Virus record (IMG/VR): IMGVR_UViG_3300028840_004786
Source: a virus
Reading direction: 5' to 3' (one strand)
Length of the DNA: 64,000 bases
The translations under genes and the position numbers were made by a program. The notes under the pieces were generated by a model, which saw only the letters and a program-made list of their open reading frames with translations, made no database searches and was not told the DNA's origin. Each line of letters begins with the position of its first letter. Positions within the stretch are counted from its first letter, which is position 1. Shown here one piece after another: positions 1-64,000 of the stretch.

Positions 1-20
1 TAAAACGATAGGAGGTAGTC

Positions 21-1157
21 ATGAAAGAAAATAATTTAAATGGTATTACATTTGAGGGTGATGCAGTGGAAAAGTCAAAGTACTACAATACAGACTTTGA
101 TGAAGGCGTTTTTGAACACGTAAAAATGGAAACAAGTCATTCACTTTGTAAAGGGAGAAAGCCTTCAGTAAAAATGAAGTCAAAGCATAACACCAAACCC
201 GGACAAGTTCTTCATTTTACAAAAGATCAAATAAGAAAGGAATACGGTAATATGAAAATTCCATCACAATATAAAACAAAGGCTGAAAAGATAATTTGGC
301 TAATGAAGCACCATGGCCCAATCACAGCAAATGAAATAAAATCTATTTTAAGCCATGGATCAGTTTCGCCGTATATTAGTTATGTGTATAAAGTACTCGA
401 AAATCATAATCTAAAACACGAAGATAAAAGCATGCCTGATGGATCTACTACAATGGCAATAATCCGCAGAACCAGACAAACAAGAGGAAATCCATACGAG
501 TACCAAATTCATAACCGTATATCAGTTTCAACAGTATGGAGAATGTACAAAGACTTTGTCGCAGAAATTAGTACGGTGACGAAAGTTCGTGAAGTCAAAA
601 TTACAGCATTTCCAGAAGAATGTACAACCATAGCGAGAAAAGTTATTTGGTTGATGAAAAAACATGGGCCAATAAGTAATGAAATGATGGCAGAGTCATT
701 GAAGAAAAAAATTAAAAAAGTTGGAAGAATTTCAACTGAACTATTTGCTGCCCTTGGGGAAAATTATATAATGAGAGAAAAAATGACTCATAGATCATCA
801 AGAAAACTAAGAGCGTACCGCTGTTATCACTACATGATTAGAGACAACATTACTGTTGAAGAGGCCCATGAAAAATATTTAGAACATATGCGAGTTAAGA
901 AAAGAATTTCATATCAAAAAACAGGCTTCGCAATGGATTATATAGAAGCAAGAAACGAACGTAGAAAACCTATTGAACCACCCGAGATTCCATGCAAAGA
1001 TCACTACCCAGTGGAAATGGCTCGTGACTTAGGTTTTATGCCTGAATTTGAAAGTGGCATAAAAAGAGCAAAAAAGGAAATAAGAGAAAACATCGAAGAA
1101 CTCCTTTCAGAATACGGTATTGACGCCGAAGTAAAAATTAGGTCAATTGACTTTTAA
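21..1157 (+). CDS. hypothetical early protein with internally duplicated winged-helix-like segment (possible DNA-binding protein)
   Basis: 378-aa ORF with AGGAGG 5 nt upstream. Two related segments, KAEKIIWLMKHHGPITANEIKSIL and IARKVIWLMKKHGPISNEMMAESL. Confidence 0.6.
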   Translation: MKENNLNGITFEGDAVEKSKYYNTDFDEGVFEHVKMETSHSLCKGRKPSVKMKSKHNTKPGQVLHFTKDQIRKEYGNMKIPSQYKTKAEKIIWLMKHHGPITANEIKSILSHGSVSPYISYVYKVLENHNLKHEDKSMPDGSTTMAIIRRTRQTRGNPYEYQIHNRISVSTVWRMYKDFVAEISTVTKVREVKITAFPEECTTIARKVIWLMKKHGPISNEMMAESLKKKIKKVGRISTELFAALGENYIMREKMTHRSSRKLRAYRCYHYMIRDNITVEEAHEKYLEHMRVKKRISYQKTGFAMDYIEARNERRKPIEPPEIPCKDHYPVEMARDLGFMPEFESGIKRAKKEIRENIEELLSEYGIDAEVKIRSIDF

Positions 1158-1159
1158 TC

Positions 1160-1269
1160 TTGGCGCGAGGCACGTTGATATAATCAATTACACTCGGCAC
1201 TGCGAGAAGCGGTGAACCGGATTGCAAGTGTAAAGCTTAAATGCAATAAGGGCTTGTGCCTCGTGCCAA
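1160..1269 (+). repeat. 14-bp inverted repeat enclosing 82 nt; candidate structured RNA or operator
   Basis: Arms TTGGCGCGAGGCAC (1160-1173) and GTGCCTCGTGCCAA (1256-1269) pair 13/14 plus one G-T. They lie in a gap with no ORF. Confidence 0.4.
1176..1184 (+). promoter_or_regulatory. candidate extended -10 promoter element TGATATAAT
   Basis: TGnTATAAT match in an intergenic gap, similar to elements at 2135, 8218 and 32488(-). Confidence 0.3.
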
Positions 1270-1285
1270 ACTTAGGAGAATCAAC

Positions 1286-1420
1286 TTGAAAGTTAAATTA
1301 ACGAAAGAAGAATACAGAAAAATTGCTAAAATGATAAGAATTGGAGAAAAGGCAGGTAAAAGATTAAGACAATTCTTAGCAAAGATTGAAATTACAAAAC
1401 TTGAAGATAGGAGAAAATAA
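1286..1420 (+). CDS. small hypothetical protein (44 aa, TTG start)
   Basis: AGGAGA 6 nt upstream of TTG. The open frame LKVKLTKEEYRKIAKMIRIGEKAGKRLRQFLAKIEITKLEDRRK fills the gap to the next gene. It is below the ORF-track size cutoff. Confidence 0.35.
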   Translation: MKVKLTKEEYRKIAKMIRIGEKAGKRLRQFLAKIEITKLEDRRK

Positions 1421-1425
1421 ACAAA

Positions 1426-1662
1426 ATGCCTTGGGAATACAACAACATAAAAGAATACAGAAAAACTTTGCTGAACAAAAGAATTACTTCTGTTGATCTT
1501 GCACCAGAAGATATTGATGAAGGAATTAAGATAACAACAGAAGACGGATCATGGATAAAAGTTTCATTTAATGCATGCGAAGGTTATATACAAACATATA
1601 ATTCAAAGGAGATTGAAAATGGAAAAGGAGGTTCTAAAATTTCAGAAGGATCAAACTGGTAA
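1426..1662 (+). CDS. hypothetical protein
   Basis: 78-aa ORF in the gene-dense plus-strand block. Confidence 0.5.
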   Translation: MPWEYNNIKEYRKTLLNKRITSVDLAPEDIDEGIKITTEDGSWIKVSFNACEGYIQTYNSKEIENGKGGSKISEGSNW

Positions 1663-2116
1663 CTTGAAGCAATTCTTTGAAACTGTTAGAAACGAGTACT
1701 TTCCAAATTTATCCTATTGCAAAATTAACTACATCTTTAGAACCGTCCCAAAAAAAGATGATGAAGGAATGCTCGTACTGGGCCAAGCTCGAAAACTTTC
1801 AAATCGTGAACGAGACTTATACGGCTTTGACTTTGAGATATGTGTCCACAAAGCAAGTTGGAAAGGCCTCAATAGCTATGATAAGGAACGTCTCGCTTGG
1901 CATGAGTTAAATCACTGTATAGTAAAGTTAAATGAAGATGGTGAACCCAAACGAGATAAGGCCGACAGAATGGTCATTCGTTTAAAAAGACATGATCTTG
2001 TTATTAAAACTTTTATGGAAGAAATTGAGAAATACGGCCCAACAAAAAGTGAAGCTATAGTTATTAGAAAAATCAAGGAGTACAAGCCTAAGAAGCGCCG
2101 GATAACACGCCGATAG
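1619..2116 (+). CDS. putative phage metallopeptidase-like protein (HExxH)
   Basis: Start moved to ATG 1619, with AAGGAG 7 nt upstream. Contains a WHELNHCIV HExxH motif. Basic C-terminus. Confidence 0.5.
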   Translation: MEKEVLKFQKDQTGNLKQFFETVRNEYFPNLSYCKINYIFRTVPKKDDEGMLVLGQARKLSNRERDLYGFDFEICVHKASWKGLNSYDKERLAWHELNHCIVKLNEDGEPKRDKADRMVIRLKRHDLVIKTFMEEIEKYGPTKSEAIVIRKIKEYKPKKRRITRR

Positions 2117-2134
2117 CCTTTTACTTTTAAAATA

Positions 2135-2143
2135 TGTTATAAT
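2135..2143 (+). promoter_or_regulatory. candidate extended -10 promoter TGTTATAAT
   Basis: ATGTTATAATA lies in the gap upstream of the lipoprotein gene. The same 11-mer core occurs at 8217. Confidence 0.35.
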
Positions 2144-2189
2144 ATATATGGAGGGGAAAACAATTAATTTTTACTTATAGGAGGCTACT

Positions 2190-2861
2190 ATGAAAAAACT
2201 ACTTTTATTGATTTTCGTTCTACTACTTCTTTTTTCGTGTTCACAAGAAACAAGATACAAGCGTGATGGTGTAAGTCATTGGGTTGACACCCAAACTGGA
2301 ATCGTCTACAGGCGAATGACTCAGGAAGAAATCTGCAAAAAGTATCCATCCTTATGCCAACAAAAAATTAGACGGTTTTCAGCATCTGTTGGTCAACAAG
2401 ATTCAACTTCTAATTCAGGTGAAATGAACGGAATTGACGGTACTGCTTCAAATTCACCCATTGGCGGTGTAAGCGGTCCAGAGGGTTCTGGTGGTGTTGG
2501 TGGTGGACCTGGAGGTAGCGGAGGTTCTGGAGGTTCTGGAGGTTCTGGAGGTTCTGGAGGTTCTGGAGGTTCTGGCAGTAGCGGTAGCGGTGGTTCGGGC
2601 AGTAGCGGTAGCGGTGGATCGGGCAGTAGCGGTAGCGGTGGTTCGGGCAGTAGCGGTGATGCAGATCACGGTCATGGTAATGACGCTGGGGGAGTCGATG
2701 GAGATAATCCAGGCAATTCTTCTGGTAGTCAAGGTCATGGTCATGGTATTGGGCATGGAGGGCGTGGTCATGGTGTTGGTGGTGGTGCAGGAGGCCCAGG
2801 AGGGCAAGGCGGTGGGGCAAACGGTCCAGGTGGTTGTGGGGTTGGTGCTGGGGGCGATTAA
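2190..2861 (+). CDS. Gly/Ser/His-rich repeat lipoprotein
   Basis: Signal peptide MKKLLLLIFVLLLLFSC with lipobox LFSC. The C-terminal two thirds are GSG/SGS repeats followed by HGHG-type repeats. Confidence 0.75.
   Translation: MKKLLLLIFVLLLLFSCSQETRYKRDGVSHWVDTQTGIVYRRMTQEEICKKYPSLCQQKIRRFSASVGQQDSTSNSGEMNGIDGTASNSPIGGVSGPEGSGGVGGGPGGSGGSGGSGGSGGSGGSGGSGSSGSGGSGSSGSGGSGSSGSGGSGSSGDADHGHGNDAGGVDGDNPGNSSGSQGHGHGIGHGGRGHGVGGGAGGPGGQGGGANGPGGCGVGAGGD
2520..2657 (+). repeat. in-frame tandem DNA repeats inside the lipoprotein gene
   Basis: GGAGGTTCT x6 (2520-2573), then a 24-nt unit GGCAGTAGCGGTAGCGGTGGTTCG x3 plus a partial copy (2574-2657), with one substitution in copy 2. Confidence 0.9.
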
Positions 2862-2929
2862 ATCAATTTACTTGCTATTGGAAGAAGTACTTCAACACTT
2901 TCTGGAGGGGAAAGTAAGAGGTAACTACT

Positions 2930-3127
2930 TTGAGTTGGCAAGAAATAAACCAAATGATAAAGCGCATTCGAGACGTTTTAAAATACTACCCGAATGCGCT
3001 TATACTTATAGATGTCCGTGTTTTCTATGGAAAAACAACTCCTACGACAGAACATTGGGATATGGAAGTAGATGAAGAGTTCGGAGAAAACAGACTTCGT
3101 ATAGGTGTAACAAGGGAGGCTCCGTAA
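2930..3127 (+). CDS. hypothetical protein (TTG start)
   Basis: 65-aa ORF with AAGAGG upstream. Its stop overlaps the next start (TAATG). Confidence 0.45.
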   Translation: MSWQEINQMIKRIRDVLKYYPNALILIDVRVFYGKTTPTTEHWDMEVDEEFGENRLRIGVTREAP

Positions 3128-3321
3128 TGTCACCAGAAGAATTTGAACAGAAAATTCAAAAACTCGCGTATAAATACTTTTATAAAGAAGACAAAAGCCT
3201 TCATGAAAAAGTAGAAGTATCGTTTGCTACAATAGAAGCACTTTCTTTAATGGTTGAAGCACTTGCAGAAAACGGATTTGAAAAAGCAATTTTTATTTAT
3301 AAAAATTTTATAGAGGAATAG
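3127..3321 (+). CDS. hypothetical protein
   Basis: 64-aa ORF with GGGAGG upstream, translationally coupled to the preceding gene. Confidence 0.5.
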   Translation: MSPEEFEQKIQKLAYKYFYKEDKSLHEKVEVSFATIEALSLMVEALAENGFEKAIFIYKNFIEE

Positions 3322-3325
3322 TATA

Positions 3326-4003
3326 ATGCAAGTCGTTAATATCCGTGGAACAACAGGAAGTGGAAAGTCAACTATTGTTCGTAATCTAATTCATATTGCG
3401 GACACAAGTCAAGTCATCTCTATCAGTCAAGGTGTCAAAGGCCATTTACTTAGATTTTCTTGGCCGGATAAATACTGCACTTGTATTGTCATAGGTCGAT
3501 ACGAAAAGAATAGTAATTTTGGCGGTGTTGATGCCATATCTAAAATATCTTATGTTGAACCAGCTATATGGAAAGCATTGCAAATCGCTCCTGTTGTTGT
3601 ATTTGAAGGATTACTCATATCTCATAGTTTTGAACGTTGGATTAACTTCAGTAATGAATTAAAAGAAAAACAAAAAGCTTCAGGAGTTGATGTTCCGTTT
3701 GGAATGATATGGGTATTTACTATTCCATCATTTAGAGAAAACATTAAAAGACTTCATAAAAGAAATAATATAGTTCTAACAAAAACTCTTCGTGAAGTAA
3801 AAGGCGATGACTACATCCTTAACTTTATAAGCAGATATAAGTCAATTATAAGAATTTATAAAAAATCATTTGAGTCAAACCAATCGCTTTATCGCGTGAA
3901 TGACTTTAAACACTTCATGAAAAAATTCGAAAAAATTTTAAAATTACATTCCGGCAGTAAAATGAAAAGAGAAACAAATAAATTAAAAGGATTTATAAAA
4001 TGA
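3326..4003 (+). CDS. P-loop NTPase (kinase-like)
   Basis: N-terminal Walker A motif GTTGSGKST. 225 aa. Confidence 0.55.
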   Translation: MQVVNIRGTTGSGKSTIVRNLIHIADTSQVISISQGVKGHLLRFSWPDKYCTCIVIGRYEKNSNFGGVDAISKISYVEPAIWKALQIAPVVVFEGLLISHSFERWINFSNELKEKQKASGVDVPFGMIWVFTIPSFRENIKRLHKRNNIVLTKTLREVKGDDYILNFISRYKSIIRIYKKSFESNQSLYRVNDFKHFMKKFEKILKLHSGSKMKRETNKLKGFIK

Positions 4004-4170
4004 AGCAAACAATCATAGCAGCTTCTGTTGGATTGATAATACTCTCAATCGGCATTATTTGTGTTTATACAATTGAAGATCAATTCTGGAAGTCATTCTC
4101 ATTTATCTACTCTTTAATTTCTTCACCAATAATTTTTACTATAATTATATTCTGGAATAGGAGACAATAA
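4000..4170 (+). CDS. small membrane protein (56 aa, two hydrophobic helices)
   Basis: ATGA overlap with the upstream stop and TAATG overlap with the downstream start. Sequence MKQTIIAASVGLIILSIGIICVY...PIIFTIIIFW. Below the ORF-track cutoff. Confidence 0.55.
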   Translation: MKQTIIAASVGLIILSIGIICVYTIEDQFWKSFSFIYSLISSPIIFTIIIFWNRRQ

Positions 4171-4658
4171 TGAAAGAAGGAACTAAGTCATTACTGTTCG
4201 GTTGTCACCAGTTCATTTTGCATCCAATATTTGTTATAATAGCTTGGTATAAGCTTGGTTACGGGAATCCTAAATTCTGGGAGCTCGTTTGTATTTTTCT
4301 ACACGATATTGGTCACTGGCAAAAAGATTACTTGTCTGACTATAAACAAAAGGAGCAACATTGGAAACTTGGTGCGGAAATTGCTCTAAGATTATTCGGT
4401 CTTGACGGTTGGTGGTTTATTGCAGGGCATACGAGACAATCAGGAAGAAATTTCGATGAAAAAAATAAAAACAAACTTTTCTTCGCGGATAAGTACTCAT
4501 GGATTATTGCACCTAAATGTTGGTTACGCCTGAATGATAGAATTGAAGGCTTTGATAAACATCGACCAATTGAAGATTGGTTAAAGAAAATAGAAGAAAA
4601 CTTTTTATTGGGTTGCCCAAAGGGATCACATCAAATATACTTGGAGATGAGGAGATGA
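4170..4658 (+). CDS. hypothetical protein, possible HD-type phosphohydrolase
   Basis: Contains an FLHDIGHW motif (HD-like). 162 aa. Confidence 0.35.
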   Translation: MKEGTKSLLFGCHQFILHPIFVIIAWYKLGYGNPKFWELVCIFLHDIGHWQKDYLSDYKQKEQHWKLGAEIALRLFGLDGWWFIAGHTRQSGRNFDEKNKNKLFFADKYSWIIAPKCWLRLNDRIEGFDKHRPIEDWLKKIEENFLLGCPKGSHQIYLEMRR

Positions 4659-4662
4659 GAAA

Positions 4663-4833
4663 ATGAAAAAGAACACAAAATGCAAAATTCGAAACTGGAC
4701 AGTCGAACATGCTCAAAAAAGGTTTGACTACCTTTCAAAGAAAAAGTTTCCTAAACATGAAAGTCGGGAAATGAAATATATAAAACTAAAAAAACTTAAT
4801 ACTACATTCTTAGTAACAGGAATTAAAAAATGA
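4663..4833 (+). CDS. small basic hypothetical protein (56 aa)
   Basis: The open frame MKKNTKCKIRNWTVEHAQKRF... fills the gap. Its stop overlaps the polymerase start (ATGA). Confidence 0.45.
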   Translation: MKKNTKCKIRNWTVEHAQKRFDYLSKKKFPKHESREMKYIKLKKLNTTFLVTGIKK

Positions 4834-7800
4834 AAAACAAAGATTTCTGTCACCTTCACATACACAATGAGTATTCCCAACTTGATGGATTTGGAACTTC
4901 TAAGGCTTACGCTCAAAGGGCATCAGGGCTGGGTTTCAAATATCTCGGGTTAACTAATCACGGGAATATAGACGGTCTTATTAAATTCCAAAAAGACTGC
5001 AGGGAATACGGTATAATTCCAATACTTGGATGTGAAGGTTATATAATTCCCGATAACAACTTAACGAAGAAAAGTAATAAAAGAGGTCACATCTGCTTAT
5101 GGGTTAAAAACCAAACCGGATTTGAAAATCTATGCAAACTACTTACCTTTGCAAATATTGACGGATTTTACTACCGTCCAAGATTTACTTATAGCAAATT
5201 ATTAGAATGTTGCGAAGGTCTTGTCATATCAACTGCCTGTATGATTTCCTGGACAAATGTTTTCATTAATGGAATTGATTTTTTTTATGAATTGAAAGAC
5301 TCAATTGGGGATGATTTATATTGCGAAATCATGCCACATGCTACAACTCCACAAATCAATTTTAACAAGAAGATGTTAAAACTTTCCAAGCATACTGGAA
5401 ACAAAATAATCGTAACAAATGACTGCCATTACATAGACCGTAGTGATTGGAAGGCTCAGGAAATACTTCTTGCAATCCAACGTAAAGCTAAATGGACAGA
5501 TAAAAATCGTTGGAAGTTTAATATTAGAGGCTTACATTTGAGAACTTGGAAAGAAATGGAATCAAAATTGAGAAAGATAGGAATGTATAAACGTTCTTAT
5601 CTACATAACACCTTGGAGATTGCCGAGAAGTGTGGTGAATACGAGATTCCAAGGAGACAAGTCAAATTGCCACGAGTAAAAGGAAAAGGTATAGGTCTTA
5701 AGGAAGCTGACTTCCTAAAAAAAATATGCTATGAAGGGTTTAAAAATAAATTTGGACAAAGTATTAAGGCGAACAGGACGTACAACAGACGTTTTTTAAA
5801 AGAGTTTAAACTTATAAAAAGGAAGAAATTTATTAGATATTTTCTCATAGTTTGGGAATTCGTTGACTGGTGCCGTGAAAACAACATTCTTCTCGGTCCT
5901 GGAAGAGGTTCAGTCGGCGCGTCTTTAATAGCTTATCTCATTGGTATTACTTCAGTTGATCCAATAAAATATAATCTTATATTTGATAGATTTATTAACG
6001 AAGACCGCATTGACTTTCCGGACATCGACATTGACTTTGAACATTCCAAAAGACATCTTGCACAACAGCATCTGGAAACAGTCTATGGAAAAGAAAGAGT
6101 TGCAAATGTCAGCAGTTTTAACAGAATGAAAGCAAGAGCAGTTATAAAGGATGTAAGTCGCGTCTTTGAAGTTCCAGATGGAGAAGTAAATAGATTTACG
6201 AAACTAATTGAAGACAATGATGACCATACCGGAATCCAAGAAGCTATAGAAACTTACGAAGAAGGGCGAGAATTCCAAGAAAAATATCCAGTTGTAGTAA
6301 AGTATGCTAAACACCTTGAAGGTCAAGTTCGTGGTTATAGTCAACACGCTGCCGCCATTGTGTTATCTCAAACACCTATAGGTGATAGCGGTAGATGCAA
6401 TCTAATAAGCAGAAAAGATACGATATTAGTAAATTGGGAAAAGGACGACACTGAATATGCTGGCCTCATGAAATTAGATGCTCTTGGATTAAAATTATTA
6501 TCCATACTTTCTGAAACAAAAAAGCTCGTCAAAAAAAATCATGACTACAATATTGATTTTGAAAACTTGAACCTCGATGATAGTAAAGTCTACAAAGATT
6601 TAAGCAATGGAAACACCACTGGTATATTTCAACTAACAGGTTACGCAACCACTTCAGTAGTAAAAGAAATGGGTGTCGAAAAGTTTATGGATATTAGTGC
6701 TGTTGTATCGCTCTCCAGACCCGGACCTGCTGGAAGTGGAATGACCGAAGAATATATAAGGAGAAAACATGGTAAAAAATGGGAAAGAAAACACAAGGTC
6801 TATGAGAGAATTACTGAAGACACCTATGGGCTCCTGGTATATCAGGAACAGGTTATGGCAGTCATCAACGAAGTGGCAGGACTTCCGTATAATACAACCG
6901 ACAAGATACGCAAAATTATTGGCAAGAAGAGAGATCCTAAGGAATTTGCAAAGTATAAGAAGCAGTTTATTAAGGGATGCAAAAAAGAAAGAATCTTCTC
7001 GGTAGAAGAAGCAAAAGAATTTTGGAGAGGACTTCAAAGATGGGCCAAATACGGATTCAACAGGGCTCACGCTGTTGAATATGCTATGCTGGCATATTGG
7101 TGTTCTTGGTTAAAGAATAACTTTCCAACAGAATTTCTATGCGCTTCGCTTACATACAGTGCAAAAGAAAAGAAGCCCGAACTTGTCGAAGAAGCTTATC
7201 GTTTGGGCCTAACTCTTGTACTGCCGAAAGTCAATATCAGCGACCCAATGCGATGGACATCAAAAGAAAAAAAGCTTCACATTCCATTCATCGAAGTAAA
7301 AGGTCTTGGAGTAGTCAAAGCAAAGCAAGCATCTGTTTCAGAAAATAATAAAAGTACTGGTAAATGGTTTGGTAAAAGATCAAAACAAATCCCGCGACAT
7401 AAGGGCTCCCTTGGTGAGCTATTAGAAAAGATAGGTGCATATGACATAAATGAGAAAACTCAAATTTCTAAAGAAGTAAAGTCAAAATTTGATTTCCGTG
7501 TTGTTACCAATCCAAAAGATTACTACAGGAGGCTATATGAACTCTACGATAACAAAATCAGACTTGATAGATTGGATCAAATCCTCGAAGGTGAAAGGAA
7601 GTATTTGTATTCCTTATCTAAGAGAAAAACCATTATTCGAAAAAGAAGATTCAAAGGCTTTGACAATCTTTTACGATGCACAACTTGTAGTCTTATCGAA
7701 GAATGTAATCAACCCGTACCTCCTTCTTCGGGGAGATATAACATAATGATGGTTGGACAAGACCCTGGATTTGAAGAAGACAAAGAAGGAATTCCATTCT

Positions 7801-8213
7801 GTGGAAGAAGTGGAGAACTAATATGGAAGAAAGTAAAAGCCCGTGGTTACGAACGAGATAACTTCCATGTAACCAATGTTAATAAATGTTATCCAAAACA
7901 TTCAAAAAAATCAAGTGAAAAACAGATCAAGGTGTGCGGCAAAAAGTGGCTGAAAGAAGAAATTAAAGAAGTCAAACCTATAGTAATTCTCGCATTCGGC
8001 GCGTCGGCTCTTTACTTCTTCACTGGAAAAAAAGGTGGCATAACAGATATGAGTGGAAAAGTCACTTGGGACGAAAGAATTGGCGCATGGATAGTATGGT
8101 GTCTTCACCCCGCAGCTACCCTACACAATCCGGATAGCAAACACCTATTCAATATTGGAATGAAACGCTTCTTTCAAATAATCAAAGCACTCGGCCTTCA
8201 AAATAAGAGTTAA
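4830..8213 (+). CDS. dnaE: DNA polymerase III alpha (DnaE-type, PHP domain) fused to a C-terminal family-4 uracil-DNA glycosylase-like domain
   Basis: PHP motif HLHIHNEYSQLDGFG and the DnaE motif GPGRGSVGASLIAYLIGIT. The last ~190 aa (about 7650-8213) carry GQDPGFEEDKEGIPFCGRSGELI and HPAATLHNP plus Cys residues (CTTCSLIEEC, NKCYP) typical of Fe-S family-4 UDGs. Confidence 0.9.
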   Translation: MKNKDFCHLHIHNEYSQLDGFGTSKAYAQRASGLGFKYLGLTNHGNIDGLIKFQKDCREYGIIPILGCEGYIIPDNNLTKKSNKRGHICLWVKNQTGFENLCKLLTFANIDGFYYRPRFTYSKLLECCEGLVISTACMISWTNVFINGIDFFYELKDSIGDDLYCEIMPHATTPQINFNKKMLKLSKHTGNKIIVTNDCHYIDRSDWKAQEILLAIQRKAKWTDKNRWKFNIRGLHLRTWKEMESKLRKIGMYKRSYLHNTLEIAEKCGEYEIPRRQVKLPRVKGKGIGLKEADFLKKICYEGFKNKFGQSIKANRTYNRRFLKEFKLIKRKKFIRYFLIVWEFVDWCRENNILLGPGRGSVGASLIAYLIGITSVDPIKYNLIFDRFINEDRIDFPDIDIDFEHSKRHLAQQHLETVYGKERVANVSSFNRMKARAVIKDVSRVFEVPDGEVNRFTKLIEDNDDHTGIQEAIETYEEGREFQEKYPVVVKYAKHLEGQVRGYSQHAAAIVLSQTPIGDSGRCNLISRKDTILVNWEKDDTEYAGLMKLDALGLKLLSILSETKKLVKKNHDYNIDFENLNLDDSKVYKDLSNGNTTGIFQLTGYATTSVVKEMGVEKFMDISAVVSLSRPGPAGSGMTEEYIRRKHGKKWERKHKVYERITEDTYGLLVYQEQVMAVINEVAGLPYNTTDKIRKIIGKKRDPKEFAKYKKQFIKGCKKERIFSVEEAKEFWRGLQRWAKYGFNRAHAVEYAMLAYWCSWLKNNFPTEFLCASLTYSAKEKKPELVEEAYRLGLTLVLPKVNISDPMRWTSKEKKLHIPFIEVKGLGVVKAKQASVSENNKSTGKWFGKRSKQIPRHKGSLGELLEKIGAYDINEKTQISKEVKSKFDFRVVTNPKDYYRRLYELYDNKIRLDRLDQILEGERKYLYSLSKRKTIIRKRRFKGFDNLLRCTTCSLIEECNQPVPPSSGRYNIMMVGQDPGFEEDKEGIPFCGRSGELIWKKVKARGYERDNFHVTNVNKCYPKHSKKSSEKQIKVCGKKWLKEEIKEVKPIVILAFGASALYFFTGKKGGITDMSGKVTWDERIGAWIVWCLHPAATLHNPDSKHLFNIGMKRFFQIIKALGLQNKS

Positions 8214-8217
8214 AAGA

Positions 8218-8226
8218 TGTTATAAT
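8218..8226 (+). promoter_or_regulatory. candidate extended -10 promoter TGTTATAAT
   Basis: ATGTTATAATA lies in the 37-nt gap after dnaE. Confidence 0.35.
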
Positions 8227-8250
8227 AATATAACAGAAAGGAGTAAATTA

Positions 8251-8637
8251 ATGTACATATTAAAAGCAAAAACTTCAATGGGTGAAAAAGCAAAAAAGAC
8301 TGATATTAATATCCAATTAATAAGATGGATTTATAATTCTCATTGTTGGACCCCAGCAGAAGAGGCAAATCAACCTTTACTATGCGAATGGTGTGGGGCA
8401 ACTTCTTCGGTTCCATTTCAAGTAGACGCAGATCATCCAAATTTCTGCCCGGATAATCCTCTTATCACACAAATTTTTGATAAAGCAAAGTCAATCGTTT
8501 TAAACGAATTATCCAAAAGAGCCCATCCCATAAATGAAACTATTGAATGCCCGCACTGCGGGAATGAAACGAAGCCTTACTCGTGGTGTGAAAAGTGTGG
8601 CAAGATATTGCCACCAGAACCACAGCCTGAAGGATAA
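8251..8637 (+). CDS. zinc-ribbon protein
   Basis: Contains CEWCG and CPHCG...CEKCG motifs. AAAGGAG upstream. Confidence 0.55.
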   Translation: MYILKAKTSMGEKAKKTDINIQLIRWIYNSHCWTPAEEANQPLLCEWCGATSSVPFQVDADHPNFCPDNPLITQIFDKAKSIVLNELSKRAHPINETIECPHCGNETKPYSWCEKCGKILPPEPQPEG

Positions 8638-8642
8638 TTACT

Positions 8643-9113
8643 ATGAGTCAATATTTGAAGCAACTAAAAATAAATCGCTATAAGTTGGACAGAGAACTTG
8701 TCCGTCAACCGCAACTATATATGGAATGGGCTCTTAAGGCTGCCGATGCTGCAAAGGAGACAGCCGAAGCAAAGCATGAATATGAAGTAATAAAAGCTGA
8801 AATTGAAAAGAAAATTCGCCTTCGCCCACATAAGTATAAGCTGGATGATAAGCCAACTGAAGGTGCAATAAAAGCTGCACTCGTGACAAGTAGTAAAGTC
8901 AAAGATTCATACGCTAAATATGTTGAGGCCCAATATAATGAACGAATATTAAACGATGCAAAAACAGCTTTCGTTCAACGTCGTAAGATGCTCGAAAATT
9001 TAACTCAACTCAATATACAACTTCATTTTGCTGATGTTACTATTCCAAAAGCAGCTATTGATGAATCAGCAAGGGTAGCAAAAAGAAGAATCCAGAGGAG
9101 ATTGAGCAAATGA
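8643..9113 (+). CDS. hypothetical helical protein; possible UvsY-like recombination mediator
   Basis: 156-aa predicted coiled/helical protein located near the SSB and RecA-like genes. The functional call rests only on size, composition and context. Confidence 0.3.
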   Translation: MSQYLKQLKINRYKLDRELVRQPQLYMEWALKAADAAKETAEAKHEYEVIKAEIEKKIRLRPHKYKLDDKPTEGAIKAALVTSSKVKDSYAKYVEAQYNERILNDAKTAFVQRRKMLENLTQLNIQLHFADVTIPKAAIDESARVAKRRIQRRLSK

Positions 9114-9385
9114 AAAAATCAAAAGGAAAAAATGATCCAGTAACAACATTGGGTTTGAATTTTTTAGATTATTGGAATAAAGTAAAACCAAAAGACGAAA
9201 CTGCCGCATTTGTTATTTTCGAATCTGTAAAGAACGCTTACTTTGCTGGGGCCGGAGATATGGCTTATATAACTCACAGGCTTGCAATGCAGAAGAAACC
9301 ATCAAACGCAAAAGTACTTGAAGATATATATCAAGAGATTGAGATATATTTCAAATCACAAATAGAAACTTACAAGGGGGATTGA
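9110..9385 (+). CDS. hypothetical protein
   Basis: 91-aa ORF with an ATGA overlap to the upstream gene. Confidence 0.5.
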   Translation: MKKSKGKNDPVTTLGLNFLDYWNKVKPKDETAAFVIFESVKNAYFAGAGDMAYITHRLAMQKKPSNAKVLEDIYQEIEIYFKSQIETYKGD

Positions 9386-9612
9386 TGAATATTCCACAGA
9401 TTGTGATCTATATGTTTGTCGCTATTGGAGCATATTTTACTCTCCTTGTAGCAATTTACACTCTCGCGAGAATAGTTACAACAGCGATTGCGAGAAGTTG
9501 GTATGAAGTAAAAATCAAATTAATAAAGGAGGCTTATCATGAAAAAGTCAAAAAGAACAAAGAGAAAAAGTTCATTGGAAAAAGGTCGTTCGAAGAGAAG
9601 AGCAACGGGTGA
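9382..9612 (+). CDS. small membrane protein
   Basis: N-terminal hydrophobic helix IVIYMFVAIGAYFTLLVAIYTLA. Its 3' end overlaps the SSB start by 74 nt. Confidence 0.45.
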   Translation: MMNIPQIVIYMFVAIGAYFTLLVAIYTLARIVTTAIARSWYEVKIKLIKEAYHEKVKKNKEKKFIGKRSFEEKSNG

Positions 9613-10795
9613 TGGCCTAATGAAGAGGGTTCGCATAAGTAAGAAGCGAGCAAAAGGACTTGGAAAAAATGTTTTAAAACCCGGACTTGATATTCCGATG
9701 TACAGGCCTGGGGATGGTGGACACATAATAGATATCATTCCTTATATTACTGGTAAAAATGATCCTGTCTTAAGTAAAGGAAAAGATAACTACACATACG
9801 AGTATTACTGCCACAGAAATGTTGGTATCGGTGATCTCTGGTTTATTTGTCTCGCCCAAACGTATGGAAAGCCTTGCCCTATATGCGAACACAGAGACAA
9901 ACTTCGAGAAAAAGGTGCTTCCAAAAAAACCTTCAAACCACTCTTTCCACAGCGTCGCAACATGTATAATGTTGTTAGTTACGATCGTGGTGAAGAAAGA
10001 AAAGGCGTCCAACTCTGGGACGTTCCTTGGTTCTATTCAGAAAAACACATCCAAGCCATCGCCATCAAAACTGATAGACGCGGTCGTGAAAAGGAGACAA
10101 ACTTTGCTCACTCTGAGAAAGGAAAGTCAATTCAGTTTACTATTGAACCGCCCAAAGGTAAGGAAGATTATGCTTCCTACGAAGGCTGGTCATTTGAAGA
10201 TCGCGATTACGTAATTAAAAATTCTACACTTGATGGTGCCCATGTCATTGATCAAATTGTCTATGTCCCTTCGTATAAGGAATTAAAAGAAGCCTATTGG
10301 AAAGGCAAAAGTCATACAAAAGATGACGATGACTCAGATATGGATGAAAAATTCCAGGAGCTGATGGATGAAGTTGAAGACCTTGAAGAGATGGAAGACC
10401 TTGAGGAGTTTATTGAAGAAAACGAATTGCAAATCAAAGTCAAAAAATCCGATGATGAAGACGACGTCAAAGAAAAAATCAAAGAAGCACTGGAAGAGCA
10501 GTATAGCTATGAAGATATTGACGACGATGATGATGATGATTTCGATGACGACGATGATGATGATGATTTCGATGATGACGATGATGATGATTTCGATGAT
10601 GACGATGATGATGATGATGATGATGAACCCAAAATGAGCAAAAAGGATATAAAAGCGCTCAAGAAAAAAATCGGTAAAATGAACGAAAAACAAATCCAGC
10701 GCTACATCAAAAAAGAAGATATTGATGTAGACACAGATGACGCTGATGATTTGGAAGACTTAAGAGAAATGGTATTAGACAGTCTTGGCATATAA
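9539..10795 (+). CDS. gp32-like single-stranded DNA-binding protein with extreme acidic tail
   Basis: AAGGAGG 7 nt upstream. Zn-finger-like CH...CPICEHR resembles the T4 gp32 CPVCQ region. The C-terminal third is acidic with periodic D7-F, D8-F, D7-F, D10. Confidence 0.65.
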   Translation: MKKSKRTKRKSSLEKGRSKRRATGDGLMKRVRISKKRAKGLGKNVLKPGLDIPMYRPGDGGHIIDIIPYITGKNDPVLSKGKDNYTYEYYCHRNVGIGDLWFICLAQTYGKPCPICEHRDKLREKGASKKTFKPLFPQRRNMYNVVSYDRGEERKGVQLWDVPWFYSEKHIQAIAIKTDRRGREKETNFAHSEKGKSIQFTIEPPKGKEDYASYEGWSFEDRDYVIKNSTLDGAHVIDQIVYVPSYKELKEAYWKGKSHTKDDDDSDMDEKFQELMDEVEDLEEMEDLEEFIEENELQIKVKKSDDEDDVKEKIKEALEEQYSYEDIDDDDDDDFDDDDDDDDFDDDDDDDFDDDDDDDDDDEPKMSKKDIKALKKKIGKMNEKQIQRYIKKEDIDVDTDDADDLEDLREMVLDSLGI

Positions 10796-10835
10796 CTTAT
10801 AACTTAACTATCCCCCCTTGCGTTAGGAGAGAAAA

Positions 10836-11072
10836 ATGGATATATGGGGTAATATTTATCTCGGCAAAAGGGCAGAGAGCGCAAACGAAGATCACCTGAT
10901 AGCAATACAAGCAACCTTCCATGTCCGCCATCCAGAGGCGGAAACTTATAGAAACGAAGACTTCATTATTGCATTCTCTTCTTTACAAGCCGATGTTGAA
11001 CATGAAGTAAAAAATCATCTTGAAGAAATGTTTAAAACATTGTCAGAATCATGTGTTAGCGAAGAGGAATAA
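10836..11072 (+). CDS. hypothetical protein
   Basis: 78-aa ORF with AGGAGA upstream. Confidence 0.5.
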   Translation: MDIWGNIYLGKRAESANEDHLIAIQATFHVRHPEAETYRNEDFIIAFSSLQADVEHEVKNHLEEMFKTLSESCVSEEE

Positions 11073-11073
11073 A

Positions 11074-11280
11074 ATGGGATATCTTAAAATCAAACTTCGT
11101 GTCTTTGATAGCAAATGGAATACTCTTGCCATTGATTCAAAAATTATTAGAATCAAAAAAAGCTTGGTTGCCGATACTGCATCGGCAACAAAAGAGCTCT
11201 TGGTTACAATGATAAAAAATTACAGGATTAACCAAGAAAAGAAGAAAAAAGGAGAGAAGAATGATAATAGGAATGAATGA
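11074..11280 (+). CDS. hypothetical protein
   Basis: Start moved to ATG 11074 (GAGGAA upstream). 68 aa. Confidence 0.45.
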   Translation: MGYLKIKLRVFDSKWNTLAIDSKIIRIKKSLVADTASATKELLVTMIKNYRINQEKKKKGEKNDNRNE

Positions 11281-11476
11281 TAGAACAAAGTTTTCAAGAT
11301 TACTTACCTCAATACAAGATTGTGGAATTCCAATTGAACAATTAAAAGTTCAAGAAGAAGGACCACTATTAATCAAGATTGGTGGAACAAAGTTTAACTT
11401 CACAAATGATGGAGAATATATATTTCCACCAAGACCAACACTTCTCCAAAAAATTTTTAGGAGATTGGCAAAATGA
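11261..11476 (+). CDS. hypothetical protein
   Basis: 71-aa ORF with GGAGAG upstream. Confidence 0.5.
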   Translation: MIIGMNDRTKFSRLLTSIQDCGIPIEQLKVQEEGPLLIKIGGTKFNFTNDGEYIFPPRPTLLQKIFRRLAK

Positions 11477-12603
11477 GTAAACGGAAAATCAAACGACGGG
11501 ATAAAAAGCGTACAATCAAGCGCCGAAAGCCTACAACCAAAGATAATGTAAGACAAGTAACTCGTAGAAAAAAGAGAATAAATAAACGAGTGGAATTTAT
11601 TAGCTCGGGTTGTATTACATTGAACCTTGCTCTTAGTGGGCTTGGAAAAGCCGGAGGATGGGCAAGGGCAAGAGTAAACAATATTGTAGGTGATGGAAGT
11701 AGTGGAAAAACTTTACTGGCACTTGAATTATGCTTCTGGTTCTGGAAGTTTATTAGATTCGTTAAATCAAAAATATTTCCAAAAGTAAAAAAAGTTATTA
11801 TCTGTTACGATAACGGCGAAGGCGTAATGGACTTCCCTGTTGAGAAAATGTACGGTCAAGAATTTTATGATGCTGTTAACTGGGAAAGAAGTAAAAATTT
11901 TGAGCAATTTTGCCGTCGTTTTCTAAGGAAAGCTTTTTCCTTAAAGAAGGGCGAAGCATTACTATATGTAATTGATAGTTGGGATTCATTCCAATCAGCC
12001 AAAAGTAAAAAGGCTTTCATGGAAAGTATTAAAGATGACACTGAGTTAAAAGGTGACTATGATCTCGCACTTCAAAAATATGCCAGCCGTAAATTCTTTC
12101 CAACCTTCTGTGATATCTTAGAAGAAAATAAAATAGACGCAACCCTTATTATCATAAGTCAAGTCAGGAGTAAAATCGGCGTTACGTTTGGTAAAAAGCA
12201 AACAAGAACGGGCGGAAAAGCACTTGACTTCTATACACATATGGTCGCATGGGTTAAAGAAATCAAAAAACTTGATAAAACAAAAAAAGGTCACAAAAGA
12301 ATTTATGGAATCAGAAGTGAAGCTATGGTCGAAAGATCAAAGGTTGCAAAGCCTTTTAGAAGTGCCGAGTTTACTATCCTTTATGACTATGGTATTGATG
12401 ACATTTCTTCAATGATGGATTTTCTCTGGCCCAAAGGGACAATCAAATTTAATGGAAAGAAATTCAAAACAAAAAATTCCTTCATTAAATATGTAGAAAA
12501 GGAAAACTTAGAAGATGAGCTCATTAAAAAGACGGAAGAAAAGTGGTACGAAATTGAAGCGTCGTTCGAAGATGAAGTCAAAAGAAGGAAACCAAGACAT
12601 TAA
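11473..12603 (+). CDS. RecA/UvsX-family recombinase
   Basis: Walker A GDGSSGKT. RecA-like ISQVRSKIGVTFGKKQTRTGGKALDFY (compare INQIR...GG.ALKFY). Basic N-terminal extension. Confidence 0.8.
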   Translation: MSKRKIKRRDKKRTIKRRKPTTKDNVRQVTRRKKRINKRVEFISSGCITLNLALSGLGKAGGWARARVNNIVGDGSSGKTLLALELCFWFWKFIRFVKSKIFPKVKKVIICYDNGEGVMDFPVEKMYGQEFYDAVNWERSKNFEQFCRRFLRKAFSLKKGEALLYVIDSWDSFQSAKSKKAFMESIKDDTELKGDYDLALQKYASRKFFPTFCDILEENKIDATLIIISQVRSKIGVTFGKKQTRTGGKALDFYTHMVAWVKEIKKLDKTKKGHKRIYGIRSEAMVERSKVAKPFRSAEFTILYDYGIDDISSMMDFLWPKGTIKFNGKKFKTKNSFIKYVEKENLEDELIKKTEEKWYEIEASFEDEVKRRKPRH

Positions 12604-13492
12604 AACAACTATACTCGTCGATGGCAGTTCCGTGGCCTACGCTGCATTTCATTCTGTCGGACACTTATCTTTGGATGGAAGAAAAGTTGGAGTCATATTT
12701 GGATTCTTGAACAAAATTCTTCTTATTGCAGAAAAGTTTAAAACAAATGACTTCATCTTCTGTTGGGATGCAGGAATATCTCATAGGAACACTGACTACC
12801 CAGAATATAAGCTAAAACGATGGAAAAGAAAAGAAGAAATGTCAGATAAAGATAAAAGGGAACGTGAATCTTTATTGGTTCAAATGTTACAGCTCAACCA
12901 CGAGATATTGCCAAAACTTGGTTTTAAAAATAACTTCATTCAAATTAATTATGAGGCCGATGATCTACTTGCTTATCTTGTAAATAAGTTGCATAAAAAA
13001 CGACGCCTCGTAATTGTTACAACAGACGCTGATATGTTCCAATGTTTGGATAAATGTGATATCTTCTTTCCAACAAAAAAGACCATATTTACAAAAAAGT
13101 TAATGATAAAAAAATATGGAACGCCTCCAGAAAAATGGGCACTCGCCAAAGCAATCGGTGGTTGCAATACCGATGGAGTCATCGGTATAACTGGGGCAAG
13201 TGATCCAAAGAATCCGAAATCAAAAGTTCATAAATATCTCAAAGGAGAACTAAATAAGGGAATTATTTTTAATAGAATAGAAAGTCAGCAAGGGCAAGCC
13301 ACTATTAAAAGAAACCTTCCAATTGTAACTCTCCCGTATAGAGAAGAACTTATGAAACGATTTATATTAAGGAGAAATACTTTCTCCAAAAAAAGATTTA
13401 TAAGAGAATTCAGCCGTCTTCGTTTCTTTTCTTTTTTAGAAAAGAAAAAATTAAACAGATGGACAGATAACTTTATTAATGGAGGAAAATGA
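12572..13492 (+). CDS. 5'-3' exonuclease / flap endonuclease (PIN-like, T4 RNase H / Pol I 5' nuclease family)
   Basis: Contains ILVDGSSVAYAAFH and VTTDADMFQC motifs. The start is uncertain (12515 or 12572). Confidence 0.75.
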   Translation: MKSKEGNQDIKTTILVDGSSVAYAAFHSVGHLSLDGRKVGVIFGFLNKILLIAEKFKTNDFIFCWDAGISHRNTDYPEYKLKRWKRKEEMSDKDKRERESLLVQMLQLNHEILPKLGFKNNFIQINYEADDLLAYLVNKLHKKRRLVIVTTDADMFQCLDKCDIFFPTKKTIFTKKLMIKKYGTPPEKWALAKAIGGCNTDGVIGITGASDPKNPKSKVHKYLKGELNKGIIFNRIESQQGQATIKRNLPIVTLPYREELMKRFILRRNTFSKKRFIREFSRLRFFSFLEKKKLNRWTDNFINGGK

Positions 13493-13704
13493 TGCCAAAC
13501 ATTTTTGAAATGATCAACATACTTTCTTCAAAGGTTAAGAACACCGAAAAAGATGCATTAAAGTTTGACGGCGGAAATGCGACTGCTGGTGTTCGTGTTA
13601 GAAAGAACATGCAAGAAATCAAAAAATATTGCAAGTCAATACGGAAACAAATACAGTCAACAAAAAAGAAAAGAAGAAATGTTAAAAAAGCTGAGACTAA
13701 TTAA
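13489..13704 (+). CDS. histone H1-like (Hc1-type) small basic DNA-binding protein
   Basis: KFDGGNATAGVRVRKNMQEIKKYCKSIRKQI resembles the ..GNKAAGTRARKA.QE.K.LA.E.R motif of bacterial Hc1/histone H1-like proteins. Lys-rich C-terminus. Confidence 0.55.
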   Translation: MMPNIFEMINILSSKVKNTEKDALKFDGGNATAGVRVRKNMQEIKKYCKSIRKQIQSTKKKRRNVKKAETN

Positions 13705-14638
13705 CTATAAGGGTTACAAAGACACCACTATATCTTTCTCCCCGACACTAACAGGTATTGTTGGTATATCTGATTCCGGGAAGACAGCTTTGCTTCGTGC
13801 TATAAGACTTGTGAAAGATAATAAGCCAGCTGGATTCAGTTACAAGAGCCACTTTGCAAAGCCCGAAGATAAAACAAAAGTAATTATAGATGTAGATGAC
13901 TCAACTATAGAATTTATGAAGTCATCTAAAGATAAACATTACAAAATAAACAATGGAAAACCCTTCCGTAAAATGAAGCATAGTAATGTTCCGGAAGAAG
14001 TCTCGGCTTTATTAAACATAAAAGATATCAATATCCAATATGAGTTCGATGATCCTTTTCTCGTTCGCGGTTCAAAGCCTGAAATCGCACGAGCAATTAG
14101 CCGTGCAGTAAAAACAGATATCATTGAAAAAGCAAGAACAAAAATTCGCAAAGATGGAAATGACTTAAAAGGAAAGCTAAAATATATTAATGAAGATATT
14201 GAAGATATTGAAGCTCGTTTGGAATCATTAAAGAAACTCGATAAGGTCAAATCTATTATTGAAGAATACATGCAGTTAAAGGAATTGCTTGAAGAAAAAG
14301 AAGAACGATACGAAGATATTCAAACCCTGTTTTCAAAAATCAAAAAGAAGAAGAAAAAGATAAAAAGAACGAAAAAACTTATCTCAAATATAAAGCCATT
14401 ACTGGAAGAACTTTCCAAAATAAATGACAAGGCAAAGCGTCTTAGGAGCAAAAAAGAATTACTTTCTCAAATCAAATTGGAAGAATCATGGATTAAGAAA
14501 ACGAAAGTACTTCATAATCTAAAAATATCCAGTTATATCAAGGCACTTATAGAATTTGGAGAATGTCCAACCTGTTTTGGCGATCTTGACAAAAAAACTG
14601 TAAGGAGAATTAAGGATGAACTCAAAGCAAGAGTTTAA
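13679..14638 (+). CDS. Rad50/SbcC-like ATPase, N-terminal half (Walker A, coiled coil, CxxC hook)
   Basis: Start set at MLKKLRLINYKGY. Walker A GISDSGKT, a long Lys/Glu coiled-coil region, and CPTC 19 aa from the C-terminus. Confidence 0.65.
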   Translation: MLKKLRLINYKGYKDTTISFSPTLTGIVGISDSGKTALLRAIRLVKDNKPAGFSYKSHFAKPEDKTKVIIDVDDSTIEFMKSSKDKHYKINNGKPFRKMKHSNVPEEVSALLNIKDINIQYEFDDPFLVRGSKPEIARAISRAVKTDIIEKARTKIRKDGNDLKGKLKYINEDIEDIEARLESLKKLDKVKSIIEEYMQLKELLEEKEERYEDIQTLFSKIKKKKKKIKRTKKLISNIKPLLEELSKINDKAKRLRSKKELLSQIKLEESWIKKTKVLHNLKISSYIKALIEFGECPTCFGDLDKKTVRRIKDELKARV

Positions 14639-14707
14639 CTACCCCTTTAAAAAATTAAATACCAAGGGGATTCTATGTTTTTTACTTGGAGTCATTTATT
14701 GGTTAGT

Positions 14708-14737
14708 AGTATTGGGGTTTATAGTATTGGGGTTTAT
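14708..14737 (+). repeat. perfect tandem duplication of a 15-mer (AGTATTGGGGTTTAT x2)
   Basis: Copies at 14708-14722 and 14723-14737, in the intergenic gap before the Mre11-like gene. Confidence 0.9.
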
Positions 14738-14764
14738 TTTTTTAGCTATGATGCATGGTGGAAA

Positions 14765-15730
14765 ATGAAGTTTATACTACTCAGCGACATACACGCATCA
14801 AGCAAGAATCCAGTTGGAAGGAAAGATAATATCTTTAAGGCTTTCCTAAACAAGATTGATTTTGTGTTTGAACATATATCAGAAAAAGTAAAAGGCCACT
14901 GCGTAATCCTTCAATCCGGCGACTTTTTTGATAGACCGCGTGATTGGAAAGTTCTATTAGCTATGTTTGAATTACTACAATCACACGATATCTCAATTTA
15001 TACTATTATTGGTCAACATGACTCTTACATGCGCTCAGATATTTATGAAACACCTACAACACTCGGGATATTACAACGAGCCCGTTTACTATCAATACTT
15101 GGCCCAAAACCTGTTATCTTCACGGAGACTTACTATAAAAGGCAACAAATATATGTTTATGGTTGTGGCTGGAAGCAAAAGGTTCCAAAGCCAAAGGGGG
15201 ATATAAATATTCTTGTTATCCATGCTCCAATTTCAGAATCATCTTTATTTCCAGGTCACGATTACATAGATACATTTGATTTTGCTAAAGAAAATAAAGG
15301 TTATGATCTAATATTAGCAGGAGATATACATAGATTATTTGTCTATCTACACAAAAATGGCAGAACTCAAATTGTAAATACTGGACCGATGATGAGGCGT
15401 GAAAGTACTGACTATAACATGACTCATAAACCTTGCTTCTTTATTTGGGATTCAAAAAACTTTTCTCTTGAAAAGATTCAAATTCCACATAAAAGTTCAA
15501 AAGAAGTATTATCAAAAATTCATATCAAAGACAAAACAAGGGAAGAACTCGTTAAAAAATTTGAAAGTATTGCAAATGAATTCGTCATTCCACAAGAAGA
15601 AGATGACTACGAAATAAGGGATCAAATTTTAAAGGAGATAAAAATATATAAAGCATTTGGAAATAAATTTAGTAAAAGAACTGAAGCAATAATTTCAAAT
15701 GCACTAACAGAGGTTGACAATGGATCATGA
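14765..15730 (+). CDS. Mre11/SbcD-like metallophosphoesterase nuclease
   Basis: Calcineurin-like motifs LLSDIHAS, GDFFDR, GQHD and VIHAP. The start at ATG 14765 removes an implausible hydrophobic leader. Confidence 0.7.
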   Translation: MKFILLSDIHASSKNPVGRKDNIFKAFLNKIDFVFEHISEKVKGHCVILQSGDFFDRPRDWKVLLAMFELLQSHDISIYTIIGQHDSYMRSDIYETPTTLGILQRARLLSILGPKPVIFTETYYKRQQIYVYGCGWKQKVPKPKGDINILVIHAPISESSLFPGHDYIDTFDFAKENKGYDLILAGDIHRLFVYLHKNGRTQIVNTGPMMRRESTDYNMTHKPCFFIWDSKNFSLEKIQIPHKSSKEVLSKIHIKDKTREELVKKFESIANEFVIPQEEDDYEIRDQILKEIKIYKAFGNKFSKRTEAIISNALTEVDNGS

Positions 15731-15971
15731 AACACTTTTAAAAGAGATAAAAGAATTAGAGTCAAATCTTGATTATCATAAACGGGATTTGGAGAGGTTC
15801 TACAAGAAGCTCAAGAAAGAATATAAGATAGAACCTGATAAAATAGAAGAAAGCCTTGAAAAAATTGATGGTGAGTTTAAAAAACTCATTGGAAAGAAGA
15901 AAAAATTAAAAAGTAAAATCGAAAAAAGACTTGAGGAAATCAAAAATGCCACACATCTTGGAAGTATATAG
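15714..15971 (+). CDS. coiled-coil protein (possible Rad50 descending-coil fragment)
   Basis: 85 aa, almost entirely Lys/Glu/Leu heptad-like sequence. It overlaps both neighbouring genes. Confidence 0.5.
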   Translation: MTMDHETLLKEIKELESNLDYHKRDLERFYKKLKKEYKIEPDKIEESLEKIDGEFKKLIGKKKKLKSKIEKRLEEIKNATHLGSI

Positions 15972-16563
15972 AGAACTTCTTTCTGAACGAAAGATGTTAA
16001 AAAAGAAATTGACAAAAAAGAAAATACTTTTCCTTAAGCTAAAGCGAGAAATAGAACACCATGACGAAGCACAACTCTTTTTATCTCATCTCGAAAAGAC
16101 AGCACACGAAAAGGTTGTGGAAAAAATCGAAAATCTTGTTACACTTTGTCTCCAGTCCGTATATGAAAAGAACTTACAGTTTAAACTTATCTTCGAAGAA
16201 AAGAGAAACTCCATTGAAGCCCGTCCAGTTATTATTCAAGACGGACATGAATTTGACCCAAAGGAAGATAAAGGTGGAGGAATGTCAGACCTCATTTCCA
16301 TTGCTCTTCGTATTATATTATGGAATCCAAAGAAGCCCGAGTCAAGAAGATTATTTATACTTGATGAACCTTTTAAAAGAGCTGGCGCCTTTTGTCTCAT
16401 GATCGGTCGACTGATAAAATATTTATCGAAGAAATTAAAAATCCAATTTATTATTTTTACTCACGAAGATGATCTTGCAGCTATTTGCGGGAGAATATAT
16501 CGTATATCTAATGATGGTGAGCAATCTAAAGCAAGACTTATTAAAGGATTGAAAAGGAGGTAA
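15946..16563 (+). CDS. Rad50/SbcC-like ATPase, C-terminal half (signature, Walker B, H-loop)
   Basis: Contains GGGMSDLISIAL (signature-like), LFILDEPF (Walker B) and IIFTHEDD (H-loop). ATG 15946 with GAGGA upstream is preferred over TTG 15931. Confidence 0.65.
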   Translation: MPHILEVYRELLSERKMLKKKLTKKKILFLKLKREIEHHDEAQLFLSHLEKTAHEKVVEKIENLVTLCLQSVYEKNLQFKLIFEEKRNSIEARPVIIQDGHEFDPKEDKGGGMSDLISIALRIILWNPKKPESRRLFILDEPFKRAGAFCLMIGRLIKYLSKKLKIQFIIFTHEDDLAAICGRIYRISNDGEQSKARLIKGLKRR

Positions 16564-16565
16564 AA

Positions 16566-16805
16566 ATGCCATCCCAATTAGAATTAGAAGACGTTCAGCA
16601 GTACATAAAAATTATAAATTCTTTATTTCTTAAGATTATTGAGGTTGCGGAACATATTGGAGATAAAAATATGATGGCCATTGCTTCTGGTGCAGCGACA
16701 ATGATTTATGTTCCAGGAGAATTGCAAAAAGAATTTATCGAGCAAATATTTCCAGTAGTCAAAAAAGGAGCTATATATGTCGCGCAAGCGACAGACACAA
16801 AATAG
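16566..16805 (+). CDS. hypothetical protein
   Basis: 79-aa ORF with AAGGAGG upstream. Confidence 0.5.
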   Translation: MPSQLELEDVQQYIKIINSLFLKIIEVAEHIGDKNMMAIASGAATMIYVPGELQKEFIEQIFPVVKKGAIYVAQATDTK

Positions 16806-16856
16806 TAAAGAATGGATCAGAAGCACTTAATAAACTTGTCGAATGGGGGGAAGAAG

Positions 16857-17471
16857 ATGAGCAAAAAAGGGCCGAGACACGAGAGAAATTTTGCAAAGCG
16901 TCTAAGTCTTTGGTGGACAAACGGAAAGAGAAATGATATTTTCTGGCGTACATCAAGTTCAGGTGCGAGAGCTACAGTCCGTGCTAAACAAGGACTTAAA
17001 ACTGCCGACTCGTACGGAGATATAAAAGCCGAACATATTTCCGGGAAGCCTTTGACTTCACAGTCTATCTGGTCTCTTAAAAAGGGTTACAGTGGAAAGA
17101 AAGGAAAGAAAAGTCTACGATGGGCATCAATACTGGACATACTTGATCATCCACCAAAGACAAAAGCAAGCCCAGCTATTGTTTCATGGTGGCGAGAATT
17201 ACTTGAAATACAACATTTCACTGGAAAGAAAAATATATTCCTTGTATTCAAAAGGGACCGTAAAGAAGAAGTAATTGGAATGCAACAATCTACTTTCCAA
17301 GAGCTTGAAAACAAAAATGGGCAATATCAAGGAACTTTCATCCTGTTAAGAGATAAAATGACAAGTATAGTACTTATAACGACAAGTGGTTTCTTTTCTT
17401 GGGCCAAACCAGAAACACTTGGAAAACAAAAACAATCAAGAAAAATAAAAAGAAGGAGGAAAACAAAATGA
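16857..17471 (+). CDS. hypothetical protein, possible Hjc/PD-(D/E)xK-type resolvase-like nuclease
   Basis: KGPRHERNFAKRL...SSSGARAT...GDIKAE loosely resembles the archaeal Hjc pattern. ATGA overlap with thyX. The functional call is weak. Confidence 0.3.
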   Translation: MSKKGPRHERNFAKRLSLWWTNGKRNDIFWRTSSSGARATVRAKQGLKTADSYGDIKAEHISGKPLTSQSIWSLKKGYSGKKGKKSLRWASILDILDHPPKTKASPAIVSWWRELLEIQHFTGKKNIFLVFKRDRKEEVIGMQQSTFQELENKNGQYQGTFILLRDKMTSIVLITTSGFFSWAKPETLGKQKQSRKIKRRRKTK

Positions 17472-18073
17472 AAGTTATTGAACAAAGTTATCAAATTCTG
17501 AGTATTGCGTACAATACTTTATACCAAATCGAAAGAGCTGGAAGAACTTGTTACAAGTCCGAAGAAAAAATATCAGAAGGTTCGGAAATCCATTTCGCCA
17601 AGATGTTAAGAGATTCCGGCCATCACGCAATGCTGGAATTTGGAGACATCGCCGTTAGATTCATTACTAATCGTGGAGTCACACATGAGCTCGTCCGCCA
17701 TCGCTTGTGTAGCTTTGCTCAGGAATCAACCCGATACGTAAAGTATGACGGCCAAATGGAATTTATTCTTCCAGTATGGTGGAACGAAGTCGATGAAGAG
17801 TCGCAAGCAATCTGGATGGAAGCAATGAAAGAATCCGAACAAAATTATCGTATTCTTCGTCGTAAAGGCTGGCGTCCGGAACAGGCTCGGGAAGTACTTC
17901 CAAACAGCCTTAAAACTGAAATTGTAGTAAAGGCAAACACGCGAGAATGGAGACATATCTTCCAACTAAGATGCTCCAGTAAAGCCCATCCACAAATGAG
18001 GGCTCTTATGCGCCCACTTCATAGGGACATCAAAGGAGTAATTCCAATCATCTACGATGACATAAAGTATTAA
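17468..18073 (+). CDS. thyX: flavin-dependent thymidylate synthase ThyX
   Basis: ThyX signature RHRLCSFAQESTRY (RHRxxSxxxxSxR). AAGGAGG upstream of ATG 17468. Confidence 0.9.
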   Translation: MKVIEQSYQILSIAYNTLYQIERAGRTCYKSEEKISEGSEIHFAKMLRDSGHHAMLEFGDIAVRFITNRGVTHELVRHRLCSFAQESTRYVKYDGQMEFILPVWWNEVDEESQAIWMEAMKESEQNYRILRRKGWRPEQAREVLPNSLKTEIVVKANTREWRHIFQLRCSSKAHPQMRALMRPLHRDIKGVIPIIYDDIKY

Positions 18074-18083
18074 GGAGATGCTA

Positions 18084-18263
18084 ATGCCAGAAGAAAACAA
18101 AGAACACATAATGGAATTTAAACCTCCAATTACAGAAGACGAGATAATTTCTTTTATCAACTTTCTCAAAGATTCCGAATATGAAGTAAAGCATTGGGGC
18201 GAAAGAAGTACATACGAAGGGATAAATGATTCAAATTATATTTGTTTCAAAAAAATTTTTTAA
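18084..18263 (+). CDS. hypothetical protein
   Basis: Small ORF. ATG 18084 has better SD spacing than 18078. Confidence 0.45.
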   Translation: MPEENKEHIMEFKPPITEDEIISFINFLKDSEYEVKHWGERSTYEGINDSNYICFKKIF

Positions 18264-18277
18264 AAGGAGATGATATT

Positions 18278-18562
18278 ATGGAAGAAAAATCAAGTGGTAT
18301 AGAGGTTGGAAAGAATTACGAAAAAACACCCGAGATATTATGTCCGCATTGCGGTGGTTTACTTCATCTTCGTATAGATGGCTTTAAACCCGATATTACA
18401 CAGATTGTAAAATCAAATTGTACAAATTGCGGTGGGGAAATATATGCCTGTCTGTTAATCGTTACAGATGTAACGATGAGAGGAGTAGTCGGTGCTGCAC
18501 AAGAGATAGCAAAATTGTTTCGTGAAGAGAAAAAAAGAATTATTACCCCAGCGAATGCATAA
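18278..18562 (+). CDS. zinc-ribbon protein
   Basis: CPHCGG...CTNCGG motifs. AAAGGAG upstream of ATG 18278. Confidence 0.55.
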   Translation: MEEKSSGIEVGKNYEKTPEILCPHCGGLLHLRIDGFKPDITQIVKSNCTNCGGEIYACLLIVTDVTMRGVVGAAQEIAKLFREEKKRIITPANA

Positions 18563-18565
18563 AAA

Positions 18566-18597
18566 ATCCCCGGAGGGAAAGGAGGAAACCTCCGGGG
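18566..18597. terminator. GC-rich hairpin at the convergence point of the two arms (likely bidirectional terminator)
   Basis: TCCCCGGAGG (18566-18575), a 12-nt loop, then CCTCCGGGGA (18588-18597). A-run upstream. Lies between the last plus-strand and last minus-strand genes. Confidence 0.7.
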
Positions 18598-18622
18598 ATA
18601 AGGCAATCGGTGGCTGGGTCTT

Positions 18623-18991
18623 TTATGATCTTGGTTTTAAAGCCGATCTTTGTAATTCATAAAGGCCAGTCGCCGATGTGCCAACCATCATTCCGTATAA
18701 TATATGATCTATCCATATCCTGAAATCTAAAGGACCTTCCTTATTATAATACATTGCTACAATTCCAAGAAGTATTCCAAACAGAACAGATAAAGGCGTT
18801 TTAAGTCGATCTGGAATTGATGGAACAAACTTATAGAATAGTCCAAGTATTATAGATACGAGAATTGGAACGCTATAACCTGCGAGTGTTAACTCTTCCA
18901 CTTCTGTTCCATTTGCTTCCGCCCAAGCGAATGTAGCTATAATACATAGGCAAATGGGGACTAACAAAATTTTAACAGCTTTAAATAACAT
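18623..18991 (-). CDS. holin-like membrane protein
   Basis: 122 aa with 3-4 hydrophobic helices and a charged C-terminus. It is the last gene of the late arm and loosely resembles phi-LC3-type holins. Confidence 0.5.
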   Translation of the reverse strand: MLFKAVKILLVPICLCIIATFAWAEANGTEVEELTLAGYSVPILVSIILGLFYKFVPSIPDRLKTPLSVLFGILLGIVAMYYNKEGPLDFRIWIDHILYGMMVGTSATGLYELQRSALKPRS

Positions 18992-19018
18992 TTGCGGCCT
19001 CCTTACGAAGATTTTTTA

Positions 19019-19507
19019 CTACTCTTTAGGGCAAAATAAATCCTTTCTAAATAGGTTGTTTCCAGCCCGGATAATATACTTATCATCATATTCGCCAATC
19101 AAAGATGGTGAAGCATATAAATTCAAATTCTTATTAACGATTCTTTTTAATAGAAGTACTTTCTCCGGGTCATCAACAAGATTTGTTCGCTTTATCATTT
19201 CAGATACGACGGTATCATAAGAAATTGGATAATTTTCAACATACCAATCTGCAACCTCTTTATCAAACTTGCATATCCATAATCTATCGACATCCGCAAA
19301 CACAATACTTCCAGCAACACCAGTAAATATCCACCCATAAGCCGTTTCTGGAGTAATCTTAAGCTCAGCCGATCGGTCGCAAATATAACTTTCAACACCT
19401 TCAGGTGGTGGACACACTTTACTTTCAGACTGTTGACCAATGTTGATCGGCAATCCAGAACATCCAAAAACAAAAGCAAACAAAAGAATAATGATTAGTT
19501 TTTTCAT
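19019..19507 (-). CDS. lipoprotein, unknown function
   Basis: MKKLIIILLFAFVFGCSG lipobox. AGGAGG upstream of ATG 19507. Confidence 0.65.
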   Translation of the reverse strand: MKKLIIILLFAFVFGCSGLPINIGQQSESKVCPPPEGVESYICDRSAELKITPETAYGWIFTGVAGSIVFADVDRLWICKFDKEVADWYVENYPISYDTVVSEMIKRTNLVDDPEKVLLLKRIVNKNLNLYASPSLIGEYDDKYIIRAGNNLFRKDLFCPKE

Positions 19508-19531
19508 AACTCCTCCTCTCAATTGAAAAGA

Positions 19532-20275
19532 TTAATTAGTTGTTACTGTAACCCTCAAACTAAATGGGGCTCCCATTGAAGCGCGCACTCCTTTTTCTGC
19601 ACTCTGTGCAGATACATTTGCTTCAATATCCTCAGCCTTTACTACAAAATAAATCCACTTCCCTCTTTCTTCAGAAGGAACAGAATAAGAATAAGTATCA
19701 GTTGAAGCAATTCCAATTTCGACATATGGGCCACCACTTACAGAACTCTTGAGTACTCTATATTGGGAAACATCTTCATCCGATGGCGCTGTCCATGTCA
19801 AGTTGATCATTTTACTTTGATTATTATAATTCCCATCAAGTGCAGTCGGAATTCCGGGCGGTTTAAAATCTATTCTTACAGGTCCAGGTTCCGTTTCATT
19901 TAATGGTATTGCAGCAATTGATGGAATACTTCCAATACCGTCATTGTCAATTGCTTGCATAACGAACCAAAGATTGACTTCTTCTCCATCTGGAACAATA
20001 ATATCAACAGGGGATTGATATGGCTGGGTAGCTGCAGGATCATATGGAATTGTTAAAACTTCTGTATAGTCATTTGGAAAAACCGCATTTACTGCATACT
20101 CCTTTTGTGTACTCCATAGTTTCCATTCTTTAAGTGTTTCGAGATCAGTTTCACCTTGCTCCCATTGAAAAGTCATTGTTTTTGTTCCAGCATCACACAG
20201 CGCAAGCCCGAACATAAGTGACCAGAAAATGACGAGACAAATATCCATTATTAGATGCGAAAATTTTATTCTCAT
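19532..20275 (-). CDS. secreted or membrane-anchored protein with fibronectin-III-like region
   Basis: Start set at MRIKFSHLIMDICLVIFWSLMFGLALC (signal/anchor). The segment LTWTAPSDEDVSQYRVLKS...YFVVKAEDIEANVS is FN3-like. Confidence 0.5.
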   Translation of the reverse strand: MRIKFSHLIMDICLVIFWSLMFGLALCDAGTKTMTFQWEQGETDLETLKEWKLWSTQKEYAVNAVFPNDYTEVLTIPYDPAATQPYQSPVDIIVPDGEEVNLWFVMQAIDNDGIGSIPSIAAIPLNETEPGPVRIDFKPPGIPTALDGNYNNQSKMINLTWTAPSDEDVSQYRVLKSSVSGGPYVEIGIASTDTYSYSVPSEERGKWIYFVVKAEDIEANVSAQSAEKGVRASMGAPFSLRVTVTTN

Positions 20276-20288
20276 TTTTACATTCCCC

Positions 20289-20714
20289 CTATTCTTCTTC
20301 TTTTTTATAATCCCATTTTGGAGTCTTCCAATTAAAACGATATTGATATGAATCATGCCTATCAATTTCTTTTCTCAAACTCGTTATCTCGCTCTCTACG
20401 CTTTGAAACTTTGCCTCCATCTTTGTTTCCACTATTGCAATATTTTTATCTACACCATATATTCCATGATAGACAAATGCAAGACCACCTACGACAATCC
20501 CAACAAATAAATAAAAAAGTTTATTTGGAACCTTTTGTTTCACATCATCCCAAATTACTTTATGATCACTTTTATTATTCTTTAATGACTCCTCATGACT
20601 CTCGAGCGTTTTTGAATGCGCAACATGGCATAAACATTTTTTTACTACGACCTCAAGTTGTTGCCTCCTCTCTGGACCAGAATATGTTTCTGTTCTAATT
20701 ATGTTTTCATCCAT
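20289..20714 (-). CDS. single-pass membrane protein with C-terminal coiled coil (i-spanin-like topology)
   Basis: TM helix LFYLFVGIVVGGLAFVYHGIY followed by a helical segment. Confidence 0.4.
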   Translation of the reverse strand: MDENIIRTETYSGPERRQQLEVVVKKCLCHVAHSKTLESHEESLKNNKSDHKVIWDDVKQKVPNKLFYLFVGIVVGGLAFVYHGIYGVDKNIAIVETKMEAKFQSVESEITSLRKEIDRHDSYQYRFNWKTPKWDYKKEEE

Positions 20715-20716
20715 GA

Positions 20717-21064
20717 TTATGTTTCCTTTATTTTAAGGATGACATCCTTTTCCCATTTCTCAGATGATGTTGTTACACATCTAAAAGTTATTTTATAAGG
20801 GGTATCATCTACGGTTCCGCCTTTTATAAGGCATTTAAGATATCCTTGCTCAGTTCCGATTCCTATTGCTATTGAACCCTGATCTGTTACTACACTCGTA
20901 GCATCCTCTCCATCCTTATCTTCCGCTGAGACGGCACAACTGCCAAGAACGAGGTCTTCACCACCAACTATATCCATATTTTTTGAGAAATTTGCGGCAA
21001 TTACAAACTCCTCGTATGATTGCTTCTCCAATTTTCCAGGTCTAACTTTATTAACTGTACTCAT
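20717..21064 (-). CDS. hypothetical virion-module protein
   Basis: 115-aa ORF, translationally coupled (ATGA) to the upstream small ORF. Confidence 0.5.
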   Translation of the reverse strand: MSTVNKVRPGKLEKQSYEEFVIAANFSKNMDIVGGEDLVLGSCAVSAEDKDGEDATSVVTDQGSIAIGIGTEQGYLKCLIKGGTVDDTPYKITFRCVTTSSEKWEKDVILKIKET

Positions 21065-21210
21065 TTTTGATCCTCCCTCGTATAGGAACGAATTACTTCT
21101 TCGCGGTCAAATGACTCTATTTCTTCGCGGTCAAATGACTCTATTTCTTCGCGGTCAAAGACACGTGTTGCTTCCTCTCGATCAAAGACAACTTCCACAT
21201 CCGTTGCCAT
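21061..21210 (-). CDS. 49-aa acidic repeat protein (FDREE x4)
   Basis: MATDVEVVFDREEATRVFDREEIESFDREEIESFDREEVIRSYTREDQK. Encoded over 24-nt tandem repeats at 21097-21160. TAATG and ATGA overlaps with both neighbours. Below the track cutoff. Confidence 0.5.
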   Translation of the reverse strand: MATDVEVVFDREEATRVFDREEIESFDREEIESFDREEVIRSYTREDQK

Positions 21211-21404
21211 TATACTTTACTCCTATCATAAGAACGTTCGATTTTATCAACATTAAAAACACGAGTTATTTTTTCTTTCGTAAAAACCCATTTTGCTTTA
21301 ACAAAAAGAAAGACCTGAAACAATCCACGCTTACAAATAATCCCTTGAGTCATCATACTCTCTGGATTTGAAATTCTTCCCTTTGTTATTAAGCATAAAC
21401 TCAT
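21210..21404 (-). CDS. hypothetical protein
   Basis: 64-aa ORF with an ATGA overlap to the upstream fibre-like gene. Confidence 0.4.
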   Translation of the reverse strand: MSLCLITKGRISNPESMMTQGIICKRGLFQVFLFVKAKWVFTKEKITRVFNVDKIERSYDRSKV

Positions 21405-22228
21405 ATCGTTGTAGTTGTACTCGTTGTAGTTGTACTCGTTGTAGTGGTTGTGGAAGCATAAACTCTTTCACAAATATATTCAACTTGCTGCTGTCCCGAC
21501 CACTGAGCCGTAGCCTGATAAGTTGCAACAAGATCAGCCCCTGTTGCTTGCGAAACTGGTTTATTATAAAGCCTCAACCTTGCCGAAGTTAACAATGATT
21601 GACCTTGATAAACAGTATATTGCTGTTGATCAATTTTAATATTCTCCTGCATCAATCCAAGTGCCCTTTTTAACTCTGTTTCCATATCAACAATAGAAGC
21701 ATCTATTGAAGATATAGAAACATTAATAGAGGAGATATTAGTATTAATTGTTGAAATATTAGTATTTATAGTCGATTGATCATTTTTTATATTTAATAAT
21801 GCATCACTTTCTTGTTGAGTCAAACCGCTCGTTCCAGTCTCAAGTGCAAAAGCATCGGCTGGTACGGTATCACGAACGTTAACAGTATAACCACCTTGTG
21901 TTTTTAACCATGGATCACCGCCACCATCAACGAGAAGATAAGCATTGATAAGATATAATGTATGATCTGCTTCGTATGGCCTCATAAGCCAACCGAATTT
22001 TAAAAAAACATATTTTCCAAGGTATCTAACATTTGGAATAATTGTGTTTCCACCAACTGGCTGATAGAACGGGAACTTAAACTTATTCAAAGTACTATTT
22101 ACTTTCCAGTCGTACTTTGCTGCGCTGTAAATATCCTTAGCAACGTCAAGTGTTAAGGTTCCGCCCACTGGAGCCGTTGTGACATACATTATCCTGTTGA
22201 TGGTATCATAGTCAATATGAGTTGCCAT
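21401..22228 (-). CDS. tail-fibre-like protein with C-terminal poly-Thr tail
   Basis: The N-terminal module shares NSTLNKFKFP with 22658-24559. Contains the repeat INTNISTINTNISSINVSISSIDASI and ends ASTTTTTSTTTTSTTTTI. Confidence 0.6.
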   Translation of the reverse strand: MATHIDYDTINRIMYVTTAPVGGTLTLDVAKDIYSAAKYDWKVNSTLNKFKFPFYQPVGGNTIIPNVRYLGKYVFLKFGWLMRPYEADHTLYLINAYLLVDGGGDPWLKTQGGYTVNVRDTVPADAFALETGTSGLTQQESDALLNIKNDQSTINTNISTINTNISSINVSISSIDASIVDMETELKRALGLMQENIKIDQQQYTVYQGQSLLTSARLRLYNKPVSQATGADLVATYQATAQWSGQQQVEYICERVYASTTTTTSTTTTSTTTTI

Positions 22229-22240
22229 GTCACCGCTCTC

Positions 22241-22645
22241 TTATTTATTTCGCTTTGCGTAATCCAACTCAAGCGCCTTCATTCTATCATGACGCTGCTT
22301 AGGACTTAGATCAAGAGGAACTGAAACTCGCCTAATTACTTGATCCCATTTTGCCCAAACACTTTCAATCCTAATAACAATCCAAAAAGGATTTTTACCT
22401 CTTATATCCCATGTGTCAGCAAAATGACCCCATCCCTCGAATCCTGGAAGCCCTTCAATAAATTTCTTGAATCCTTTTGGGGCTCCGGTTGCAGAGACAC
22501 CTTCAAGTGCTTCAGTTCGAAAACGAAAACACCAATATCTCGCTCGCCGATGGGTTGTCCTTCCAGGAGTCTCTGACTTAAGATCAGAACCAACTAATAT
22601 CTGACCTTTAAAAAACGCAGATTTCTTCTTTTTACTTCTTTCCAT
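22241..22645 (-). CDS. hypothetical protein between fibre genes
   Basis: 134-aa ORF with GGAGGAG upstream. Confidence 0.5.
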   Translation of the reverse strand: MERSKKKKSAFFKGQILVGSDLKSETPGRTTHRRARYWCFRFRTEALEGVSATGAPKGFKKFIEGLPGFEGWGHFADTWDIRGKNPFWIVIRIESVWAKWDQVIRRVSVPLDLSPKQRHDRMKALELDYAKRNK

Positions 22646-22657
22646 GACTCCTCCATA

Positions 22658-24559
22658 TTACGTGGTTGTCGTCGTTGTAGTAGTTGTGGTTGTAGTGGTT
22701 CCAGGATTAAGATAGACACGCTCATCCGGTGCATTAACTGGAAATGAAAGCCCAGTGGTTGCAGTTATTGTAAATTCAGCAAATGTCCATTCACTTGCTC
22801 TTAACCCTTGGGCAACAATTACTACAGGTGCATCTTCACCAGAATCTCTTCCACCTTGAACATTATTGTCATAGTCAAAGTCAAACGATATACTTGACTG
22901 ATTAACGACACCTTGAATTGGGCTTGGCCCAGCATTATCATTTACAACAATCGCATCCAACGAATCAAATGGTTTTTCTTCAACCGTAACTGTGTCACCT
23001 GCTGTTTCATTAACCTGCGTACGACCAAGAACGTCATCATAGTCAACTGCCAATGTTGCAGGTGTTCCAGTCGCCTGTTTCAAACCATTGTTTGCCTCAT
23101 TCGTACTAAATCCAGCAATGGTGAAGTAATCATTAGCAGTCAAGTTACTAAAGTCACCATTTGATGCCGACGATAATGTTGCACTCGAGCCGGAGGCACC
23201 AGTAATTGAATAATCATCAGACGAATAAGCTCGAACATTCCTAAAATACATTCGATAAAGAGTGTTTGCATTTTTCTCGTCAACAAGATTATCACTGAAA
23301 ATCATGGATCCAGCTGCAACAAACGGATATGTTCTTTCAGTCGAAGTATTTGGAACGTCTTCACTATCCAAACCATAAGATGCCCCAACACCAACTGTAA
23401 TATCATGAAGAGCAATGTCGTTTGTAATGTTTGTATCAAAGTCATCAAAGCAAACTCCAGGCCAGCTATGAAGCGTATCACCAACATAGTAACAAAGCCG
23501 AACTGCAACCTCACCGTATACTGTCCCGTAACCATCGGTTTCTGGATCGTCGTTAATATTAGTGGATTTACGAAGTCGCTGTTGACAGAACTTATATATC
23601 TCATCTCTGTCGGGCCCAGTAGCCACGCCATTGTACTGCACTGCACGGTTAAACGCGTAGTAATTACTACCTATCTGCCGTTCACCAGGATAGGCTTCCC
23701 ACGTTGCTGTTCCACTAAACGAAGCCCATGGACCACTTTCTCCACCAGTAATCGTTCCGTCTCCAGTACAACGAGCCCAACGACCATCACCGTCCTGGAC
23801 AACATCATTAGTAACATAACTTTGAACTGCAGCAGGAGCAAACAATTGACCCTTGTAGTACTGGAGCTCCATATCTTGATAAGGATCATTTGCACCGTCG
23901 ATGTAAGCTTCCGTTGTTCCAGTATTTTTAATATCATCTTCATTTGAAAGTGGAAGCCTATAGGCAATATAAGTCAATGCCGAATAACCTTGCTCTGTCA
24001 ACAAGTTATAGTCATCGTAAGTGCGTTGCCACATCCGGAGATAACATTTCAAGAAATCGCGGAAGTCATTGCTTCCGCCATCAAAGATTTGAATTGCTTC
24101 ATCCAGAGGCCCAGTTTTATCAAAATCTGTTGTGTTTTGATCAAAGCCTTGTGTCTGTTGATAATTCGCCTGTTGATTATCATCGTATTGACCACCAAGC
24201 GAAATAATACAAGCATGCTCGGCACCATCTGTTTCCTGCCAGCCTGCATCACGCACAAGATCACGAGTTTGAGAATTCGCCGGACCCCAACCATATTGCC
24301 AAATAAACTTTGCCTCATAAATTGCCTTTATTGGAAACTTGAACTTATTAAGAGTTGAATTCGACTTCCATTCTTCTTTGAGAAAAGAATAGAGGCACTG
24401 CATAGTAACACCACTTTCAGAACCCGGATTGTTATCGTTCAAGTTTCCAGCAACACGTAGTTCTACAGTTTTCGCTGCTGTAACAATCGCGACTTCTTCG
24501 GTTGTTGGTGTACCATCCACATCCAATGTCAATTGATCAGGATCGACTATTTTAGCCAT
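22658..24559 (-). CDS. tail fibre / receptor-binding-like protein with C-terminal poly-Thr tail
   Basis: 633 aa. The N-terminal module is paralogous to 21401-22228. Ends NPGTTTTTTTTTTTTT. Confidence 0.6.
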   Translation of the reverse strand: MAKIVDPDQLTLDVDGTPTTEEVAIVTAAKTVELRVAGNLNDNNPGSESGVTMQCLYSFLKEEWKSNSTLNKFKFPIKAIYEAKFIWQYGWGPANSQTRDLVRDAGWQETDGAEHACIISLGGQYDDNQQANYQQTQGFDQNTTDFDKTGPLDEAIQIFDGGSNDFRDFLKCYLRMWQRTYDDYNLLTEQGYSALTYIAYRLPLSNEDDIKNTGTTEAYIDGANDPYQDMELQYYKGQLFAPAAVQSYVTNDVVQDGDGRWARCTGDGTITGGESGPWASFSGTATWEAYPGERQIGSNYYAFNRAVQYNGVATGPDRDEIYKFCQQRLRKSTNINDDPETDGYGTVYGEVAVRLCYYVGDTLHSWPGVCFDDFDTNITNDIALHDITVGVGASYGLDSEDVPNTSTERTYPFVAAGSMIFSDNLVDEKNANTLYRMYFRNVRAYSSDDYSITGASGSSATLSSASNGDFSNLTANDYFTIAGFSTNEANNGLKQATGTPATLAVDYDDVLGRTQVNETAGDTVTVEEKPFDSLDAIVVNDNAGPSPIQGVVNQSSISFDFDYDNNVQGGRDSGEDAPVVIVAQGLRASEWTFAEFTITATTGLSFPVNAPDERVYLNPGTTTTTTTTTTTTT

Positions 24560-24605
24560 TTAACTACCTCCAAAAAATAATAATAATAAAAGTTGTAATT
24601 CAATA

Positions 24606-26909
24606 TTACGTGGTAGTGGTTGTAGTAGTCGTTGTAGTCGACGTCGTTGTACAAGCATAAGTAACATTGGCATCCTTTCTTTGTTGTACAGGAATTGAAG
24701 CATCTTGATTCCCGAGTATTTCATCTTCGTATGCTATGAACTCATAACACACATGATGAATATGGATATCAACTGTTACTGGACCACCGTAAATATATGA
24801 ATAGTTAGTTTCGCCATTGGAACCTACATCCTCAACATGAAATATCTCAACGCTTCCTTCCATATAAGTTACTTCAGTTCCGGGTTTCAAGCCTGTTAAA
24901 GTATGAGTTCTCTGTACTGCCGGAATATATTGTGTACCATCATCCGCAGTAAAGTATTCAACAGTACCAGAACCTCTTTTTGCCAACCAAACACCTTCCG
25001 TCAAGTTGACATTTCTTTCCGTATAATATCCAGCCGCACCAGAATATAGTAATTGTGATTGCTCATCCTCACCCCAAATGACTATATCAAATATTTGACT
25101 ATAGGTATCTGGATCACTCGCCATAAAAGCAGCTAAATAATCATAAACAGTTTGTAACGATTTATTATCACAGTCAACAAGCCAAGTATATTCTTCGTAA
25201 AAGCCTGTTACATCAGCCTTCGCTGAAAATGAAGATACACTTCCAGTCAAAGTATAACTATCATTATCAACAAATTCAGTTCCATTCCAGGCCTTTAAAA
25301 CAAGAGTTCCAGAAGTAGCATCACCAAGATATTCTACTACAACACCATTCGCACCAGTTGTACTTTGAGTTATAGTCTCGCCAGCACTTGGAACACTACC
25401 CGTTCCTTGATCGTACTTAAGAACTTTTAATGGACGTGGATCGGTTTCACCTGTCGCATGGCGAGTCATAGTTATTCCACTTCCATTGCTCAAAGCAGTT
25501 GCTTGAGTTGTTTCAGAAACCCCAGTATCTGTTGTAAGCCCTATCGGCTGATCTATAGCTTCGGTTACAGTTAAGGCGCCAAGGAATGGGGAATAAGCGT
25601 GTTTATAAATATGAAGAGCAAAGTCACCACTTGTCTTGACATCAAGACCAACACCACCGTCATTAAATATTCTCTTTAGAATATCTACACTCCATTCTCC
25701 ATTTGAATCAGTGGCTCCATAATGCGGAACATTTTTATTTCTCGTTCCCTCGTATATATGGATTCTTGCTGTTTGTATTGCTGCACCAGCTGGGGTTGTC
25801 ACTATTGTGTCAAATGAAAATAACTCATGAACATATTCCTTTTTAGCATCAACACCGCCAGAAGTCGTTGTAGTTGTCGTACTTGCAAGAGATGCAGAAA
25901 AAAGTATATCATTTTGTGAAGAAATATCAGGATTCCAAGTTGGATTTACTACTTTCCATTTCTTATTATTATAAACCTGAATATATCTTTGCAAATTAAT
26001 AAACGAAACATTCTTGATAGTTATAGTGTCATCCACATCGTCATCAGAAGTAGTAAAACCATAACAATCAACAATATTTAATTCCTGAATATCAGTACTT
26101 CCATCAACCAATAAATAATCATTCGAAGTTCCTATTCCTTGTAATAGACTATCATATATTTCAATAACTCCAGTCATATCACAAGTATAGAGCCCTTTAA
26201 ATATCTTCGCTCTACGAAATACTACAGTCCCATTAAATTCCGTTTTATTATTTTTTACGCACGACATAAAGAAGTCATACAAATAAGCCAATCCACCACT
26301 TTGAATATCAAAAGCGAACTCTCCATCAACTGCTGGTGTCGGGACTATATAACCACCAGAAACAGGTTTTCCACCCGATAGAAATCCAACATACAGTGTT
26401 CCACCGCTGTAAACAATAATATCAGCTACGGTAGTACTACTATTATCTGCAGTCTCAATACTATGGCCGTCAAGTAAAGCTAATCCACCACCACTACTAA
26501 CTTCAATAATATCAGAGGCAGCCCAATCAGTAACTCTTTTCAAAAGTTCCTTGAAGGCATTTCCTTTACTATCCAAGTCCGTTGTTCCATATGGAATATG
26601 ATAAGTATCAGTTGAAGATGGTTGAACATCCCAATCTTCATGAACAGTACATGTAACAGGCCCACTTCCACTTTCAGCAATAATGTAACGAACTTCTTCA
26701 TCTGCATCACCCTTGCGAACATGGACAAGCCTCCCGACATAACTTGCAGTTCCATCTGTCGGAGGCCCAACAACATTCCCATTATTATTAGTGCCCATCG
26801 GATTTGAAAAAATTATTTCATCCGCTGCGGCAGAAGCTTGACTTGGTAATGCTTCACCAGTACTGTCTTTAGCATATGTAGTACAATCTAATGGATTGGC
26901 TATAGCCAT
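24606..26909 (-). CDS. large fibre/spike-like protein with internal and C-terminal poly-Thr tracts
   Basis: 767 aa, rich in Gly/Thr/Ser/Val (beta-rich). Internal STTTTTTSGG tract. Ends CTTTSTTTTTTTTTT. Confidence 0.55.
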   Translation of the reverse strand: MAIANPLDCTTYAKDSTGEALPSQASAAADEIIFSNPMGTNNNGNVVGPPTDGTASYVGRLVHVRKGDADEEVRYIIAESGSGPVTCTVHEDWDVQPSSTDTYHIPYGTTDLDSKGNAFKELLKRVTDWAASDIIEVSSGGGLALLDGHSIETADNSSTTVADIIVYSGGTLYVGFLSGGKPVSGGYIVPTPAVDGEFAFDIQSGGLAYLYDFFMSCVKNNKTEFNGTVVFRRAKIFKGLYTCDMTGVIEIYDSLLQGIGTSNDYLLVDGSTDIQELNIVDCYGFTTSDDDVDDTITIKNVSFINLQRYIQVYNNKKWKVVNPTWNPDISSQNDILFSASLASTTTTTTSGGVDAKKEYVHELFSFDTIVTTPAGAAIQTARIHIYEGTRNKNVPHYGATDSNGEWSVDILKRIFNDGGVGLDVKTSGDFALHIYKHAYSPFLGALTVTEAIDQPIGLTTDTGVSETTQATALSNGSGITMTRHATGETDPRPLKVLKYDQGTGSVPSAGETITQSTTGANGVVVEYLGDATSGTLVLKAWNGTEFVDNDSYTLTGSVSSFSAKADVTGFYEEYTWLVDCDNKSLQTVYDYLAAFMASDPDTYSQIFDIVIWGEDEQSQLLYSGAAGYYTERNVNLTEGVWLAKRGSGTVEYFTADDGTQYIPAVQRTHTLTGLKPGTEVTYMEGSVEIFHVEDVGSNGETNYSYIYGGPVTVDIHIHHVCYEFIAYEDEILGNQDASIPVQQRKDANVTYACTTTSTTTTTTTTTT

Positions 26910-27100
26910 TACTTATCCTTTATCTTGATTTTAAATTCTTTTTTAAGAATTTCAAGTTTTTCAGGAGCAAATTCTTTTTCTCCACGCATACATTTACTCA
27001 CATTTATAGAAGACATATCAAGTGCTTCAGCAAGAGCATTAAATGGAATCCGTTCGGCTTTTAATTTTTTCATTACCTGTTCAGTTATTTTAACTTTCAT
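26909..27100 (-). CDS. small helix-turn-helix-like protein
   Basis: The 63-aa sequence IPFNALAEALDMSSINVSKCMRGEK resembles an XRE-type HTH. Confidence 0.4.
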   Translation of the reverse strand: MKVKITEQVMKKLKAERIPFNALAEALDMSSINVSKCMRGEKEFAPEKLEILKKEFKIKIKDK

Positions 27101-27315
27101 TCTTTTTCTCCAGTAGTCATTTTACTCTTGCTAATTGTTCCAACTGTAAGCCTATGTTTTCCGAAGTCAAATTTCTTTGTTGCCCAAAAACCTGAATGCT
27201 CATCAGAACCTTCCGTATAAATGAGCAAGTTAACCATTATAAGTCCTTTTTTATGCTCCCTTAGAACTTCGTACATTTTATTCAGCATCTGATCCAATTG
27301 GTTACTGACAGGCAT
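27097..27315 (-). CDS. hypothetical protein
   Basis: 72-aa ORF coupled to its neighbours. Confidence 0.45.
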   Translation of the reverse strand: MPVSNQLDQMLNKMYEVLREHKKGLIMVNLLIYTEGSDEHSGFWATKKFDFGKHRLTVGTISKSKMTTGEKE

Positions 27316-27316
27316 C

Positions 27317-27889
27317 TCACCACCTCATAAAAAGTTTTTTCTGTCTCCAAATATGATAAACATAAAGTCCGGGCATCCTGTAATGCCTATAACCAGCCCG
27401 ATTAAGAGCTTGGCTATATTTATTATCTACACCGAGAAGTCTTTTCCTATTTTCATCAAACCCACCGCTTTTTCTCCATGCAGTTTTGTTAGTTAAAATC
27501 CAGAAACCCGACATTGCTCCTTTACATCTTTCAACTTTACTGCCGTACTCTTCGTAAAGTTTTCTTGCAAAAGAGAAATGGTCTTCAAGATTATTTGACT
27601 TTGGTGCATCTTTTGCTTTTTGTGCTGGGTTCCCTATTCTGTTTGTAACAGCCGATATCCAGCCGACAGGTTCACCCTTGAGTTGTTGAACAGCCGAACA
27701 GCACATTGTATACCAATGCTTATTAACAAGAAACAAGTCATGATCAATAAACAGAACCCATTCCGTTGTCGCTCTTTCCATTGCTCTATTATAAGCGCAT
27801 GCAAGCTGACCATTCAAGTCATATGGTATCTGTACTTGAATTGGTTCACGAATTGAAGAAACAGAATAAAATTTGTTGTAATTTTCCAT
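27317..27889 (-). CDS. glycosyltransferase family 2-like (GT-A)
   Basis: LACAYNRAMERATTEWVLFIDHDLFL matches the GT2 pattern (..A.N.g...a..e.i.flD.D). Confidence 0.6.
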   Translation of the reverse strand: MENYNKFYSVSSIREPIQVQIPYDLNGQLACAYNRAMERATTEWVLFIDHDLFLVNKHWYTMCCSAVQQLKGEPVGWISAVTNRIGNPAQKAKDAPKSNNLEDHFSFARKLYEEYGSKVERCKGAMSGFWILTNKTAWRKSGGFDENRKRLLGVDNKYSQALNRAGYRHYRMPGLYVYHIWRQKKLFMRW

Positions 27890-27891
27890 CC

Positions 27892-28575
27892 TTATCTCCT
27901 TTCAATATGTGAACTATCCTTAATTGGATAGTTTAAAAATTCCGACAGGCGTTTGCAAGTTCTTCCAGTTCTGCCGAGAAGATCATCCCTGAAATCAACC
28001 TGAAGAATTTTTAGTCTATTATAATAACCAACATAATAAAGGTAGTAATGACTCTTTCCATAATACTTCATAGACAATTCAACAAAGTGGTCTTTGTACT
28101 TTTCTTGATTACCCCTCTTTCTCATTGAATGCGCAATATCATCCGCATTTCTTCTCATCCAAATGATTCTCAAATCATTTAATAAATTAAGCTCTTTGAT
28201 AACTTCCATCCAAGGATAAAGAGTCAAAGAAGTTCTTGGGTCTTTCCAGCCCCAATTTTTAAATTCCGAGTTATATTCAATAATAAGTCCACGCATAATT
28301 TCGAGAACTTTATTATCTGCTTCACTTCCGTTCAATGGGTATATCATTGGTATTGCTGGAGAAAATGATTTAACTCTATAACCGTGCATTTTAAGAATCC
28401 TATCATTTATTCTTCTGAAACGGACATTCTCCCAAAATCCTTTTGGATTTTCTTTTATCGGTGGGGGATAGAATTCCTTTTTCTCTTCTCGACCCATAAC
28501 AATACCATTTTTATGTAAAAGCCCAGACATCGCCGATGTCCCGCTTCTGTGCATCCCAAGAACTACGACTATCAT
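27892..28575 (-). CDS. sulfotransferase-family protein
   Basis: N-terminal VVLGMHRSGTSAMSGLL (PAPS 5'-phosphosulfate-binding loop-like) followed by NPKGFWEN, as in bacterial sulfotransferase-family proteins. Confidence 0.55.
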   Translation of the reverse strand: MIVVVLGMHRSGTSAMSGLLHKNGIVMGREEKKEFYPPPIKENPKGFWENVRFRRINDRILKMHGYRVKSFSPAIPMIYPLNGSEADNKVLEIMRGLIIEYNSEFKNWGWKDPRTSLTLYPWMEVIKELNLLNDLRIIWMRRNADDIAHSMRKRGNQEKYKDHFVELSMKYYGKSHYYLYYVGYYNRLKILQVDFRDDLLGRTGRTCKRLSEFLNYPIKDSSHIERR

Positions 28576-29120
28576 AATAACTCCCGCGTAATTTTAGTTA
28601 TATGCCATATCGGGCCAGTAATTTTAACCCGATCACCAAACTTCTCATCTACTGCTTCAATGACACCATAACTTGGTTTATTAGTATAATCATCACCACA
28701 AAAAAGGCCATTCACTTTTAGTTTCGGCCACCAAACTTCAATATCTCGTTTAACGAATTCATAACCATGATTAGCGTCAATAAATATAAAGTCAAATTCA
28801 TAATCAGAAAATAACTCAGCCGCATCCTCACTTTTCATTTGTAAAGTTATTACTCGTTCACCAAAAGATTTTATATTTTCATCAAATCTTCTTCTTACTT
28901 TATTCCAATCAGCGTTATATATCTTTCCTTTCTTATTTGGTGAATGCGATTTAAATTCTTCATTATCTTCCCAAATATCCACGCAAACCAAACCCTTAAG
29001 AAGTGGAAATGATTCTAATAAAACTTTGGAGGTATCACCTTCAAATACACCAATCTCAGCCCCATTATGGTGCGATCTATTCTCCAACAGCCTTTTTAAT
29101 ATCTTGCCGTTCCTCGACAT
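28572..29120 (-). CDS. class I SAM-dependent (O-)methyltransferase, Methyltransf_24/TylF-like
   Basis: Contains GAEIGVFEGDTS (motif I) and FDFIFIDANHGYEFVKRDIEVWWPKLKVNGLFCGDDY. Start at 29120 (GGGAGG upstream) or 29135. Confidence 0.6.
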   Translation of the reverse strand: MSRNGKILKRLLENRSHHNGAEIGVFEGDTSKVLLESFPLLKGLVCVDIWEDNEEFKSHSPNKKGKIYNADWNKVRRRFDENIKSFGERVITLQMKSEDAAELFSDYEFDFIFIDANHGYEFVKRDIEVWWPKLKVNGLFCGDDYTNKPSYGVIEAVDEKFGDRVKITGPIWHITKITRELL

Positions 29121-30315
29121 CTTGCCTCCCTTCAAAATCAGGCTTAATATCTTTTCTCCAAGTACTCGTAGTCAATATTTTATCCATAATGATTGAATCT
29201 TTATATGGAATAATTGATTCCATAATTGAAGAAAGTTCCTTTTCATCTACAAGAATTGGATTAAGCCCTAATTCCAAAAATTTTTTATTATCCAGCGAAA
29301 GAATATTTTCTGCCATTTCTAATCTTGGATTCTTATAATATCTTATCTCCGTTCCGTTTATAGAAGATACTCTTTCGGCAAGTTGTTTCAAGTTCAATTG
29401 CTCTGTTGTTTGATTAAATATCTTTACTCCTTCACCCTTTTCAGGTGGGTTATTAACTGCTTTATCTATGCATCTTAAGGTGTCACGGATATGTATAAAA
29501 GCACGAGTCTGTCCACCAGTCCCATATACTGTAAGCGGATGACCTGCAATAGATTGAACCATAAACCGATTCAACACCGTTCCAAAATCACCATCATAGT
29601 CAAATCGATTTATAAGATCATTATGCATACTCGTTTCTTCAGTTTCAAGACCCCAAACAATCCCCTGATGCAAATCGGTTATACGAAGTAAATCATTTTT
29701 ACTGTAATATTGAAACATTATTCCATCAATTACTTTTGTCATATGATAAATACTTCCAGGCTGGGGCGGAAACATTATCTTCCTTGTTATCTCATTTTTA
29801 TTTCTATCCGCCATTACAGCATCAATGTAACCTTCTGGAATAAGAAAGTCTTCATTCCCACCATATCCATAAACTCCAGTAGAACCGAGGTGAATAAGAT
29901 GTGAATCAAGTCCAAGTGAAACAAGAGCACATAAAACATTGTGCGTTGAAAGAATATTATTGCGCACAGTATACAGCTTGTGAGCCGCATCTTTCATACT
30001 ATAAGGCGCAGCTCTTTGCTTTGCGAAGTGAATAATTATTTCGGGTTTTTCTTTTCTAAGAACATCCTTCAATCCATTATAATTTGAAGCGATATCTACA
30101 CGTTTGAAGGTGAAATTACTATGAGTCAAGCGACGCCACCTTTTAACCCTTTTTTCCATCGTCTGTATTGGTGTTAAACTCGGGCATTCAAGTTCGGCCT
30201 CAATCGTTCTTCGACTAAAATTATCCACGATGACGACAGTGTAGTCACGAGCGCTGAAATACAGGCTTGTAGGCCATCCACAATATCCGTCACCGCCAAG
30301 AACCATTATCTTCAT
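29077..30315 (-). CDS. sqdB: UDP-sulfoquinovose synthase (SQD1/SqdB/Agl3 family SDR)
   Basis: Collinear matches to remembered SQD1 motifs: VLGGDGYCGW, VDNFSRR, SLTPI, RW, HFAKQRAAPYSM, HLGSTGVYG, EGYI, YHMTKV, TDLHQGIVWGLETEET, NRFDYDGDFGTVLNRFMVQSIAGHPLTVYGTGGQTRAFIHIRDT and FNQTTEQ. Confidence 0.85.
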   Translation of the reverse strand: MKIMVLGGDGYCGWPTSLYFSARDYTVVIVDNFSRRTIEAELECPSLTPIQTMEKRVKRWRRLTHSNFTFKRVDIASNYNGLKDVLRKEKPEIIIHFAKQRAAPYSMKDAAHKLYTVRNNILSTHNVLCALVSLGLDSHLIHLGSTGVYGYGGNEDFLIPEGYIDAVMADRNKNEITRKIMFPPQPGSIYHMTKVIDGIMFQYYSKNDLLRITDLHQGIVWGLETEETSMHNDLINRFDYDGDFGTVLNRFMVQSIAGHPLTVYGTGGQTRAFIHIRDTLRCIDKAVNNPPEKGEGVKIFNQTTEQLNLKQLAERVSSINGTEIRYYKNPRLEMAENILSLDNKKFLELGLNPILVDEKELSSIMESIIPYKDSIIMDKILTTSTWRKDIKPDFEGRQDVEERQDIKKAVGE

Positions 30316-31133
30316 AATCCTGCCTCCTTTTTAAACTTTTCGACACAATCATCTTTTGCAAGTTTATGAACGTTTCCAGTCCAAATAATATCACCCTTCT
30401 TATTTCTTCCAGGCAATCCAAAAGACAAGGGTAATGTTCCATAATTTAGCTTTCGCTCAACCTCCTTAAAAGCAAGCCAACAGCTTGCTTGGCCATAACC
30501 AATAGGTCTTTCTAATGGCGGAACTTTATCAATGTAGTGAATCCATCGATCAAAGAAAAGTCGAACATCATTTGCTGGTTTAATCAAAATACAGTCAATT
30601 GTTATTCGGGCTTTTACTATATTATGTCCCGGACGAAGTTTCAAATAAATATTAACATCTTCCAACATTTTTGGAACCATGTCGAGTGGTTTCCTAAATA
30701 AGGTATCTATATCAAAATGGGCAATATATTCCAAATTAAATCCCGCCCACTTCGGTGACTCATTCTCCGGTATTTTCCAAGAGTACAATAACTTATTTAA
30801 CGATTTTACTCTATCATCACCAGCTATCATTAGCTTCCATACCTTATTTTTATTACTCACATACCTCCCCTCGCATTGTTTTTTAAACGTTTGAAGCTGT
30901 TTTAATGTTACCCCAGCCTTTAAAGCTAATCGTTTCATATTTAAAGGCTGGTTATTGATGTGAAGTAATTCTCGCGGATAACTGGAATACAATAATTCCA
31001 TATCTTCAAAAGATAAACTCCTACCCTCCAGCCAGACAGGTAAATAGTAAGGGGCTGATACCATGCGAAGACTTTTGAGAAATACTTCACCCATCTTAAC
31101 AAATCCGTTTGTTAAATAAGAATGTACTAACAC
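30312..31133 (-). CDS. hypothetical protein, possibly a nucleotide-sugar transferase (DxD-like FDIDT)
   Basis: 273-aa ORF inside the glycan cassette with an AHFDIDTLF motif. The functional call is weak. Confidence 0.3.
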   Translation of the reverse strand: MLVHSYLTNGFVKMGEVFLKSLRMVSAPYYLPVWLEGRSLSFEDMELLYSSYPRELLHINNQPLNMKRLALKAGVTLKQLQTFKKQCEGRYVSNKNKVWKLMIAGDDRVKSLNKLLYSWKIPENESPKWAGFNLEYIAHFDIDTLFRKPLDMVPKMLEDVNIYLKLRPGHNIVKARITIDCILIKPANDVRLFFDRWIHYIDKVPPLERPIGYGQASCWLAFKEVERKLNYGTLPLSFGLPGRNKKGDIIWTGNVHKLAKDDCVEKFKKEAGL

Positions 31134-32416
31134 TATTCCACCTCCTTTTCCACAGGCTGAAGTGGAACTGTGTTAGCAAGCCTTGATGCTTCTTCAAGAA
31201 GTGGTTTAAATTGAGTAAACCATATCCTTTCAAAGCTAAATGCCCAACGATGTCTAACATCAGGAAGTCGCGGAACTATTTCCCGCGATGCAAGTAAATC
31301 AAAATAGATATTTTCATCCGGATGATAGTTAACCATTTGAAAGTCACCAGTTTTTCCGTCTTCTCTTCCAGGAGTCTTGAAGCTAAAATCAACATAGATA
31401 GCCCTGTAATCTTTACGTGCTAATTCCTGTAAACAAGGCAAGTTCTTATTAAGGATAAGGAGATTATCCGTTATTTGAGCCTCCTGAAAAGCATTGCCAG
31501 TTGTCTCACGCCAGCTGGAGAAAACGAAGATATTTGATATCTTTAAAAGATCACGAATAACTTTTCTCGGCATCGGTTTATAAGTATCAATATCGTGCGT
31601 GAACATATAGTCTTCGTTTTCAATTAAGCCTTTACTTTCCATGAAAGCCTTTTTTTCTTTGATCTCCATCTGAACTTTTCTTGCATTCGCATTCGCGAAA
31701 ACAATTCCGACAGAAATTCCAATTCTTTTAAGTGCCGACATTACATTGATTACACCGTCTATTCCCTTCGCGTCCATGCGAGTACTACAATGGGGGAAGA
31801 TACAAACGGCTTCCTTATTCCATAATTGAAGGTTGTGAATAATCTTCACACTAAATGGATGCATATCAAAAAAGACACGTGGATCCTTTGGATTATGAAC
31901 GACCCTTATATTATCCATCGTTGTCTCGTACATTTGCTGAAGGTTCGGTGCCTCGGCCTCATTAAGATAGACAAGAAAACTTCTATCCATCATAGTATAA
32001 CGAAGTGATTCTGGATGACGAAGTGTTCCAGGTCTTTGTGTCCACGATGAATGAATCCAATGACACCACCATGCTTTGATCTCCTTTGCGGCATTTCTCA
32101 TTGCTTGGTTATAAGCAAGAAAGTTCCCTTTCCGTTGATAGATAAGATCGGCAGTCAACACAACATCAAAGTCATGAAGTAATTCAATATACTGTTCTGT
32201 AAATTGCTCAACCTTAAATTCAAACGGACGGCTTCCGGGGATTGTCTTCAGTATTGAATATTGGTTTGGATACAACCCGTCCGGACAATTTTTGGCAGTA
32301 AAAAAAGTGAAGTCAATTCCGAAGTACTTCATCATGACTGCACGTTCGTGCCATCCAACTGCAAGTGCATAGCTCGGGGCGAAACTTTGAAAATGTGATA
32401 AGATTGCTACCTTCAT
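31133..32416 (-). CDS. GT-B glycosyltransferase (GT4/GT1-like)
   Basis: 427 aa. VFSSWRETTGNAFQEAQITDNLLIL resembles the C-terminal E..G....EA motif of GT4 enzymes. It is the first gene of the cassette. Confidence 0.5.
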   Translation of the reverse strand: MKVAILSHFQSFAPSYALAVGWHERAVMMKYFGIDFTFFTAKNCPDGLYPNQYSILKTIPGSRPFEFKVEQFTEQYIELLHDFDVVLTADLIYQRKGNFLAYNQAMRNAAKEIKAWWCHWIHSSWTQRPGTLRHPESLRYTMMDRSFLVYLNEAEAPNLQQMYETTMDNIRVVHNPKDPRVFFDMHPFSVKIIHNLQLWNKEAVCIFPHCSTRMDAKGIDGVINVMSALKRIGISVGIVFANANARKVQMEIKEKKAFMESKGLIENEDYMFTHDIDTYKPMPRKVIRDLLKISNIFVFSSWRETTGNAFQEAQITDNLLILNKNLPCLQELARKDYRAIYVDFSFKTPGREDGKTGDFQMVNYHPDENIYFDLLASREIVPRLPDVRHRWAFSFERIWFTQFKPLLEEASRLANTVPLQPVEKEVE

Positions 32417-32487
32417 TTTTTTCTCCTTTCATCTTTTATAGTTACGGAACTTAATGAACCGTACAAAATAAAAACAAATGTTGAGTT

Positions 32488-32516
32488 ATTATAACACTTT
32501 AAATAAGTAATGACAA
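32488..32516 (-). promoter_or_regulatory. near-consensus sigma70-type promoter for the glycan cassette (TTGTCA-N17-TATAAT with TG extension)
   Basis: Minus-strand reading: TTGTCA (32516-32511), a 17-nt spacer, then TATAAT (32493-32488) preceded by TGT. It lies in the 107-nt gap upstream of 32416. Confidence 0.55.
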
Positions 32517-32523
32517 TACATCT

Positions 32524-34140
32524 TTAACTTGTGTTTAACGAACCACTTGCAATATACCAAGGAGGTTCCATTGGTGTTTCAGTCGTTCCAGTTGTAGTGG
32601 TTGCAGTCGTAGTGGTAGTGGTTGTAGTGGTTGTTTGGTAATCAGCTGGCGCTGGGGCATCATTAGTTAAACCAACACCAATAGAAAAGTAATCAACACT
32701 TGTCGCATCACCATTATAACTACCTAATCCAACATTACCGCTGACACCGGAATGAGCAGAATCTGTTACTTGAATCCCCCATGTTCCAGGTTCATCACTT
32801 GGTTGCCCTTGCCAAACTTTTGCTTTTAAATTATTTCCACGTACTTGAAACCGAACCCAATACCAATAGTTTTCAAAAGTTTTACTACCAGTCGCACCTA
32901 TTTGACTTGCTGAATTACTTACCCATTTATAAATTTTGAAATTATCATTACTTGGATATAATCTTAACTCATATGCATTTTTGTTACTATTACCACCTAC
33001 TTCACGAACAACTATTTTAAAATAATCCTGCCCAGCAATTGGATAAAGATCACCAAATTGAACTTTAGCAAGTATATCTACATTTTCTGCAACACCTATA
33101 TCATTCCATCTTGCATAATAGTGTCCATAAGTACTATGATCAATAAGAAGATATTTTCCACCATACTGGCCTCCATCATCTTTAACTGTTATACTTGAAA
33201 CAGGTGACTCCCATAATTCTGTCCAATCAGAGGGCGACTGATCAGCAGTATATTCATTAAAGTTAGTCCAGTAATCTTCTTCGGTTGTCGTAGATGTAGT
33301 TGTTCCAGTAATAGTTGTTGTGGTAAATGTAGTTGTAGTGGTTGTACTGGTTGTTGTAGTGGTTGTTATATAACCAGATGGAACAAGTATAGGCCAATCA
33401 TCTGAATTGCTTTCAGCAAGAAAATGATCACAGAAAGTATCCGCATTAAAAGTAATAACCCCAACTTCACCAGAAGAAGTAATTGGGGAGCCATCAGTAT
33501 AATCAATATCCCATGTTCCAGGTTCGGAATCTTGTTTTCCCCAAACACGAATTTTTATAACGGACCCTTGTGCACGAAGCCTCACCCAATACCAACGATC
33601 CGCTGTTATTGTTTTTGAAGCACTTGTCAGTCCAGTATTTACTCCATTATTATATCTTCGCAAAATAATATCATCATTGGCAACATCAAGATGTGCAACA
33701 TATCCGGTTTCACTACCTCCAGCACCGCTTATTCTGCACCCAACACCACCAGCCAGTGTAGCAAAAGAATTCTTTGCCTGGACGAGGGCAAGTACTTCAA
33801 TATCTTTCTTACTTATCACATCATTGATGACAGCCACTTTTGCATTACTGGATATATCAAGACTGAGACTTTTATCCTTACCGACAGCTTCAACAGTAGT
33901 ATCAACATTTACTGTATCCCAGCTTTCAGTCCAGCCAGATGGAGGACTACCAGTTCCCATCCCACTAAAATCTTCTTCCCATTCATGTGTAGTAGTGGTG
34001 GTCGTAGTGGTGGTCGTAGTGGTGGTCGTAGAAGAAGTCTGGAACTCAACCTGACCAAGAATTTGTGTAGCTTCCTGAAAAGGACCTTCCTCATACTCAA
34101 CCTGACCAAGAATTTGTGTAGCTTTTTGGATATCAGCCAT
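32524..34140 (-). CDS. fibre/decoration protein with two LamG/concanavalin-like modules separated by poly-Thr linkers
   Basis: N-terminal duplication ATQILGQVEYEEGPFQE/ATQILGQVEF. Three Thr tracts. Duplicated modules WTESWDT...WYWVRLRAQGSVIKIRVWGKQDSEPGTWDI and WTELWES...WYWVRFQVRGNNLKAKVWQGQPSDEPGTWGI. Confidence 0.55.
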   Translation of the reverse strand: MADIQKATQILGQVEYEEGPFQEATQILGQVEFQTSSTTTTTTTTTTTTTTHEWEEDFSGMGTGSPPSGWTESWDTVNVDTTVEAVGKDKSLSLDISSNAKVAVINDVISKKDIEVLALVQAKNSFATLAGGVGCRISGAGGSETGYVAHLDVANDDIILRRYNNGVNTGLTSASKTITADRWYWVRLRAQGSVIKIRVWGKQDSEPGTWDIDYTDGSPITSSGEVGVITFNADTFCDHFLAESNSDDWPILVPSGYITTTTTTSTTTTTTFTTTTITGTTTSTTTEEDYWTNFNEYTADQSPSDWTELWESPVSSITVKDDGGQYGGKYLLIDHSTYGHYYARWNDIGVAENVDILAKVQFGDLYPIAGQDYFKIVVREVGGNSNKNAYELRLYPSNDNFKIYKWVSNSASQIGATGSKTFENYWYWVRFQVRGNNLKAKVWQGQPSDEPGTWGIQVTDSAHSGVSGNVGLGSYNGDATSVDYFSIGVGLTNDAPAPADYQTTTTTTTTTTATTTTGTTETPMEPPWYIASGSLNTS

Positions 34141-34157
34141 TAATCAATCTTTTTATT

Positions 34158-35216
34158 TTAAGTAGTCGTTGTAGTTGTTGTGGTTGACGAAGTACTTGTC
34201 ATTTGAATTGCACGGGTTCCAATTTCAATCGCATTTATATCTGCCTCTTGCCAAGCCTCGGAATCATCGGGGTTTACAGCCCATATCTTTCTAAAATTTG
34301 CAACCGCAATTCCTGGAGTAAATCGCCCACTATAATAATTAGATCCATTTACTCTAATCGCCAACTTTTGTTTATTTGGGGCTGGGTCACCTTCGTATAG
34401 TAATCTTCCTTGAAGCTGTAACGCTTTTACTTTTCCAACATTTCCAGTCATATCAGCACAAGCGAATGTAGCTAATTCCCCCGGAACATTTGTTGATATA
34501 TAATCAGAATCACTATATGGTATTTCATCAACACACGCATATGGGTCTCCAGCACTTGCATCCCATTCACCAGTAGTTCCAGCCCCACTTATTTGAAGTT
34601 TTTGTATACGAGTATTTCCCGGCCATTCGCTATCATCAATGACTACATCATCAAACTCACTTTGATAGTTATCAACACCATTGGCGCCAATTCTTACCTT
34701 TTTAATATTCTCAAGTCCCGCCGTAGTATCCCCACTATAATCACATTCCAGTGGTGTCTGATTATCCAGCTTTACTTGAAATATTCCACCAGTATTTAAT
34801 GGTTTATAACGTACTTGAAGTAAATGAACAGTTCCAGGTGTAATTTCAGTTGCCCCAGTTTCAAGAATGGTTCCTGAATTTTGCGCCCCAAGCATAAGCC
34901 GAACATAAAAATATGTTGAGCCATCATAGTAAAAAAACAAAGAACCTATTGCAGTAAGTGCTGAATCATAAAAACATATGGTTCCGGGTCCATTTCCACT
35001 TCGAACTACCGGATAAATTTTTAATGCAACATATAATTCGCTATATGTTTGATCCAGTGTTATATCGCCATAAGCATATCCAGAATTAAATTTCATATCA
35101 TAGGCTCCACTGAATCCAGCCATAGCACCGGCATTTACTTGAAGGCCACTCTGGGAAGTAAATAATAGAGTATTTACATTCCCATGTTCACCGCCTTCTA
35201 TAAATATTCTTGCCAT
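34158..35216 (-). CDS. virion protein (jelly-roll-like) with C-terminal poly-Thr tail
   Basis: 352 aa, ending MTSTSSTTTTTTTT. Confidence 0.5.
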   Translation of the reverse strand: MARIFIEGGEHGNVNTLLFTSQSGLQVNAGAMAGFSGAYDMKFNSGYAYGDITLDQTYSELYVALKIYPVVRSGNGPGTICFYDSALTAIGSLFFYYDGSTYFYVRLMLGAQNSGTILETGATEITPGTVHLLQVRYKPLNTGGIFQVKLDNQTPLECDYSGDTTAGLENIKKVRIGANGVDNYQSEFDDVVIDDSEWPGNTRIQKLQISGAGTTGEWDASAGDPYACVDEIPYSDSDYISTNVPGELATFACADMTGNVGKVKALQLQGRLLYEGDPAPNKQKLAIRVNGSNYYSGRFTPGIAVANFRKIWAVNPDDSEAWQEADINAIEIGTRAIQMTSTSSTTTTTTTT

Positions 35217-35227
35217 CTTTAAACTCC

Positions 35228-35764
35228 TTACACCGTCGTTGTAGTGGTAGTGGTTGTAGTGGTTGTGGTGGTTGTAGTTGTCGAAGTACTCATACCTTCA
35301 GCATCTGGACGATACATAATAATATTCCAACTTATATCCTGTAAAACAGAATCAGCCGGATTTGGTGCATACAATTCAAGTAAATCGCCATTATAAAATG
35401 TCACATCTGACGATACAGTAAATGCACCAAAGTTGTGCCCAGGATTTGTTAATATTGTACCTATCGATGACCCATTTCTCTTTAGGGTAAAAGTCTTCGG
35501 CCCATCACCTGGAGGCGTTCCAATATACAATTTACTTCCCGGCGCATTAGCTTTTAAAACCATATAACGACCAATAACTGCCCTCATTATAAGGCCATTA
35601 CTATTCGGCGTATCTCCAAGATATTGACCGGAATAATCATAGTACTTTGGAAGATGAAGTGCTTTAATTGCAGCATCAAGCTCACCAAGTGGTGCACCCA
35701 TATCAGCTTCCTTAAATTCTGTTGTTCCATCAACATATGCTGTATGATAGAATTCACTCATCAC
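35228..35764 (-). CDS. small fibre-like protein with C-terminal poly-Thr tail
   Basis: 178 aa, ending STSTTTTTTTTTTTTTTTV. Confidence 0.5.
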   Translation of the reverse strand: MMSEFYHTAYVDGTTEFKEADMGAPLGELDAAIKALHLPKYYDYSGQYLGDTPNSNGLIMRAVIGRYMVLKANAPGSKLYIGTPPGDGPKTFTLKRNGSSIGTILTNPGHNFGAFTVSSDVTFYNGDLLELYAPNPADSVLQDISWNIIMYRPDAEGMSTSTTTTTTTTTTTTTTTTV

Positions 35765-35973
35765 GAACCTCCAAGTTTTTCTACAAAAGTCTCCAGCATA
35801 TCCTTAACCATCGGATTTTGTTTTATCACTGGGCTTTCGAGGATTGGATTTACTGCTTCTGAGAAATTGATTCTTTTCGAAGAAGGAAAATTATCAATTA
35901 TCAATTCCAAAAGTGAAGTAATGTAATCAAGCTTCTTGTCAATTTCCAAAAACTTTTCTTCAAAATTACTCAT
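35761..35973 (-). CDS. hypothetical protein
   Basis: 70-aa ORF overlapping both neighbours by 4 nt. Confidence 0.45.
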   Translation of the reverse strand: MSNFEEKFLEIDKKLDYITSLLELIIDNFPSSKRINFSEAVNPILESPVIKQNPMVKDMLETFVEKLGGS

Positions 35974-37100
35974 ATCGGGTCTCCACCTGAATCAAGTAAA
36001 CGAATTACAATTAATGTTGTCAAAGGAGTATAATCTTCAAACTCTATCTTTAGAAATGGGGGTATCTCCGGGGTTTCTGTTTGATCACGCTGGTAGTAAA
36101 AAGTAACACTACTTCCACATACTTTTGTTGCACTTGAAGCCCAACCACCAGAATCAGTATTACTCACCAACCCAGTTCCATTAATAACACTGAATGTTGC
36201 AGTTACACTTATCGGACGAGAAAAATCATATTGATCCTTTATACTAAATGTAAAAGAAGCTGTTGGATAATTTGTACCTCCATCCCATTCCATCTCAAAA
36301 CTTCCATCACCTTGCTTAATAGCACTCGTAATGGAAACCGTATTTGCCTTTGGTTCAGTCCATTCAACCCCTATATCAGCTGAAGATATAGAAGTCATTC
36401 CAGAATAAATAAAAAGATAACCAATTAAAATATGATCAGCAGGTATAGATGGCTTCGTTGGTGCACCTGCAGTAATACTTCTTGAAGTACCTTCAACAAC
36501 ATCAACAACACCATTTATTCCTATAACAAGAGCATCATACCGAGCAGATGTTCCAGCTGGGGCAGCAGATATAGATATCGAAGTTGCCGTATCATAAAAC
36601 CCCATAGTAAAACCTGAACCCATAGTCATTGGGGCTGGATCATCCATCACTATATAACCAGTTGCCGCTATACTATATGTATAAAGAGTGCCATCAATTC
36701 TATATGTTCCATCATTTACTATGACGTTCATTCCACCGCCGGAATATTCCAATATCTCCATTCCACTAACTATTCCATTTTCAAGCTCCGATGCTGTTGG
36801 AAGTAAATCTCCTTCAACTGGTGAAGGTATTGCTCTTCCATGACCAACTACTTCAATAAACCCCGGAACACCTGAACGATGTCTTATTCTGACAGCATTC
36901 CCTTTTTTTAACCAAGTCGGTATCTTTTTCCAATTACGAGGATAATGGGCTTTTATCTGTGTATTACTACCTTGAATTTTAACTAAGGCGTAGTAATTCC
37001 CAGTATCAACATTCCATATAATTGCGTCACGATCAACAACCGAATATCTTTGAGCCTCTCTAAGACGCTTGGTAACGATATTTTTATTATATAGTCTCAA
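35970..37100 (-). CDS. tail tip / baseplate-associated protein
   Basis: 376-aa ORF immediately downstream of the large tail protein. Call based on position only. Confidence 0.4.
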   Translation of the reverse strand: MRLYNKNIVTKRLREAQRYSVVDRDAIIWNVDTGNYYALVKIQGSNTQIKAHYPRNWKKIPTWLKKGNAVRIRHRSGVPGFIEVVGHGRAIPSPVEGDLLPTASELENGIVSGMEILEYSGGGMNVIVNDGTYRIDGTLYTYSIAATGYIVMDDPAPMTMGSGFTMGFYDTATSISISAAPAGTSARYDALVIGINGVVDVVEGTSRSITAGAPTKPSIPADHILIGYLFIYSGMTSISSADIGVEWTEPKANTVSITSAIKQGDGSFEMEWDGGTNYPTASFTFSIKDQYDFSRPISVTATFSVINGTGLVSNTDSGGWASSATKVCGSSVTFYYQRDQTETPEIPPFLKIEFEDYTPLTTLIVIRLLDSGGDPI

Positions 37101-40100
37101 GGAATATATCTCCAGCCTTCTATTTTATCAAAGACACCTTTTCCTTTTTCATAAGTTCTTTTCAAATTGACAATTAATATTTCCATACCTTCCCCACTGT
37201 ATGGATGGTATACTTTTATTTTATCTAATAACTCATCTTGAAGATGGGTTATCTTCTGGAATGAAACTCTGCGACGTTGCGCCTTTAACATTTCCAAATT
37301 TCCCTCTGCAACACGTCTACACTCCGTAACACTGTTACAAAGCGGATCGGTGAACTCTCTTGTTACAATTTCACCATTTAACTTTCTTTGAAGTTCTTCA
37401 TCATTTGCTTCATACTGGATAGTTGTTTTAACTCGCCCAAGAGGTCTTGCCCAAACCTCGTATTGATATTGTGCAACAGCGGCAAGGATATACAAGATGA
37501 GACTTATAGCTATCGCCAAGCCCCACATATAAGCTCCACATACCTTTCCATAATCACAAGTAATTGCGGCAGCACCCAAGGCAATCATTGCAACTATTGC
37601 CCCAATTAATGCGGCAGTTAAATCGGCAACTCTTATTTCCACTTCGATATATGATTCATAAGGGTCAATATAGCTAATTCTAATTCCGCCTTCACCTGTT
37701 GATAGCTGGTCTAAAAGTAATCCGTATTCTTTCGGTGAATGCTTTACTTCGAGCCTTGGATTTCTACAATGCCTTTCCTGATCTTCACTAAAATATATGG
37801 TCTCTTCTTTTTCCTTTACCCACCAACCAACAGTTCCAGCACGGGAAGTAATCATTTCTTCATCATGAACAACTTCAGTATAATCATTTGTTTCACCAAT
37901 CACTCGAACGCGATTTGTATAATCACTATAACTATCGTCAGGAGTAAAATCAATTACTTGCATTTGATCTGAATATTCGTGATCAACATCTTGCTCAAGA
38001 TCAACACGACGACAAGTAAAAATTCCATCAGCATCTTCGAACATTGCATAAAAAAAGTGATCAACTAACTCTTCAATAATTTCATAAAGTGTTTTATCAA
38101 GCCATTGATAGTAAATTCCATGCTCATCGTCAAAAGTAGGTAAGTTATATTCAGTAGAAAGAAATTGAGTGAAGTCATCTATTAAATCAGTAATGACTGT
38201 ATCTGGCATACTTCCACTATATAATGCAGTTACACTTATTTGCTTCTGTTTCCACAAAGAAGTCTTCCCCTTGCAGTCAAGGTTTAAGACCATTTCTTTT
38301 CCGCGAGAATAATTTATTTTAGAAGAATCAACAAGAAAAATTCCTTGATTAACCCAATATGTATATTCTCCAATTTTTTCCCCTATTCTAACTTGAACTT
38401 TTCTACCCTTTTGCCCGACAACATTTTTTGTACTTAATAAATTTTGAGGGTCGTAGAGATGGGCATTTCCAAGACTAAATGATAATTGATTAATTCTTTT
38501 AAGTTCCCAACTTAAAGAAACCGAACCAGTTATATCATTTGTTACATCTATATCGCCTAAGTCATTATCCCAATATAAAACCTTTTGATTATTCTGCCAA
38601 TCATCATGACTCCATGTAACCCACAAAACATTGTCTTCATCTATAGCTGCAGAAGGCCCAATTTCTGAATTATAATAACTTAAATCAAATTGACTATCCC
38701 ATTGCCAAGTAACTTGCTTATCGGCAGTTATATATTGAAGTTGATTGTAATATCCACTCGCATTGAACATTAAAATCCCTTCAAGATAATTCCCTCCATT
38801 AACGCTTCCAGCAATAATGTCTTCACTCACTGGATCGAATGCAATCTGAGTCATAGCATCTTGCTCACCACTCCTAACAAATCCTGGCAATGTCTCGCTA
38901 TCATAACGAGTAAACAGCTTTGTATTTGTGTCAAACGCAAGAACACCTTCACCTGAAGCAATATAAATTATACCAGTATCTTCATCAACTGTGAAGTCAT
39001 TGAAGTAATATTGATCCTTTGTCCAAAACGGTGGCCTATGATATGAAATTGTTTCTGTTACATAATTATACTCTATGAGCCCACGCTTATCCGTATCTGG
39101 ATAATCTGCTCTATAATTAAAATGTCCGTACAGCACACCGTTATACTGGATGCATCTTTCGATTCCATTAATTGGAAATGAATTATTTGTGTCATAAGTT
39201 GTTTCCTTAACTACCGCACAGTTATTATCTTCATCCATGATTACTACAGCTTGCCTTATCGTAGAGTATTCATTTCCACTATGAAAGATAATATATCCAC
39301 GATCTGGGTCACGAACAAAATTCCATGCATCTAATTCAGTTTGCCATCGGGTAAGACTTGTCCAAGAAACACCACTTATAGGAGTTAACCAATTTAAAGT
39401 ATACATTCCCTCGCCATCGGGGGATTCGGTTAAATCAATATATGCAAAGCTAACTTTAAACCCTCCAACAAATCCACTTCTAAAAGCTAAATATAATCTA
39501 TCTTGCGAAGCATCTATTAAAACACGATGAACCTTTGGAGTAGTTAAGCCAGTTGCATCACCACTTTCAAATTCTATATTTCTCGGAAGATTATATGAAG
39601 GAATTCCATCAGATATTCCACTAATACTAATATCATCAATTACATAATTGACTATTGTATCTGATGAATGATTGAGAACCATTACAACACTATGTTCCCC
39701 ATAACCATTGCCAACATTTGCAGCCATATACTTTCCATCAGAATGCAATTGAAATATTTGATTATCTCTAAAAATATTATTAATCTGTGGCGAAGAACCA
39801 CTATAATAAACCTTATCAATACTCCATGTATCTTTATCAACTATTGCAATTCCACATAAGCTCTTCACCCCAAATGAAGTATTTCCAAATGCAACAATTA
39901 TCTTCCCAGTAGCATAGTCATATCCAAGCTCTTTATTTCCCATTCCATACCCAAGCCCCGAAGAACAACTACTGAGAAATCCCGTTGCTGTTTCATCCAT
40001 ATGAAGTACTCTACGATTCTCATAGAAAATGAGCCAAATTGTTCCATTTGATCTTTGAACCATTATTGGATCAAGTCCATTTGAACCGTAGGAAGTATAA

Positions 40101-40873
40101 CTCGTTCGTGCCGAAGCCGTCCCAAAAGATGAACCATCATCTGTGCTTATAGAACTAAAAATATTTTTAATTGTAACTGCATCTTGAATAGCAGTTACGT
40201 GATCAAATAGAAGAAATAAATCTCCATCATCGGTTTCAAATAAACTTGGATTATCAATTTCACGAGAAGTATTAACACCACTTGGAGTTATGTCAGAGGC
40301 CGAACCCCAACTTCCCCAAGTACTGGCTGTACGCGAATATATAGTATATGCTGGTGTGGTTTCATCCTTACGAACATAAACCATATAATAATCACCCGAA
40401 GATAAAAGAACTACATATGGAGAACTCCAATCATATGTATCACTTAAGTCTTCTATTTGACTCAAGCCACTTATAACAGAACCAATAATTGATATTGTAA
40501 ATTGCTTCAGCCTTCTATCAGTTTGTCCAGTAATTGCAATTACTCCAATATTTCCATTCGCTAATTCAACGGCTGAAGCGTACTCGACGTGTTCATTTAT
40601 TATTGCCGACAAATCAACAGTCGTCCATTGACTTCTTGTCTCATCTGTGTACATCCAAATGAAACTTCCGTCACTTTCTATATATAATTGTCCAAGACGA
40701 CCGCTACTATGATTTATTATTTGTGGATTAAATACATCGCTTCCAGCTATTCCAAAACTATTTCCCTGAAATGGAATACTTTCGGCAAACTCGCTACTTA
40801 ATATTTCAATTTCAGGTTGCCGTTCTATTCCGTCTAAACGGGTCTGAAGTGTGCTGTCTAAAGTTAAAGCCAT
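37097..40873 (-). CDS. large tail (tip/Tal-like) protein with propeller-like N-terminal region and two C-proximal hydrophobic helices
   Basis: 1258 aa, two genes downstream of the TMP. Contains an Asp-box-like STDDGSSF. Hydrophobic stretch LTAALIGAIVAMIALGAAAITC...MWGLAIAISLILYILAAVA (about 37440-37630). Confidence 0.55.
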   Translation of the reverse strand: MALTLDSTLQTRLDGIERQPEIEILSSEFAESIPFQGNSFGIAGSDVFNPQIINHSSGRLGQLYIESDGSFIWMYTDETRSQWTTVDLSAIINEHVEYASAVELANGNIGVIAITGQTDRRLKQFTISIIGSVISGLSQIEDLSDTYDWSSPYVVLLSSGDYYMVYVRKDETTPAYTIYSRTASTWGSWGSASDITPSGVNTSREIDNPSLFETDDGDLFLLFDHVTAIQDAVTIKNIFSSISTDDGSSFGTASARTSYTSYGSNGLDPIMVQRSNGTIWLIFYENRRVLHMDETATGFLSSCSSGLGYGMGNKELGYDYATGKIIVAFGNTSFGVKSLCGIAIVDKDTWSIDKVYYSGSSPQINNIFRDNQIFQLHSDGKYMAANVGNGYGEHSVVMVLNHSSDTIVNYVIDDISISGISDGIPSYNLPRNIEFESGDATGLTTPKVHRVLIDASQDRLYLAFRSGFVGGFKVSFAYIDLTESPDGEGMYTLNWLTPISGVSWTSLTRWQTELDAWNFVRDPDRGYIIFHSGNEYSTIRQAVVIMDEDNNCAVVKETTYDTNNSFPINGIERCIQYNGVLYGHFNYRADYPDTDKRGLIEYNYVTETISYHRPPFWTKDQYYFNDFTVDEDTGIIYIASGEGVLAFDTNTKLFTRYDSETLPGFVRSGEQDAMTQIAFDPVSEDIIAGSVNGGNYLEGILMFNASGYYNQLQYITADKQVTWQWDSQFDLSYYNSEIGPSAAIDEDNVLWVTWSHDDWQNNQKVLYWDNDLGDIDVTNDITGSVSLSWELKRINQLSFSLGNAHLYDPQNLLSTKNVVGQKGRKVQVRIGEKIGEYTYWVNQGIFLVDSSKINYSRGKEMVLNLDCKGKTSLWKQKQISVTALYSGSMPDTVITDLIDDFTQFLSTEYNLPTFDDEHGIYYQWLDKTLYEIIEELVDHFFYAMFEDADGIFTCRRVDLEQDVDHEYSDQMQVIDFTPDDSYSDYTNRVRVIGETNDYTEVVHDEEMITSRAGTVGWWVKEKEETIYFSEDQERHCRNPRLEVKHSPKEYGLLLDQLSTGEGGIRISYIDPYESYIEVEIRVADLTAALIGAIVAMIALGAAAITCDYGKVCGAYMWGLAIAISLILYILAAVAQYQYEVWARPLGRVKTTIQYEANDEELQRKLNGEIVTREFTDPLCNSVTECRRVAEGNLEMLKAQRRRVSFQKITHLQDELLDKIKVYHPYSGEGMEILIVNLKRTYEKGKGVFDKIEGWRYIP

Positions 40874-40876
40874 AGA

Positions 40877-41290
40877 TCAAACCGTCGTGGTAGTACTGGT
40901 TGTAGTTGTTGACGTTGATTGAAGTACTGCAGATAGACTTCTGACATCAAAAGTCATCTTTACATTTCTTCTCCACTTACTATCGTAGAAAGTATTTTGA
41001 AAATATTCTCCTTCAAGGTTTGCAATTTTAACATTATATGTATTCCCCCCAACTTCGGGATTCCAAATAAATGTTGTTCCAACTTGAAGATACATTATTC
41101 TCAACTGCTTATACATCCCTCTTGGCATAAACTCCCATTCAAGAACAACTTTCGTTCCTTGAAGTATTGCACTCCATTCAAAGATCGCCGAACCTCCATA
41201 GGTTGCAGTAATTGCTACGGTCTTTTGCTTTTCTGGAATGCTCATTACATCTGGATTCCAGTAGAATGTATATCCGCCTAAAGTTTGCAT
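40877..41290 (-). CDS. distal-tail-position protein with C-terminal poly-Thr tail
   Basis: 137 aa, immediately downstream of the TMP. Ends STSTTTTSTTTTV. Confidence 0.5.
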   Translation of the reverse strand: MQTLGGYTFYWNPDVMSIPEKQKTVAITATYGGSAIFEWSAILQGTKVVLEWEFMPRGMYKQLRIMYLQVGTTFIWNPEVGGNTYNVKIANLEGEYFQNTFYDSKWRRNVKMTFDVRSLSAVLQSTSTTTTSTTTTV

Positions 41291-43827
41291 TAGTAGTTTA
41301 ACTCCTCTTCAATAACTCGAAGAACCACTGGTTCTATTTCAGCTTCGAGTCGTCTTCCAATAAAAGATAAATTCTCTGGAAGTACAATTTTTGGTCTAAT
41401 GCTAATTTGATTTCCTTCAACATTCCTAATATCACCTGATCTATTAATTACATTTGAAACACTTCCACCACCAGCAAGGTAAGTACTCCTGGGAATGCTG
41501 AAAGAAGAACTTGCAAATTGTAGTAATACTTCACGTGGGATTTTCTTCTGCCTAATTACTTCCATACCTCGCTCTGTATAATGTCTCACAACATCAACTG
41601 GTTGCATGAACTCCCCAGCTGTTGCTTTTATATTAATATTATCAGCCTTTGGATGTGGGCTTTTACCTTCAACCAATCCTCCACCTGCCATCTGTTGTTG
41701 ACGTATTAACTGAACTTTCGCCAATCCGGCAGCAATAGCAACTGCAGCAGCAGTAGTTGCCAATGATGGACCAACAATTGGAATTCCAACCATAGCATTG
41801 TAAGCCTTTGTAGCTGATTCATATGTAGCAATTAGGGCACGAGCAATTGATGCAGCTTTAAAAAGAGTAAATAATTCTTTACTCTTTTCACCAGAAGCTT
41901 TATACCAATCAAGAAACATATCAGTCATATCCGTCAAAGTACTTTGAATACTGCTAATATATGTTTCCCATATTACTTTTCTCTGATTAGCCGCAACCTG
42001 TTCTTGCTCAAGAATATGTTGATTCTTTGCTTCGTTTAGTTGTTCTTCAACTTCATATCCTTTCTTTTGCATTTCAAGAAGAGCATCAATTTCTTGCTGT
42101 TGCCTTCTCATCATTTGCTTATTTTCTAATTCAAATCGCTTAGAAAGGTTCGGCCCTTGCTGAACTTGAAGACTAAGAATCCGTTCTTTAATCTCAGTTA
42201 TAATTTCTTGAGATTCTTTTTCAACTTGGTTTCTTTCTTCAATTGCTTTTCTGTACTCTTGCTCAAGACTTATAGACTGTCTTATTTGCTCCTGGCGAAG
42301 CGAAAACATCTCCGCCCTTATTTGTTCCCTTTGCCCTTCCTTTGCGGCAAGCCCAAGTCTTTTCTGAAGGGATTTCTGCTGAATTTCAAATTGCTCATTA
42401 AGCAATTGCTCCCTTCTTCTAAAGTACTCGTCAAGACTAACATTATGCTGTTCCCATTGCTGTTCCAAAGCCGAAACAAGCGTCTTATTTATTTCCATTG
42501 CTTTTTTAGCTTCGGCGCTTGCTCGTGCAGCGAGTAATCCAGGTTCTATTGGCTTCGGTGGTGGTTTCGGTCTTGGTGGTGGAGTTATTTCAAAGTCTTC
42601 AGGTTTTTTTCGTGGTTCAAAAGCTTTCCTTCTTGCTTCAGCTAAAGTCTCAAGTGCTTTCTCAATCAACTTTGAAAAGCCTTCCAGTGCTTCTTCTGTT
42701 TGGTATAACTCCTCAGCAGAATATGTAGCAGAATTTGTTAACTCATCAATTTCTTTTTGCAACATTCGAACTCTCTCAGCTGCACGAGTTTGCCAATCCT
42801 CACCCCATATCCTTTGATAGTACTCAGCTTCCTTTCCACCTTCATCTAAAGCTTTAAATAAACGATTAAATTCCATTCTCATTGCAGTCAATCGAAATTT
42901 CTTTGCTTCAACAGCAATTCTATTAAGAGACCATTCAGCTCCCATTGCTGCATCAAGAAAAAACTTTACTGCACGTGTCATTAATTGAAACGAAGTAATA
43001 ACAGTGACTGCAACTCGGGCTGCCCATAGATCGAACTCTCCACTGGCAATCATCTTATCAATATATTTATTCAATTCAGCAAGCTGAAATTTAATATGTT
43101 CAAAAACCCCAGTCTTCATTACTCGTCGCTGGAATTCTGTCCAGTATGAAGCAAGAGTGGAAGTCAAACCAGACCAAGAGTTCATCATTTTTCTTGCTGA
43201 ACCGCCGAACTCTTTTTCCATACCAGTTAATATAGCTTTGACAATTTTGTTAACATCCGTTTTGGTTCTTTGTAACTGTTCAACAGTCATTCCAAGTTCT
43301 TGAGTCAAGTATTTCCTGGCATTAATACCAATTTCGGATAACTGGTTTAACTCTTCTCCGGCAAGCTTTCCAAGTGTTTGCATCTGTCCTAATGCTCTTG
43401 CAACACGAGGCATAGCATCTTCCCCAAACAACACAGCAACATCCACAAGGGTCTCCATCTTCTTAAGTGTCGGGTCCAGACCCATTGCTTGCATCATAGT
43501 AAAAGCTTGAACTGTTTTCTGGGTATTGACAGGCATTCGCAGAGCCCATTCATTCAATGCTTCAAGCGTCTGCGTTCCTTTGCCTTTGGTGAGAGCATCC
43601 AGCTTTGTTTCCATAGCTTCAAAACTGGCTGCTGTATTTATGAATTGTCTACTAAGAAGGCCGATTCCAAGACCTGCAATTGCTCCCTGTAAACTAAAGA
43701 CAGCACCTGTCAATCCTGCCATGCCTCTTTTAACATAGTCGGTGACACGAGTAAGCTGTCTTAGTCCACGAGTTGCTTGATCCCGGAGTCTTATAATGAT
43801 TTGAAGTGTTTCGGACTGAGTCGCCAT
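41290..43827 (-). CDS. tape measure protein
   Basis: 845 aa, highly helical with Gln/Glu/Lys-rich coiled regions and hydrophobic Gly/Ala segments. Located directly after the frameshifted chaperone pair. Confidence 0.85.
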   Translation of the reverse strand: MATQSETLQIIIRLRDQATRGLRQLTRVTDYVKRGMAGLTGAVFSLQGAIAGLGIGLLSRQFINTAASFEAMETKLDALTKGKGTQTLEALNEWALRMPVNTQKTVQAFTMMQAMGLDPTLKKMETLVDVAVLFGEDAMPRVARALGQMQTLGKLAGEELNQLSEIGINARKYLTQELGMTVEQLQRTKTDVNKIVKAILTGMEKEFGGSARKMMNSWSGLTSTLASYWTEFQRRVMKTGVFEHIKFQLAELNKYIDKMIASGEFDLWAARVAVTVITSFQLMTRAVKFFLDAAMGAEWSLNRIAVEAKKFRLTAMRMEFNRLFKALDEGGKEAEYYQRIWGEDWQTRAAERVRMLQKEIDELTNSATYSAEELYQTEEALEGFSKLIEKALETLAEARRKAFEPRKKPEDFEITPPPRPKPPPKPIEPGLLAARASAEAKKAMEINKTLVSALEQQWEQHNVSLDEYFRRREQLLNEQFEIQQKSLQKRLGLAAKEGQREQIRAEMFSLRQEQIRQSISLEQEYRKAIEERNQVEKESQEIITEIKERILSLQVQQGPNLSKRFELENKQMMRRQQQEIDALLEMQKKGYEVEEQLNEAKNQHILEQEQVAANQRKVIWETYISSIQSTLTDMTDMFLDWYKASGEKSKELFTLFKAASIARALIATYESATKAYNAMVGIPIVGPSLATTAAAVAIAAGLAKVQLIRQQQMAGGGLVEGKSPHPKADNINIKATAGEFMQPVDVVRHYTERGMEVIRQKKIPREVLLQFASSSFSIPRSTYLAGGGSVSNVINRSGDIRNVEGNQISIRPKIVLPENLSFIGRRLEAEIEPVVLRVIEEELNY

Positions 43828-43829
43828 AA

Positions 43830-44350
43830 CTACCTCCCGCCTCTAACATATAACTGAAACTCTTTGTCAGGTAAAAAGCGAGCTAATCTAAAAGATAAAG
43901 CACGAGAACGTTCTTCTTCATACTTTACTTTTAGATGAACATTCAATGCGGTAATAAAGTAGCTATATCCCCAGTTCAAAATATCTACGAACCCGAAGGT
44001 AATGAGGCGACAAGCAGTTTCAAAAAGTCCTTCTGTACTGCCTGTTTCAATGTCTCCAGTAGCTCGGCCAGCCCCAAGGACCGAGCCACCCCGAAAAAAG
44101 TTTTGTTCACCTCAAGGAAGTCATCATAGATAACTTTGATATCGGAAGGAGCCATTTTAATAAGATCATCCAAAGTTATTCCTGTTACTGCCTTTCCAAG
44201 ATATTCTTCAAGAAGAACTTTAAATTGATCCAGCGAAGGATCGTTTAATCTTTTTTGTTCTTCTCCTATATTAATTATCTCTTCTACAGTCAGCTCATAC
44301 ACAGTGATTTTCTTACCGTCGATTTCACTCGACTTATGTAGCCTTGGCAT
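43830..44350 (-). CDS. tail assembly chaperone, -1 frameshift extension product (GT-like)
   Basis: After the T TTT TTC slip, the -1 frame stays open for 88 codons (FFRGGSVLGAG...LYVRGGR) and stops 2 nt before the TMP start. Confidence 0.65.
43985..44350 (-). CDS. tail assembly chaperone (G-like, zero-frame product)
   Basis: 121-aa ORF between the tail tube and TMP genes. It contains the slippery heptamer. Confidence 0.75.
   Translation of the reverse strand: MPRLHKSSEIDGKKITVYELTVEEIINIGEEQKRLNDPSLDQFKVLLEEYLGKAVTGITLDDLIKMAPSDIKVIYDDFLEVNKTFFGVARSLGLAELLETLKQAVQKDFLKLLVASLPSGS
44093..44099 (-). promoter_or_regulatory. programmed -1 ribosomal frameshift slippery heptamer T TTT TTC
   Basis: X XXY YYZ in the zero frame (..ACT TTT TTC GGG..), followed by the GC-rich GGGGTGGCTCGGTCCTTGGGGCTGGCC. 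Confidence 0.65.
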
Positions 44351-44385
44351 AACTACCTCCGCAGATTACCTACCAAGCCAAACGA

Positions 44386-44958
44386 TTAAGAAGTAGTCGT
44401 TGTGGATGTGGTAGTAGTAGTGGTTGAAGTTTCGCTTGAACTATATAGTACAGTGCCGTATGGCGATTCAGGATGGTTGGCCGTATCGGATAACCCAGTA
44501 AAGAGATATTCCATTTCCGCCCAAGCCGTTCCATCACCAACTAACTGGATTGGGCCATTCGGGCCAATTGTGCCTTTCCAAAAGTTCCAAGTTTTATTTG
44601 GGCCATGTGGATTGTCTTCAATGAAGCGGACGGCATACTCCTTTTCCATCTCTTCCGTGTCCATCATATAAAGATTCAATCCGGCTTGCTCGGCCATCAA
44701 AAACTTTTTCAGGTTGATTGCGGCATGCTCGTCCAAAGTTATTCTCAACATATATTCCGCACTGATAACCGGATTTGCATCCTTTACCCTGAAACCACTT
44801 CGATTGGAATAATGCGGAAGCCTTTCAATCTGTGGCTCATATTCCGCCCTTACTGCATTACCCATATCAAAATAGGCCCCAGGAGCTCCGCCCGAAAATT
44901 CAGCGATGTAGAAAATCCCTTTCAGGATTGTGTAATTTTTAGTTGAATGCGGTTGCAT
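44386..44958 (-). CDS. putative major tail tube protein with C-terminal poly-Thr tail
   Basis: 190-aa ORF directly upstream of the chaperone/TMP genes. Ends SSETSTTTTTTSTTTTS. Confidence 0.6.
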   Translation of the reverse strand: MQPHSTKNYTILKGIFYIAEFSGGAPGAYFDMGNAVRAEYEPQIERLPHYSNRSGFRVKDANPVISAEYMLRITLDEHAAINLKKFLMAEQAGLNLYMMDTEEMEKEYAVRFIEDNPHGPNKTWNFWKGTIGPNGPIQLVGDGTAWAEMEYLFTGLSDTANHPESPYGTVLYSSSETSTTTTTTSTTTTS

Positions 44959-44959
44959 A

Positions 44960-45418
44960 TTAAATTCCTCCCGTGCCGTGAATGTAAATAATTTTTGCTA
45001 TAACAGAAAAAGCAACATAAGGGTCCCATACTACTACTTCAACTTTCGGCTCGAGATCGGTGGATATAGCAAGTCCGCTTCTTGTTTGATCTCCATACAT
45101 CAATACCCAGAAGTCGTCCAATATATTAGAAATCTGCGTGTCAGGATTAACACGATTCATAAAGTAAAAATAATTTTCCACTCGGAGTTCAGAAACAAAT
45201 TTATCTACAATGTTTCCTTTCAATCTCGTAGTTCTTTTCTCCAATGGAACTGGAAGACTTCCGACAATCGAAACAAGCGGCAATTGCGTTGCGGCGTAAG
45301 TCTTCAACTCCTCAATGTCAGACGGCTGGCGCCTTATGACAGTTTTGACGGAGCTAAGATTACCAACACTTATTTCCAACGCTGAAAGTAATCGTTCTCT
45401 AATACTATTTTCGGCCAC
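44960..45418 (-). CDS. tail terminator / head-tail joining-position protein
   Basis: 152-aa ORF. Call based on synteny only. Confidence 0.4.
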   Translation of the reverse strand: MAENSIRERLLSALEISVGNLSSVKTVIRRQPSDIEELKTYAATQLPLVSIVGSLPVPLEKRTTRLKGNIVDKFVSELRVENYFYFMNRVNPDTQISNILDDFWVLMYGDQTRSGLAISTDLEPKVEVVVWDPYVAFSVIAKIIYIHGTGGI

Positions 45419-45872
45419 CGATCAATTCCCTTACGTGTTCACGATAAATTTCATTGATCTTAGAAATATCTTCGGCACTTGCCCCAAAGAACGGTCTTTT
45501 GTTCTGTAAATAAAAAGCCTTCGCTGGATTACTCATACCACTACGATCAGTGCCTTCCATAAAAAACACTTTTACTTCATCACGAGCAAGCGATGATACA
45601 TAAGTCATAGAGTTAAGCATGGAACCTGTAAAGAAAAGATTCGGGGTTCCAGAACGACCCGATGCCAAGCGAAACTTTCTATATCGCTCGGTGTAGGGAG
45701 CAAAAGGTTGACCTCCAATTTCCTTACCTGCCAACGTTCTATAACGAATCGCAGTTGTCAAGTATTCTCCCATTTCATTAAGTACTTCATATGAAATGAG
45801 AAGTCTTCCGGCTCGGCCGAACCTTCTTATAAGTCGATCTATCCCTACTATTTGAACAGAATCATCAGCCAT
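45405..45872 (-). CDS. virion morphogenesis / tail completion-like protein
   Basis: 155 aa. GQPFAPYTERYRKFRLASGRSGTPNLFFTGSMLNSM resembles the phage virion morphogenesis (gpS/HK97 gp10-like) pattern. Confidence 0.5.
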   Translation of the reverse strand: MADDSVQIVGIDRLIRRFGRAGRLLISYEVLNEMGEYLTTAIRYRTLAGKEIGGQPFAPYTERYRKFRLASGRSGTPNLFFTGSMLNSMTYVSSLARDEVKVFFMEGTDRSGMSNPAKAFYLQNKRPFFGASAEDISKINEIYREHVRELIGGRK

Positions 45873-45875
45873 TTA

Positions 45876-46322
45876 CTACACCCTATATAATCGCCGCACC
45901 TGCGGTATTTTTATTTCATCCGCAGATAAATCACCACTATCGTCCCAATCGTAGTCAATCCCGGCAGTCAGGAGTTCATTCATTTCTTCGGCGTACAGTT
46001 TTTGAAAGTTTTTACTATTCCTTTCAAAACCATCAGGCTCAGGGGATTCCTTGGCAAGAAACAGATAAATAAATTGCAAAGACTTATACGAACATGCCTT
46101 TTTTACTTGATCCACATTGAGAACTTTCGAAGAATCAAAAGGGGTATCCCTCCAATCAATTCCAAAGTTTTCCGCATTTGCCCTATACCACCGTGAGTCA
46201 AGAGAACGGATTACTACCCTTTCCGCTTCTGTCATCTGATCTTCAAAATCAGTCTCGCCATAATTAAAAATATCTGACCTGATAGCTATAAGATCATCAT
46301 CGTCGTGAAATACTAACGCCAT
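45876..46322 (-). CDS. head-tail adaptor-position protein
   Basis: Acidic ~148-aa ORF. ATG 46322 has GGAGG upstream. Call based on synteny only. Confidence 0.4.
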   Translation of the reverse strand: MALVFHDDDDLIAIRSDIFNYGETDFEDQMTEAERVVIRSLDSRWYRANAENFGIDWRDTPFDSSKVLNVDQVKKACSYKSLQFIYLFLAKESPEPDGFERNSKNFQKLYAEEMNELLTAGIDYDWDDSGDLSADEIKIPQVRRLYRV

Positions 46323-46336
46323 AACTACCTCCAAGA

Positions 46337-46765
46337 TTACTTCTTACGACGCGTAATTTTGCGTTTGGGCTTTTTGTCTTTAGTTTTTCCGGGAGGTTCC
46401 AAATCATCGATATTACTTTTTAGCTCTTCCTTTTTTCTCGCAAGCTCTTGTGCCTCCGTTGCAGGCAGGTCAATTCTCTTGCGTGTTTTCACCTTTGGTG
46501 TATGAAGATCGCCTTCTTCTTCGACTGATGGACGCCCGGAGGGCAAAGTGTCATCATCGACTTTTTCAAATCCACCATGGGGAAGCCGTCCAGTCATTTC
46601 AAGTGTCATCATTTCTGAATATGTTGGATAGCCCTTCCCAGCAAGTAATTTGATCAAATCCTCATCATCAGTCTCGAATTCACCGTTCCTGTCAAACTCA
46701 ACAAGAGAAGTGTTTTTCGACGGATCCCATATGATTCTGGGTAGCAGACCTTGATAGAATTTCAT
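46337..46765 (-). CDS. hypothetical head-module protein with basic C-terminus
   Basis: 142-aa ORF with AGGAGG upstream. Confidence 0.5.
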   Translation of the reverse strand: MKFYQGLLPRIIWDPSKNTSLVEFDRNGEFETDDEDLIKLLAGKGYPTYSEMMTLEMTGRLPHGGFEKVDDDTLPSGRPSVEEEGDLHTPKVKTRKRIDLPATEAQELARKKEELKSNIDDLEPPGKTKDKKPKRKITRRKK

Positions 46766-46791
46766 AAAAGCCTCCTTTTACTTTACTTCAA

Positions 46792-46971
46792 TTAAGAAGT
46801 GGTTGTTGTCGTCGTTGTAGTGGTTGTGGTTGTAGTGGTGCTGGTTGTTCCCCAAAGAACATTTCCAGCACCCTTCGAGTTAAGTAAACCAATGAACCAC
46901 CGCATCTCCGGATGGACGCCCGGATTGTTAGCAAGACGACGTCGTCTAATTGCGGTTGATTTTTTCGCCAT
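46792..46971 (-). CDS. 59-aa protein: 41-aa basic head plus 18-residue poly-Thr tail (possible capsid decoration/cement protein)
   Basis: Not in the ORF track (under 60 aa). AAGGAG 8 nt upstream of ATG 46971. Sequence MAKKSTAIRRRRLANNPGVHPEMRWFIGLLNSKGAGNVLWGTTSTTTTTTTTTTTTTTS. Immediately downstream of the MCP gene. Confidence 0.65.
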   Translation of the reverse strand: MAKKSTAIRRRRLANNPGVHPEMRWFIGLLNSKGAGNVLWGTTSTTTTTTTTTTTTTTS

Positions 46972-47025
46972 GAGTTATCTCCTTATCTCCCAATCGAAAT
47001 TACTACTTAAAAGCCGTCCGACCGA

Positions 47026-47988
47026 TTAGGAAGTAGCGAGGTTCGTAATCTTTCCGTGCATTTCTTCCGGACCATAGTCAATGCCTATATGACCATAGAT
47101 TTGACCCTTTTCACTTGCACCAGTCTTACTCAGTTCTTCGTAAAAAAGAACTCCTTTCTCAGGAACGGGAAGGAATACTGGTGAACAGAATGCAAGGTCG
47201 GCAACCAATAGCGTTGCCGCCGGAACATTGGGTGCCCAAACAATGCCGAGTTCGGCGAAGTCAGTCTCAATCATCTTGATATTTGTTCCACCGATGTTTC
47301 TATCCTCGGGGGCATATCCATAGACATTTGAAAACTGTTGTTTCTGGAAGGCACCGCAAAATACTACAGGCTGCAAGAACTCTGCTCCTGCATCCGCCAT
47401 GGTTCTCAGCAATTGATCAATCAAAGCTTTACTCAAAGCTGCACTTGAAGCATCCACGGCATTTGTGGAGCAACCAGTAATAACGCCTCTTGTCTTCGCT
47501 GCAACGGCAGCTGAAGTTGCCTGTTGATAGGCGCCATTAAGGAAGGTGTAGTCAATGTCAACAGCCAACTGACGCATATGGGCATTAATCTGAAAATCAC
47601 GCTCATTGGTAACGGGCTGACCATCTGTAACATCAATCAAACCAGTTGTCGCGTCGGCCACGACCTGACCAATAACGGACTGCTTTGCATAACTCACGGA
47701 TACTTGTCGCTGCCAGATTTGACAAGTATTAACATCCTGCCCACGGACATAAGTCCAAGGTGTGGGGGCAGTCAAAGAAGCAGTCTCTGTGATTGCCGGT
47801 TGGGAAGCACTTTCAAGCGCCCAAGGCTGGGCCAAGGGAAACTGAAAGTCGGCGACTGTCCGGACTCCGGTACCTTGGAGCCCACCAATCATGTTAAGGA
47901 ACGGTGTTCTGTTTGCACCGATCAAGTAAAGTTCACCCGTATAGTTCGGGCAGTTCCAAACAGTTGCAGCAGCGTTTACATTCGCCAT
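47026..47988 (-). CDS. major capsid protein
   Basis: 320-aa ORF directly after the scaffold gene. Composition and length are typical of HK97-fold MCPs, and the N-terminal region resembles N4/SU10-type MCPs from memory. Confidence 0.8.
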   Translation of the reverse strand: MANVNAAATVWNCPNYTGELYLIGANRTPFLNMIGGLQGTGVRTVADFQFPLAQPWALESASQPAITETASLTAPTPWTYVRGQDVNTCQIWQRQVSVSYAKQSVIGQVVADATTGLIDVTDGQPVTNERDFQINAHMRQLAVDIDYTFLNGAYQQATSAAVAAKTRGVITGCSTNAVDASSAALSKALIDQLLRTMADAGAEFLQPVVFCGAFQKQQFSNVYGYAPEDRNIGGTNIKMIETDFAELGIVWAPNVPAATLLVADLAFCSPVFLPVPEKGVLFYEELSKTGASEKGQIYGHIGIDYGPEEMHGKITNLATS

Positions 47989-48024
47989 TTTAAACTCTCC
48001 TTGAAAAGTTTTTTAATTGAGTAA

Positions 48025-48915
48025 TCAGGCTGCCTGTTGCTTTCTCTTCAAATCCCAAATTTTGTTCTTTAGAGAGATTGCAAGTGTTGTCTTCTTGGCA
48101 GCCACAGCTTCCTGGTACTGCTTCTGGAGAGTTGCAATATCGGACGTATCTTCTTTCTCACGACCACCGCCTTGCCCACCTTGTGCTCCCGAACCGCCTC
48201 TGTCGCCACGAATGTAGTTATCCTTTTGTGGATACTGTTCCCACAGTGAAGCCATACCTTCATGGAAATCGGCAGGCTCCCCCGGACGTGCAGCACTATA
48301 TATTAACTCACCATTGTCATAGTAGACTCTGGTTAAAAGTTTGTCGGGATCGGTTGGGCTTTCTTCAACTTTAAAATTCTTCCCGAAGATGGCTTCCGCT
48401 GCGTCGGGTGTCATAGTTGTTTTTCGATTTTCTCCAGTAAAGAGCGGTGATTTTGAAAATTCAGACAGAATCGTCAGCTTGAAAATTTGAGAATCTTTTC
48501 TTGCCACTGTTGACTTGTAATCCTCAATTGTTTTTTGAACAGAAGCTTTTACTTCATCAATCTCGGTTTTATGCGCTTCGTTCATCTGACGTTTCATTGA
48601 CTCCACCTTTTCAGCTTTGAGCCAATCCTTTTCGTTAAAGTTTGACACAGTCTCCAAAGCCTTAACAGCTTCCGCTTTCCAGGCTTCAATATCTTCAATA
48701 TCATCGAAGATGGAGAACTTCGTCTTCAACTTTTCGTTTGACTCACGATGACCTTTGTTCTCTTTGCCGAGATCAATTATTTTCTGGTACATTGATGGAA
48801 CGTCGACAGGAACTTCACTGTTTTTGTCATCGATGAAAATAGGCTTTCCGTCTTCCGACACCTTTGGGGTCTTACCATCCTCTTCCAAAGCAAGTTTCAC
48901 AAACATGGTTTCCAC
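48025..48915 (-). CDS. scaffolding protein
   Basis: 296 aa, highly charged and helical, immediately upstream of the MCP gene. Confidence 0.7.
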   Translation of the reverse strand: METMFVKLALEEDGKTPKVSEDGKPIFIDDKNSEVPVDVPSMYQKIIDLGKENKGHRESNEKLKTKFSIFDDIEDIEAWKAEAVKALETVSNFNEKDWLKAEKVESMKRQMNEAHKTEIDEVKASVQKTIEDYKSTVARKDSQIFKLTILSEFSKSPLFTGENRKTTMTPDAAEAIFGKNFKVEESPTDPDKLLTRVYYDNGELIYSAARPGEPADFHEGMASLWEQYPQKDNYIRGDRGGSGAQGGQGGGREKEDTSDIATLQKQYQEAVAAKKTTLAISLKNKIWDLKRKQQAA

Positions 48916-49123
48916 CTTTCTGTCCCGTCCGGGACATATTAAACATTAATAATAATAATAAATTACAATTAATTTTAACTTCACAAACAACTTTCCACAA
49001 GAAATAAATTCTTTGCTTTCCTTTTTCTCCAAAAATCACCTCCTTTTTAATTTAATACATCATTAAAAGTAATTTGTGGACCTGAATCGAAGGTAACAAT
49101 CCACATCTTGCTCGTTAATGGAA

Positions 49124-49148
49124 ATACTTCATGAGCTAAATGAAGTAT
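49124..49148 (-). terminator. 9-bp hairpin after gene 49187-49477 (weak terminator or RNA processing site)
   Basis: ATACTTCAT, a 7-nt loop, then ATGAAGTAT. No strong U-run follows. Confidence 0.25.
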
Positions 49149-49186
49149 AGTATATTGAAAGTAATCCGTATAGTTAATAATGAATA

Positions 49187-49477
49187 TCACTCGTTAAAAT
49201 CAACCCCTATTCTGCTTGACAATTCAGTTATGGATATTTCAAAATAAGTTAACTCATCAACAGGCCGAGCATAATCTTTTCTATAATCATCGATAAGTTG
49301 TGATTCCGGAATATAAAACTCTCGCTTCCTGTTGAAATACTTCTCAAGCTTATTAACCAACTTCATATCATCAGATAATACAGCAAAGCTGACAGGTTTC
49401 GCATCAGGATTATCATCATAAATAAGACTTCCTTTTGCTCCAGTCTCTTCATCTTCTAATTTATATTCAATTGTCAT
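49187..49477 (-). CDS. hypothetical protein
   Basis: 96-aa acidic ORF directly after the MuF-like gene. Confidence 0.5.
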   Translation of the reverse strand: MTIEYKLEDEETGAKGSLIYDDNPDAKPVSFAVLSDDMKLVNKLEKYFNRKREFYIPESQLIDDYRKDYARPVDELTYFEISITELSSRIGVDFNE

Positions 49478-49478
49478 T

Positions 49479-51863
49479 TTAAATCTTCTCCACGAATGAT
49501 TGAATTTGCGATTCCATTTTATTTATCTCTTTAATATTCGAAAGAGTATATTCCTTTTGTTTATGAACAAATCCATAATTATACTTTGAACGACCGGACA
49601 TTTTATTAATTCTTTCGAAGAAGCCTTCCATCCACCCAGCATACTCTGGATAAAATTTCTTTTGCTTCTTCCACTTGCCATAATTAAAAGCCCAATCCCA
49701 TTTTGCTTGCTCATAACTTTTACCTGCTGGAAACAAGCCTCTAAGCTCTTCTCTTCTTATTTTAATAAGCGAAAGAGTATGCCTATACTGTGAATCGCTG
49801 GGTTTAAATTCTTTCAATGCATCTGTACTAAGCTTTAAACCTTTTTTAATGTTTTCAATTTGATTGTCAAATCTATTACTCATATAATTTCTAAATGCGT
49901 TGTGATATCTTTCACAAGCCATAGAAAAGAACTGCGGATGTTTGCCTTGTCCTTTATATATCCGGGCTTCATAGTTATTAATAAACTTTCCAACCCAATA
50001 TTTTCCATCCCCATTTCCATAATCTTTTGTCACTTTACTTGGAAGTAATTGTTTTTGGAACCATCCATTATACTGATCAGCTTCTTTCGCTGTCGCGTAA
50101 ATCGTGTTAGACCAACGACCTGCAAATCCACCAAACCCTCTTGCATTCGAAGACAAGAACCAGTCAATTGCATGCCCCATCTCGTGTGCAACTGTTGCAG
50201 GTATATCTGGTGCCTTTCCAAAAATATTTATTTCTCCTTCAGCTCGACTTATAAAGTGTGCCCTTCCTGTGCTATTAGTATAATTAATATACAATCCTCT
50301 TCGTTCCATATCAGCAAGAAGACGATATGGAATATGTTCCGTTCCAAGTTCAATATATTTTATTGCTTGTCTACGAACACTGCTTGGATAACTGCTATCC
50401 ATTCTAAGCAAACTTTCGACAATTTTTTTTCTTTCTTTCTGCAATTCCTTACCAGATAGCGTATTGACCCAATCAACTTTAGCATCAAATACTTCGTCGC
50501 CGAGTTTTTCAATTTCATCAAAGCTTATCCCCTTCTTCCACCACAAGCTTGATGTTTCCTTATATTTAGCCTCAAGAGCCAAGTACTTTTCTTTCAACTC
50601 CTCCGGTGAACCCTTTGATGGTGTCGGTTTTACTACCTCCTTTGGTTTTACTGGTTCAACAACCGAACCACCTTCTAAGTCAGGTTCAGGTTTTGGTTTT
50701 ACTACTGGTTTGGGTTCGGGTTTTGGTTTTACTACTGGTTTTATTACTTTTTCACCCTTTTTAAGAAATGCAGGTGATACATCTATCCCCTCCGATTGCC
50801 AAGCTTGCACAAATGCATTTCTTTCAGCGTCATTTAACTCTCCCCACCAAAACTTAACTCGGGCTGAGTTTGCTTCAAAAGTATATCCGCCCATCATTTT
50901 TGTTCTCATTCTGGATAATTTACTTCTATCTGACTTAGAGAACTCATTCCATCCCCTGCCACCTTCCGGTTTGACAAATCCTTTCGGTGCTTCAATAGCT
51001 TCAACATAGGCAACTGGCTCCCCATATCTCTGGCGAAGATCATCTATCCATTCTTTCTTTACTGCTTTCCAATGATGTCTACAATTCCAACCTCCACGAT
51101 AAGTCAGAGCAGGTCCACGCTTTCCTTGCCAGTTATGTGTCCACGAATTGATTTGCGTTACAGTATAAACTTTCATGGCTCTCTTCGTGCAGAAATCACG
51201 AGTTGTAGCTATAATATCTCCAACGTATAGCATATGTCGAAGACCAGCTTCTCTTCCTTTTTCCACATGAACAGAATTATAATAATTCATTATTCCATCA
51301 TTCGCATATAGCTCAGCGTATTTAGAAAGTGGCTGTCCACGCGCATCTTTATGCCCAGTCAATGCTCCACGGATTTCTTTAACAAGATCATCAAACATCG
51401 CGCCTGAAGAAACAAGATTATACATTGCTTGAGAGATCCTTGTCTGCGCCTGAACCCCGATATTAGTAAATTCAAGCAAATTTTGCTTCGCGAGTTGATT
51501 CATCATTGTTTTATCAACATCAGTAAATTTTGCTATAACGTCCAGCTCTTTAAAGTTATCATCTATCCATCCAGATATTTCACTGTAGCCTTCAACACTG
51601 GAACGGACAGTCTTTCCATACTCTTCTTCAAAAAGTTTAACTAATCTTTTTTGAAGATGTTGAGCCTTTTTTAGATTTACTTTCGGGCCGAGTAGATTTC
51701 CAAGGTCGCTTGTGCTAAGTTGAGAAAATTCTGAAACAATTTTTTTCTCTAAATTTGTTATTGATTTTCTTAGCCTCCGTTGATCCATACCTATTTTATT
51801 TTCAAGCGCCTCATTAGTCTCCTGAGCCTGTTCTAAGACTAATTTAACATAGTCTTTAGCCAT
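49479..51863 (-). CDS. MuF/SPP1 gp7-like minor head protein fused to a C-terminal HExxH metalloprotease-like domain
   Basis: The N-terminal half has the RGGWNCRHHW motif (gp7/MuF-type ..NCRC). Linker KPVVKPKPEPKPVVKPKPEP. The C-terminal half has VAHEMGHAIDW. Confidence 0.65.
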   Translation of the reverse strand: MAKDYVKLVLEQAQETNEALENKIGMDQRRLRKSITNLEKKIVSEFSQLSTSDLGNLLGPKVNLKKAQHLQKRLVKLFEEEYGKTVRSSVEGYSEISGWIDDNFKELDVIAKFTDVDKTMMNQLAKQNLLEFTNIGVQAQTRISQAMYNLVSSGAMFDDLVKEIRGALTGHKDARGQPLSKYAELYANDGIMNYYNSVHVEKGREAGLRHMLYVGDIIATTRDFCTKRAMKVYTVTQINSWTHNWQGKRGPALTYRGGWNCRHHWKAVKKEWIDDLRQRYGEPVAYVEAIEAPKGFVKPEGGRGWNEFSKSDRSKLSRMRTKMMGGYTFEANSARVKFWWGELNDAERNAFVQAWQSEGIDVSPAFLKKGEKVIKPVVKPKPEPKPVVKPKPEPDLEGGSVVEPVKPKEVVKPTPSKGSPEELKEKYLALEAKYKETSSLWWKKGISFDEIEKLGDEVFDAKVDWVNTLSGKELQKERKKIVESLLRMDSSYPSSVRRQAIKYIELGTEHIPYRLLADMERRGLYINYTNSTGRAHFISRAEGEINIFGKAPDIPATVAHEMGHAIDWFLSSNARGFGGFAGRWSNTIYATAKEADQYNGWFQKQLLPSKVTKDYGNGDGKYWVGKFINNYEARIYKGQGKHPQFFSMACERYHNAFRNYMSNRFDNQIENIKKGLKLSTDALKEFKPSDSQYRHTLSLIKIRREELRGLFPAGKSYEQAKWDWAFNYGKWKKQKKFYPEYAGWMEGFFERINKMSGRSKYNYGFVHKQKEYTLSNIKEINKMESQIQSFVEKI

Positions 51864-51865
51864 AA

Positions 51866-52489
51866 TTATTCCTTAAGAAAAAAGCGAGTAAGAGTATTTA
51901 ATTTTAAACGTTCATCTTCATACAATAACTTCACAGGAGAAATTTGAAGAATCGTTTTTTGAACCCATTTATCTTTAATTGCCCTGTCCCAGTCGTGGAC
52001 AGCCACTACGTCATTCTTCTTTAAATAAGGGCCGAAAGTTTTAAACTCCCATGGCTTGTCTATACAATCACAAAATAGAACTGATCTTCCAGGCTGTTTA
52101 ATGAGTTCAATAACTTTATTTGTCATTTTCTCATTGTATAGATTTCCAGTATTCATTTTCTTTGCTAATTGAATCAATCGCATTACTGGCTTAGACCGAT
52201 ATCTCCTCTTCGGCCTAAAATCAAACCCATGATAATCGGCTTCAATATTATAACACCAAAGAGCAAAGAAAACACTGGTTCCACCAAAGTCACAGCCTAA
52301 TTCCAAGAACCGTTTTATATCACCATTCGACTGGAAAAACTTCTCCCATATAAAAAAAGCAGTAAAAGACTGATCGCATTGCGTTCCAAGGAAAGTGCAA
52401 TTTGGATTATTAATAAATTCATTAAGACCAGTATTTTTAGAATAATCTATCTTAAAGCCACTCAGTTTAAGAACTTTCCTTCGATTCAT
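51866..52489 (-). CDS. possible class I methyltransferase-like protein (CmcI-like)
   Basis: FLELGCDFGGTSVFFA resembles SAM-binding motif I. 207 aa. Confidence 0.35.
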   Translation of the reverse strand: MNRRKVLKLSGFKIDYSKNTGLNEFINNPNCTFLGTQCDQSFTAFFIWEKFFQSNGDIKRFLELGCDFGGTSVFFALWCYNIEADYHGFDFRPKRRYRSKPVMRLIQLAKKMNTGNLYNEKMTNKVIELIKQPGRSVLFCDCIDKPWEFKTFGPYLKKNDVVAVHDWDRAIKDKWVQKTILQISPVKLLYEDERLKLNTLTRFFLKE

Positions 52490-52685
52490 CTATCTCTCCA
52501 ACGTCAATTACTTTTACTTTTCCCATACGAATAATAAACGCGCAATTCGCATTTCCACACTCAAATTCAAGTATGTTATTCCAAGAACCAATCCTGTCAA
52601 CATGGATATACCAAACTTGACACCCACATTCAGGGCAAGCCGCAACTACTTGCAACGAATTACTTATGTTTATTACTTCGCCCAT
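52467..52685 (-). CDS. zinc-ribbon protein
   Basis: CPECGC...CGNANC motifs. 72 aa. Confidence 0.45.
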   Translation of the reverse strand: MGEVINISNSLQVVAACPECGCQVWYIHVDRIGSWNNILEFECGNANCAFIIRMGKVKVIDVGEIDESKESS

Positions 52686-53287
52686 TATGTTGTCGTTGTA
52701 GTACTGGTTGTCGTTGTGGTAGTTGTCGTTGTGGTAGAAACAGGAAGTTGCATTAAAGATAGCTCATTGATAAAGAACTCGTGGTTCTCGTTTCCACCTA
52801 TATCTGGATGGGCTACACGAAGGCGAACATTATCCGTTCCACTTGCCCACCAATCACCGTCGCCAGCCAATTCCACGTCTATTATTTCATCAGCACTTTG
52901 CTGCTGTGATAAAGCGCCACCCGATACGGCAACCCAATCAGTTAAGTTATAATCGTATGCCTCTATCCTTGGGGCATTAGGAGTCCCATGGTTTCCAGTA
53001 TAATAACCAACAAATCGTGCCCGAAGACGATTGCCCTTAGGAACGGGCTTGAAATCAAAAGTAATAACTGCTGCACCAACATCAGTGACTTCATTAACGT
53101 GAAGACTCCACTTGTCTGTAAACCAAGTATACTTTTCCCCTTCACGTTCGGACGAGTTATTATCAGTTCCAGGATCTACTACTACCTGCCAAGCATATCT
53201 CCAGGAACCTTCCCTATTACCGAGAAGTCTTTGCTTCTGCCCATGCGCAGGTCTTTTTGGATATCTTATTTCAGGTTTCTTTGCCAT
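52685..53287 (-). CDS. head-module protein (beta-rich) with C-terminal poly-Thr tail
   Basis: 200 aa, located between the portal and MuF genes. Ends VSTTTTTTTTTTSTTTTT. Confidence 0.5.
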   Translation of the reverse strand: MAKKPEIRYPKRPAHGQKQRLLGNREGSWRYAWQVVVDPGTDNNSSEREGEKYTWFTDKWSLHVNEVTDVGAAVITFDFKPVPKGNRLRARFVGYYTGNHGTPNAPRIEAYDYNLTDWVAVSGGALSQQQSADEIIDVELAGDGDWWASGTDNVRLRVAHPDIGGNENHEFFINELSLMQLPVSTTTTTTTTTTSTTTTT

Positions 53288-53510
53288 CTTTAACCTTCCT
53301 TCCAGGTCGCTTTATATGCCTTCCGTTTTCAAGCCGTAATAAACCATCAAGGCACGTTTCGCTTATTACTTTACCAACATTTTCAATATCCTCCGAAACA
53401 TATGGAATACGAGTCAAAGTAATTCCAGCCAAAGCACATTGATAGAGTATTCCCTTAATTACTTCATAATCTTCAAAAGATATTGAAAAGCGGTAGTAAT
53501 CACAATTCAT
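53271..53510 (-). CDS. hypothetical protein
   Basis: 79-aa ORF. Confidence 0.45.
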   Translation of the reverse strand: MNCDYYRFSISFEDYEVIKGILYQCALAGITLTRIPYVSEDIENVGKVISETCLDGLLRLENGRHIKRPGRKVKDGKET

Positions 53511-53713
53511 TTCTTTTTTGGAAAGTTGCCTAAAGAGCCACCTCGGCTTGGTCCATCTTTAAACAAATTATGCTCTTTAAAAGGTTTCTTTCCGATATGT
53601 GGAATTTTAAGATCGCCCGAACCGACTGTCGGTATTACTACCGGTGGTTGGTTAATTTTTCTTTTTTCGCTTTCCTTTGTTGCTGGTTGATTTATTTGTT
53701 TTTTCTCTTCCAT
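53507..53713 (-). CDS. hypothetical protein
   Basis: Start moved to MEEKKQ (GGAGGTG upstream). Overlaps the 3' end of 53652-53849. Confidence 0.4.
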   Translation of the reverse strand: MEEKKQINQPATKESEKRKINQPPVVIPTVGSGDLKIPHIGKKPFKEHNLFKDGPSRGGSLGNFPKKK

Positions 53714-53849
53714 TTGCTTCACCTCCAAATATAACTTTGCAATGCTCACACGAGAAGAAAGTATAAGCTACCCTTCCCCGCATTCTTTGTCCAAGTTTTC
53801 CACAGAATGGACAGATGAGATTTTTATTTGATATCTTCGAACCACTCAT
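53652..53849 (-). CDS. zinc-ribbon protein
   Basis: CPFCGK...CEHCK motifs. 65 aa. Confidence 0.4.
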   Translation of the reverse strand: MSGSKISNKNLICPFCGKLGQRMRGRVAYTFFSCEHCKVIFGGEANGREKTNKSTSNKGKRKKKN

Positions 53850-54036
53850 CTATATCACTATCCAATGGATCAATATGATAAGTAAAATCACCCGAAGTAT
53901 CATTCGTCAATCCAACAGTACAGTGGTAGTGCCCACTTTCAAAATGCTCAATTCTCATAGGTGCTTCATCAAACACTGTTCCGGCTGGAATAACAATATC
54001 CTTTAACAAACGTTTTTTTAAAACTTGCTTTGCCAT
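53824..54036 (-). CDS. hypothetical protein
   Basis: 70-aa ORF with AAGGAGAAAG upstream. Confidence 0.5.
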   Translation of the reverse strand: MAKQVLKKRLLKDIVIPAGTVFDEAPMRIEHFESGHYHCTVGLTNDTSGDFTYHIDPLDSDIDEWFEDIK

Positions 54037-54178
54037 TTTACTTTCTCCTTTTCTTCTTCTTCTTTTTCTTTTTCTTCTTACATGCCACTGATATCACCTC
54101 CTACTCTTTTTCTTTGGTTTCCTTCCAGTCATGTAAGATTGCTTGGTTGACCATTGACAAAGTTTAATCGCATTCTTT

Positions 54179-55765
54179 TTACGCATTCCCTTGCGCACTT
54201 TGTCTTCTACTCACCTGTGAACCCTCGTTCCCTTCGGCATTTACTTCACCTCCTTCGTTTTCAAATGCTTCATCAGGCGGCAGTAAAGTAAAGACAGGAC
54301 CTTCCTCTATTTCAGAATCAATGTCGGCAAGTAATTCATCTTCAGCCGACGGAATCATCATACGGACAGCCATCTTTTGTACTTCCTGATTATATGTTGG
54401 GCTGTCTGTTATAATAACTTTGGATGTTAATAAGTTTTCAAGGTCTGTCATTAAATCTTCCACCTCAAAGGTTTTAACGTAGTCAAATCGAAGTTCCCCC
54501 TCATACTTCTCAAGTTCCTGTTGCCACATCAGCCAATAACGAACAACATTCCTCTTCGCTTTTACTACATTCTTTCCTTTCTTTACTAACTTGGAATTGA
54601 GTAATTGAAATTCGGCTTTTAAAGCAACTCCACTTCTTGCTTCTGTTTGTATCTCGGTTGCAGCCATACCCCCAACATTACTGGCCCGATATATCTCACT
54701 AACTTTCTTTCCAATGACTTCCAGTATAGCCGTGACCGGACCCTGACATTCGGCACTTAACCAGTCAGCCTTCGTTCCTTCGGGATTTTCAGGATCGAAC
54801 TCAAGTATAGCAGTGATTCCAACTTCATCCTTCTGATCCGCGCTGGCTTCCGGTGAACCAGCTTCCCTTTTAGGCTTTCTCATCATCGGAAATGCGCTGT
54901 AATTAACAATTTCTTCAATTTGACTTAAATTGCGCATAATGGAAACGTCAATACGGCTGACATCCGCTATATCACTAAGACCAACATCTCTGTCAATTGT
55001 ACTTCGCTGGTTATAGAGCCAAACGAAGGGTATCTCGCCCAAATTGTGTTCACCTTCCGCTACTCTTACTGCAGTTTGACCAACCTTTTCCATTTTACTA
55101 CCGCGTTCTTTTGCTATCCTTTTTAGATCAGCTGACTCTTCTTCAATGATTTCCCATATCTCCCATTTGTCCGGAGTCCAAATACGGTAGTACTCGTCAT
55201 CATCCAATAATTTTAGATAAACCAAATGCTTTTTGCCTTCCACATCTACTTCATATTCCCAATCCAATATATTGGTTGGTTTATATGCGGCAAGATACGG
55301 ATAAAGTTTTCTTCCCACTCTATCAGCTCTATTTTCAGTACTTACACGTGGTTTATCTATAAGGATTCCAACGAGCCCTTGTATAGAAGCCTGACGCGAT
55401 TGCTCAATGAAGAATTCGTCAAACTCGTCCCCTTCATGATTACAATCTTCTTGAAACATTTGCCATTCCGGGTCATCCCCTAATTTGTCAGGGATTGTTC
55501 GAGGATAGTCCTTCTTAAAAAGGTAGCTATTTAATAGATCAACGATAGAACGGCTATAAGTAAAGCCGTATGCCTCGGCCTGTCGGCGTTGGAAGTTAGC
55601 ATAACTCTCGCGTTCATGCTGTTCAAAAGCACCCCACGCTATGAGTGCACGAACTCCTTCATACGCCGCATTTAAGAACTTCCATTCGTCATAGTACTTG
55701 TCATACAGCTCGTGCGTTGACTTTAGAAGTTCGTCATCCATGTTTTCAATGGGATACTTTGCCAT
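54179..55765 (-). CDS. portal protein
   Basis: 528-aa ORF immediately downstream of the large terminase, with an acidic C-terminus. Confidence 0.8.
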   Translation of the reverse strand: MAKYPIENMDDELLKSTHELYDKYYDEWKFLNAAYEGVRALIAWGAFEQHERESYANFQRRQAEAYGFTYSRSIVDLLNSYLFKKDYPRTIPDKLGDDPEWQMFQEDCNHEGDEFDEFFIEQSRQASIQGLVGILIDKPRVSTENRADRVGRKLYPYLAAYKPTNILDWEYEVDVEGKKHLVYLKLLDDDEYYRIWTPDKWEIWEIIEEESADLKRIAKERGSKMEKVGQTAVRVAEGEHNLGEIPFVWLYNQRSTIDRDVGLSDIADVSRIDVSIMRNLSQIEEIVNYSAFPMMRKPKREAGSPEASADQKDEVGITAILEFDPENPEGTKADWLSAECQGPVTAILEVIGKKVSEIYRASNVGGMAATEIQTEARSGVALKAEFQLLNSKLVKKGKNVVKAKRNVVRYWLMWQQELEKYEGELRFDYVKTFEVEDLMTDLENLLTSKVIITDSPTYNQEVQKMAVRMMIPSAEDELLADIDSEIEEGPVFTLLPPDEAFENEGGEVNAEGNEGSQVSRRQSAQGNA

Positions 55766-55775
55766 GAGTTATCTC

Positions 55776-57167
55776 CTATTTCCAGTATTTCTGTCCAGAT
55801 GAAACGTAACGCTTTTTTACAGGATACTTCACCCAAGTCCGGTATCCATATGCATCTGTAAGATGGGTCAATTCCGGATTGGTGTTTTTATCAATTTCTC
55901 CTGCTCCCCCTTCTATAAGCGTTACACCTTCGAAGTCCTTTACTGTGTATGGTGCTTTACTGGGATCGACCATGCAATTAATGTAACCAGTTAATGTTAG
56001 CAATCTACTATTAACACTATTTATTCGGTCTCGCTCCCTTGGATTTACTTTCACACGAAAGAAAACTCGATCAGAACCAAAATGACTCCATAACTTTTGC
56101 TTTACCAATTGCCAATCTGACCCCTGTACCGCAGCACTACCGCGTGAACCACCAGTAAAATCTCCATAACAGAAAATCTTTCCTTTGTGTTTTCCCCAAT
56201 CCTGAATAAGTTTATCACAGACACGAATCGTGTTTGAATTCTGTTTTATATATACTTCACCAATGATCCCGTCACCATATGTCTCTTCTTCTTGACTTGT
56301 CGGCAACCACTGCTCTTGCACAACCACCGCCACGCCTGGATTAACATTAAAGTCAAAACAGAAGTCAAGATGGCCTTTAGGATTATATTCAAGTTTTCCA
56401 CAATGAGTTCTATCTAAAAAGTTATAATATGCTCGGCCACTGAAGTTAACAAAAGACGCTTCATACTCCTGCTGATAAGTTAACTCATCTAAATCCCGCT
56501 TCGCACTTTCAATTTCTTCGGGAGGTAGTATATCAGCGCTTTTCCACCAGAAGGCGTTCCACTCAGGCACAGTACCATTTTTAATCGCCCACATCAGTTG
56601 AGCTTGTGCGTCCTTATATATATCGTAGTAATGATTTCTTCCCTCAGGAACACCTATAAAATCACACCATCCTTTTCTATCACTCAGGGCAGCGCGAACA
56701 TGCTCATACCATGTGTCCTTTTTCATATTGGCATATTCGTCAAGTACTCCTCCATCCCACGGTGTTCCCTCAACACGCTCCGGTTTATCCATCCCGAGAA
56801 CATGTATCTCAGCATTATTGATTAGAGATATAGTTAAATGACTTTCGCTGATTCCATTTGGTTTAACAAAAGTCTTAGGAATCATACGCTTTAAATCTTT
56901 CCAGTAAATCCGCTTCGCTTGATCCCTTGTTGGTGCGGCAGCAAAGAACTTAGGATCTGGAAAAGAAGTTCCCCGGAGGGCGCGAAGTATAAGTCTGCGC
57001 TTTCCGCATAACTCAGTTTTCCCACTTCTTCGCCCTGCGGGGACGACGTTAAATCGGCTCTGGGCAAGCCATAGGCGTGCCTGTTCATTGTGAGGCCTCA
57101 GGGGATACCAATTGGCCTTACGAATAGCTTCTTTAAGATCGTTGGATATTTCTATGGGTTGTAGCAT
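55776..57167 (-). CDS. terL: terminase large subunit
   Basis: Walker A PAGRRSGKT and Walker B GGVLDEYA, with a C-terminal nuclease-like half. 463 aa. Confidence 0.9.
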   Translation of the reverse strand: MLQPIEISNDLKEAIRKANWYPLRPHNEQARLWLAQSRFNVVPAGRRSGKTELCGKRRLILRALRGTSFPDPKFFAAAPTRDQAKRIYWKDLKRMIPKTFVKPNGISESHLTISLINNAEIHVLGMDKPERVEGTPWDGGVLDEYANMKKDTWYEHVRAALSDRKGWCDFIGVPEGRNHYYDIYKDAQAQLMWAIKNGTVPEWNAFWWKSADILPPEEIESAKRDLDELTYQQEYEASFVNFSGRAYYNFLDRTHCGKLEYNPKGHLDFCFDFNVNPGVAVVVQEQWLPTSQEEETYGDGIIGEVYIKQNSNTIRVCDKLIQDWGKHKGKIFCYGDFTGGSRGSAAVQGSDWQLVKQKLWSHFGSDRVFFRVKVNPRERDRINSVNSRLLTLTGYINCMVDPSKAPYTVKDFEGVTLIEGGAGEIDKNTNPELTHLTDAYGYRTWVKYPVKKRYVSSGQKYWK

Positions 57168-57473
57168 TTATCCAATATTTCCAAAAGTATTTCTCAGCGT
57201 AGGGGACCGCTTCTTTTTAAATCCGCCCCACATCTCCTTCTGTTGTTTATTTATAGAAGAACGAACAGCTTTCTTTCTCGATGCCATTTTTTCTTTATGG
57301 GCAGACTTCATTTTCGCTGCTTTTTTCTCTAATTTTGCTATATAAGCAGCTTTGCGTTCAGCCTTTGACTTTCCACCCTTCTTCTTTGCTGCCCTTGCTA
57401 CCGCTATATTCTTACGACGAGCGGACTTCTGTTTTGAAGTAATTTTCTTTTTAATAATACTTTTTCTTGCCAT
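57168..57473 (-). CDS. highly basic Lys/Ala-rich protein (DNA-binding; histone-like or small-terminase-position)
   Basis: 101 aa, roughly one third Lys/Arg. It abuts the terL start. Confidence 0.5.
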   Translation of the reverse strand: MARKSIIKKKITSKQKSARRKNIAVARAAKKKGGKSKAERKAAYIAKLEKKAAKMKSAHKEKMASRKKAVRSSINKQQKEMWGGFKKKRSPTLRNTFGNIG

Positions 57474-57476
57474 GGT

Positions 57477-57719
57477 TCAATCCTCCAAACTATTTATCAT
57501 ATAACGTTTCCATCGATCCACTAATAGGTTCTGTTCAGCCACGGAACCCATACTGGACGCACAACAGAACTCCCCGTTCGCATCAATTCCTATAAGAATG
57601 ACTTTACTAAAATGACCAACATTATTCTTTAGGACTTTGTCAGCGGAAAGATCTAAAACAGTTTCGCCTTCAAATTCAAGTACTTTATGTACACGATAAA
57701 ACTTTTCATCATCTTTCAT
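57477..57719 (-). CDS. hypothetical protein
   Basis: 80-aa ORF. Confidence 0.5.
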   Translation of the reverse strand: MKDDEKFYRVHKVLEFEGETVLDLSADKVLKNNVGHFSKVILIGIDANGEFCCASSMGSVAEQNLLVDRWKRYMINSLED

Positions 57720-57722
57720 TTT

Positions 57723-58028
57723 TCAAATCCAACTTGGCAATTTACATTTGTCTCGAAGAAAAGGATCTTCTCGCCCATCGTATTCCTTGCAGTAATCCGG
57801 GCGATTTTCATACACATTACATCCATCCTTTGTCAGATGCGGACAAGGGCTCGGAATCATGACAGGCATAAACCTATCCACAGAACTAACAACATCAAAT
57901 CCACGATGTGAGTAATAATCTCTCATCTTATTTCTATAACCATCAGATGGACTTAAAGTAAAAGTAACCCATTTACAACATTCTTGACATTTGACGCATA
58001 TCTCCTGTTGTTCTTTTGTATTTTTCAT
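57723..58028 (-). CDS. YkgJ-family CxxCxxCC zinc/iron-chelating domain protein
   Basis: CVKCQECCKW ... CPHLTKDGCNVYENRPDYCKEY. Confidence 0.6.
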   Translation of the reverse strand: MKNTKEQQEICVKCQECCKWVTFTLSPSDGYRNKMRDYYSHRGFDVVSSVDRFMPVMIPSPCPHLTKDGCNVYENRPDYCKEYDGREDPFLRDKCKLPSWI

Positions 58029-58651
58029 TATCTATACTCCATGAAGTGATTTTTAATTAAGTAATTTATTATTTGCATTTCGGCGTTATTTACTTTCTCT
58101 TCCACAGATTTACTACATTCCGCAGGTATATCCTTTGGGCTTTCATTCTTTGGCTTTGGTGGTAAAGTAATTGGTCCATCATATCCCCATGAACCAAGCA
58201 GTTCCGGGAGTTGCTGTGTTAAATTAGGTAACCAAAGTAAATCGGTTACGAAAGGAAAGAACCTACAGTACAAAGAAGTAACGTATCCAAATGGATACCA
58301 CTTTACCACCCGAGTCAAAAAATGATTAAAAGAAAATACTTTTCCGCCAGCTTCTTTCCAGATAAAGAAGTCTAACGGATGTCCGGGCTTCATTCCCCCT
58401 TTTCCGTAATGTTTATAAATTCTAAAACGATAAAAGGAACGATACCAGTCAATGGGAGGCCGAAGTATAGTAAAGGAACGTTCCACATCCCCACGCAGAC
58501 ATGCATTTAGAGGTCCACCATGTTTATGACCGAAATGTCTCATCGATGGTTTTACTCCATTACGTCTAAGCCCACGGCAGGTTCGAATAGTATAGTTTCC
58601 GCCTGTCCGGGGGATGTGGAAGAAAAAGTTTCCATTTCCTAACTCAAGCAT
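58028..58651 (-). CDS. sulfotransferase-like protein (Sulfotransfer_2-type HIPxTGG motif)
   Basis: The N-terminal FFFHIPRTGGNYT resembles the FIHIPKTGGTS PAPS-binding motif. Confidence 0.45.
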   Translation of the reverse strand: MLELGNGNFFFHIPRTGGNYTIRTCRGLRRNGVKPSMRHFGHKHGGPLNACLRGDVERSFTILRPPIDWYRSFYRFRIYKHYGKGGMKPGHPLDFFIWKEAGGKVFSFNHFLTRVVKWYPFGYVTSLYCRFFPFVTDLLWLPNLTQQLPELLGSWGYDGPITLPPKPKNESPKDIPAECSKSVEEKVNNAEMQIINYLIKNHFMEYR

Positions 58652-58848
58652 AACCGAATATCTCCTTTAACCTTAGGAATCTCCCATATAGCTTCATCAG
58701 ACAGGTTCTGATTTATTTTGCATTTCATGCACATCTTCCACGGAGTCCCCGTCCCCGTCCAGTATATCATCGTCTTGTGCAACCTCCGGCACTTCGGGCA
58801 TTTGCACTTCGTCATCTTCTCCCCGTTCATCTTGTGGCTCCTCCTCAT
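58639..58848 (-). CDS. possible zinc-ribbon protein overlapping the 3' end of 58697-59476
   Basis: CKCPKCRR...CMKCK motifs. It shares a 152-nt out-of-frame overlap with the acidic tail of the upstream ORF, so only one of the two may be real. Confidence 0.3.
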   Translation of the reverse strand: MRRSHKMNGEKMTKCKCPKCRRLHKTMIYWTGTGTPWKMCMKCKINQNLSDEAIWEIPKVKGDIRLCLS

Positions 58849-59476
58849 CTACCGTCATCTTCTCAGGTTCATCTTCATATCCAATAATATATTCATCAAG
58901 CCCTTTCCATTGAAATGGGTTGTCATTAAGCTTGCGGAACATAACATAGATCGCAGAGCTTTTTTTATGTTCCACAATTTTTTGCTTCATAAGGTCGTAC
59001 TTGTTTTTGGAAATTAGAAGATCGAAGAACTCCGGAGAGTAAAGATAAGGAGAATGATTTTTCCATTCTTTTCCGATTGGACAGACATGAATTGCTATTC
59101 CACCTGTTGCAAGGAAGTAATGAGCATTTCGCCAGAACTCACGCTGGTTTTCTACATACTCAGCGGTTCCACCGTTAAAGATCAACTCATACTGCCTCCA
59201 TAGATTCTTTTGTTCTTCACCAAGATCTAATCGGAGGAAGTACTCGCCATCAGTTGGCTTTCCGTTAATTAAATCAATGCAGAAAACACTCTTGAACAAC
59301 ATTGTCATTGAAGCGTAGTGCCGCTGTGCAAGACGAAAGTCTTTTCTAACTTTCTTTCGCATCAGCTGCCTACCAATGAGTAAAAGGTTAACTTTAGGAA
59401 CGCTGTCACCATCGAAAAACTGGGCGTTCCGGGCACCTGAAATAATCATCTCGTCTGATAATTTGTTAACTCCCAT
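58697..59476 (-). CDS. possible class I methyltransferase-like protein with acidic C-terminal tail
   Basis: YELIFNGGTAEYVENQREFWRNAHYFLATGGIAIHVCP resembles post-motif-I regions of Methyltransf_11/23 proteins. Confidence 0.4.
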   Translation of the reverse strand: MGVNKLSDEMIISGARNAQFFDGDSVPKVNLLLIGRQLMRKKVRKDFRLAQRHYASMTMLFKSVFCIDLINGKPTDGEYFLRLDLGEEQKNLWRQYELIFNGGTAEYVENQREFWRNAHYFLATGGIAIHVCPIGKEWKNHSPYLYSPEFFDLLISKNKYDLMKQKIVEHKKSSAIYVMFRKLNDNPFQWKGLDEYIIGYEDEPEKMTVDEEEPQDERGEDDEVQMPEVPEVAQDDDILDGDGDSVEDVHEMQNKSEPV

Positions 59477-59721
59477 TTTGAAACTCCCTTCTTAAAGTTT
59501 AATGTGAAGTAATCCCTTAACTCAAGATCGTTACACGAACACATAGCTGATTCAGCAATTTCAATTATTTCTTCGGCAGTAAACTCACTTTCCAATGGGG
59601 CTTGAATCTCCTCCTCCTTGGGCGAATAACAGTCTATGCATAAAACTCCTATATTCGTTTCGACATAAACATATGGGCATTCAGCATGACAAGCGGAACA
59701 ATATTTAGTTAAACGAGCCAT
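59446..59721 (-). CDS. zinc-finger protein
   Basis: CSACHAEC...CIDC motifs. 91 aa. Confidence 0.45.
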   Translation of the reverse strand: MARLTKYCSACHAECPYVYVETNIGVLCIDCYSPKEEEIQAPLESEFTAEEIIEIAESAMCSCNDLELRDYFTLNFKKGVSKWELTNYQTR

Positions 59722-60112
59722 CTTCAGTTTTAGGAATTAAACCTTGCTCCTTTAATGATTCTTCAATCTCTTCCTTTTCAACCTTGCAAGGAATTAGAAT
59801 ATGACGAGCATAAAATTCACCTTGTCGCTCATAGTAAAAGCGACAAGTTTTTGTCTCCAACACAAGCTTCATGCTACATACCGCACAATGATAGATAACT
59901 TTATTGTAGTCACGATAACCAGTTACAACATGCTCATCCTTAAATTCCAATAGGGAAGCAATCTCATCTTCCAACTTTGAAAGAGCCCTTTCCATTGACT
60001 TTATATCTTTTGAAAGAACTGTCCACTTATTACTTCGAAGGTAACGAAGATAAGAAAGTAGTTCAAATTTCGGCTTTGACTTCATGTCGTTAAGATTAAT
60101 TATTTTCATCAT
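59705..60112 (-). CDS. hypothetical protein
   Basis: Start moved to MMKIINL (G-rich SD upstream). Confidence 0.45.
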   Translation of the reverse strand: MMKIINLNDMKSKPKFELLSYLRYLRSNKWTVLSKDIKSMERALSKLEDEIASLLEFKDEHVVTGYRDYNKVIYHCAVCSMKLVLETKTCRFYYERQGEFYARHILIPCKVEKEEIEESLKEQGLIPKTEDGSFN

Positions 60113-60674
60113 TTGCCCCCCAATCCAATTTAGAATCATGGATAAGAACAGGCTTCTCATGAAGTCCGAGCTCCTGGAACTCTCCCGGTCGCAATGCCTT
60201 GGTATCCGCAGAGATAAGCCCTCCCTTCATTAGCATCCAAGTATATATCTCACTACAGAACCAAGCATCGGCATCTACACTGACGCGCCCAGCAATATTT
60301 CTAAAGAGATTACCATAATCGTATGGGCGTCCTTTTGATACTTCCAAAAAAACTTGCTCAATCATTTTGTTGCGCTGTGGGTCAGTAATACTCTCTTTCA
60401 ACGGGGACCAGAACACTTGGCCATTATACTCCTCCAACCGAAGACTTAACAGACGCGGAACTACTCCCTTTGCCAAAGCTTCCAAAAGAAACCTTCTATC
60501 CTTTAAACCAGCATACATTATCGGACGGATAAGAATTGAACTGTGGTTAACATTTGCTCCTGTGAACATTCTTATCATAAAAGAAATAGGTGAAGTATAA
60601 CTCCTCCACTCGATAAGGTCACAAGTTTTCATCCACTCCGAGAACGCTCTATAGAGCCTTATGTCGTACTTCAT
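60096..60674 (-). CDS. YiiX/C92-like permuted papain-fold (NlpC/P60 superfamily) amidase/peptidase candidate
   Basis: CDLIEWRS...NVNHSSILI...EALAKGV...WFCSEIY pattern. AGGAGG upstream. Confidence 0.4.
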   Translation of the reverse strand: MKYDIRLYRAFSEWMKTCDLIEWRSYTSPISFMIRMFTGANVNHSSILIRPIMYAGLKDRRFLLEALAKGVVPRLLSLRLEEYNGQVFWSPLKESITDPQRNKMIEQVFLEVSKGRPYDYGNLFRNIAGRVSVDADAWFCSEIYTWMLMKGGLISADTKALRPGEFQELGLHEKPVLIHDSKLDWGANDENN

Positions 60675-60697
60675 TTACTTTTTTCTCCTCCTTTCAT

Positions 60698-60853
60698 TTA
60701 GTTATCGTGGACAGTAATTTCCATTTGAAGTATTCCAACCACTTTATTAGGATAAGCTAAGAATTCAGCTTCGGCCCATGATTCCGCTTCAACATTATCT
60801 CCACAGAACTTCTTCCCGTCTTTTTCATATTCTGTTAAAAAAGTTTTCTTCAT
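60698..60853 (-). CDS. 51-aa hypothetical protein
   Basis: MKKTFLTEYEKDGKKFCGDNVEAESWAEAEFLAYPNKVVGILQMEITVHDN fills the gap between two genes. Below the track cutoff. Confidence 0.4.
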   Translation of the reverse strand: MKKTFLTEYEKDGKKFCGDNVEAESWAEAEFLAYPNKVVGILQMEITVHDN

Positions 60854-60857
60854 TTTT

Positions 60858-61484
60858 CTAATCCGGCATATCTTCGGGTGGCTTCATGCCATTGTGAACG
60901 TTTGGAACTGTGTTAAACAGTATATCAGCGGCAGCCTTGATATCTCGGGCTGTCTCTTCCACTGTTTTCTCATTGTCTGTTCCTTGTTTATTTCGACCAT
61001 ACTCCTCCGGATAAAGCCTTTCCAAGCGCCAAGCCGCAGCCGTCCACTGAGGCATTAACTCTTTTGTCGTAACAGTAGTTTCTATTCCTTTCGGGCCGAT
61101 AGTAATCTTTCGTTCGGTAATGCGCTTTCCACCCTGATAAGCTTTACGAATAGTTTCCAAGGCTTCCAGTTCTTTTTTATGTTCAATTTGTTTGACTTTT
61201 CTACGGAAGTAATTGTAGGTGGGGCGAGACTTATCTTTTCCTAATTCTAACCACTTGCGATAAGTATCCGGGGAAATACCAGCTAATCCACATGCACGAG
61301 TAATACTTATTCCAGCCGACAAAGCTTCAATTAGAACACGACGACGACTACGGGTAAACTTTCTTCTGTTAGTTAACGTATCCGGACGTCGACGAATTAT
61401 TCTACCTTTTGCTTTCGGTAATTGAGGTGGTACTTTGTCAGGATGTCTCCTCTGTATTTTTCTTCGCTTTGATCTTTTCCTCAT
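60858..61484 (-). CDS. HTH DNA-binding protein, small-terminase-like or late regulator
   Basis: Arg/Lys-rich N-terminus followed by LIEALSAGISITRACGLAGISPDTYRKW (HTH). It is the first gene of the minus arm. Confidence 0.45.
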   Translation of the reverse strand: MRKRSKRRKIQRRHPDKVPPQLPKAKGRIIRRRPDTLTNRRKFTRSRRRVLIEALSAGISITRACGLAGISPDTYRKWLELGKDKSRPTYNYFRRKVKQIEHKKELEALETIRKAYQGGKRITERKITIGPKGIETTVTTKELMPQWTAAAWRLERLYPEEYGRNKQGTDNEKTVEETARDIKAAADILFNTVPNVHNGMKPPEDMPD

Positions 61485-63025
61485 ATATCAACATTCCAAG
61501 AATAAGTATATTTTAAATAATGAAATATTATAATTTATAAAACAATGGAATGACAAGTAAAAAACCTATTCCCGTCGTTTTATCCACAAAAAGGAAATGA
61601 CCTGACACAAAGCTTTTTTTATATAGCCTTTTTAACCTATAACCGTCCACCACATGTGATCTATGTTAAAAGCCGTTTAAATACCTTATTTAGCCATTAA
61701 GGCTTTATTATTGTATGTCATTCCAGATGGTTATATATCGCCCTGTATCCCTCGGTATCCGTGGACTGTTTTTCACGTATAACTGATTAAAATAATTAAC
61801 GATTGTTCCCGACTCTGTTATCCCTCTACCACCATACGATTGCAGCGGTGAATTTGGTAAAAAACCGTTCTTGTATCCCTCGTAAATAGTGGACACTTTC
61901 TATTTGAATCCCTCTATTGATAAGGACCCCAGCGGTGGTTTTTAAGCGTTTTCGTAAAAACCAAAAAACCTCCAAAAATTTTTTTGCTGAAAGCCGATTT
62001 TGTAATTCCGCAAATAGTCCAGAATAGCGTCTGATTTTACCACGTGCAGTTCCTACGAATATAAGGATCTATGCTTTTTTCATGTCGCAGGGTCAAAAAA
62101 ACAGAATTTTTCCGATTTTTTTTACGTCCAAAATTCCCGATTTTTCCGACCGCTATCCCTCGGACTGCGGGGGATTAGAGGGGTGAACGTTAAAATGGGA
62201 AGGATGGACATGGATTTTTATATTAAAACCGATTTTTTTCTTGTGTTTATCAACAGATATGATAATATGAACATAGGGGGACGAGTGACAGCGTCCCCCT
62301 CGGGTCGCCTCCCACGACGGTCGGTGCCTCGGAAACAAAAAAACCTGTCATTCCCTCCAACATAAAACGGCTCGTGTTCAGTTCGCGGTGATGGTGGCAA
62401 AGTTAAATCGAATATTCGGGGTCGGGCGCCATGGGGAGAGCTCCTAAGTCAACAGCTTGCGAACACAAAATAACATGACAAGTTAAATTTAAAACGGCTC
62501 GCATTTTTGGTCGTTTAAAGTTTTTCAGTCCGTCAGGGATCCCGGTCGTTCAGACCGCCCGAATATGTGAAGTAAAGTCAATATCGAACCTTTGTAAATT
62601 TCCCATCAAGTTAACCGGACGAATAAATAATCGCAGCTCCGTGCCTCGGTGTCCCTCTGTTCAATGTTGGTCTATATAAACAGCGGATGGAGATCATTTT
62701 CTTTCTGGCGGAAACATCAAGCTGGGGAGCAGGTAACAGGCTGCTAATCGCGAGAGTTATTGCTTTAAGTAGTCCGCGATGGAACATTGGAAGATCGGAA
62801 TGAAGATTCAAGTAATTCTGAAAATGATATTGCAAAAAAAATAATCCTCCTCCTTTAAATTGGTTAAAAAGCCTATAAGGAGCCGGAACCGATAGTAGTC
62901 TCTCGAGATACAGTGGGCGAAAAGCGTTCCGGCTACCCTTTAAGGGTTTACATTGTGTATTAACAAAATGTGAATCTTTAAAGGGTAGTAAAACTTTTAA
63001 CTTTAAATACATAGGAGGTAGTAAA
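61485..63025. other. 1.5-kb non-coding divergent control region with multiple short repeats and GC-rich hairpins (candidate origin, regulatory hub or ncRNA locus)
   Basis: No ORF here has an SD or plausible composition. TATCCCTC(G) occurs at 61746, 61819, 61874, 61908 (ATCCCTC) and 62154. CCGATTTT occurs at 61994, 62112, 62137 and 62229. TGTCATTCC occurs at 61716, 62346 and in reverse complement at 61547. AAAACGGCTCG occurs at 62364 and 62491. Hairpins at 62276-62299 and 62881-62934. Palindrome ACCCTTTAAGGGT at 62935-62947. Confidence 0.7.
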
Positions 63026-63304
63026 ATGGATTCAGCTAAATGTCCTAACTGCATGGAACCGTGGGTCTGGGATTGGTGCCAAGATCACTACCGCTACGCC
63101 GATAGCGGGAAGTTTGTTGATTCAGGCGAACATTGCCATAACAACGATAACGAAGATGACTTGCCAGAAGTTACTTTGTTCATCTGTAAATGTGGTTCTG
63201 TTAATTCCACAATGCTTTTTCTAAATGGTCAGACAGTAATGACTTTCGTTAAACCTTGGAAAAACATTGACTGGGAAAAGTGTTCTTGGGAAGATGACTG
63301 TTAA
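63026..63304 (+). CDS. Cys-rich small early protein
   Basis: AGGAGG upstream. CPNC...CKCG motifs. Confidence 0.55.
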   Translation: MDSAKCPNCMEPWVWDWCQDHYRYADSGKFVDSGEHCHNNDNEDDLPEVTLFICKCGSVNSTMLFLNGQTVMTFVKPWKNIDWEKCSWEDDC

Positions 63305-63331
63305 CCTTTAAATAACTAAGGAGCACCAAAA

Positions 63332-63592
63332 ATGAAAAACACTATTATCCACGCGATTATCAAGGAAGTAAGGAAAGCAAGACCCATAAAACTTTATCTT
63401 GGTGATCAGTATCTTAGGCTATCCCTGAAAGAAGCAAAAAAAGTTATCTTCCATCTTCAGGCAGCAGTTGAAAAGCTTGAAATTTCAATGTTGGAAGAAG
63501 AAACAACCAAAAAGGTTATAGAAGATTGCTTCTTCGATGATCCAACACACAATCCAAAAGATTACTACGATCCAGATGAAGAAGGATTGTAA
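63332..63592 (+). CDS. hypothetical early protein
   Basis: 86-aa ORF with AAGGAG upstream. Confidence 0.55.
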   Translation: MKNTIIHAIIKEVRKARPIKLYLGDQYLRLSLKEAKKVIFHLQAAVEKLEISMLEEETTKKVIEDCFFDDPTHNPKDYYDPDEEGL

Positions 63593-63687
63593 AGCCGAAA
63601 TCCCCTCTATGAGGGGATCTATCCAGCCTGACAACTGGGTACTGATGAGGCAGTCAAAAAGCGAGGCTGATTTAAAGGAGAATTATA

Positions 63688-63933
63688 ATGATTTCTAAAA
63701 GAAAAAAGATAGAACAACTTGAAGAAATACGTTCCTATTTTATGAATTTCGACAAAAGGATTGAAAAACTTATAGAAGCAGTCGATGAAGATAACTACAT
63801 CAATGATCTTAAAAAGTTTATTTATGATTTTAACTGCAATTCCTTTTACTACATTTCTGGTGAAAAATTTATAGAAGCCATGGAAGCACTACTTGAAAAT
63901 GCCCAAGGGCTTCCGGATACAATACCTAATTAA
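63688..63933 (+). CDS. hypothetical early protein
   Basis: 81-aa ORF with AAAGGAG upstream. Confidence 0.55.
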   Translation: MISKRKKIEQLEEIRSYFMNFDKRIEKLIEAVDEDNYINDLKKFIYDFNCNSFYYISGEKFIEAMEALLENAQGLPDTIPN

Positions 63934-63965
63934 TTTATTCGCCTCGCTTAAAAGCCATATTTGAA

Positions 63966-63999
63966 AGCCCCATCGATTATACGTCGGTGGGGCTTTTTT
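63966..63999 (+). terminator. rho-independent terminator
   Basis: AGCCCCATCGA, a loop, then TCGGTGGGGCT followed by TTTTT. Confidence 0.7.
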
Positions 64000-64000
64000 A

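Follow-up and report, generated by a model that had tools for sequence, protein, structure and literature searches.

The window analysed here is a 64,000-nt stretch of viral DNA. Nine of its minus-strand late ORFs end in a tract of 12-19 Ser or Thr residues, followed by at most one residue (I or V) and then the stop codon, which is TAA in seven cases and TGA in two (Table 1). The earlier note had listed nine poly-Thr-ended ORFs on this strand; all are found where it placed them, each with a terminal tract of this kind. Stop-codon recoding or read-through was considered as the origin of the tags and rejected, because the stops are ordinary TAA and TGA codons, long ORFs are normal in code 11 and each gene downstream of a tagged gene has a GGAGG-type ribosome-binding site of its own. 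In a greedy gene call, none of the 39 plus-strand ORFs is tagged, compared with 8 of the 58 on the minus strand (Fisher P = 0.02), in agreement with the earlier claim that plus-strand ORFs are tag-free. The 59-aa ORF is hidden in this call by an overlapping spurious ORF, so the real minus-strand count is nine. Terminase, portal (a putative assignment), major capsid protein, scaffold and tape measure protein are also free of tags, as had been claimed; the lack of a tag on the major capsid protein, unlike in phage Che8, counts against reading the tags as glycan acceptors.

Table 1. Proteins with Thr/Ser tracts and enzymes of the glycan cassette in the window (protein, coordinates, strand, tract, other evidence)
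Late protein, 275 aa	21401..22228	-	tag nt 21404-21454	
Tail or fibre protein, 633 aa	22658..24559	-	13-Thr tag, nt 22661-22699	
Tail or fibre protein, 767 aa	24606..26909	-	tag nt 24609-24650	L061 orthologue (68% identity) tagged
Small GT2-like glycosyltransferase, 190 aa	27317..27889	-		phrog_14179 and phrog_26101 glycosyltransferase, E = 2e-8
Sulfotransferase	27892..28575	-		Pfam Sulfotransfer_3, E = 1.7e-7, 32.2 bits vs cut-off 27
Methyltransferase (Methyltransf_24)	28572..29135	-		Pfam E = 2.7e-17
UDP-sulfoquinovose-synthase-like SDR, nucleotide-sugar-modifying	29077..30315	-		NCBIfam NF041015; Pfam Epimerase E = 3.7e-19
GT8-like (GT-A fold) glycosyltransferase	30312..31133	-		DxD motif, 105 homologues
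GT4-family (GT-B fold) glycosyltransferase	31133..32416	-		fold, EX7E motif, homologue PF00534
Beads-on-a-string protein, 538 aa	32524..34140	-	poly-Thr tracts at residues 35-51, 259-271, 280-286, 503-512	
Tail protein, 352 aa	34158..35216	-	tag nt 34161-34199	phrog_6368 match
Tail-fibre-like protein, 178 aa	35228..35764	-	19-residue tag, nt 35231-35290	phrog_7049 tail fiber protein, E = 5.9e-11
137-aa protein, directly after tape measure gene	40877..41290	-	tag nt 40880-40918	
Tail tube protein, 190 aa	44386..44958	-	tag TSTTTTTTSTTTTS, nt 44389-44430	phrog_807 major tail protein, E = 1.9e-18
59-aa protein, directly after major capsid gene	46792..46971	-	18/59 residues = tag, nt 46795-46848	
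200-aa head-module protein, between putative portal gene and 794-aa head protein gene	52685..53287	-	tag nt 52688-52738	

The tagged proteins belong to both head and tail. The tail tube protein has homologues that carry PF27730, and the C-terminus is Ser/Thr-rich in all 31 of those compared (48-100% identity), 28 of which pass a 7-of-10 rule. The 59-aa ORF is preceded by an AAGGAG ribosome-binding site, and a tagged ORF of 50-88 aa is conserved at the same post-capsid position in relatives. It shares the reading frame of the capsid gene in the window but not in L001, L006 and L008, so it is not a read-through product; we regard the protein as a candidate head decoration protein. The 200-aa head-module protein gave no match in the family search, and L003 has a 198-aa ORF with a similar tail. 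Tags are likewise present on the orthologues of the 137-aa protein in L006, L042, L030 and L037 and on those of the 352-aa tail protein and the 178-aa tail-fibre-like protein in L061 and L062. The L061 orthologue of the 633-aa protein (80% identity) ends in PTTTSSTTTTAP. The 767-aa protein has an additional internal tract at residues 343-350, which the earlier note had missed. The beads-on-a-string protein consists of two homologous domains (residues 52-255 and 290-535) and has a phosphodiesterase-like match (phrog_24476). Its four internal tracts fall at the three linker positions proposed for it, and its orthologues are 1000-1089 aa long with 4-5 tracts. The tag is not confined to this phage; it is kept across a large uncultured clade and is present in other lineages.

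The tails are about 90% Ser and Thr. Outside the tracts, Thr makes up only 6.2% of the residues, so runs of this length cannot be attributed to chance. Among 2.9 million viral contigs, the (ACN)10-TAA pattern occurs in only 77 stretches. All four Thr codons are mixed within the tracts (ACA 53, ACC 37, ACT 47, ACG 29; ACA 255, ACC 67, ACT 325 and ACG 85 elsewhere), and identical neighbouring codons are depleted, at 21 of 177 (0.12) where 0.20 would be expected (shuffle P = 0.002). The depletion indicates that the DNA actively avoids repeats. A slippage-prone microsatellite or contingency tract, which would consist of tandem identical DNA units, is rejected on these grounds. In relatives the same orthologues are tagged at only 45-80% identity, and both the length and the sequence of the tag drift. 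Poly-Ser replaces poly-Thr on the same tail tube protein in L024, L032, L038, L043 and P0138, so the conserved property is the hydroxyl side chain, and such interchangeability of Ser and Thr is what is expected of an O-linked acceptor. Mixed codons, repeat avoidance and Ser/Thr exchange together bear out two points made from the window itself, that the tracts mix all four ACN codons and that selection acts on them at the amino-acid level.

A glycosylation machinery had been proposed at 27317-32416, and the region does hold a glycan cassette of three glycosyltransferases and three sugar-modifying enzymes. It sits within the late tail-fibre operon, and its synteny is kept in L061, L062, L147 and L155. 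The GT4-family enzyme has 110 homologues, many with precomputed PF00534 (Glycos_transf_1) assignments; for the window protein itself, PF00534 falls below the Pfam reporting level. Glu304 and Glu312 of the EX7E motif are invariant across 40 homologues. The AlphaFold2 model (pLDDT 94.4) shows the two-Rossmann-domain GT-B fold, with GlgM, MshA, BshA and WaaG as best Foldseek matches (E about 1e-12). A GT-B/GT4 fold does not reveal the acceptor, and structurally similar viral enzymes include DNA glycosyltransferases. In the GT8-like enzyme, Asp141 and Asp143 of the DxD metal-binding motif are invariant, and the best Foldseek matches of its model (pLDDT 95.4) are LgtC, glycogenin, XXYLT1 and the Skp1 galactosyltransferase. 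The GT4 enzyme, the conserved core of the proposed system, is a candidate initiating protein O-glycosyltransferase and the GT8-like enzyme a candidate for glycan elongation. The GT2-like protein has weak Pfam GT2 matches under the cut-off and is 50-56% identical to its counterparts in five relatives. The SDR enzyme aligns with NF041015 over the full length (1-382 of 384) with 328.6 bits, below the 575-bit cut-off; its nearest family is UDP-sulfoquinovose synthase (SqdB/Agl3), a putative assignment for its product.

Homologues of the GT4 enzyme at 25-50% identity were found at 77 viral loci. A six-frame ORF scan places C-terminally Ser/Thr-tagged ORFs within 10 kb of the GT4 gene at 40 of them, nearly all on the same strand and mostly 1-3 kb upstream. 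With the stricter greedy gene call, tags are present at 32/77 GT4 loci and at 0/23 control loci (P = 6e-5), or in 43/1690 against 0/426 genes (P = 1.3e-4); these counts are phylogenetically non-independent and represent perhaps five or six independent genomic contexts. Of the 77 GT4 loci, 37 have no tag within 10 kb, which counts against an acceptor function; the distance between cassette and tagged genes accounts for at least part of this in lineage A (L155 vs L035 and L103). A second lineage, lineage B, has an unrelated capsid protein of the Phage_capsid_4 or Mu gpT-like type. Its capsid gene is followed by one to three small proteins with Ser/Thr tails of about 50 residues and then by GT4. 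Among the 20 informative loci of this lineage, those with at least 5 kb of downstream sequence, 18 have both tags and GT4, one has tags only, and one, the most distant, has neither. The sugar genes that follow GT4 are not the same from lineage to lineage; those of lineage B encode a methyltransferase, a GT2, a UDP-glucose dehydrogenase, an epimerase and an Asn-synthase-like enzyme. GT4 directly follows the tail tube gene in the HK97/lambda-like siphovirus L146, and both the capsid protein (ASASSTTTA) and the tail tube protein (AGSTTTTTS) end in short Ser/Thr tails. GT4 thus accompanies the tags in independent lineages, and the sole informative relative without tags is also without GT4, an outcome in favour of the earlier note on the refuting check that it had set. 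At least three unrelated phage lineages, each without a cultured member, combine the GT4 family with the putative homopolymeric acceptor tag. Three divergent GT4 queries gave no tblastn match in 50,697 GenBank phages. The poly-Thr pattern scan also gave several multi-tag contigs in which the 8-14 kb stretches examined contain no GT4; in one of these (L101), two GT2 genes lie close to a tagged gene instead, and the stretch examined in another pattern-scan contig (L109) holds tail genes only. A cellular precedent was sought in a Bacillaceae (Gottfriedia) GT4 homologue with 25% identity and rejected, since its neighbour is an acidic repeat protein and not poly-Ser/Thr.

Strong GGAGG sites argue against a host among the Bacteroidota. 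The window contains no tRNAs and has no DNA match among GenBank phages, and relatives of its capsid protein in genome collections occur within MAGs of five different phyla, a spread which suggests that phage contigs were binned with the wrong genomes. An archaeal host was considered because archaea typically have Thr-rich low-complexity regions (PMC6821194), but it is unlikely given the bacterial-type replication genes in the window (Pol III alpha, RecA and ThyX). The GC content of the lineages with GT4 and tags ranges from 0.31 to 0.56, so their hosts probably differ.

We consider it probable that the Thr/Ser tails serve as disordered acceptors which late-expressed enzymes of the phage itself O-glycosylate in the cytoplasm. 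This was the interpretation of the earlier note, and each part of it that could be computed, namely the glycan cassette, amino-acid-level selection and GT4-tag co-occurrence, points the same way. The GT4 enzyme, as the one component conserved wherever the tags are present, would most likely transfer the first sugar from a nucleotide sugar to Ser/Thr hydroxyls, and its substrate may be any protein ending in, or containing, a Ser/Thr tract. The GT8-like and GT2-like transferases would extend the glycan, and the SqdB-like enzyme, methyltransferase and sulfotransferase would provide or modify unusual sugars that are probably anionic (sulfo) and methylated. A simple homopolymer at a free C-terminus is portable. 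With tags on the head accessory protein, tail tube, distal tail proteins and fibres, a mucin-like glycan brush could cover the whole virion. Such a brush may protect against proteases, antibodies or defences, influence colloidal behaviour, or serve adhesion.

The tails could instead stay unmodified and act as hydrophilic, disordered "entropic bristles" or spacers, holding virions in solution or limiting non-specific sticking, with the cassette directed at phage DNA, the host envelope or a receptor. Poly-Ser/Thr is indeed intrinsically disordered and hydrophilic, phage GT-B enzymes include DNA glycosyltransferases, and the acceptor of the GT4 enzyme is assigned by co-occurrence only. We judge this unlikely, as Gly, Asn, Gln, Glu or Lys would serve a bristle equally well, yet the tails are about 90% Ser and Thr. 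It also gives no account of why unrelated lineages have one specific GT4 family beside virion proteins with Ser/Thr tails, a family that is missing where tags are missing. The sugar cassette is located within a structural operon, and the early genes scanned show no hydroxymethyl-pyrimidine pathway, with ThyX alone present. Less likely still, the tails may accept another O-linked modification such as phosphorylation, or be glycosylated by host enzymes, leaving the phage GT4 as a mere accessory. Exchange of Ser and Thr suits any hydroxyl-directed chemistry; however, searches of the late region and the cassette revealed no kinase, and co-inheritance of GT4 with tags across lineages of such different GC content argues for a phage-autonomous system. 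That the tracts are functionless DNA-level by-products, either slippage microsatellites or half-linkers left by modular recombination of fibre domains, is largely refuted and highly improbable. In its favour, the same tracts link domains in the beads-on-a-string protein, whose domain number varies among orthologues. Against it, codons are mixed with significantly few identical neighbours, essentially every one of the 31 tail tube homologues, the most distant at 48% identity, keeps the C-terminal tag, the tag is kept on the small post-capsid protein, and tags are limited to late virion genes.

A broader model has about an even chance of being correct, that of a modular "glyco-tag" system common to many uncultured tailed phages of anoxic sediment and wetland-type metagenomes. 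A dedicated GT4 protein O-glycosyltransferase would recognize homopolymeric Ser/Thr tails, any virion protein could be enrolled by gaining a tail, and the coat would be diversified through swapped sugar cassettes. Lineages retaining GT4 and tags while exchanging sugar-pathway genes would make different glycans, with sulfoquinovose-like, sulfated and methylated sugars predicted here and amidated uronic acids elsewhere. These results suggest that virion glycosylation may be a wider, tag-based system extending beyond a few mycobacteriophages. If so, it would be a general and widespread phage trait and not an actinobacteriophage peculiarity, relevant to adhesion, to the stability of the particle and to its escape from proteases, antibodies or the surface defences of the host. 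Viruses would be predicted to bear sulfated or sulfoquinovose-type glycans, C-terminal Ser/Thr tails would be a cheap sequence marker of glycosylated virion proteins in metagenomes, and the minimal pair of tag and enzyme would be portable and genetically encodable for cytoplasmic protein glycoengineering.

Three known systems resemble the proposed one. In the serine-rich repeat proteins (SRRPs) of streptococci and staphylococci, long Ser/Thr-rich tracts are O-glycosylated in the cytoplasm by GtfA/GtfB and then elongated by GT8 and GT2 enzymes. The phage cassette has the same three enzyme classes, a GT4 (GT-B) that initiates in SRRPs and GT8 and GT2 that extend. However, the SRRP acceptors are repeats that run to hundreds of residues and belong to secreted adhesins, whereas those of the phage would be short C-terminal tails of virion proteins, and the accessory Sec system has no counterpart in the phage. 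A PDB profile search with the GT4 enzyme did not retrieve GtfA at E values up to 10, GtfA is absent among the best 50 Foldseek matches, and the Pfam search gave no DUF1975 domain and no GtfB partner. The GT4 enzyme thus shows no specific relationship to GtfA. The Ser/Thr/Pro-rich linkers of bacterial and fungal glycoside hydrolases, like mucin domains, are homopolymeric tracts of hydroxy amino acids that are O-glycosylated, extended and protease-resistant, and the internal linkers of the beads-on-a-string protein look just like them. Such linkers connect two folded domains and receive their glycans outside the cytoplasm; in contrast, most phage tracts are terminal with nothing following them, and their predicted modification would have to occur in the cytoplasm before virion release.

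To our knowledge, a few mycobacteriophages are the only phages whose particles have been shown to be glycosylated. Virion O-glycosylation of mycobacteriophages Che8, Corndog and Myrna is reportedly described by Freeman et al. 2023 (Cell Host Microbe 31:1216), who reportedly saw little sign of it elsewhere. As in that system, phage glycosyltransferases are present here, three in number (27317-27889, 30312-31133 and 31133-32416), with a methyltransferase alongside, and they would likewise act in the cytoplasm to produce a glycan coat on head and tail. Two papers that describe the work of Freeman et al. (PMC12619734, PMC12363180) state that mycobacteriophages use phage glycosyltransferases to attach O-glycans to capsid and tail tube subunits at their C-termini. 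Abundant virion subunits, the tail tube among them, thus bear the mycobacteriophage acceptors at the C-terminus; in the window, the putative acceptors include a tagged tail tube protein and a tagged small post-capsid protein. In Che8, the capsid protein ends in ...FNKTGS and the tail tube protein in ...EQYSDGS, neither of them a homopolymeric tract, whereas at least nine different proteins here have long poly-Thr/Ser tags and the major capsid protein has none. No homology of the transferases here to Che8 gp108-110 or Corndog gp38 was found. When Che8 gp108-110 were compared with all late proteins by BLASTP, the best match (E = 0.033) paired gp109 with the GT2-like protein over 25 residues; the Che8 enzymes have no significant similarity to the GT4 enzyme, which itself has no tblastn match in GenBank phages. 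The phages here are uncultured, of low to moderate GC and not actinobacteriophages, unlike Che8, Corndog and Myrna, and their sugar toolkit includes SqdB-like and sulfotransferase genes. Relative to the mycobacteriophage system, the predicted novelty is a different glycosyltransferase family paired with a simple homopolymeric acceptor tag.

All nine minus-strand late ORFs described in the earlier note as ending in poly-threonine are present, and their C-terminal Ser/Thr tracts (tags) are 12–19 residues long and mostly Thr. At most one other residue follows each tract before the stop codon. One tagged protein belongs to the head module, one follows the capsid gene, one is the tail tube, one is a distal tail protein, and the other five are fibre-like. 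As the same note had it, no plus-strand ORF has such a C-terminal end, and the terminase, major capsid protein, scaffold and tape measure carry none. Thr makes up only 6.2% of residues outside the tracts in the window, so the tag runs are not due to chance. The pattern (ACN)10-TAA is rare, with 77 stretches in 2.9 million viral contigs. The tenth protein, thought to use tracts as linkers (ORF 32524–34140, minus strand), does have internal tracts, at residues 35–51, 259–271, 280–286 and 503–512, and ORF 24606–26909 has an additional internal Ser/Thr tract at residues 343–350. The linker protein contains an internally duplicated domain of ~200 aa (residues 52–255 and 290–535), which matches a phosphodiesterase PHROG. 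Its orthologues in the related loci L061 and L062 are about twice as long and have four to five poly-Thr linkers, indicating that the domain number is variable among relatives.

Selection on the tracts acts at the level of the protein and not of the DNA. Usage of the four Thr codons is much more even inside the tracts (ACA 53, ACC 37, ACT 47, ACG 29) than elsewhere in the window (255, 67, 325 and 85, in the same order). In the tracts, adjacent identical codons are depleted (21/177; 20% expected; P = 0.002 by shuffling). A slippage microsatellite would leave the reverse pattern, and such an origin, already doubted from the mixed ACN codons, is rejected. Sixty IMG/VR loci were compared, all with related capsid genes. 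The tags are found on the same orthologues in these loci (small post-capsid ORF, tail tube, post-tape-measure protein and fibre-like proteins) even at 45–80% protein identity, and their length and sequence vary. Tail-tube homologues from a search of 5.8 billion proteins are all Ser/Thr-rich at the C-terminus (31/31, down to 48% identity), and 28 of the 31 pass a 7-of-10 rule for a Ser/Thr tail. Poly-Ser replaces poly-Thr on the tail tube in the loci L024, L032, L038 and L043 and in a further relative, P0138; what is conserved is thus a run of hydroxyl side chains. The poly-Ser tails of the four loci include an occasional K, R or C, and GC is higher in these loci (0.48–0.57).

Some other features of the phage and its relatives were observed. 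The plus-strand gene 4830–8213 encodes DNA polymerase III alpha (PHP, core and finger domains) with a C-terminal uracil-DNA-glycosylase-superfamily fusion at residues 971–1104. The gp32-like single-stranded-DNA-binding protein at 9539–10795 (plus strand) carries, close to the C-terminus, a long poly-Asp tract (DDDDDDDFDDDDDDDD...); a poly-Ser ORF at 10507–10662 is spurious, being the antisense of this tract. Close capsid-gene relatives (L140–L144) occur in MAGs of Desulfobacteraceae, Zixiibacteriota, Desulfovibrio, Actinomycetota and Bacteroidales, and one of these contigs spans 83 kb, the size of a whole phage. Mis-binning of phage contigs into the MAGs seems likely, and the MAG taxa are unreliable as hosts.

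The glycan cassette (27317–32416, minus strand) consists of six enzymes and is set within the late operon, with fibre-like genes on both sides. The AlphaFold2 model of the GT4 enzyme has a pLDDT of 94, and its best Foldseek matches are GlgM, MshA, BshA and WaaG. For the GT8-like enzyme the pLDDT is 95, and the best matches are LgtC, glycogenin, XXYLT1 and Skp1 galactosyltransferase. All six genes are syntenic in four related loci (L061, L062, L147 and L155) and four genes in L148. Among the cassette genes, only GT4 is widely found.

Untagged structural genes and cassette enzymes of the window
Feature	Coordinates	Size	Remarks
Terminase	55776–57167		untagged
Major capsid protein	47026–47988		untagged
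Scaffold	48025–48915		untagged
Tape measure	41290–43827		untagged
GT4-family enzyme	31133–32416 (−)	427 aa	110 homologues, many with PF00534; invariant EX7E motif (E304, E312)
GT8-like GT-A enzyme		273 aa	no Pfam match; 105 homologues; invariant D141-x-D143
UDP-sulfoquinovose-synthase-like enzyme			short-chain dehydrogenase/reductase (SDR) type; full-length alignment, score below the equivalog cut-off
Methyltransferase			cassette gene
Sulfotransferase			cassette gene
Small GT2-like protein			cassette gene

A profile scan of viral contigs gave GT4 homologues at 25–53% identity in 77 further loci. Ser/Thr-tailed ORFs lie within 10 kb of GT4 in 40 of the 77 (six-frame ORF scan), nearly all on the same strand as GT4 and usually 1–3 kb upstream. 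The co-occurrence that the earlier note proposed to look for was thus found, also with a stricter greedy gene call: tags join GT4 in 32/77 loci (43/1690 genes). The 23 control loci, picked neither by tags nor by GT4 (distant capsid relatives, MAG contigs, lambda and parts of Che8), have tags in 0/23 loci and 0/426 genes. The difference has P = 6e-5 by locus and 1.3e-4 by gene, for loci that are not phylogenetically independent.

Many of the tagged GT4 loci belong to a second lineage, with a capsid of another family (Phage_capsid_4 / Mu gpT-like). Here the capsid gene comes after the scaffold gene and is followed by genes for one to three small proteins (90–150 aa), by a few more genes and then by GT4; in each small protein a Ser/Thr tail, with a median of ~50 residues, takes up about half of the length. 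This lineage was gathered by its capsid gene, and among loci with at least 5 kb downstream, 18 combine tags with GT4. A single locus shows tags without GT4, on a contig that stops 6 kb downstream, and a single locus, L263, the most divergent of the lineage, lacks both. The sugar genes after GT4 encode a methyltransferase, GT2, UDP-glucose dehydrogenase, epimerase/dehydratase and Asn-synthase-like amidotransferase. The second-lineage loci are L226–L259, L183, L217 and L223 (e.g. L183:6536–11275), and their sugar cassette is of uronic-acid type.

GT4 has two further contexts. L146:6555–11278 is an HK97/lambda-like siphovirus (GC 0.56) whose 40%-identical GT4 immediately follows the tail tube gene; behind GT4 come tail-assembly genes and then the tape measure. 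Capsid and tail tube have short C-terminal Ser/Thr tails, ASASSTTTA and AGSTTTTTS respectively. In L145:8967–18396 a 337-aa, almost wholly (SSST)n ORF has a 31%-identical GT4 directly downstream; four GT2 genes and genes for two SPASM-domain proteins and methyltransferases also come after the ORF. This ORF is doubtful, as the public gene call puts a minus-strand gene across part of it. The tag and GT4 system extends past the window to several uncultured phage lineages, and tags as such also occur outside the two lineages analysed. L100/L101, L112, L068, L109, L074 and L063 have two to three poly-Thr-tailed proteins each, at GC from 0.35 to 0.67, with little or no detectable homology to the late proteins of the window; the most similar is a tail tube in L063, at 40% identity. 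Two GT2 genes are ~3 kb from a tagged gene in L101, and in L109 the tags are on proteins of the tail or baseplate region. Some genomes may carry tags without a transferase. The only named cellular homologue of GT4 is that of Gottfriedia acidiceleris (L265:4940–9284, 25% identity). Its neighbour is an 851-aa acidic protein with ~50-aa repeats (…QTDSAIAHQDSTESDF…), with no obvious link to poly-Ser/Thr tags at this locus.

Comparative genomics supports the interpretation, first put forward in the earlier note, that the tags are acceptors of phage-encoded glycosylation. Virion assembly is cytoplasmic, so any modification would depend on cytoplasmic nucleotide sugars. GT4 would start O-glycosylation on the Ser/Thr tracts, the GT8-like and GT2-like enzymes would lengthen the glycan, and the SqdB-like enzyme, sulfotransferase and methyltransferase would supply or decorate sugars. 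The predicted glycan is thus anionic and partly methylated. We infer from co-occurrence only that GT4 acts on the tags; phage GT-B enzymes can act on DNA as well. The match of the tail tube to phrog_807 is confined to the N-terminal tube domain, and members of that family have a C-terminal Ig-like domain that faces outward. The tagged C-terminus is expected, by analogy, to protrude from the surface of the tail. Since the tagged proteins span head to fibres, the whole particle would be coated.

In serine-rich repeat adhesins of Gram-positive cocci, GT4, GT8 and GT2 enzymes act on Ser/Thr-rich tracts. The enzyme classes of the cassette parallel this system, although the window GT4 has no specific likeness to GtfA, the initiating enzyme. 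The GT4 family was not found in GenBank phages (50,697 records, three divergent queries). According to PMC12619734 and PMC12363180, phage transferases of the mycobacteriophages Che8, Corndog and Myrna O-glycosylate capsid and tail-tube C-termini. Judged by sequence, the window system is outside this family: Che8 gp108–110 are unrelated to the window GT4, and the Che8 capsid and tail tube have no homopolymeric tails, unlike the tagged proteins here. Among all loci seen, the arrangement in L146 is nearest to the Che8 paradigm. Mycobacteriophage virion O-glycosylation is nevertheless the closest precedent, and the window system would operate in the same manner.

Follow-up and report, generated by a model that had tools for sequence, protein, structure and literature searches.

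A glycan cassette coupled to phage tail-fibre genes and its association with Ser/Thr tags suggest O-glycosylation of virion proteins with a sulfoquinovose-containing glycan

In mycobacteriophages, glycans have been located at the C-termini of capsid and tail-tube subunits (Freeman et al., 2023, cited in PMC12619734). In the outline given in these sources, this modification, which is of the type described for Che8, Corndog and Myrna (Freeman et al., 2023, Cell Host Microbe), is the closest precedent for the locus analysed here, which is part of a window of 64,000 nucleotides, the whole stretch of DNA under study, from an uncultured tailed phage. Both systems encode their glycosyltransferases on the phage, and we predict that they also share C-terminal acceptors on structural subunits including the tail tube and a modification by soluble enzymes in the cytoplasm. 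In contrast to the mycobacteriophage systems as they are outlined there, the putative acceptors are long homopolymeric Thr/Ser runs on at least ten proteins, most of them fibres, whereas the major capsid protein is untagged, and the gene complement is extended by a predicted synthase for a sulfonated nucleotide-sugar, a sulfotransferase and a methyltransferase. The glycosyltransferase families constitute separate clades that are all but restricted to phage-sized contigs, and in place of actinobacteria, bacteria from the environment, possibly from sediment, are the probable hosts.

Two further systems show related features. Chloroviruses and giant viruses, which infect eukaryotic hosts and carry atypical N-linked glycans on their major capsid protein, decorate their own particles with the products of self-encoded nucleotide-sugar and glycosyltransferase genes, as is predicted here, although without homopolymeric tags and without sulfoquinovose. 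In serine-rich repeat adhesins, a GT-B protein of the GT4 type (GtfA/B) initiates cytoplasmic O-glycosylation on long Ser/Thr-rich tracts, and the glycan is then extended by GT-A/GT8 enzymes (GlyE and other GT8 proteins), a division of labour that we also predict for this phage. The latter relationship is, however, confined to the level of the fold. An accessory Sec export system is absent, the acceptors would be virion proteins with short terminal tags instead of kilodalton-scale repeats and the sugar chemistry is unlike.

The cassette comprises six tightly coupled ORFs on the minus strand, all of which were recovered at the positions assigned to them in a preliminary description of the sequence (27317-32416; Table 1), with junctions of -1, -4, -44, -4 and +2 nt, where the 44-nt overlap is between the genes of the methyltransferase and the SQD1 homologue. 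Gene calls made independently for this contig, in the Logan sample SRR6963591, are concordant, including the start of the 182-aa methyltransferase at 29120. The coupling does not end with the GT2-like gene but continues across two small ORFs as far as the gene of the 767-aa fibre protein (+1, -4, -1 nt), and no terminator-like sites close the cassette on either side. Its portrayal as 'moron-like' is thus not sustained, which is also reflected in a GC content inside the range of the window, in the near confinement of the GT8-like gene to phage-sized contigs, with a single match in 185,579 genomes, and in some relatives whose first gene is not preceded by a promoter gap. In contrast, the near-consensus promoter in one of the few real gaps of the late arm has withstood scrutiny. 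The site (TTGTCA-17-TGtTATAAT), with 11 of 12 matching positions, ranks first in a 16-kb scan, where it is the only one among the top sites with an extended -10 element, and it is one of three sites with at least 11/12 matches in the whole 64 kb. It resides in a gap of 107 nt, one of four exceeding 100 nt in the stretch from 19 to 57 kb, and the -35/-10 pair is found at the same position in three other loci (L052, L053, L004). Collectively, the observations of the preliminary description are confirmed, while its interpretation is partly supported.

Table 1. Coordinates of cassette genes, tagged proteins and regulatory elements in the window.
Feature	Position	Strand	Remarks
427-aa GT-B (GT4-like) glycosyltransferase	31133..32416	-	phrog_2170 at 1e-8; profile and structure matches
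273-aa GT-A (GT8-like) transferase	30312..31133	-	invariant HFDID motif (D141, D143)
412-aa extended SDR of the SQD1/SqdB/Agl3 type, homologous to UDP-sulfoquinovose synthase	29077..30315	-	NF041015, PDB 1qrr matches
182-aa class-I SAM methyltransferase (Methyltransf_24)	28572..29120	-	PF13578 at 2.7e-17, 64 bits
227-aa PAPS-type sulfotransferase (Sulfotransfer_3)	27892..28575	-	PF13469 at 32.2 bits, gathering score 27
190-aa short GT2-like GT-A protein	27317..27889	-	phrog_14179 at 2e-8; invariant D49-x-D51
Two small coupled ORFs (72 aa, 63 aa)	26909..27315	-	bridge cassette to 767-aa fibre gene; second with weak HTH-like match
275-aa protein, C-terminal Ser/Thr tag	21401..22228	-	
633-aa fibre-like protein, C-terminal T13 tag	22658..24559	-	
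767-aa fibre-like protein, internal ST6S run and C-terminal T3ST10 tag	24606..26909	-	
538-aa fibre-like protein, two repeated domains, four poly-Thr linkers/tags	32524..34140	-	
352-aa fibre-module protein (phrog_6368), tag appended past conserved domain end	34158..35216	-	
178-aa tail fibre protein (phrog_7049), C-terminal T16 tag	35228..35764	-	
137-aa protein immediately after tape-measure gene, C-terminal Ser/Thr tag	40877..41290	-	
190-aa major tail protein (phrog_807), C-terminal Ser/Thr tag	44386..44958	-	
59-aa basic protein immediately after major capsid gene, C-terminal T14 tag	46792..46971	-	
200-aa head-module protein, C-terminal Ser/Thr tag	52685..53287	-	
Sigma-70-type promoter TTGTCA-N17-TATAAT, extended -10 (TGt)	32488..32516	-	8 nt past stop codon of 538-aa gene
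Putative 5'-UTR stem-loop GTACGG...CCGTAAC	32441..32464	-	between promoter and Shine-Dalgarno site
Shine-Dalgarno site GGAG	32423-32426	-	downstream of stem-loop

The profile searches place the ORFs of the cassette in carbohydrate, sulfo-sugar, methyl-transfer and sulfo-transfer families, and thus do not speak against a role in carbohydrate chemistry. The 412-aa protein is related to SQD1, SqdB and Agl3, which act in the synthesis of plant and cyanobacterial sulfolipids and of the N-glycan of Sulfolobus. It matches the structure of SQD1 (PDB 1qrr) over its full length (4.7e-94), with about 50% identity to the plant enzyme, and it shares the NAD-binding motif GGDGYCGW and the motif Y-H-x2-K (Tyr-His-x2-Lys). 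Unlike these enzymes it is phage-encoded, its match to NF041015 (4.9e-98) reaches 328.6 bits, which is below the NCBI equivalog cut-off of 575, and its fingerprint reads STG instead of the [ST]MG of the family, with TMG, TTG or TAG found in sister phage sequences. As for Agl3, the predicted product would end on a glycoprotein and not on a lipid (PMC8987622), whereas its linkage would be to the oxygen of Thr/Ser and thus neither N-linked nor to diacylglycerol. The sulfotransferase contains the motifs GMHRSGTS (5'-PSB-like) and RRNADDIAHS (3'-PB-like), the RSGTS part of which is retained in 17 homologues.

Among the transferases, the 427-aa GT-B protein shows profile matches to BshA, GlgM, MshA and PglA, and its AF2 model (pLDDT 95) has MshA, GlgM, BshA and WaaG as top Foldseek neighbours. 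It contains an invariant E304-x7-E312 motif, its closest named cellular relative is only 25% identical, and the presence of its gene tracks Ser/Thr tags across loci, making it a candidate for the initiating protein O-glycosyltransferase. The DxD-like motif noticed in the following gene has proven to be invariant and to belong to a GT-A/GT8-like protein, whose structural neighbours include GlyE and giant-virus glycosyltransferases. This gene always adjoins the SQD1-like gene, also in loci that do not contain the GT-B gene, and its product is a candidate sulfoquinovosyl transferase. The GT2-like assignment of the last gene was retained with a correction, since the Pfam GT2 profile is matched only from about position 66 onwards and the protein is therefore N-terminally short; it is the most conserved member of the cassette, and all of its 12 homologues match PF00535.

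The identity to plant SQD1 and the presence of a GT4-like GT-B protein as first gene, which we take to be in the same CAZy family as SQD2 and SqdX, would also be compatible with an auxiliary metabolic module for SQDG, where a SqdB-like synthase and a SqdX/SQD2-like enzyme spare phosphate or reshape host membranes, and a viral UDP-sulfoquinovose synthase has once been interpreted as an auxiliary metabolic gene. This earlier reading (PMC7785012) appears highly unlikely for our locus, where the constant partner of the SQD1 gene is the GT8-like and not the GT-B gene, the latter encoding a protein that is distant from its nearest named cellular relative. The sulfotransferase, the methyltransferase and two GT-A proteins have no role in SQDG synthesis, the window bears no sign of a phototrophic host and a Syntrophales genome harbours one untagged relative of the phage as a prophage.

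Both neighbours of the cassette (538 aa and 767 aa) carry poly-Thr tracts, as described earlier, but the feature extends far beyond them, with 14 Ser/Thr tracts in 10 late-arm ORFs between 21.4 and 53.3 kb, nine of which are located at the extreme C-terminus, and none among the ORFs of the plus-strand early arm. Besides six fibre-like proteins, the major tail protein is tagged as well. PHROG profile matches stop ahead of the tags, which thus reside outside conserved domains. The mixed use of ACN codons (ACA/ACC/ACT/ACG) argues for selection at the amino-acid level and against slippage. Among 2.9 million viral contigs, 44 stretches read (ACN)12-TAA at a C-terminus, which marks such an ending as rare. 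Cassette genes were found in the examined flanks of none of 160 viral loci selected solely by poly-ACN runs, and poly-Thr is therefore not specific to the cassette.

The cassette, with its gene order mostly kept, recurs in some 15 further contigs of phages, and those structural genes that flank it encode poly-Thr, poly-Ser or (TS)n tags. Six-gene versions with 35-77% amino-acid identity are found in L002, L003, L004, L006, L052, L053, L075, L080, L081, L090 and others, all of them with tagged neighbours and some of these cassette-bearing phages having a different, GTA-like tail module, while variants that retain the GT-B gene have poly-Ser (L063, L067) or (TS)n tags (L065) next to them. When de-replicated loci with a minimum length of 8 kb were compared, a Ser/Thr run of at least 8 residues was present in 14 of the 20 that contain the GT-B gene and in 2 of the 17 that do not (Fisher p = 6.5e-4), a value that overstates independence as the loci are phylogenetically related. 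Conversely, the tag of the 352-aa protein is shared by only the three closest of its 83 homologues, the other 80 ending untagged at ...IEIGVKAxA, and in four loci with untagged homologues, one of which belongs to a prophage relative whose tail genes are in the same order, both cassette and tags are absent. The proposal that tagged virion proteins are the preferred acceptors thus receives comparative support, because cassette and tags travel together across divergent phages and because untagged fibre homologues sit in loci devoid of the cassette. A second group of loci contains the GT8-like and SQD1-like genes without the GT-B gene and without tags, implying that sulfoquinovose glycans can have other acceptors. 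In L055/68/83, L056/62/86 and L087, the cassette adjoins replication genes and no tags are found there, the structural genes being outside the sequence covered.

The latter arrangement beside replication instead of fibre genes, and the occurrence of tagless GT8-like and SQD1 loci within larger glycan clusters, could be reconciled with a cassette that remodels a glycoconjugate of the host envelope (LPS, capsule, S-layer or glycolipid) during infection, for example to block superinfection or to prevent re-adsorption of released virions, with poly-Thr serving as flexible linkers or spacers. It is common for phages to alter the surface glycans of their hosts by means of glycosyltransferases (PMC12619734), and a sigma-70-type promoter would permit expression independent of late transcription. 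We still consider such remodelling unlikely, since the six cassette proteins contain no membrane-span-like segments, no gene for a flippase, polymerase, lipid-carrier (polyprenyl-phosphate) transferase or ligase is found near the cassette and its translation is coupled to fibre genes. It would also leave the joint gain and loss of tags and GT-B gene unexplained, and the near absence of the GT8-like family from cellular genomes would be unexpected for a host-glycan pathway borrowed from the host.

We assign only the slimmest of chances to the glycosylation of phage DNA, in which a sugar-carrying hypermodified base would confer evasion from restriction. Hypermodification with diverse glycans by phage glycosyltransferases is known from the work summarized in PMC12619734 (Pyle et al., 2024), and the phage does encode proteins of nucleotide metabolism, among them ThyX and a fusion of the Pol III alpha subunit with a UDG domain. 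However, there is no hydroxymethylase or other base-modifying gene among the ORFs scanned, the cassette is located in the late structural arm in coupling with fibre genes and its link to the tags would not be accounted for. To our knowledge, sulfonated, sulfated or methylated sugars on DNA are without precedent.

Homology and co-occurrence throughout instead suggest a phage-encoded O-glycosylation of the virion, to which we give about an even chance, where six soluble enzymes would place sulfoquinovose-containing, sulfated and methylated glycans onto short homopolymeric Ser/Thr tags of many structural proteins. Judged by its homology, the SQD1 homologue would convert host UDP-glucose and sulfite to UDP-sulfoquinovose. 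As suggested by co-occurrence, the GT4-like enzyme would act in the cytoplasm, either ahead of assembly or while it proceeds, and initiate O-glycosylation on the Thr/Ser runs. The GT8-like protein, in light of its constant pairing with the SQD1 gene, would transfer sulfoquinovose, the short GT2-like protein would add, or help to add, a further sugar and, based on their families, the sulfotransferase (with PAPS) and the methyltransferase (with SAM) would decorate the glycan. We would expect the result to be a mucin-like brush of strongly anionic glycans on tail tube, head-associated protein and fibres, which might shield the virion, keep it soluble or mediate its adhesion to particles or to polysaccharide of the host. 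From the sigma-70-type promoter, host RNA polymerase would supply the enzymes together with the coupled downstream fibre genes. The putative stem-loop in the 5'-UTR, whose outer stem is kept in L052 and L053 while the inner stem is variable, is a weak candidate for an additional element.

For the complete statement, that a self-contained phage system would O-glycosylate Ser/Thr tags on virion proteins (runs of poly-Thr, poly-Ser or (TS)n) with a sulfated and methylated glycan containing sulfoquinovose, the sequence evidence leaves the balance about even. We place higher confidence in a narrower claim, which is limited to the glycosylation of tagged virion proteins by the cassette. The six minus-strand genes reported in the preliminary description are all present at the positions listed in the table below, in agreement with independent gene calls on the same contig (Logan SRR6963591). 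Their junctions amount to -1, -4, -44, -4 and +2 nt, which confirms the tight coupling described earlier, but this coupling does not end at the GT2-like gene and instead runs on via two small ORFs into the 767-aa fibre gene. A near-consensus promoter had been proposed to precede the cassette, and we find it in an upstream gap of 107 nt, one of four gaps exceeding 100 nt between 19 and 57 kb. No other sigma-70-like site scores as well in a 16-kb scan, and across the whole window only two further sites reach 11 of 12 matches or more, one located at 61556 and the other within a gene. A -35/-10 pair is found in the same position in three relatives (the contigs L052, L053 and L004), and three others (L002, L003 and L006) are devoid of such a gap upstream of the cassette. 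The site at 61556 heads the minus-strand arm just upstream of the gene of a 208-aa HTH protein, and its -35 hexamer is identical to that of the cassette promoter. The 5'-UTR that separates the cassette promoter from the ribosome-binding site contains a stem (GTACGG...CCGTAAC) conserved in comparison with L052 and L053; the length of the inner stem differs in the two relatives and the evidence of covariation is weak, with three or four sequences available.

Coordinates of the features discussed in the window
Feature	Position	Strand	Description
DNA polymerase III alpha fusion	4830-8213	+	1127 aa
Fibre gene	24606-26909	-	767 aa, downstream of the cassette
GT2-like gene	27317-27889	-	190 aa
Sulfotransferase gene	27892-28575	-	227 aa
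Methyltransferase gene	28572-29120	-	182 aa
UDP-sulfoquinovose synthase (SQD1) homologue	29077-30315	-	412 aa
GT8-like gene	30312-31133	-	273 aa
GT-B gene	31133-32416	-	427 aa
5'-UTR stem	32441-32464	-	
Cassette promoter	32516-32488	-	TTGTCA-17-TGtTATAAT
Fibre-like gene	32524-34140	-	538 aa, upstream of the cassette
Fibre-module gene	34158-35216	-	352 aa, tagged
Rejected methyltransferase candidate	51866-52489		207 aa
HTH protein gene	60858-61484		208 aa
Promoter of the minus-strand arm	61556-61527	-	TTGTCA-18-TATAAT

The 412-aa protein is, by its sequence, a clear homologue of UDP-sulfoquinovose synthase. In a phmmer comparison with the plant enzyme SQD1 (PDB 1qrr, 4.7e-94), residues 2-388 align with residues 3-384 of the chain and thus over the full length, the N-terminal NAD-binding motif GGDGYCGW is identical, and the similarity is that of an extended SDR. 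NF041015 is by far the best-matching family (4.9e-98, 328.6 bits, below the curated equivalog cut-off of 575), with GalE as runner-up at 50 bits. Within the catalytic fingerprint of UDP-sulfoquinovose synthases, [ST]MG...Yx3K (PMC8987622), the protein retains the Tyr, His and Lys (IYHMTKV; Y-H-x2-K) and its first motif reads S-T-G, with Thr in place of Met. Since sister phage sequences carry TMG, TTG or TAG together with an intact YHxxK, the Met position varies within the clade. In light of the score below the cut-off and of this variable motif, we consider it probable, rather than certain, that the protein is an active synthase, which would convert UDP-glucose and sulfite into UDP-sulfoquinovose. 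No PAPS reductase or other sulfite-supplying gene was found among 20 ORFs scanned in the early arm. A scan of viral contigs with the single sequence of the homologue retrieved nothing, and the loci were recovered only by alignment-based scans. Full-text literature searches yielded a single prior mention of such a synthase in a virus, interpreted there as an auxiliary metabolic gene (PMC7785012). In one variant cassette (L063, 11874-13046), the product of the SQD1-like gene no longer contains the catalytic Ser/Thr and Tyr, its motifs reading VGAVG and VFDLSK. A distant GT8-like gene adjoins a distant SQD1-like SDR (TTGEYD, YHCSK) in IMGVR_UViG_3300021511_000003 (L057/L092), which at 223 kb has the size of a jumbo phage; this pair is located inside a long run of co-oriented genes, with no Ser/Thr tags within the 20 kb examined.

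The first enzyme of the cassette is, as judged from its predicted structure, a GT-B glycosyltransferase of the GT4 type with two Rossmann domains. The 427-aa protein matches phrog_2170, its own profile matches BshA, GlgM, MshA and PglA, and a Foldseek search with its AF2 model (pLDDT 95) identifies MshA, GlgM, BshA and WaaG at E-values of about 1e-12 to 1e-10. The glutamates of its C-terminal E-x7-E motif (E304, E312) do not vary across 39 sequences, and the protein scores 15.1 bits against PF00534, below the gathering score of 26.4, with several homologues carrying a precomputed match to this family. The gene that follows had been left as unknown except for a DxD-like motif, and the structure search proposed for it has now provided a probable identity: the model of the 273-aa protein (AF2, pLDDT 93) shows a GT-A fold whose best Foldseek matches are glycogenin, LgtC, the Skp1 galactosyltransferase AgtA, GlyE and LARGE1 (E-values of about 1e-8 to 1e-6, TM 0.5-0.57), and its viral structural neighbours are glycosyltransferases from giant viruses and phages. 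The protein is GT8-like by predicted fold only, with no sequence match in Pfam, NCBIfam or PHROGs and a weak match to PF03407 in only 5 of 38 members of its family. D141 and D143 of its DxD motif are invariant in these 38 sequences, and HFDID is invariant in all 84 metagenomic proteins of the family, which bear almost no informative names. About ten cluster representatives (P0336, P0337, P0339 and similar proteins of 466-515 aa) are fusions in which some 220 aa C-terminal to the GT8-like domain resemble a class-I methyltransferase by eye, with one weak methyltransferase match as the only result in Pfam; other proteins (558 and 627 aa) contain the GT8-like domain twice in tandem.

The remaining three enzymes would modify or extend the glycan. 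The 182-aa protein is assigned by Pfam to the class-I methyltransferases (Methyltransf_24). The 227-aa protein has the sequence features of a PAPS-dependent sulfotransferase, as it matches PF13469 (Sulfotransfer_3) with 32.2 bits against a gathering score of 27, over positions 2-216 of 216, and contains the PAPS-binding-like motifs RSGTS (5'-PSB) and R-x3-D-x3-S (3'-PB), both kept in 17 homologues. The 190-aa protein is a short GT2-like enzyme with an invariant DxD, for which all of 12 homologues match PF00535, only from about profile position 66 on. Sequence searches of the PDB with these three proteins returned nothing significant, the E-values of 0.09-0.7 for SunS providing no evidence, and none of the six cassette proteins contains a membrane-span-like segment. 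A 207-aa ORF elsewhere in the window, considered as another methyltransferase, was dropped as a Pfam scan gave no match.

A six-frame scan of the window identified 14 Ser/Thr runs in ten ORFs, all of them in the late arm (21.4-53.3 kb) and none in the early arm. In nine of the ten, the run is located at the extreme C-terminus. The tagged proteins comprise the major tail protein (phrog_807), a basic protein of 59 aa encoded directly 3' of the capsid gene, a 137-aa protein 3' of the tape-measure gene, a 200-aa head-module protein and six fibre-module proteins. The tail tube carries a tag, which the major capsid protein lacks. The tags sit past the conserved domains, with PHROG profiles stopping short of them, and Pfam scans of the tagged structural proteins gave no matches. 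Slippage at simple repeats was rejected as origin of the tracts because each of them is written in a mixture of the four ACN codons, which argues for selection on threonine. Among homologues of the 352-aa fibre-module protein, 80 of 83 end at a conserved ...IEIGVKAxA, and a tag is found only in the closest three, namely the protein itself, P0196 and P0197; the source contig of the latter has a length of 39,131 nt, as has the cassette contig L053. The 538-aa protein contains an internal duplication, in which a domain of about 200 aa matching the C-terminal portion of phrog_24476 is present twice, with poly-Thr linkers before and after each copy. On L006 (3824-7066), three tandem paralogues of the 352-aa protein (353, 357 and 359 aa) each carry a terminal Ser/Thr tag of their own.

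Relatives of the cassette were recovered by alignment scans with the GT8-like and GT-B families in IMG/VR, JGI metagenomes, Logan, ENA and one NCBI assembly. Their usual gene order is that of the window, with the last two genes inverted in L002 and L003, two contigs that share replication genes with the window phage but contain a different tail module resembling gene transfer agents. Wherever structural genes flank the cassette, these bear poly-Thr tags, and variant cassettes with a GT-B gene adjoin poly-Ser (L063, L067), (TS)n (L065) or short STTTT tails (L066, L072). Among de-replicated loci of at least 8 kb, a Ser/Thr run of at least 8 is present in 14 of 20 with a GT-B gene compared to 2 of 17 without (Fisher p = 6.5e-4, for loci that are related rather than independent), and one of the two tagged loci counted as negative, L079, ends at the 5' end of the cassette. 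Conversely, four loci with untagged homologues of the 352-aa protein, the prophage locus L133 among them, contain neither cassette genes nor Ser/Thr runs. In loci of the L055, L056 and L087 types, the cassette adjoins replication genes, and the DNA retrieved covers this part of the genome rather than the structural genes. The preference of the preliminary description for virion proteins as acceptor is strengthened by the co-occurrence of cassette and tags across loci, but poly-Thr is not exclusive to the cassette system: in 160 viral loci selected only for poly-ACN runs, no cassette gene was found within flanks of about 7 kb, a length that would miss a cassette located further away; poly-Thr thus also occurs outside of this system. 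Other viruses may combine similar tags with different enzymes or with none. The main alternative, by which the cassette would remodel glycolipids or polysaccharides of the host envelope, is in view of the co-occurrence of cassette and tags considered unlikely. That the cassette would serve to glycosylate phage DNA appears extremely improbable. In 35 of the 160 poly-ACN loci (L136-L212 and others), the run forms a C-terminal tag of an ORF, and (ACN)11 runs without a cassette gene nearby were found in at least 120 IMG/VR contigs, several giant-virus MAGs among them.

The distribution of the glycosyltransferases across these loci suggests a division of labour in the glycosylation of the tags. In 58 metagenome loci, the GT8-like gene nearly always adjoins the SQD1-like gene, and both are also found in a second group of loci that carry neither a GT-B gene nor tags, as part of larger glycan clusters with sulfotransferase and methyltransferase genes. 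Because this pairing persists without GT-B and tags, the 273-aa enzyme is the best candidate for the sulfoquinovosyl transferase, whereas the presence of the GT-B gene tracks that of the tags, which makes the 427-aa enzyme the best candidate for starting glycosylation on Ser/Thr runs. In the glycosylation of serine-rich-repeat adhesins, a GT4-type initiator is followed by GT8 extenders, a logic that this proposed division of labour would resemble. Synthesis of the sulfolipid SQDG would instead call for a synthase coupled to a GT4 lipid glycosyltransferase, and although both folds are present, the coupling in the 58 loci is to the GT8-like rather than the GT-B gene. On the whole, we regard such a role as very improbable. 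An example of the second type of sulfoquinovose glycan cluster is L110, which contains GT2, GT1, GT8-like, sulfotransferase, SQD1 and methyltransferase genes; within this cluster (632-2617), a 661-aa NAD-dependent epimerase/dehydratase is split by an intein with a LAGLIDADG domain.

The cassette had been described as moron-like, a view that our data do not sustain. It has its own promoter, but there is no terminator-like site at either end, it is coupled to the next fibre gene, its GC content of 0.34-0.385 is within the range of the window, and it is conserved across the phage clade, with absence from one prophage relative (L133). The GT8-like family counts 315 representatives among 1.84 billion protein clusters, and a scan of 185,579 species genomes with its alignment gave a single match, located on a contig of 9.7 kb that had been binned to a Woesearchaeota MAG. 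The GT-B family is found on contigs of up to about 103 kb, and the nearest named cellular relative of the GT-B protein is 25% identical. Recent acquisition as a moron is disfavoured by the near-confinement of these families to phage-sized contigs, by the GC content and by the absence of terminators.

Together, cassette and tags would constitute a variant of an already known kind of system, the glycosylation of phage virions, with a chemistry that is predicted. The observation itself, as made in the preliminary description, is confirmed and extended. To our knowledge, virion glycosylation has been demonstrated experimentally in bacteriophages essentially only for mycobacteriophages, where it alters recognition by antibodies. 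As in this mycobacteriophage type, phage glycosyltransferases are here accompanied by Ser/Thr C-terminal extensions on structural subunits. The closest precedent is provided by mycobacteriophages whose capsid and tail-tube subunits are glycosylated at their C-termini (Freeman et al. 2023, as cited in PMC12619734); in the window phage, the major tail protein carries a tag and the major capsid protein is untagged. Full-text literature searches revealed no link between phage poly-Thr tags and glycosylation. In a broader and more tentative proposal, to which we assign somewhat less than an even chance, a clade of environmental phages would possess a portable system to tag and glycosylate, in which short encoded poly-Thr, poly-Ser or (TS)n tags could be added to any virion protein and read by a glycosyltransferase known almost only from phage contigs, thereby coating the whole particle, including tail tube, head accessory protein and fibres, with a sulfonated, sulfated, methylated and mucin-like sulfoquinovose glycan. 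On this proposal, the coat would be without precedent both as a sulfo-glycan of a bacterial virus and as an O-linked sulfoquinovose glycoprotein. If the proposed reading is true, virion glycosylation would extend to unrelated environmental phages, probably from sediments, and its acceptors would be specified by an explicit code of homopolymeric Ser/Thr tags, so that glycosylated virion proteins could be predicted from the genome alone. Sulfoquinovose, sulfation and methylation would join the chemistry of phages, which would count among the sulfoquinovose producers in anoxic sediments. A probable function would also emerge for two protein families that comprise about 100-300 known members and bear almost no informative source names, and the six genes with a tag of about 13 residues would offer a compact tool for producing sulfo-glycoproteins in bacteria.

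The window (64 kb) represents part of the genome of a tailed phage, whose total size is about 88 kb. Its plus-strand arm (about 0-18 kb) encodes replication proteins, including a Pol III alpha-UDG fusion, gp32-like, RecA-like and SbcCD-like proteins, a 5'-3' exonuclease and ThyX, and its minus-strand arm, from about 61.5 kb down to 19 kb, encodes the large terminase, portal, scaffold, major capsid protein, major tail protein and tape measure, followed by a run of large fibre-like genes. A DNA similarity search with the cassette against cultured phages found no relatives, and the portal proteins of Pelagibacter and Rhizobium phages share no more than about 27% identity with that of the window phage. 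The phages of the cassette clade are probably environmental and from sediments. tRNA genes, sought as a clue to the host, were not found in the window, and the only such clue for this phage group comes from the prophage relative L133 (NCBI GCA_020047475.1, contig JAHZTK010000586.1). This prophage, which lacks tags as well as cassette, shares with the window the order of its homologues of the 1258-, 376- and 352-aa genes and is integrated beside serS and murJ; SerRS and MurJ of its genome belong to clusters (90% identity) in which those members that have a name carry the annotation Syntrophales. In the early arm of the window, the Pol III alpha protein combines PHP, NTPase and finger domains with a C-terminal domain of the uracil-DNA glycosylase superfamily (residues 971-1104), which is an unusual fusion.

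Follow-up and report, generated by a model that had tools for sequence, protein, structure and literature searches.

To our knowledge, sulfoquinovose has been found in hardly any setting other than the headgroup of the photosynthetic sulfolipid and a Sulfolobus N-glycan, in which it is one of the sugars. In streptococci, soluble GT-B enzymes (GtfA/GtfB, with GT4-type initiation) and GT8 enzymes (such as GlyE, for elongation) O-glycosylate the long Ser/Thr repeats of the serine-rich-repeat adhesins in the cytoplasm. The Agl3 pathway of Sulfolobus acidocaldarius places sulfoquinovose in a protein-linked glycan and not in a lipid (PMC4388408); this archaeal system is N-linked, with assembly on a lipid carrier and transfer outside the cell, whereas for the phage a direct O-link to Thr, formed in the cytoplasm of the bacterium, is proposed here. 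A putative UDP-sulfoquinovose synthase has been reported on a metagenomic viral contig from the Cariaco Basin, as in the present case, where it was read as glycosylation-related and was proposed to affect host N-glycosylation and protein stability (PMC7785012). That virus is Mu-like, and its description includes neither a cassette nor transferase partners or acceptor tags (PMC7785012), whereas the phage considered here is siphovirus-like, encodes DnaE and has a genome of ~88 kb. Finally, mycobacteriophages Che8, Corndog and Myrna are described as modifying proteins of their capsid and tail tube by means of glycosyltransferases that they encode themselves (PMC12363180, citing Freeman et al. 2023). 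The likeness, drawn by description, is that cytoplasmic phage glycosyltransferases are proposed to act on virion proteins including the tail tube; the part of that account drawn on here mentions neither a sulfosugar nor a methyltransferase, a sulfotransferase or a comparable nucleotide-sugar synthase.

The window (the whole stretch of DNA that was analysed, 64,000 nucleotides of IMG/VR record IMGVR_UViG_3300028840_004786) comes from an uncultured siphovirus-like phage with a genome of ~87.7 kb, which is present in samples SRR6963591 and ERZ27256783. The sqdB homologue lies amid terminase, portal, head, tape-measure and tail genes and is thus phage-encoded, as a sequence-only reading of the window had held. 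The genes that mark the window as phage are these:

55776-57167: large terminase
54179-55765: portal
47026-47988: major head protein, without a poly-Thr tag
41290-43827: tape measure

Neither an integrase nor a phage-encoded source of sulfite or PAPS was found among precomputed Pfam hits covering ~82 of the 87.7 kb, and no tRNA genes were found. Megablast of 27-33 kb against 50,697 GenBank phage records gave no match to a cultured relative, and tblastn gave no match to the SqdB homologue in the same records. When DnaE and the major head protein served as queries, tblastn against this set did recover relatives, albeit only distant ones (27-38% identity), and the absence of SqdB matches among GenBank phages is therefore real.

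The enzyme itself is encoded as follows:

29077..30315, minus strand: UDP-sulfoquinovose synthase homologue (SqdB/SQD1/Agl3 family), 412 aa, ATG start

All of the SQD1 motifs that the sequence-only reading had listed are present and collinear in this protein, namely GGDGYCGW (7-14), VDNFSRR (30-36), SLTPI (46-50), HFAKQRAAPYSM (96-107), GSTGVYG (144-150), YHMTK (190-194), TDLHQGIVWGLETEET (213-228), NRFDYDGDFGTVLNRFMVQSIAGHPLTVYGTGGQTRAFIHIRDT (236-279) and FNQTTEQ (300-306). When PDB sequences are searched with phmmer, Arabidopsis thaliana SQD1 (1qrr) is matched at E 4.7e-94, with residues 2-388 aligned to 3-384, and the next SDR enzymes follow only at ~E 1e-8; this difference of ~86 orders of magnitude excludes chance or generic epimerase similarity. 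With its catalytic Ser/Thr-Tyr-Lys set conserved as well, the protein is a true SQD1/SqdB/Agl3 member and not an ordinary epimerase. Homology to the family is full-length and collinear at 40-55% identity (40% to A. thaliana SQD1 and 55% to the SqdB from a Rhodovulum sqdB-sqdD-sqdC operon), and NCBIfam NF041015 is matched at E 4.9e-98 as against 1.6e-13 for GalE. Homologues of sqdB occur on at least 80 IMG/VR contigs in an alignment-based scan; a single-protein pattern scan of IMG/VR returned nothing. The earlier suggestion that such a pathway would be new therefore goes too far for the gene alone, given these contigs and the Cariaco Basin case published in 2020 (PMC7785012).

The sqdB homologue belongs to a six-gene, translationally coupled cassette, in which the genes overlap or abut one another. 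The three glycosyltransferase genes of the cassette are flanked by tail-fibre-like genes and further virion-module genes, all on the same strand. Apart from sqdB itself, the features are:

32488..32516, minus strand: promoter-like site (TTGTCA-17-TATAAT, with TG) within the 107-bp gap that precedes the cassette
31133..32416, minus strand: divergent GT4-like (GT-B, retaining-type) glycosyltransferase, 427 aa (phrog_2170 glycosyltransferase, E 1e-8)
30312..31133, minus strand: GT-A glycosyltransferase with a GT8-like fold, 273 aa, DxD motif HFDIDT, directly upstream of the sqdB homologue
28572..29135, minus strand: SAM-dependent methyltransferase (Methyltransf_24, PF13578, E 2.7e-17)
27892..28575, minus strand: PAPS-type sulfotransferase, 227 aa (PF13469 Sulfotransfer_3, E 1.7e-7, full length)
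27317..27889, minus strand: GT2-like glycosyltransferase, 190 aa (phrog_14179 and phrog_26101 glycosyltransferase, E 2e-8)

The promoter-like site, a consensus match alone, has the best score (11/12) across 20500-37500. The methyltransferase is 182 aa long in public assemblies, and its true start is probably near 29120. The sulfotransferase carries GMHRSGTS near its N terminus and RRNADDIAHS later on, which we take to resemble PAPS-binding motifs, and the 190-aa protein has weak Pfam GT2 matches that are under the curated cut-off. The 273-aa protein has no Pfam, NCBIfam or PHROG match, and its family comprises 188 proteins; members of the 427-aa family carry PF00534, one of them being fused to Methyltransf_24. 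As profile searches of both families against PDB sequences gave chance matches only, the fold assignments come from structure prediction. The AF2 model of the 273-aa protein (pLDDT 93.9) has glycogenin, XXYLT1, LARGE1, LgtC and GlyE as its best Foldseek matches (E 6e-8 to 2.5e-6), and that of the 427-aa protein (pLDDT 94.1) matches MshA (2.4e-13), WaaG, BshA and HepE. GlyE (5gvv) is thus among these matches; the analogy with the serine-rich-repeat adhesins is a works-like one, with no detectable sequence homology. Here the glycan would be placed on virion proteins whose tails are almost entirely Thr, and a sulfosugar would be among the donors.

The cassette is kept in eight related viral loci, and the SqdB proteins from cassette loci form one clade in a neighbour-joining tree. 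The order 427-aa transferase, 273-aa transferase, SqdB, methyltransferase, sulfotransferase, GT2-like enzyme is found in L002, L003, L007, L008, L009, L086 and L087, and in L021 the order is kept from sqdB onward. Among 12 further viral loci having the 273-aa gene, it lies directly upstream of sqdB in 11 (L002, L003, L007, L008, L009, L014, L030, L080, L081, L086 and L087); in L086 the 427-aa gene is between the 273-aa gene and sqdB, and in L074 a 624-aa ORF lies further upstream of sqdB. The methyltransferase adjoins the sqdB homologue in 12 viral loci, and the sulfotransferase is kept in eight, as is the 190-aa GT2-like gene. Unlike described SqdB, SQD1 and Agl3, this enzyme is phage-encoded, has no adjoining SqdD or SqdC orthologues, and has as its neighbours virus-restricted GT8-like and GT4-like transferases together with a methyltransferase and a sulfotransferase.

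The candidate acceptors are encoded in the same window. Nine proteins carry 13 poly-Thr runs, eight of them C-terminal, and all lie within the minus-strand structural module:

52685..53287, minus strand: 200-aa protein in the head-gene region, poly-Thr tail (run 184-200; no PHROG match)
44386..44958, minus strand: major tail protein, 190 aa, ending in TSTTTTTTSTTTTS (phrog_807 major tail protein, E 1.9e-18)
40877..41290, minus strand: 137-aa protein just after the tape-measure gene, poly-Thr tail (run 125-136 of 137)
35228..35764, minus strand: tail-fibre-like protein, 178 aa, 19-residue S/T tail (phrog_7049 tail fiber protein, E 5.9e-11)
34158..35216, minus strand: 352-aa protein, C-terminal poly-Thr tail (run 340-352)
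32524..34140, minus strand: fibre-like protein, 538 aa, four internal poly-Thr linkers (runs 35-51, 259-271, 280-286 and 503-512)
24606..26909, minus strand: 767-aa protein, poly-Thr tail and one internal run (runs 343-350 and 754-767)
22658..24559, minus strand: 633-aa protein ending in 13 Thr (run 621-633)
21401..22228, minus strand: 275-aa protein, poly-Thr tail (run 259-274)

The run of the major tail protein (177-190) makes it a candidate glycan acceptor. Homologues of the 178-aa tail-fibre-like protein (run 159-177) and of the 352-aa protein are also tailed in L002 and L003, those of the 275-aa protein are tailed in L002 and L087, and those of the 538-aa protein, at 1000-1765 aa, have five to 11 poly-Thr linkers. 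DNA slippage as the origin of the runs was rejected, because their codons are mixed (ACA/ACG/ACT/ACC).

Five cassette-bearing loci (~86 kb) together have 53 poly-Thr runs, as against one in the other viral loci (1085 kb) and seven, none of them C-terminal, in cellular loci (1190 kb). Of the 42 loci in which the 633-aa protein has a homologue, only the cassette-bearing one has tails. The match of this protein to cassette-less relatives (68-70% identity) stops at 619/633, and those homologues with a readable C terminus have ...YLNP/...YSNP-type endings and no tail; likewise, alignments of the 767-aa protein to cassette-less relatives, which are incomplete contigs whose lack of the cassette holds for the available sequence, stop at residue 746-748. 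In L008 and L009, where the cassette is in another context, poly-Thr runs are absent from the stretch available. The association of tags and cassette was seen in a single phage lineage, so that one gain or one loss may account for the cassette itself. The co-occurrence of tails and cassette suggests that the phage gives its virions a coat of sulfonated glycan, and it lends strong circumstantial support to the virion decoration that had been proposed from the letters of the sequence. The tagged proteins are the predicted acceptors.

Sulfoquinovosyl-diacylglycerol could instead be the product, if the sqdB homologue were a host-lipid auxiliary gene acting with the GT4-like or the GT8-like transferase and, for example, sparing phosphorus for phage DNA. 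The known synthases of this lipid belong to the same two families, SqdX/SQD2 to GT4 and SqdD to GT8 (PF01501 match). The neighbour-joining tree places the phage enzyme within the bacterial SqdB proteins, and sqdB-sqdD-sqdC operons make up 12 of the 80 cellular loci. When Rhodovulum SqdD and SqdC are used as tblastn queries, however, neither gene is detected in any of the viral loci. Orthology of the 273-aa protein to SqdD was rejected, since hhalign of its family against Rhodovulum SqdD gave 2% probability. The earlier statement that no SqdC/SqdD-like partners are evident consequently stands for sequence but not for fold, as a gene of the SqdD fold family is directly upstream and the 427-aa gene next beyond it encodes a GT4-like GT-B enzyme of the family of SqdX/SQD2. 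With such partners present, the lack of orthologues does not by itself decide against a lipid acceptor. The context, as was originally suggested, is one of glycan building and differs from a canonical lipid operon. The methyltransferase, the sulfotransferase and a third glycosyltransferase would moreover be superfluous for the lipid, the cassette is in the late tail-fibre region, and the poly-Thr tags would be left unexplained; lipid synthesis is thus considered unlikely.

Equally unlikely is that the cassette alters a host polysaccharide, LPS or S-layer glycan against superinfection or re-adsorption to debris. Modification of the host surface is common among phage glycosyltransferases, and those of seroconverting phages often remodel it. 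In addition, the homologue P0020 (58% identity, on an 88.6-kb contig) is in a polysaccharide-type cluster, where it adjoins a sulfotransferase and a GT4/GT2 fusion. Against this, the phage has no integrase in the ~82 kb covered, and the cassette encodes no flippase, polymerase or polyprenol-phosphate transferase and no membrane proteins: the six proteins lack any clear membrane segment, and a single borderline window is found, in the 427-aa protein. Furthermore, the 273-aa and 427-aa families, the two main ones among the transferases, are confined to contigs of <=304 kb and <=105 kb, respectively, and the poly-Thr tags would again be unaccounted for.

Conserved in the phage enzyme are the GxxGxxG (GGDGYCG at residues 7-13, NAD-binding), H96, R101, S145, Y149, S188, Y190, H191, T193, K194 and Q217, so that it has in common with SqdB, SQD1 and Agl3 the Ser/Thr-Tyr-Lys set, His183, Arg101, Gln209 and the NR.DYD..FGT.LNRF block, which is specific to the family. 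Its S145, Y190, H191 and K194 align to T145, Y182, H183 and K186; the role of His183 was reportedly assigned by Mulichak and colleagues in 1999. The roles of the SDR catalytic residues are taken from work on Agl3, in which alanine mutants of His95, Arg101, Met145, Glu147, Tyr148, Ser180 and Thr185 were inactive or impaired (PMC4388408). At these positions the phage enzyme keeps the His, Arg, Tyr, Ser and Thr, with Met replaced by Thr146 and Glu by Val148. Such replacements might point to a family member that does not add sulfite, but releases UDP-4-keto-glucose-5,6-ene or adds another nucleophile to give a different 6-modified sugar; the Agl3 mutants at both positions are inactive or strongly impaired, and Agl3 gives off the 5,6-ene when sulfite is withheld (PMC4388408). 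Also, the NF041015 score of the phage enzyme (328.6 bits) is under the curated equivalog cut-off of 575 bits. However, Val148 is found in 151 of 156 aligned family sequences, Thr146 (Met in most family members) is shared with the SqdB of the canonical Rhodovulum operon, as is Val148, and the remaining catalytic and substrate-binding positions checked are conserved in >=~95% of the 156. The cut-off covers a narrow subgroup only and is uninformative on function, because authentic A. thaliana SQD1 (484.7 bits) and cyanobacterial, Rhodovulum and Brevundimonas homologues (335-344) also fall under it; the low score was accordingly rejected as an argument against function. Loss of sulfite addition is quite improbable, and the 412-aa enzyme very probably makes UDP-sulfoquinovose, in a reaction predicted to depend on sulfite.

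Transfer of a sulfonated sugar to modified bases of the phage DNA is very improbable. In its favour, a TET-associated glycosyltransferase is found once among the 135 neighbours counted around other viral sqdB homologues, and the PHROG match of the cassette methyltransferase bears the label DNA methyltransferase. Methyltransf_24, however, is a generic SAM-methyltransferase fold, the phage shows ThyX only and no pathway to hydroxymethyl-pyrimidines, and the cassette is within the late structural operon, apart from the replication genes.

Under the favoured reading of virion decoration, the sqdB homologue would be expressed late, as the third of six genes in an operon of soluble enzymes. The encoded NAD-dependent enzyme would oxidise C4 of UDP-glucose, form the 4-keto-5,6-ene by dehydration, attach sulfite from the host at C6 and, by a renewed reduction, arrive at UDP-sulfoquinovose. 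The GT8-fold 273-aa protein, the likeliest candidate for an alpha-sulfoquinovosyltransferase, would transfer the sulfoquinovose, further sugars would come from the GT4-like and GT2-like enzymes, and the methyltransferase and PAPS sulfotransferase would decorate these, so building a short anionic O-glycan on poly-Thr tags in the cytoplasm. Eight virion-module proteins, the major tail protein among them, would be modified at their C termini, and one fibre protein in the linkers between its domains. That sulfoquinovose ends up on the virion tags is, on balance, the somewhat favoured outcome. The fuller picture, a self-contained cytoplasmic O-glycosylation system placing a sulfoquinovose/methyl/sulfate glycan on the poly-Thr tags of at least nine virion proteins and so covering tail and fibres with a sulfonated, mucin-like layer, is put forward more tentatively, as a serious possibility.

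What is new here is the setting of a UDP-sulfoquinovose synthase in a virus-restricted glycosylation cassette, together with poly-Thr runs on nine virion-module proteins whose counterparts in cassette-less relatives end before the tail. The hypothesis is concrete, in that it names candidate writers, candidate acceptors and natural negative controls in the form of close relatives without cassette or tails, and a short peptide tag served by defined soluble enzymes might find use in glyco-engineering. If true, it would, as far as we have found, provide the first sulfoquinovose glycoprotein outside the Archaea and the first sulfosugar shown in a virus particle, as well as a portable tag-and-writer pair. 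Virion glycosylation would then reach beyond the mycobacteriophages, and a strongly anionic sugar would join the chemistry of viral surfaces, with a bearing on adsorption, aggregation and particle stability. Viral sqdB genes, carried on at least 80 IMG/VR contigs, would in that case be shown not to be lipid or host-metabolism genes of necessity.

The window is a phage, with its structural and replication modules on opposite strands.

Minus strand: structural genes, comprising large terminase, portal, scaffold-like protein, major head protein, neck protein, major tail protein and tape measure
Plus strand: replication module, comprising DnaE-type polymerase (PHP and UDG domains), RecA, 5'-3' exonuclease, SbcCD-like proteins and ThyX

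The polymerase (window 4830-8213, plus strand, 1127 aa) has PHP, pol3-alpha and finger domains along with a match to uracil-DNA glycosylase (PF03167), and a 70-aa protein matching the Hc1 histone-like family PF07432 (window ~13468-13680, plus strand; 18639-18851 in viral locus L082) is encoded between the 5'-3' exonuclease and SbcC-like genes. The identical genome is found in several public assemblies, as contigs of ~87.7 kb, and even its closest cultured relatives are remote, with 38 % identity to mycobacteriophages for the major head protein and 27-35 % for DnaE. Precomputed Pfam hits for ~82 kb of the genome reveal neither a PAPS reductase nor another source of sulfite.

At 29077-30315 on the minus strand, with an ATG start, lies the 412-aa ORF that the sequence-only reading had proposed to be a UDP-sulfoquinovose synthase, and every motif quoted in that reading is present there, in order. 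When PDB sequences were searched by phmmer, the ORF matched Arabidopsis SQD1 (1qrr, 1i24, 1i2b) at E ~5e-94, over residues 2-388 of the phage protein and 3-384 of SQD1, with generic SDR epimerases/decarboxylases coming next at E 1e-8 or worse; the protein thus belongs to the SQD1 family rather than to the ordinary epimerases. Identity is 40 % to SQD1 (BLASTP) and 55 % to the SqdB of Rhodovulum bhavnagarense. Pfam assigns the protein to the generic Epimerase family only, and the NCBIfam model for UDP-sulfoquinovose synthase (NF041015) matches it end to end at E 4.9e-98. With 328.6 bits on that model it misses the curated cut-off of 575 bits, as do the experimentally proven Arabidopsis enzyme (484.7) and homologues from the cyanobacteria Nodosilinea and Tildeniella and from Rhodovulum and Brevundimonas (335-344); since all of these controls fall short too, the cut-off marks a narrow subgroup and is uninformative for the phage protein.

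The active site was read from an alignment of 156 family sequences, at the positions named for SQD1 and those mutated in the archaeal enzyme Agl3 (PMC4388408). The phage protein keeps GxxGxxG, H96, R101, Y149, S188, Y190, H191, T193, K194 and Q217, as well as the long NR.DYD..FGT.LNRF...GGQTR block. T145 is conservatively replaced by Ser, and the T144A mutant of Agl3 retains full activity (PMC4388408). The two departures from both SQD1 and Agl3 are Met146 to Thr and Glu148 to Val; as Val148 occurs in 151 of the 156 sequences and Thr146 in the enzyme of the Rhodovulum sqdB operon, neither need count against function. Alanine mutants at the two equivalent Agl3 positions are inactive or strongly impaired (PMC4388408). 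The phage enzyme adds a virus-borne member to a known family and, judging from its sequence, very probably makes UDP-sulfoquinovose.

Among 185,579 species genomes scanned, more than 597 relatives were returned; the best 80 share 51-58 % identity with the phage protein, and cyanobacteria and alphaproteobacteria are among them. Orthologues of the sulfolipid-operon partners SqdD and SqdC lie directly downstream of sqdB in 12 of these best 80 loci. The Rhodovulum bhavnagarense operon is arranged as follows.

7995-9218: sqdB
9215-10048: sqdD, GT8
10045-10914: sqdC, SDR

Two cyanobacterial genomes (L143, 9993-12461; L146, 10059-12422) have in common sqdB followed by ORFs of 325 and 389 aa that by eye resemble a rhodanese and a YeeE/YedE-type membrane protein, and may bear on the sulfur-donor question for SqdB.

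At a threshold of E 1e-5, no GenBank phage record encodes an SqdB homologue; in IMG/VR, homologues occur on at least 80 contigs, including two giant-virus bins (GVMAG; L018 10001-11164 and L019 2902-4065, 48 % identity). In most cases the genes directly beside the other viral copies encode methyltransferases, sugar-nucleotide SDR enzymes, GT8/GT4 transferases or sulfotransferases, so that viral sqdB as a rule has a glycan context. Among neighbours in loci L004-L081, a TET-associated glycosyltransferase (PF20691) directly adjoins one homologue, a hint that the context in that one virus is DNA modification.

In the window, the sqdB homologue is the third gene in a minus-strand row of six that abut or overlap.

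31133-32416, minus: GT4-like glycosyltransferase, 427 aa, with a PHROG glycosyltransferase family match
30312-31133, minus: GT8-fold protein, 273 aa, from structure-model matches, with the DxD motif HFDIDT
29077-30315, minus: SqdB homologue
28572-29135, minus: methyltransferase (Methyltransf_24)
27892-28575, minus: sulfotransferase (Sulfotransfer_3)
27317-27889, minus: short GT2-like transferase

Over 59 nt (window 29077-29135), the 3' end of sqdB is shared with the methyltransferase ORF in its longest form, from a TTG start; public gene calls use a later start, giving 182 aa. The best promoter-like site within 17 kb, a consensus match only, falls in the gap immediately preceding the cassette's first gene. 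The family of the 427-aa protein has 121 members, some with PF00534, and its AlphaFold model (pLDDT 94.1) resembles retaining GT4 enzymes, with MshA (E 2.4e-13) followed by WaaG, BshA and HepE. One relative, P0304 (546 aa), is fused to a Methyltransf_24 domain, linking the GT4-like transferase and the methyltransferase functionally. The 273-aa protein has no match in Pfam, NCBIfam, PHROGs or PDB sequences; its family counts 188 members, none annotated and none from a contig above 304 kb, and HFDIDT is invariant across them. Its model (pLDDT 93.9) resembles GT8 retaining transferases (E 6e-8 to 2.5e-6, TM ~0.5), namely glycogenin, XXYLT1, LARGE1, LgtC and GlyE. The earlier claim that no SqdD-like partner is evident holds by sequence, hhalign detecting no profile relationship of this family to Rhodovulum SqdD (probability 2 %), but not by fold, which is GT8-like.

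The complete set of six is found again in viral loci L002, L003, L007, L008, L009, L086 and L087, and the genes from sqdB onward in L021, in like order save local differences: the 273-aa gene precedes the 427-aa gene in L086, and the last two genes are inverted in L007. In an NJ tree, the SqdB sequences from these phages fall into a single clade within the bacterial SqdB group. The methyltransferase is present in 12 viral loci, and in 11 of 12 further viral loci having the 273-aa gene, the latter is directly upstream of the sqdB homologue. Cassette partners occur in none of the 80 cellular loci. Because the 273-aa gene adjoins viral sqdB and these partners are missing from cellular loci, the GT8-fold protein is the prime candidate sulfoquinovosyltransferase.

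A systematic scan for poly-Thr runs (at least six S/T in succession, at least five of them T) found 13 in nine proteins, all encoded in the minus-strand structural module (window 21401-53287). Eight are at the extreme C terminus, in proteins of 275, 633, 767, 352, 178 (tail-fibre-like), 137 and 200 aa and in the 190-aa major tail protein; four are internal to a 538-aa fibre-like protein. The codons are mixed (ACA, ACG, ACT, ACC), placing selection on the protein rather than on a slippery repeat. The protein upstream of the cassette (window 32524-34140; L002 4437-7706; L086 343-5640; L087 534-5708) has poly-Thr linkers ~200-300 residues apart and differs between phages, from 538 to 1765 aa and from 4 to 11 linkers. 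Five cassette-bearing loci contain 53 runs in ~86 kb, compared with one in 1085 kb of other sqdB-bearing viral loci and seven, none C-terminal, in 1190 kb of cellular loci.

Among 42 viral loci with homologues of the 633-aa protein (27-80 % identity), poly-Thr tails occur only in L174, which is on the same contig as L002 and is the sole one with the cassette; the other 41 show no C-terminal run, their cassette-less contigs being incomplete. Three of the 41 are 68-70 % identical, and two (L171, L173) share the 767-633-134-275 gene order. Cassette-less homologues with a readable C terminus finish in ...YLNP- or ...YSNP-type ends, where the window protein runs on with GTTTTTTTTTTTTT, and matches to them break off at position 619-620 (of 633) and 746-748 (of 767). 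Several distinct virion proteins thus gained Thr tails in the cassette lineage. The association of tags and cassette represents one phage lineage; in L008 and L009 the cassette is in another context, with no tagged proteins visible there.

Virions are assembled in the cytoplasm, and none of the six cassette proteins has a clear membrane-spanning segment, the 427-aa protein having one borderline hydrophobic window. Because of this site of assembly, and because all six enzymes look soluble, the most economical explanation would be that the cassette directly O-glycosylates the virion poly-Thr tags in the cytoplasm. Sulfolipid synthesis for the host is kept alive by the GT4 and GT8 families in the cassette, but leaves unexplained the methyltransferase, the sulfotransferase, the third transferase, the late structural position and the tags. 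Remodelling of the host surface is plausible in general, and a 58 %-identity homologue (P0020; L088, contig Ga0675941_001233, 88.6 kb) sits beside a sulfotransferase in a polysaccharide-type cluster; however, the phage cassette has no flippase, polymerase or membrane protein, and no integrase was found among precomputed Pfam hits in ~82 kb of the genome. In the L088 cluster, DegT and several SDR enzymes accompany a GT4/GT2 fusion and two sulfotransferases, which suggests that sulfoquinovose-containing polysaccharides exist in bacteria too. Divergent chemistry of the SqdB homologue is unlikely, because it has relatives in canonical operons, and DNA modification has almost no support.

The sequence-only reading had suggested that a sulfoquinovose donor pathway serving virion decoration would be new. 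For the gene alone this is overstated, as viral copies were already annotated, including one reported in a Mu-like Cariaco Basin virus (PMC7785012), and occur on the IMG/VR contigs. No published report of a sulfoquinovose-containing viral glycan was found. In mycobacteriophages it is already established that phage enzymes glycosylate the virion (PMC12363180, citing Freeman et al. 2023). What appears new is that three things come together: a donor pathway for a sulfosugar, a conserved set of transferases restricted to viruses, and poly-Thr tags genetically encoded on many of the virion proteins. The proposed model is specific and, despite the phage being uncultured, open to test with recombinant proteins.
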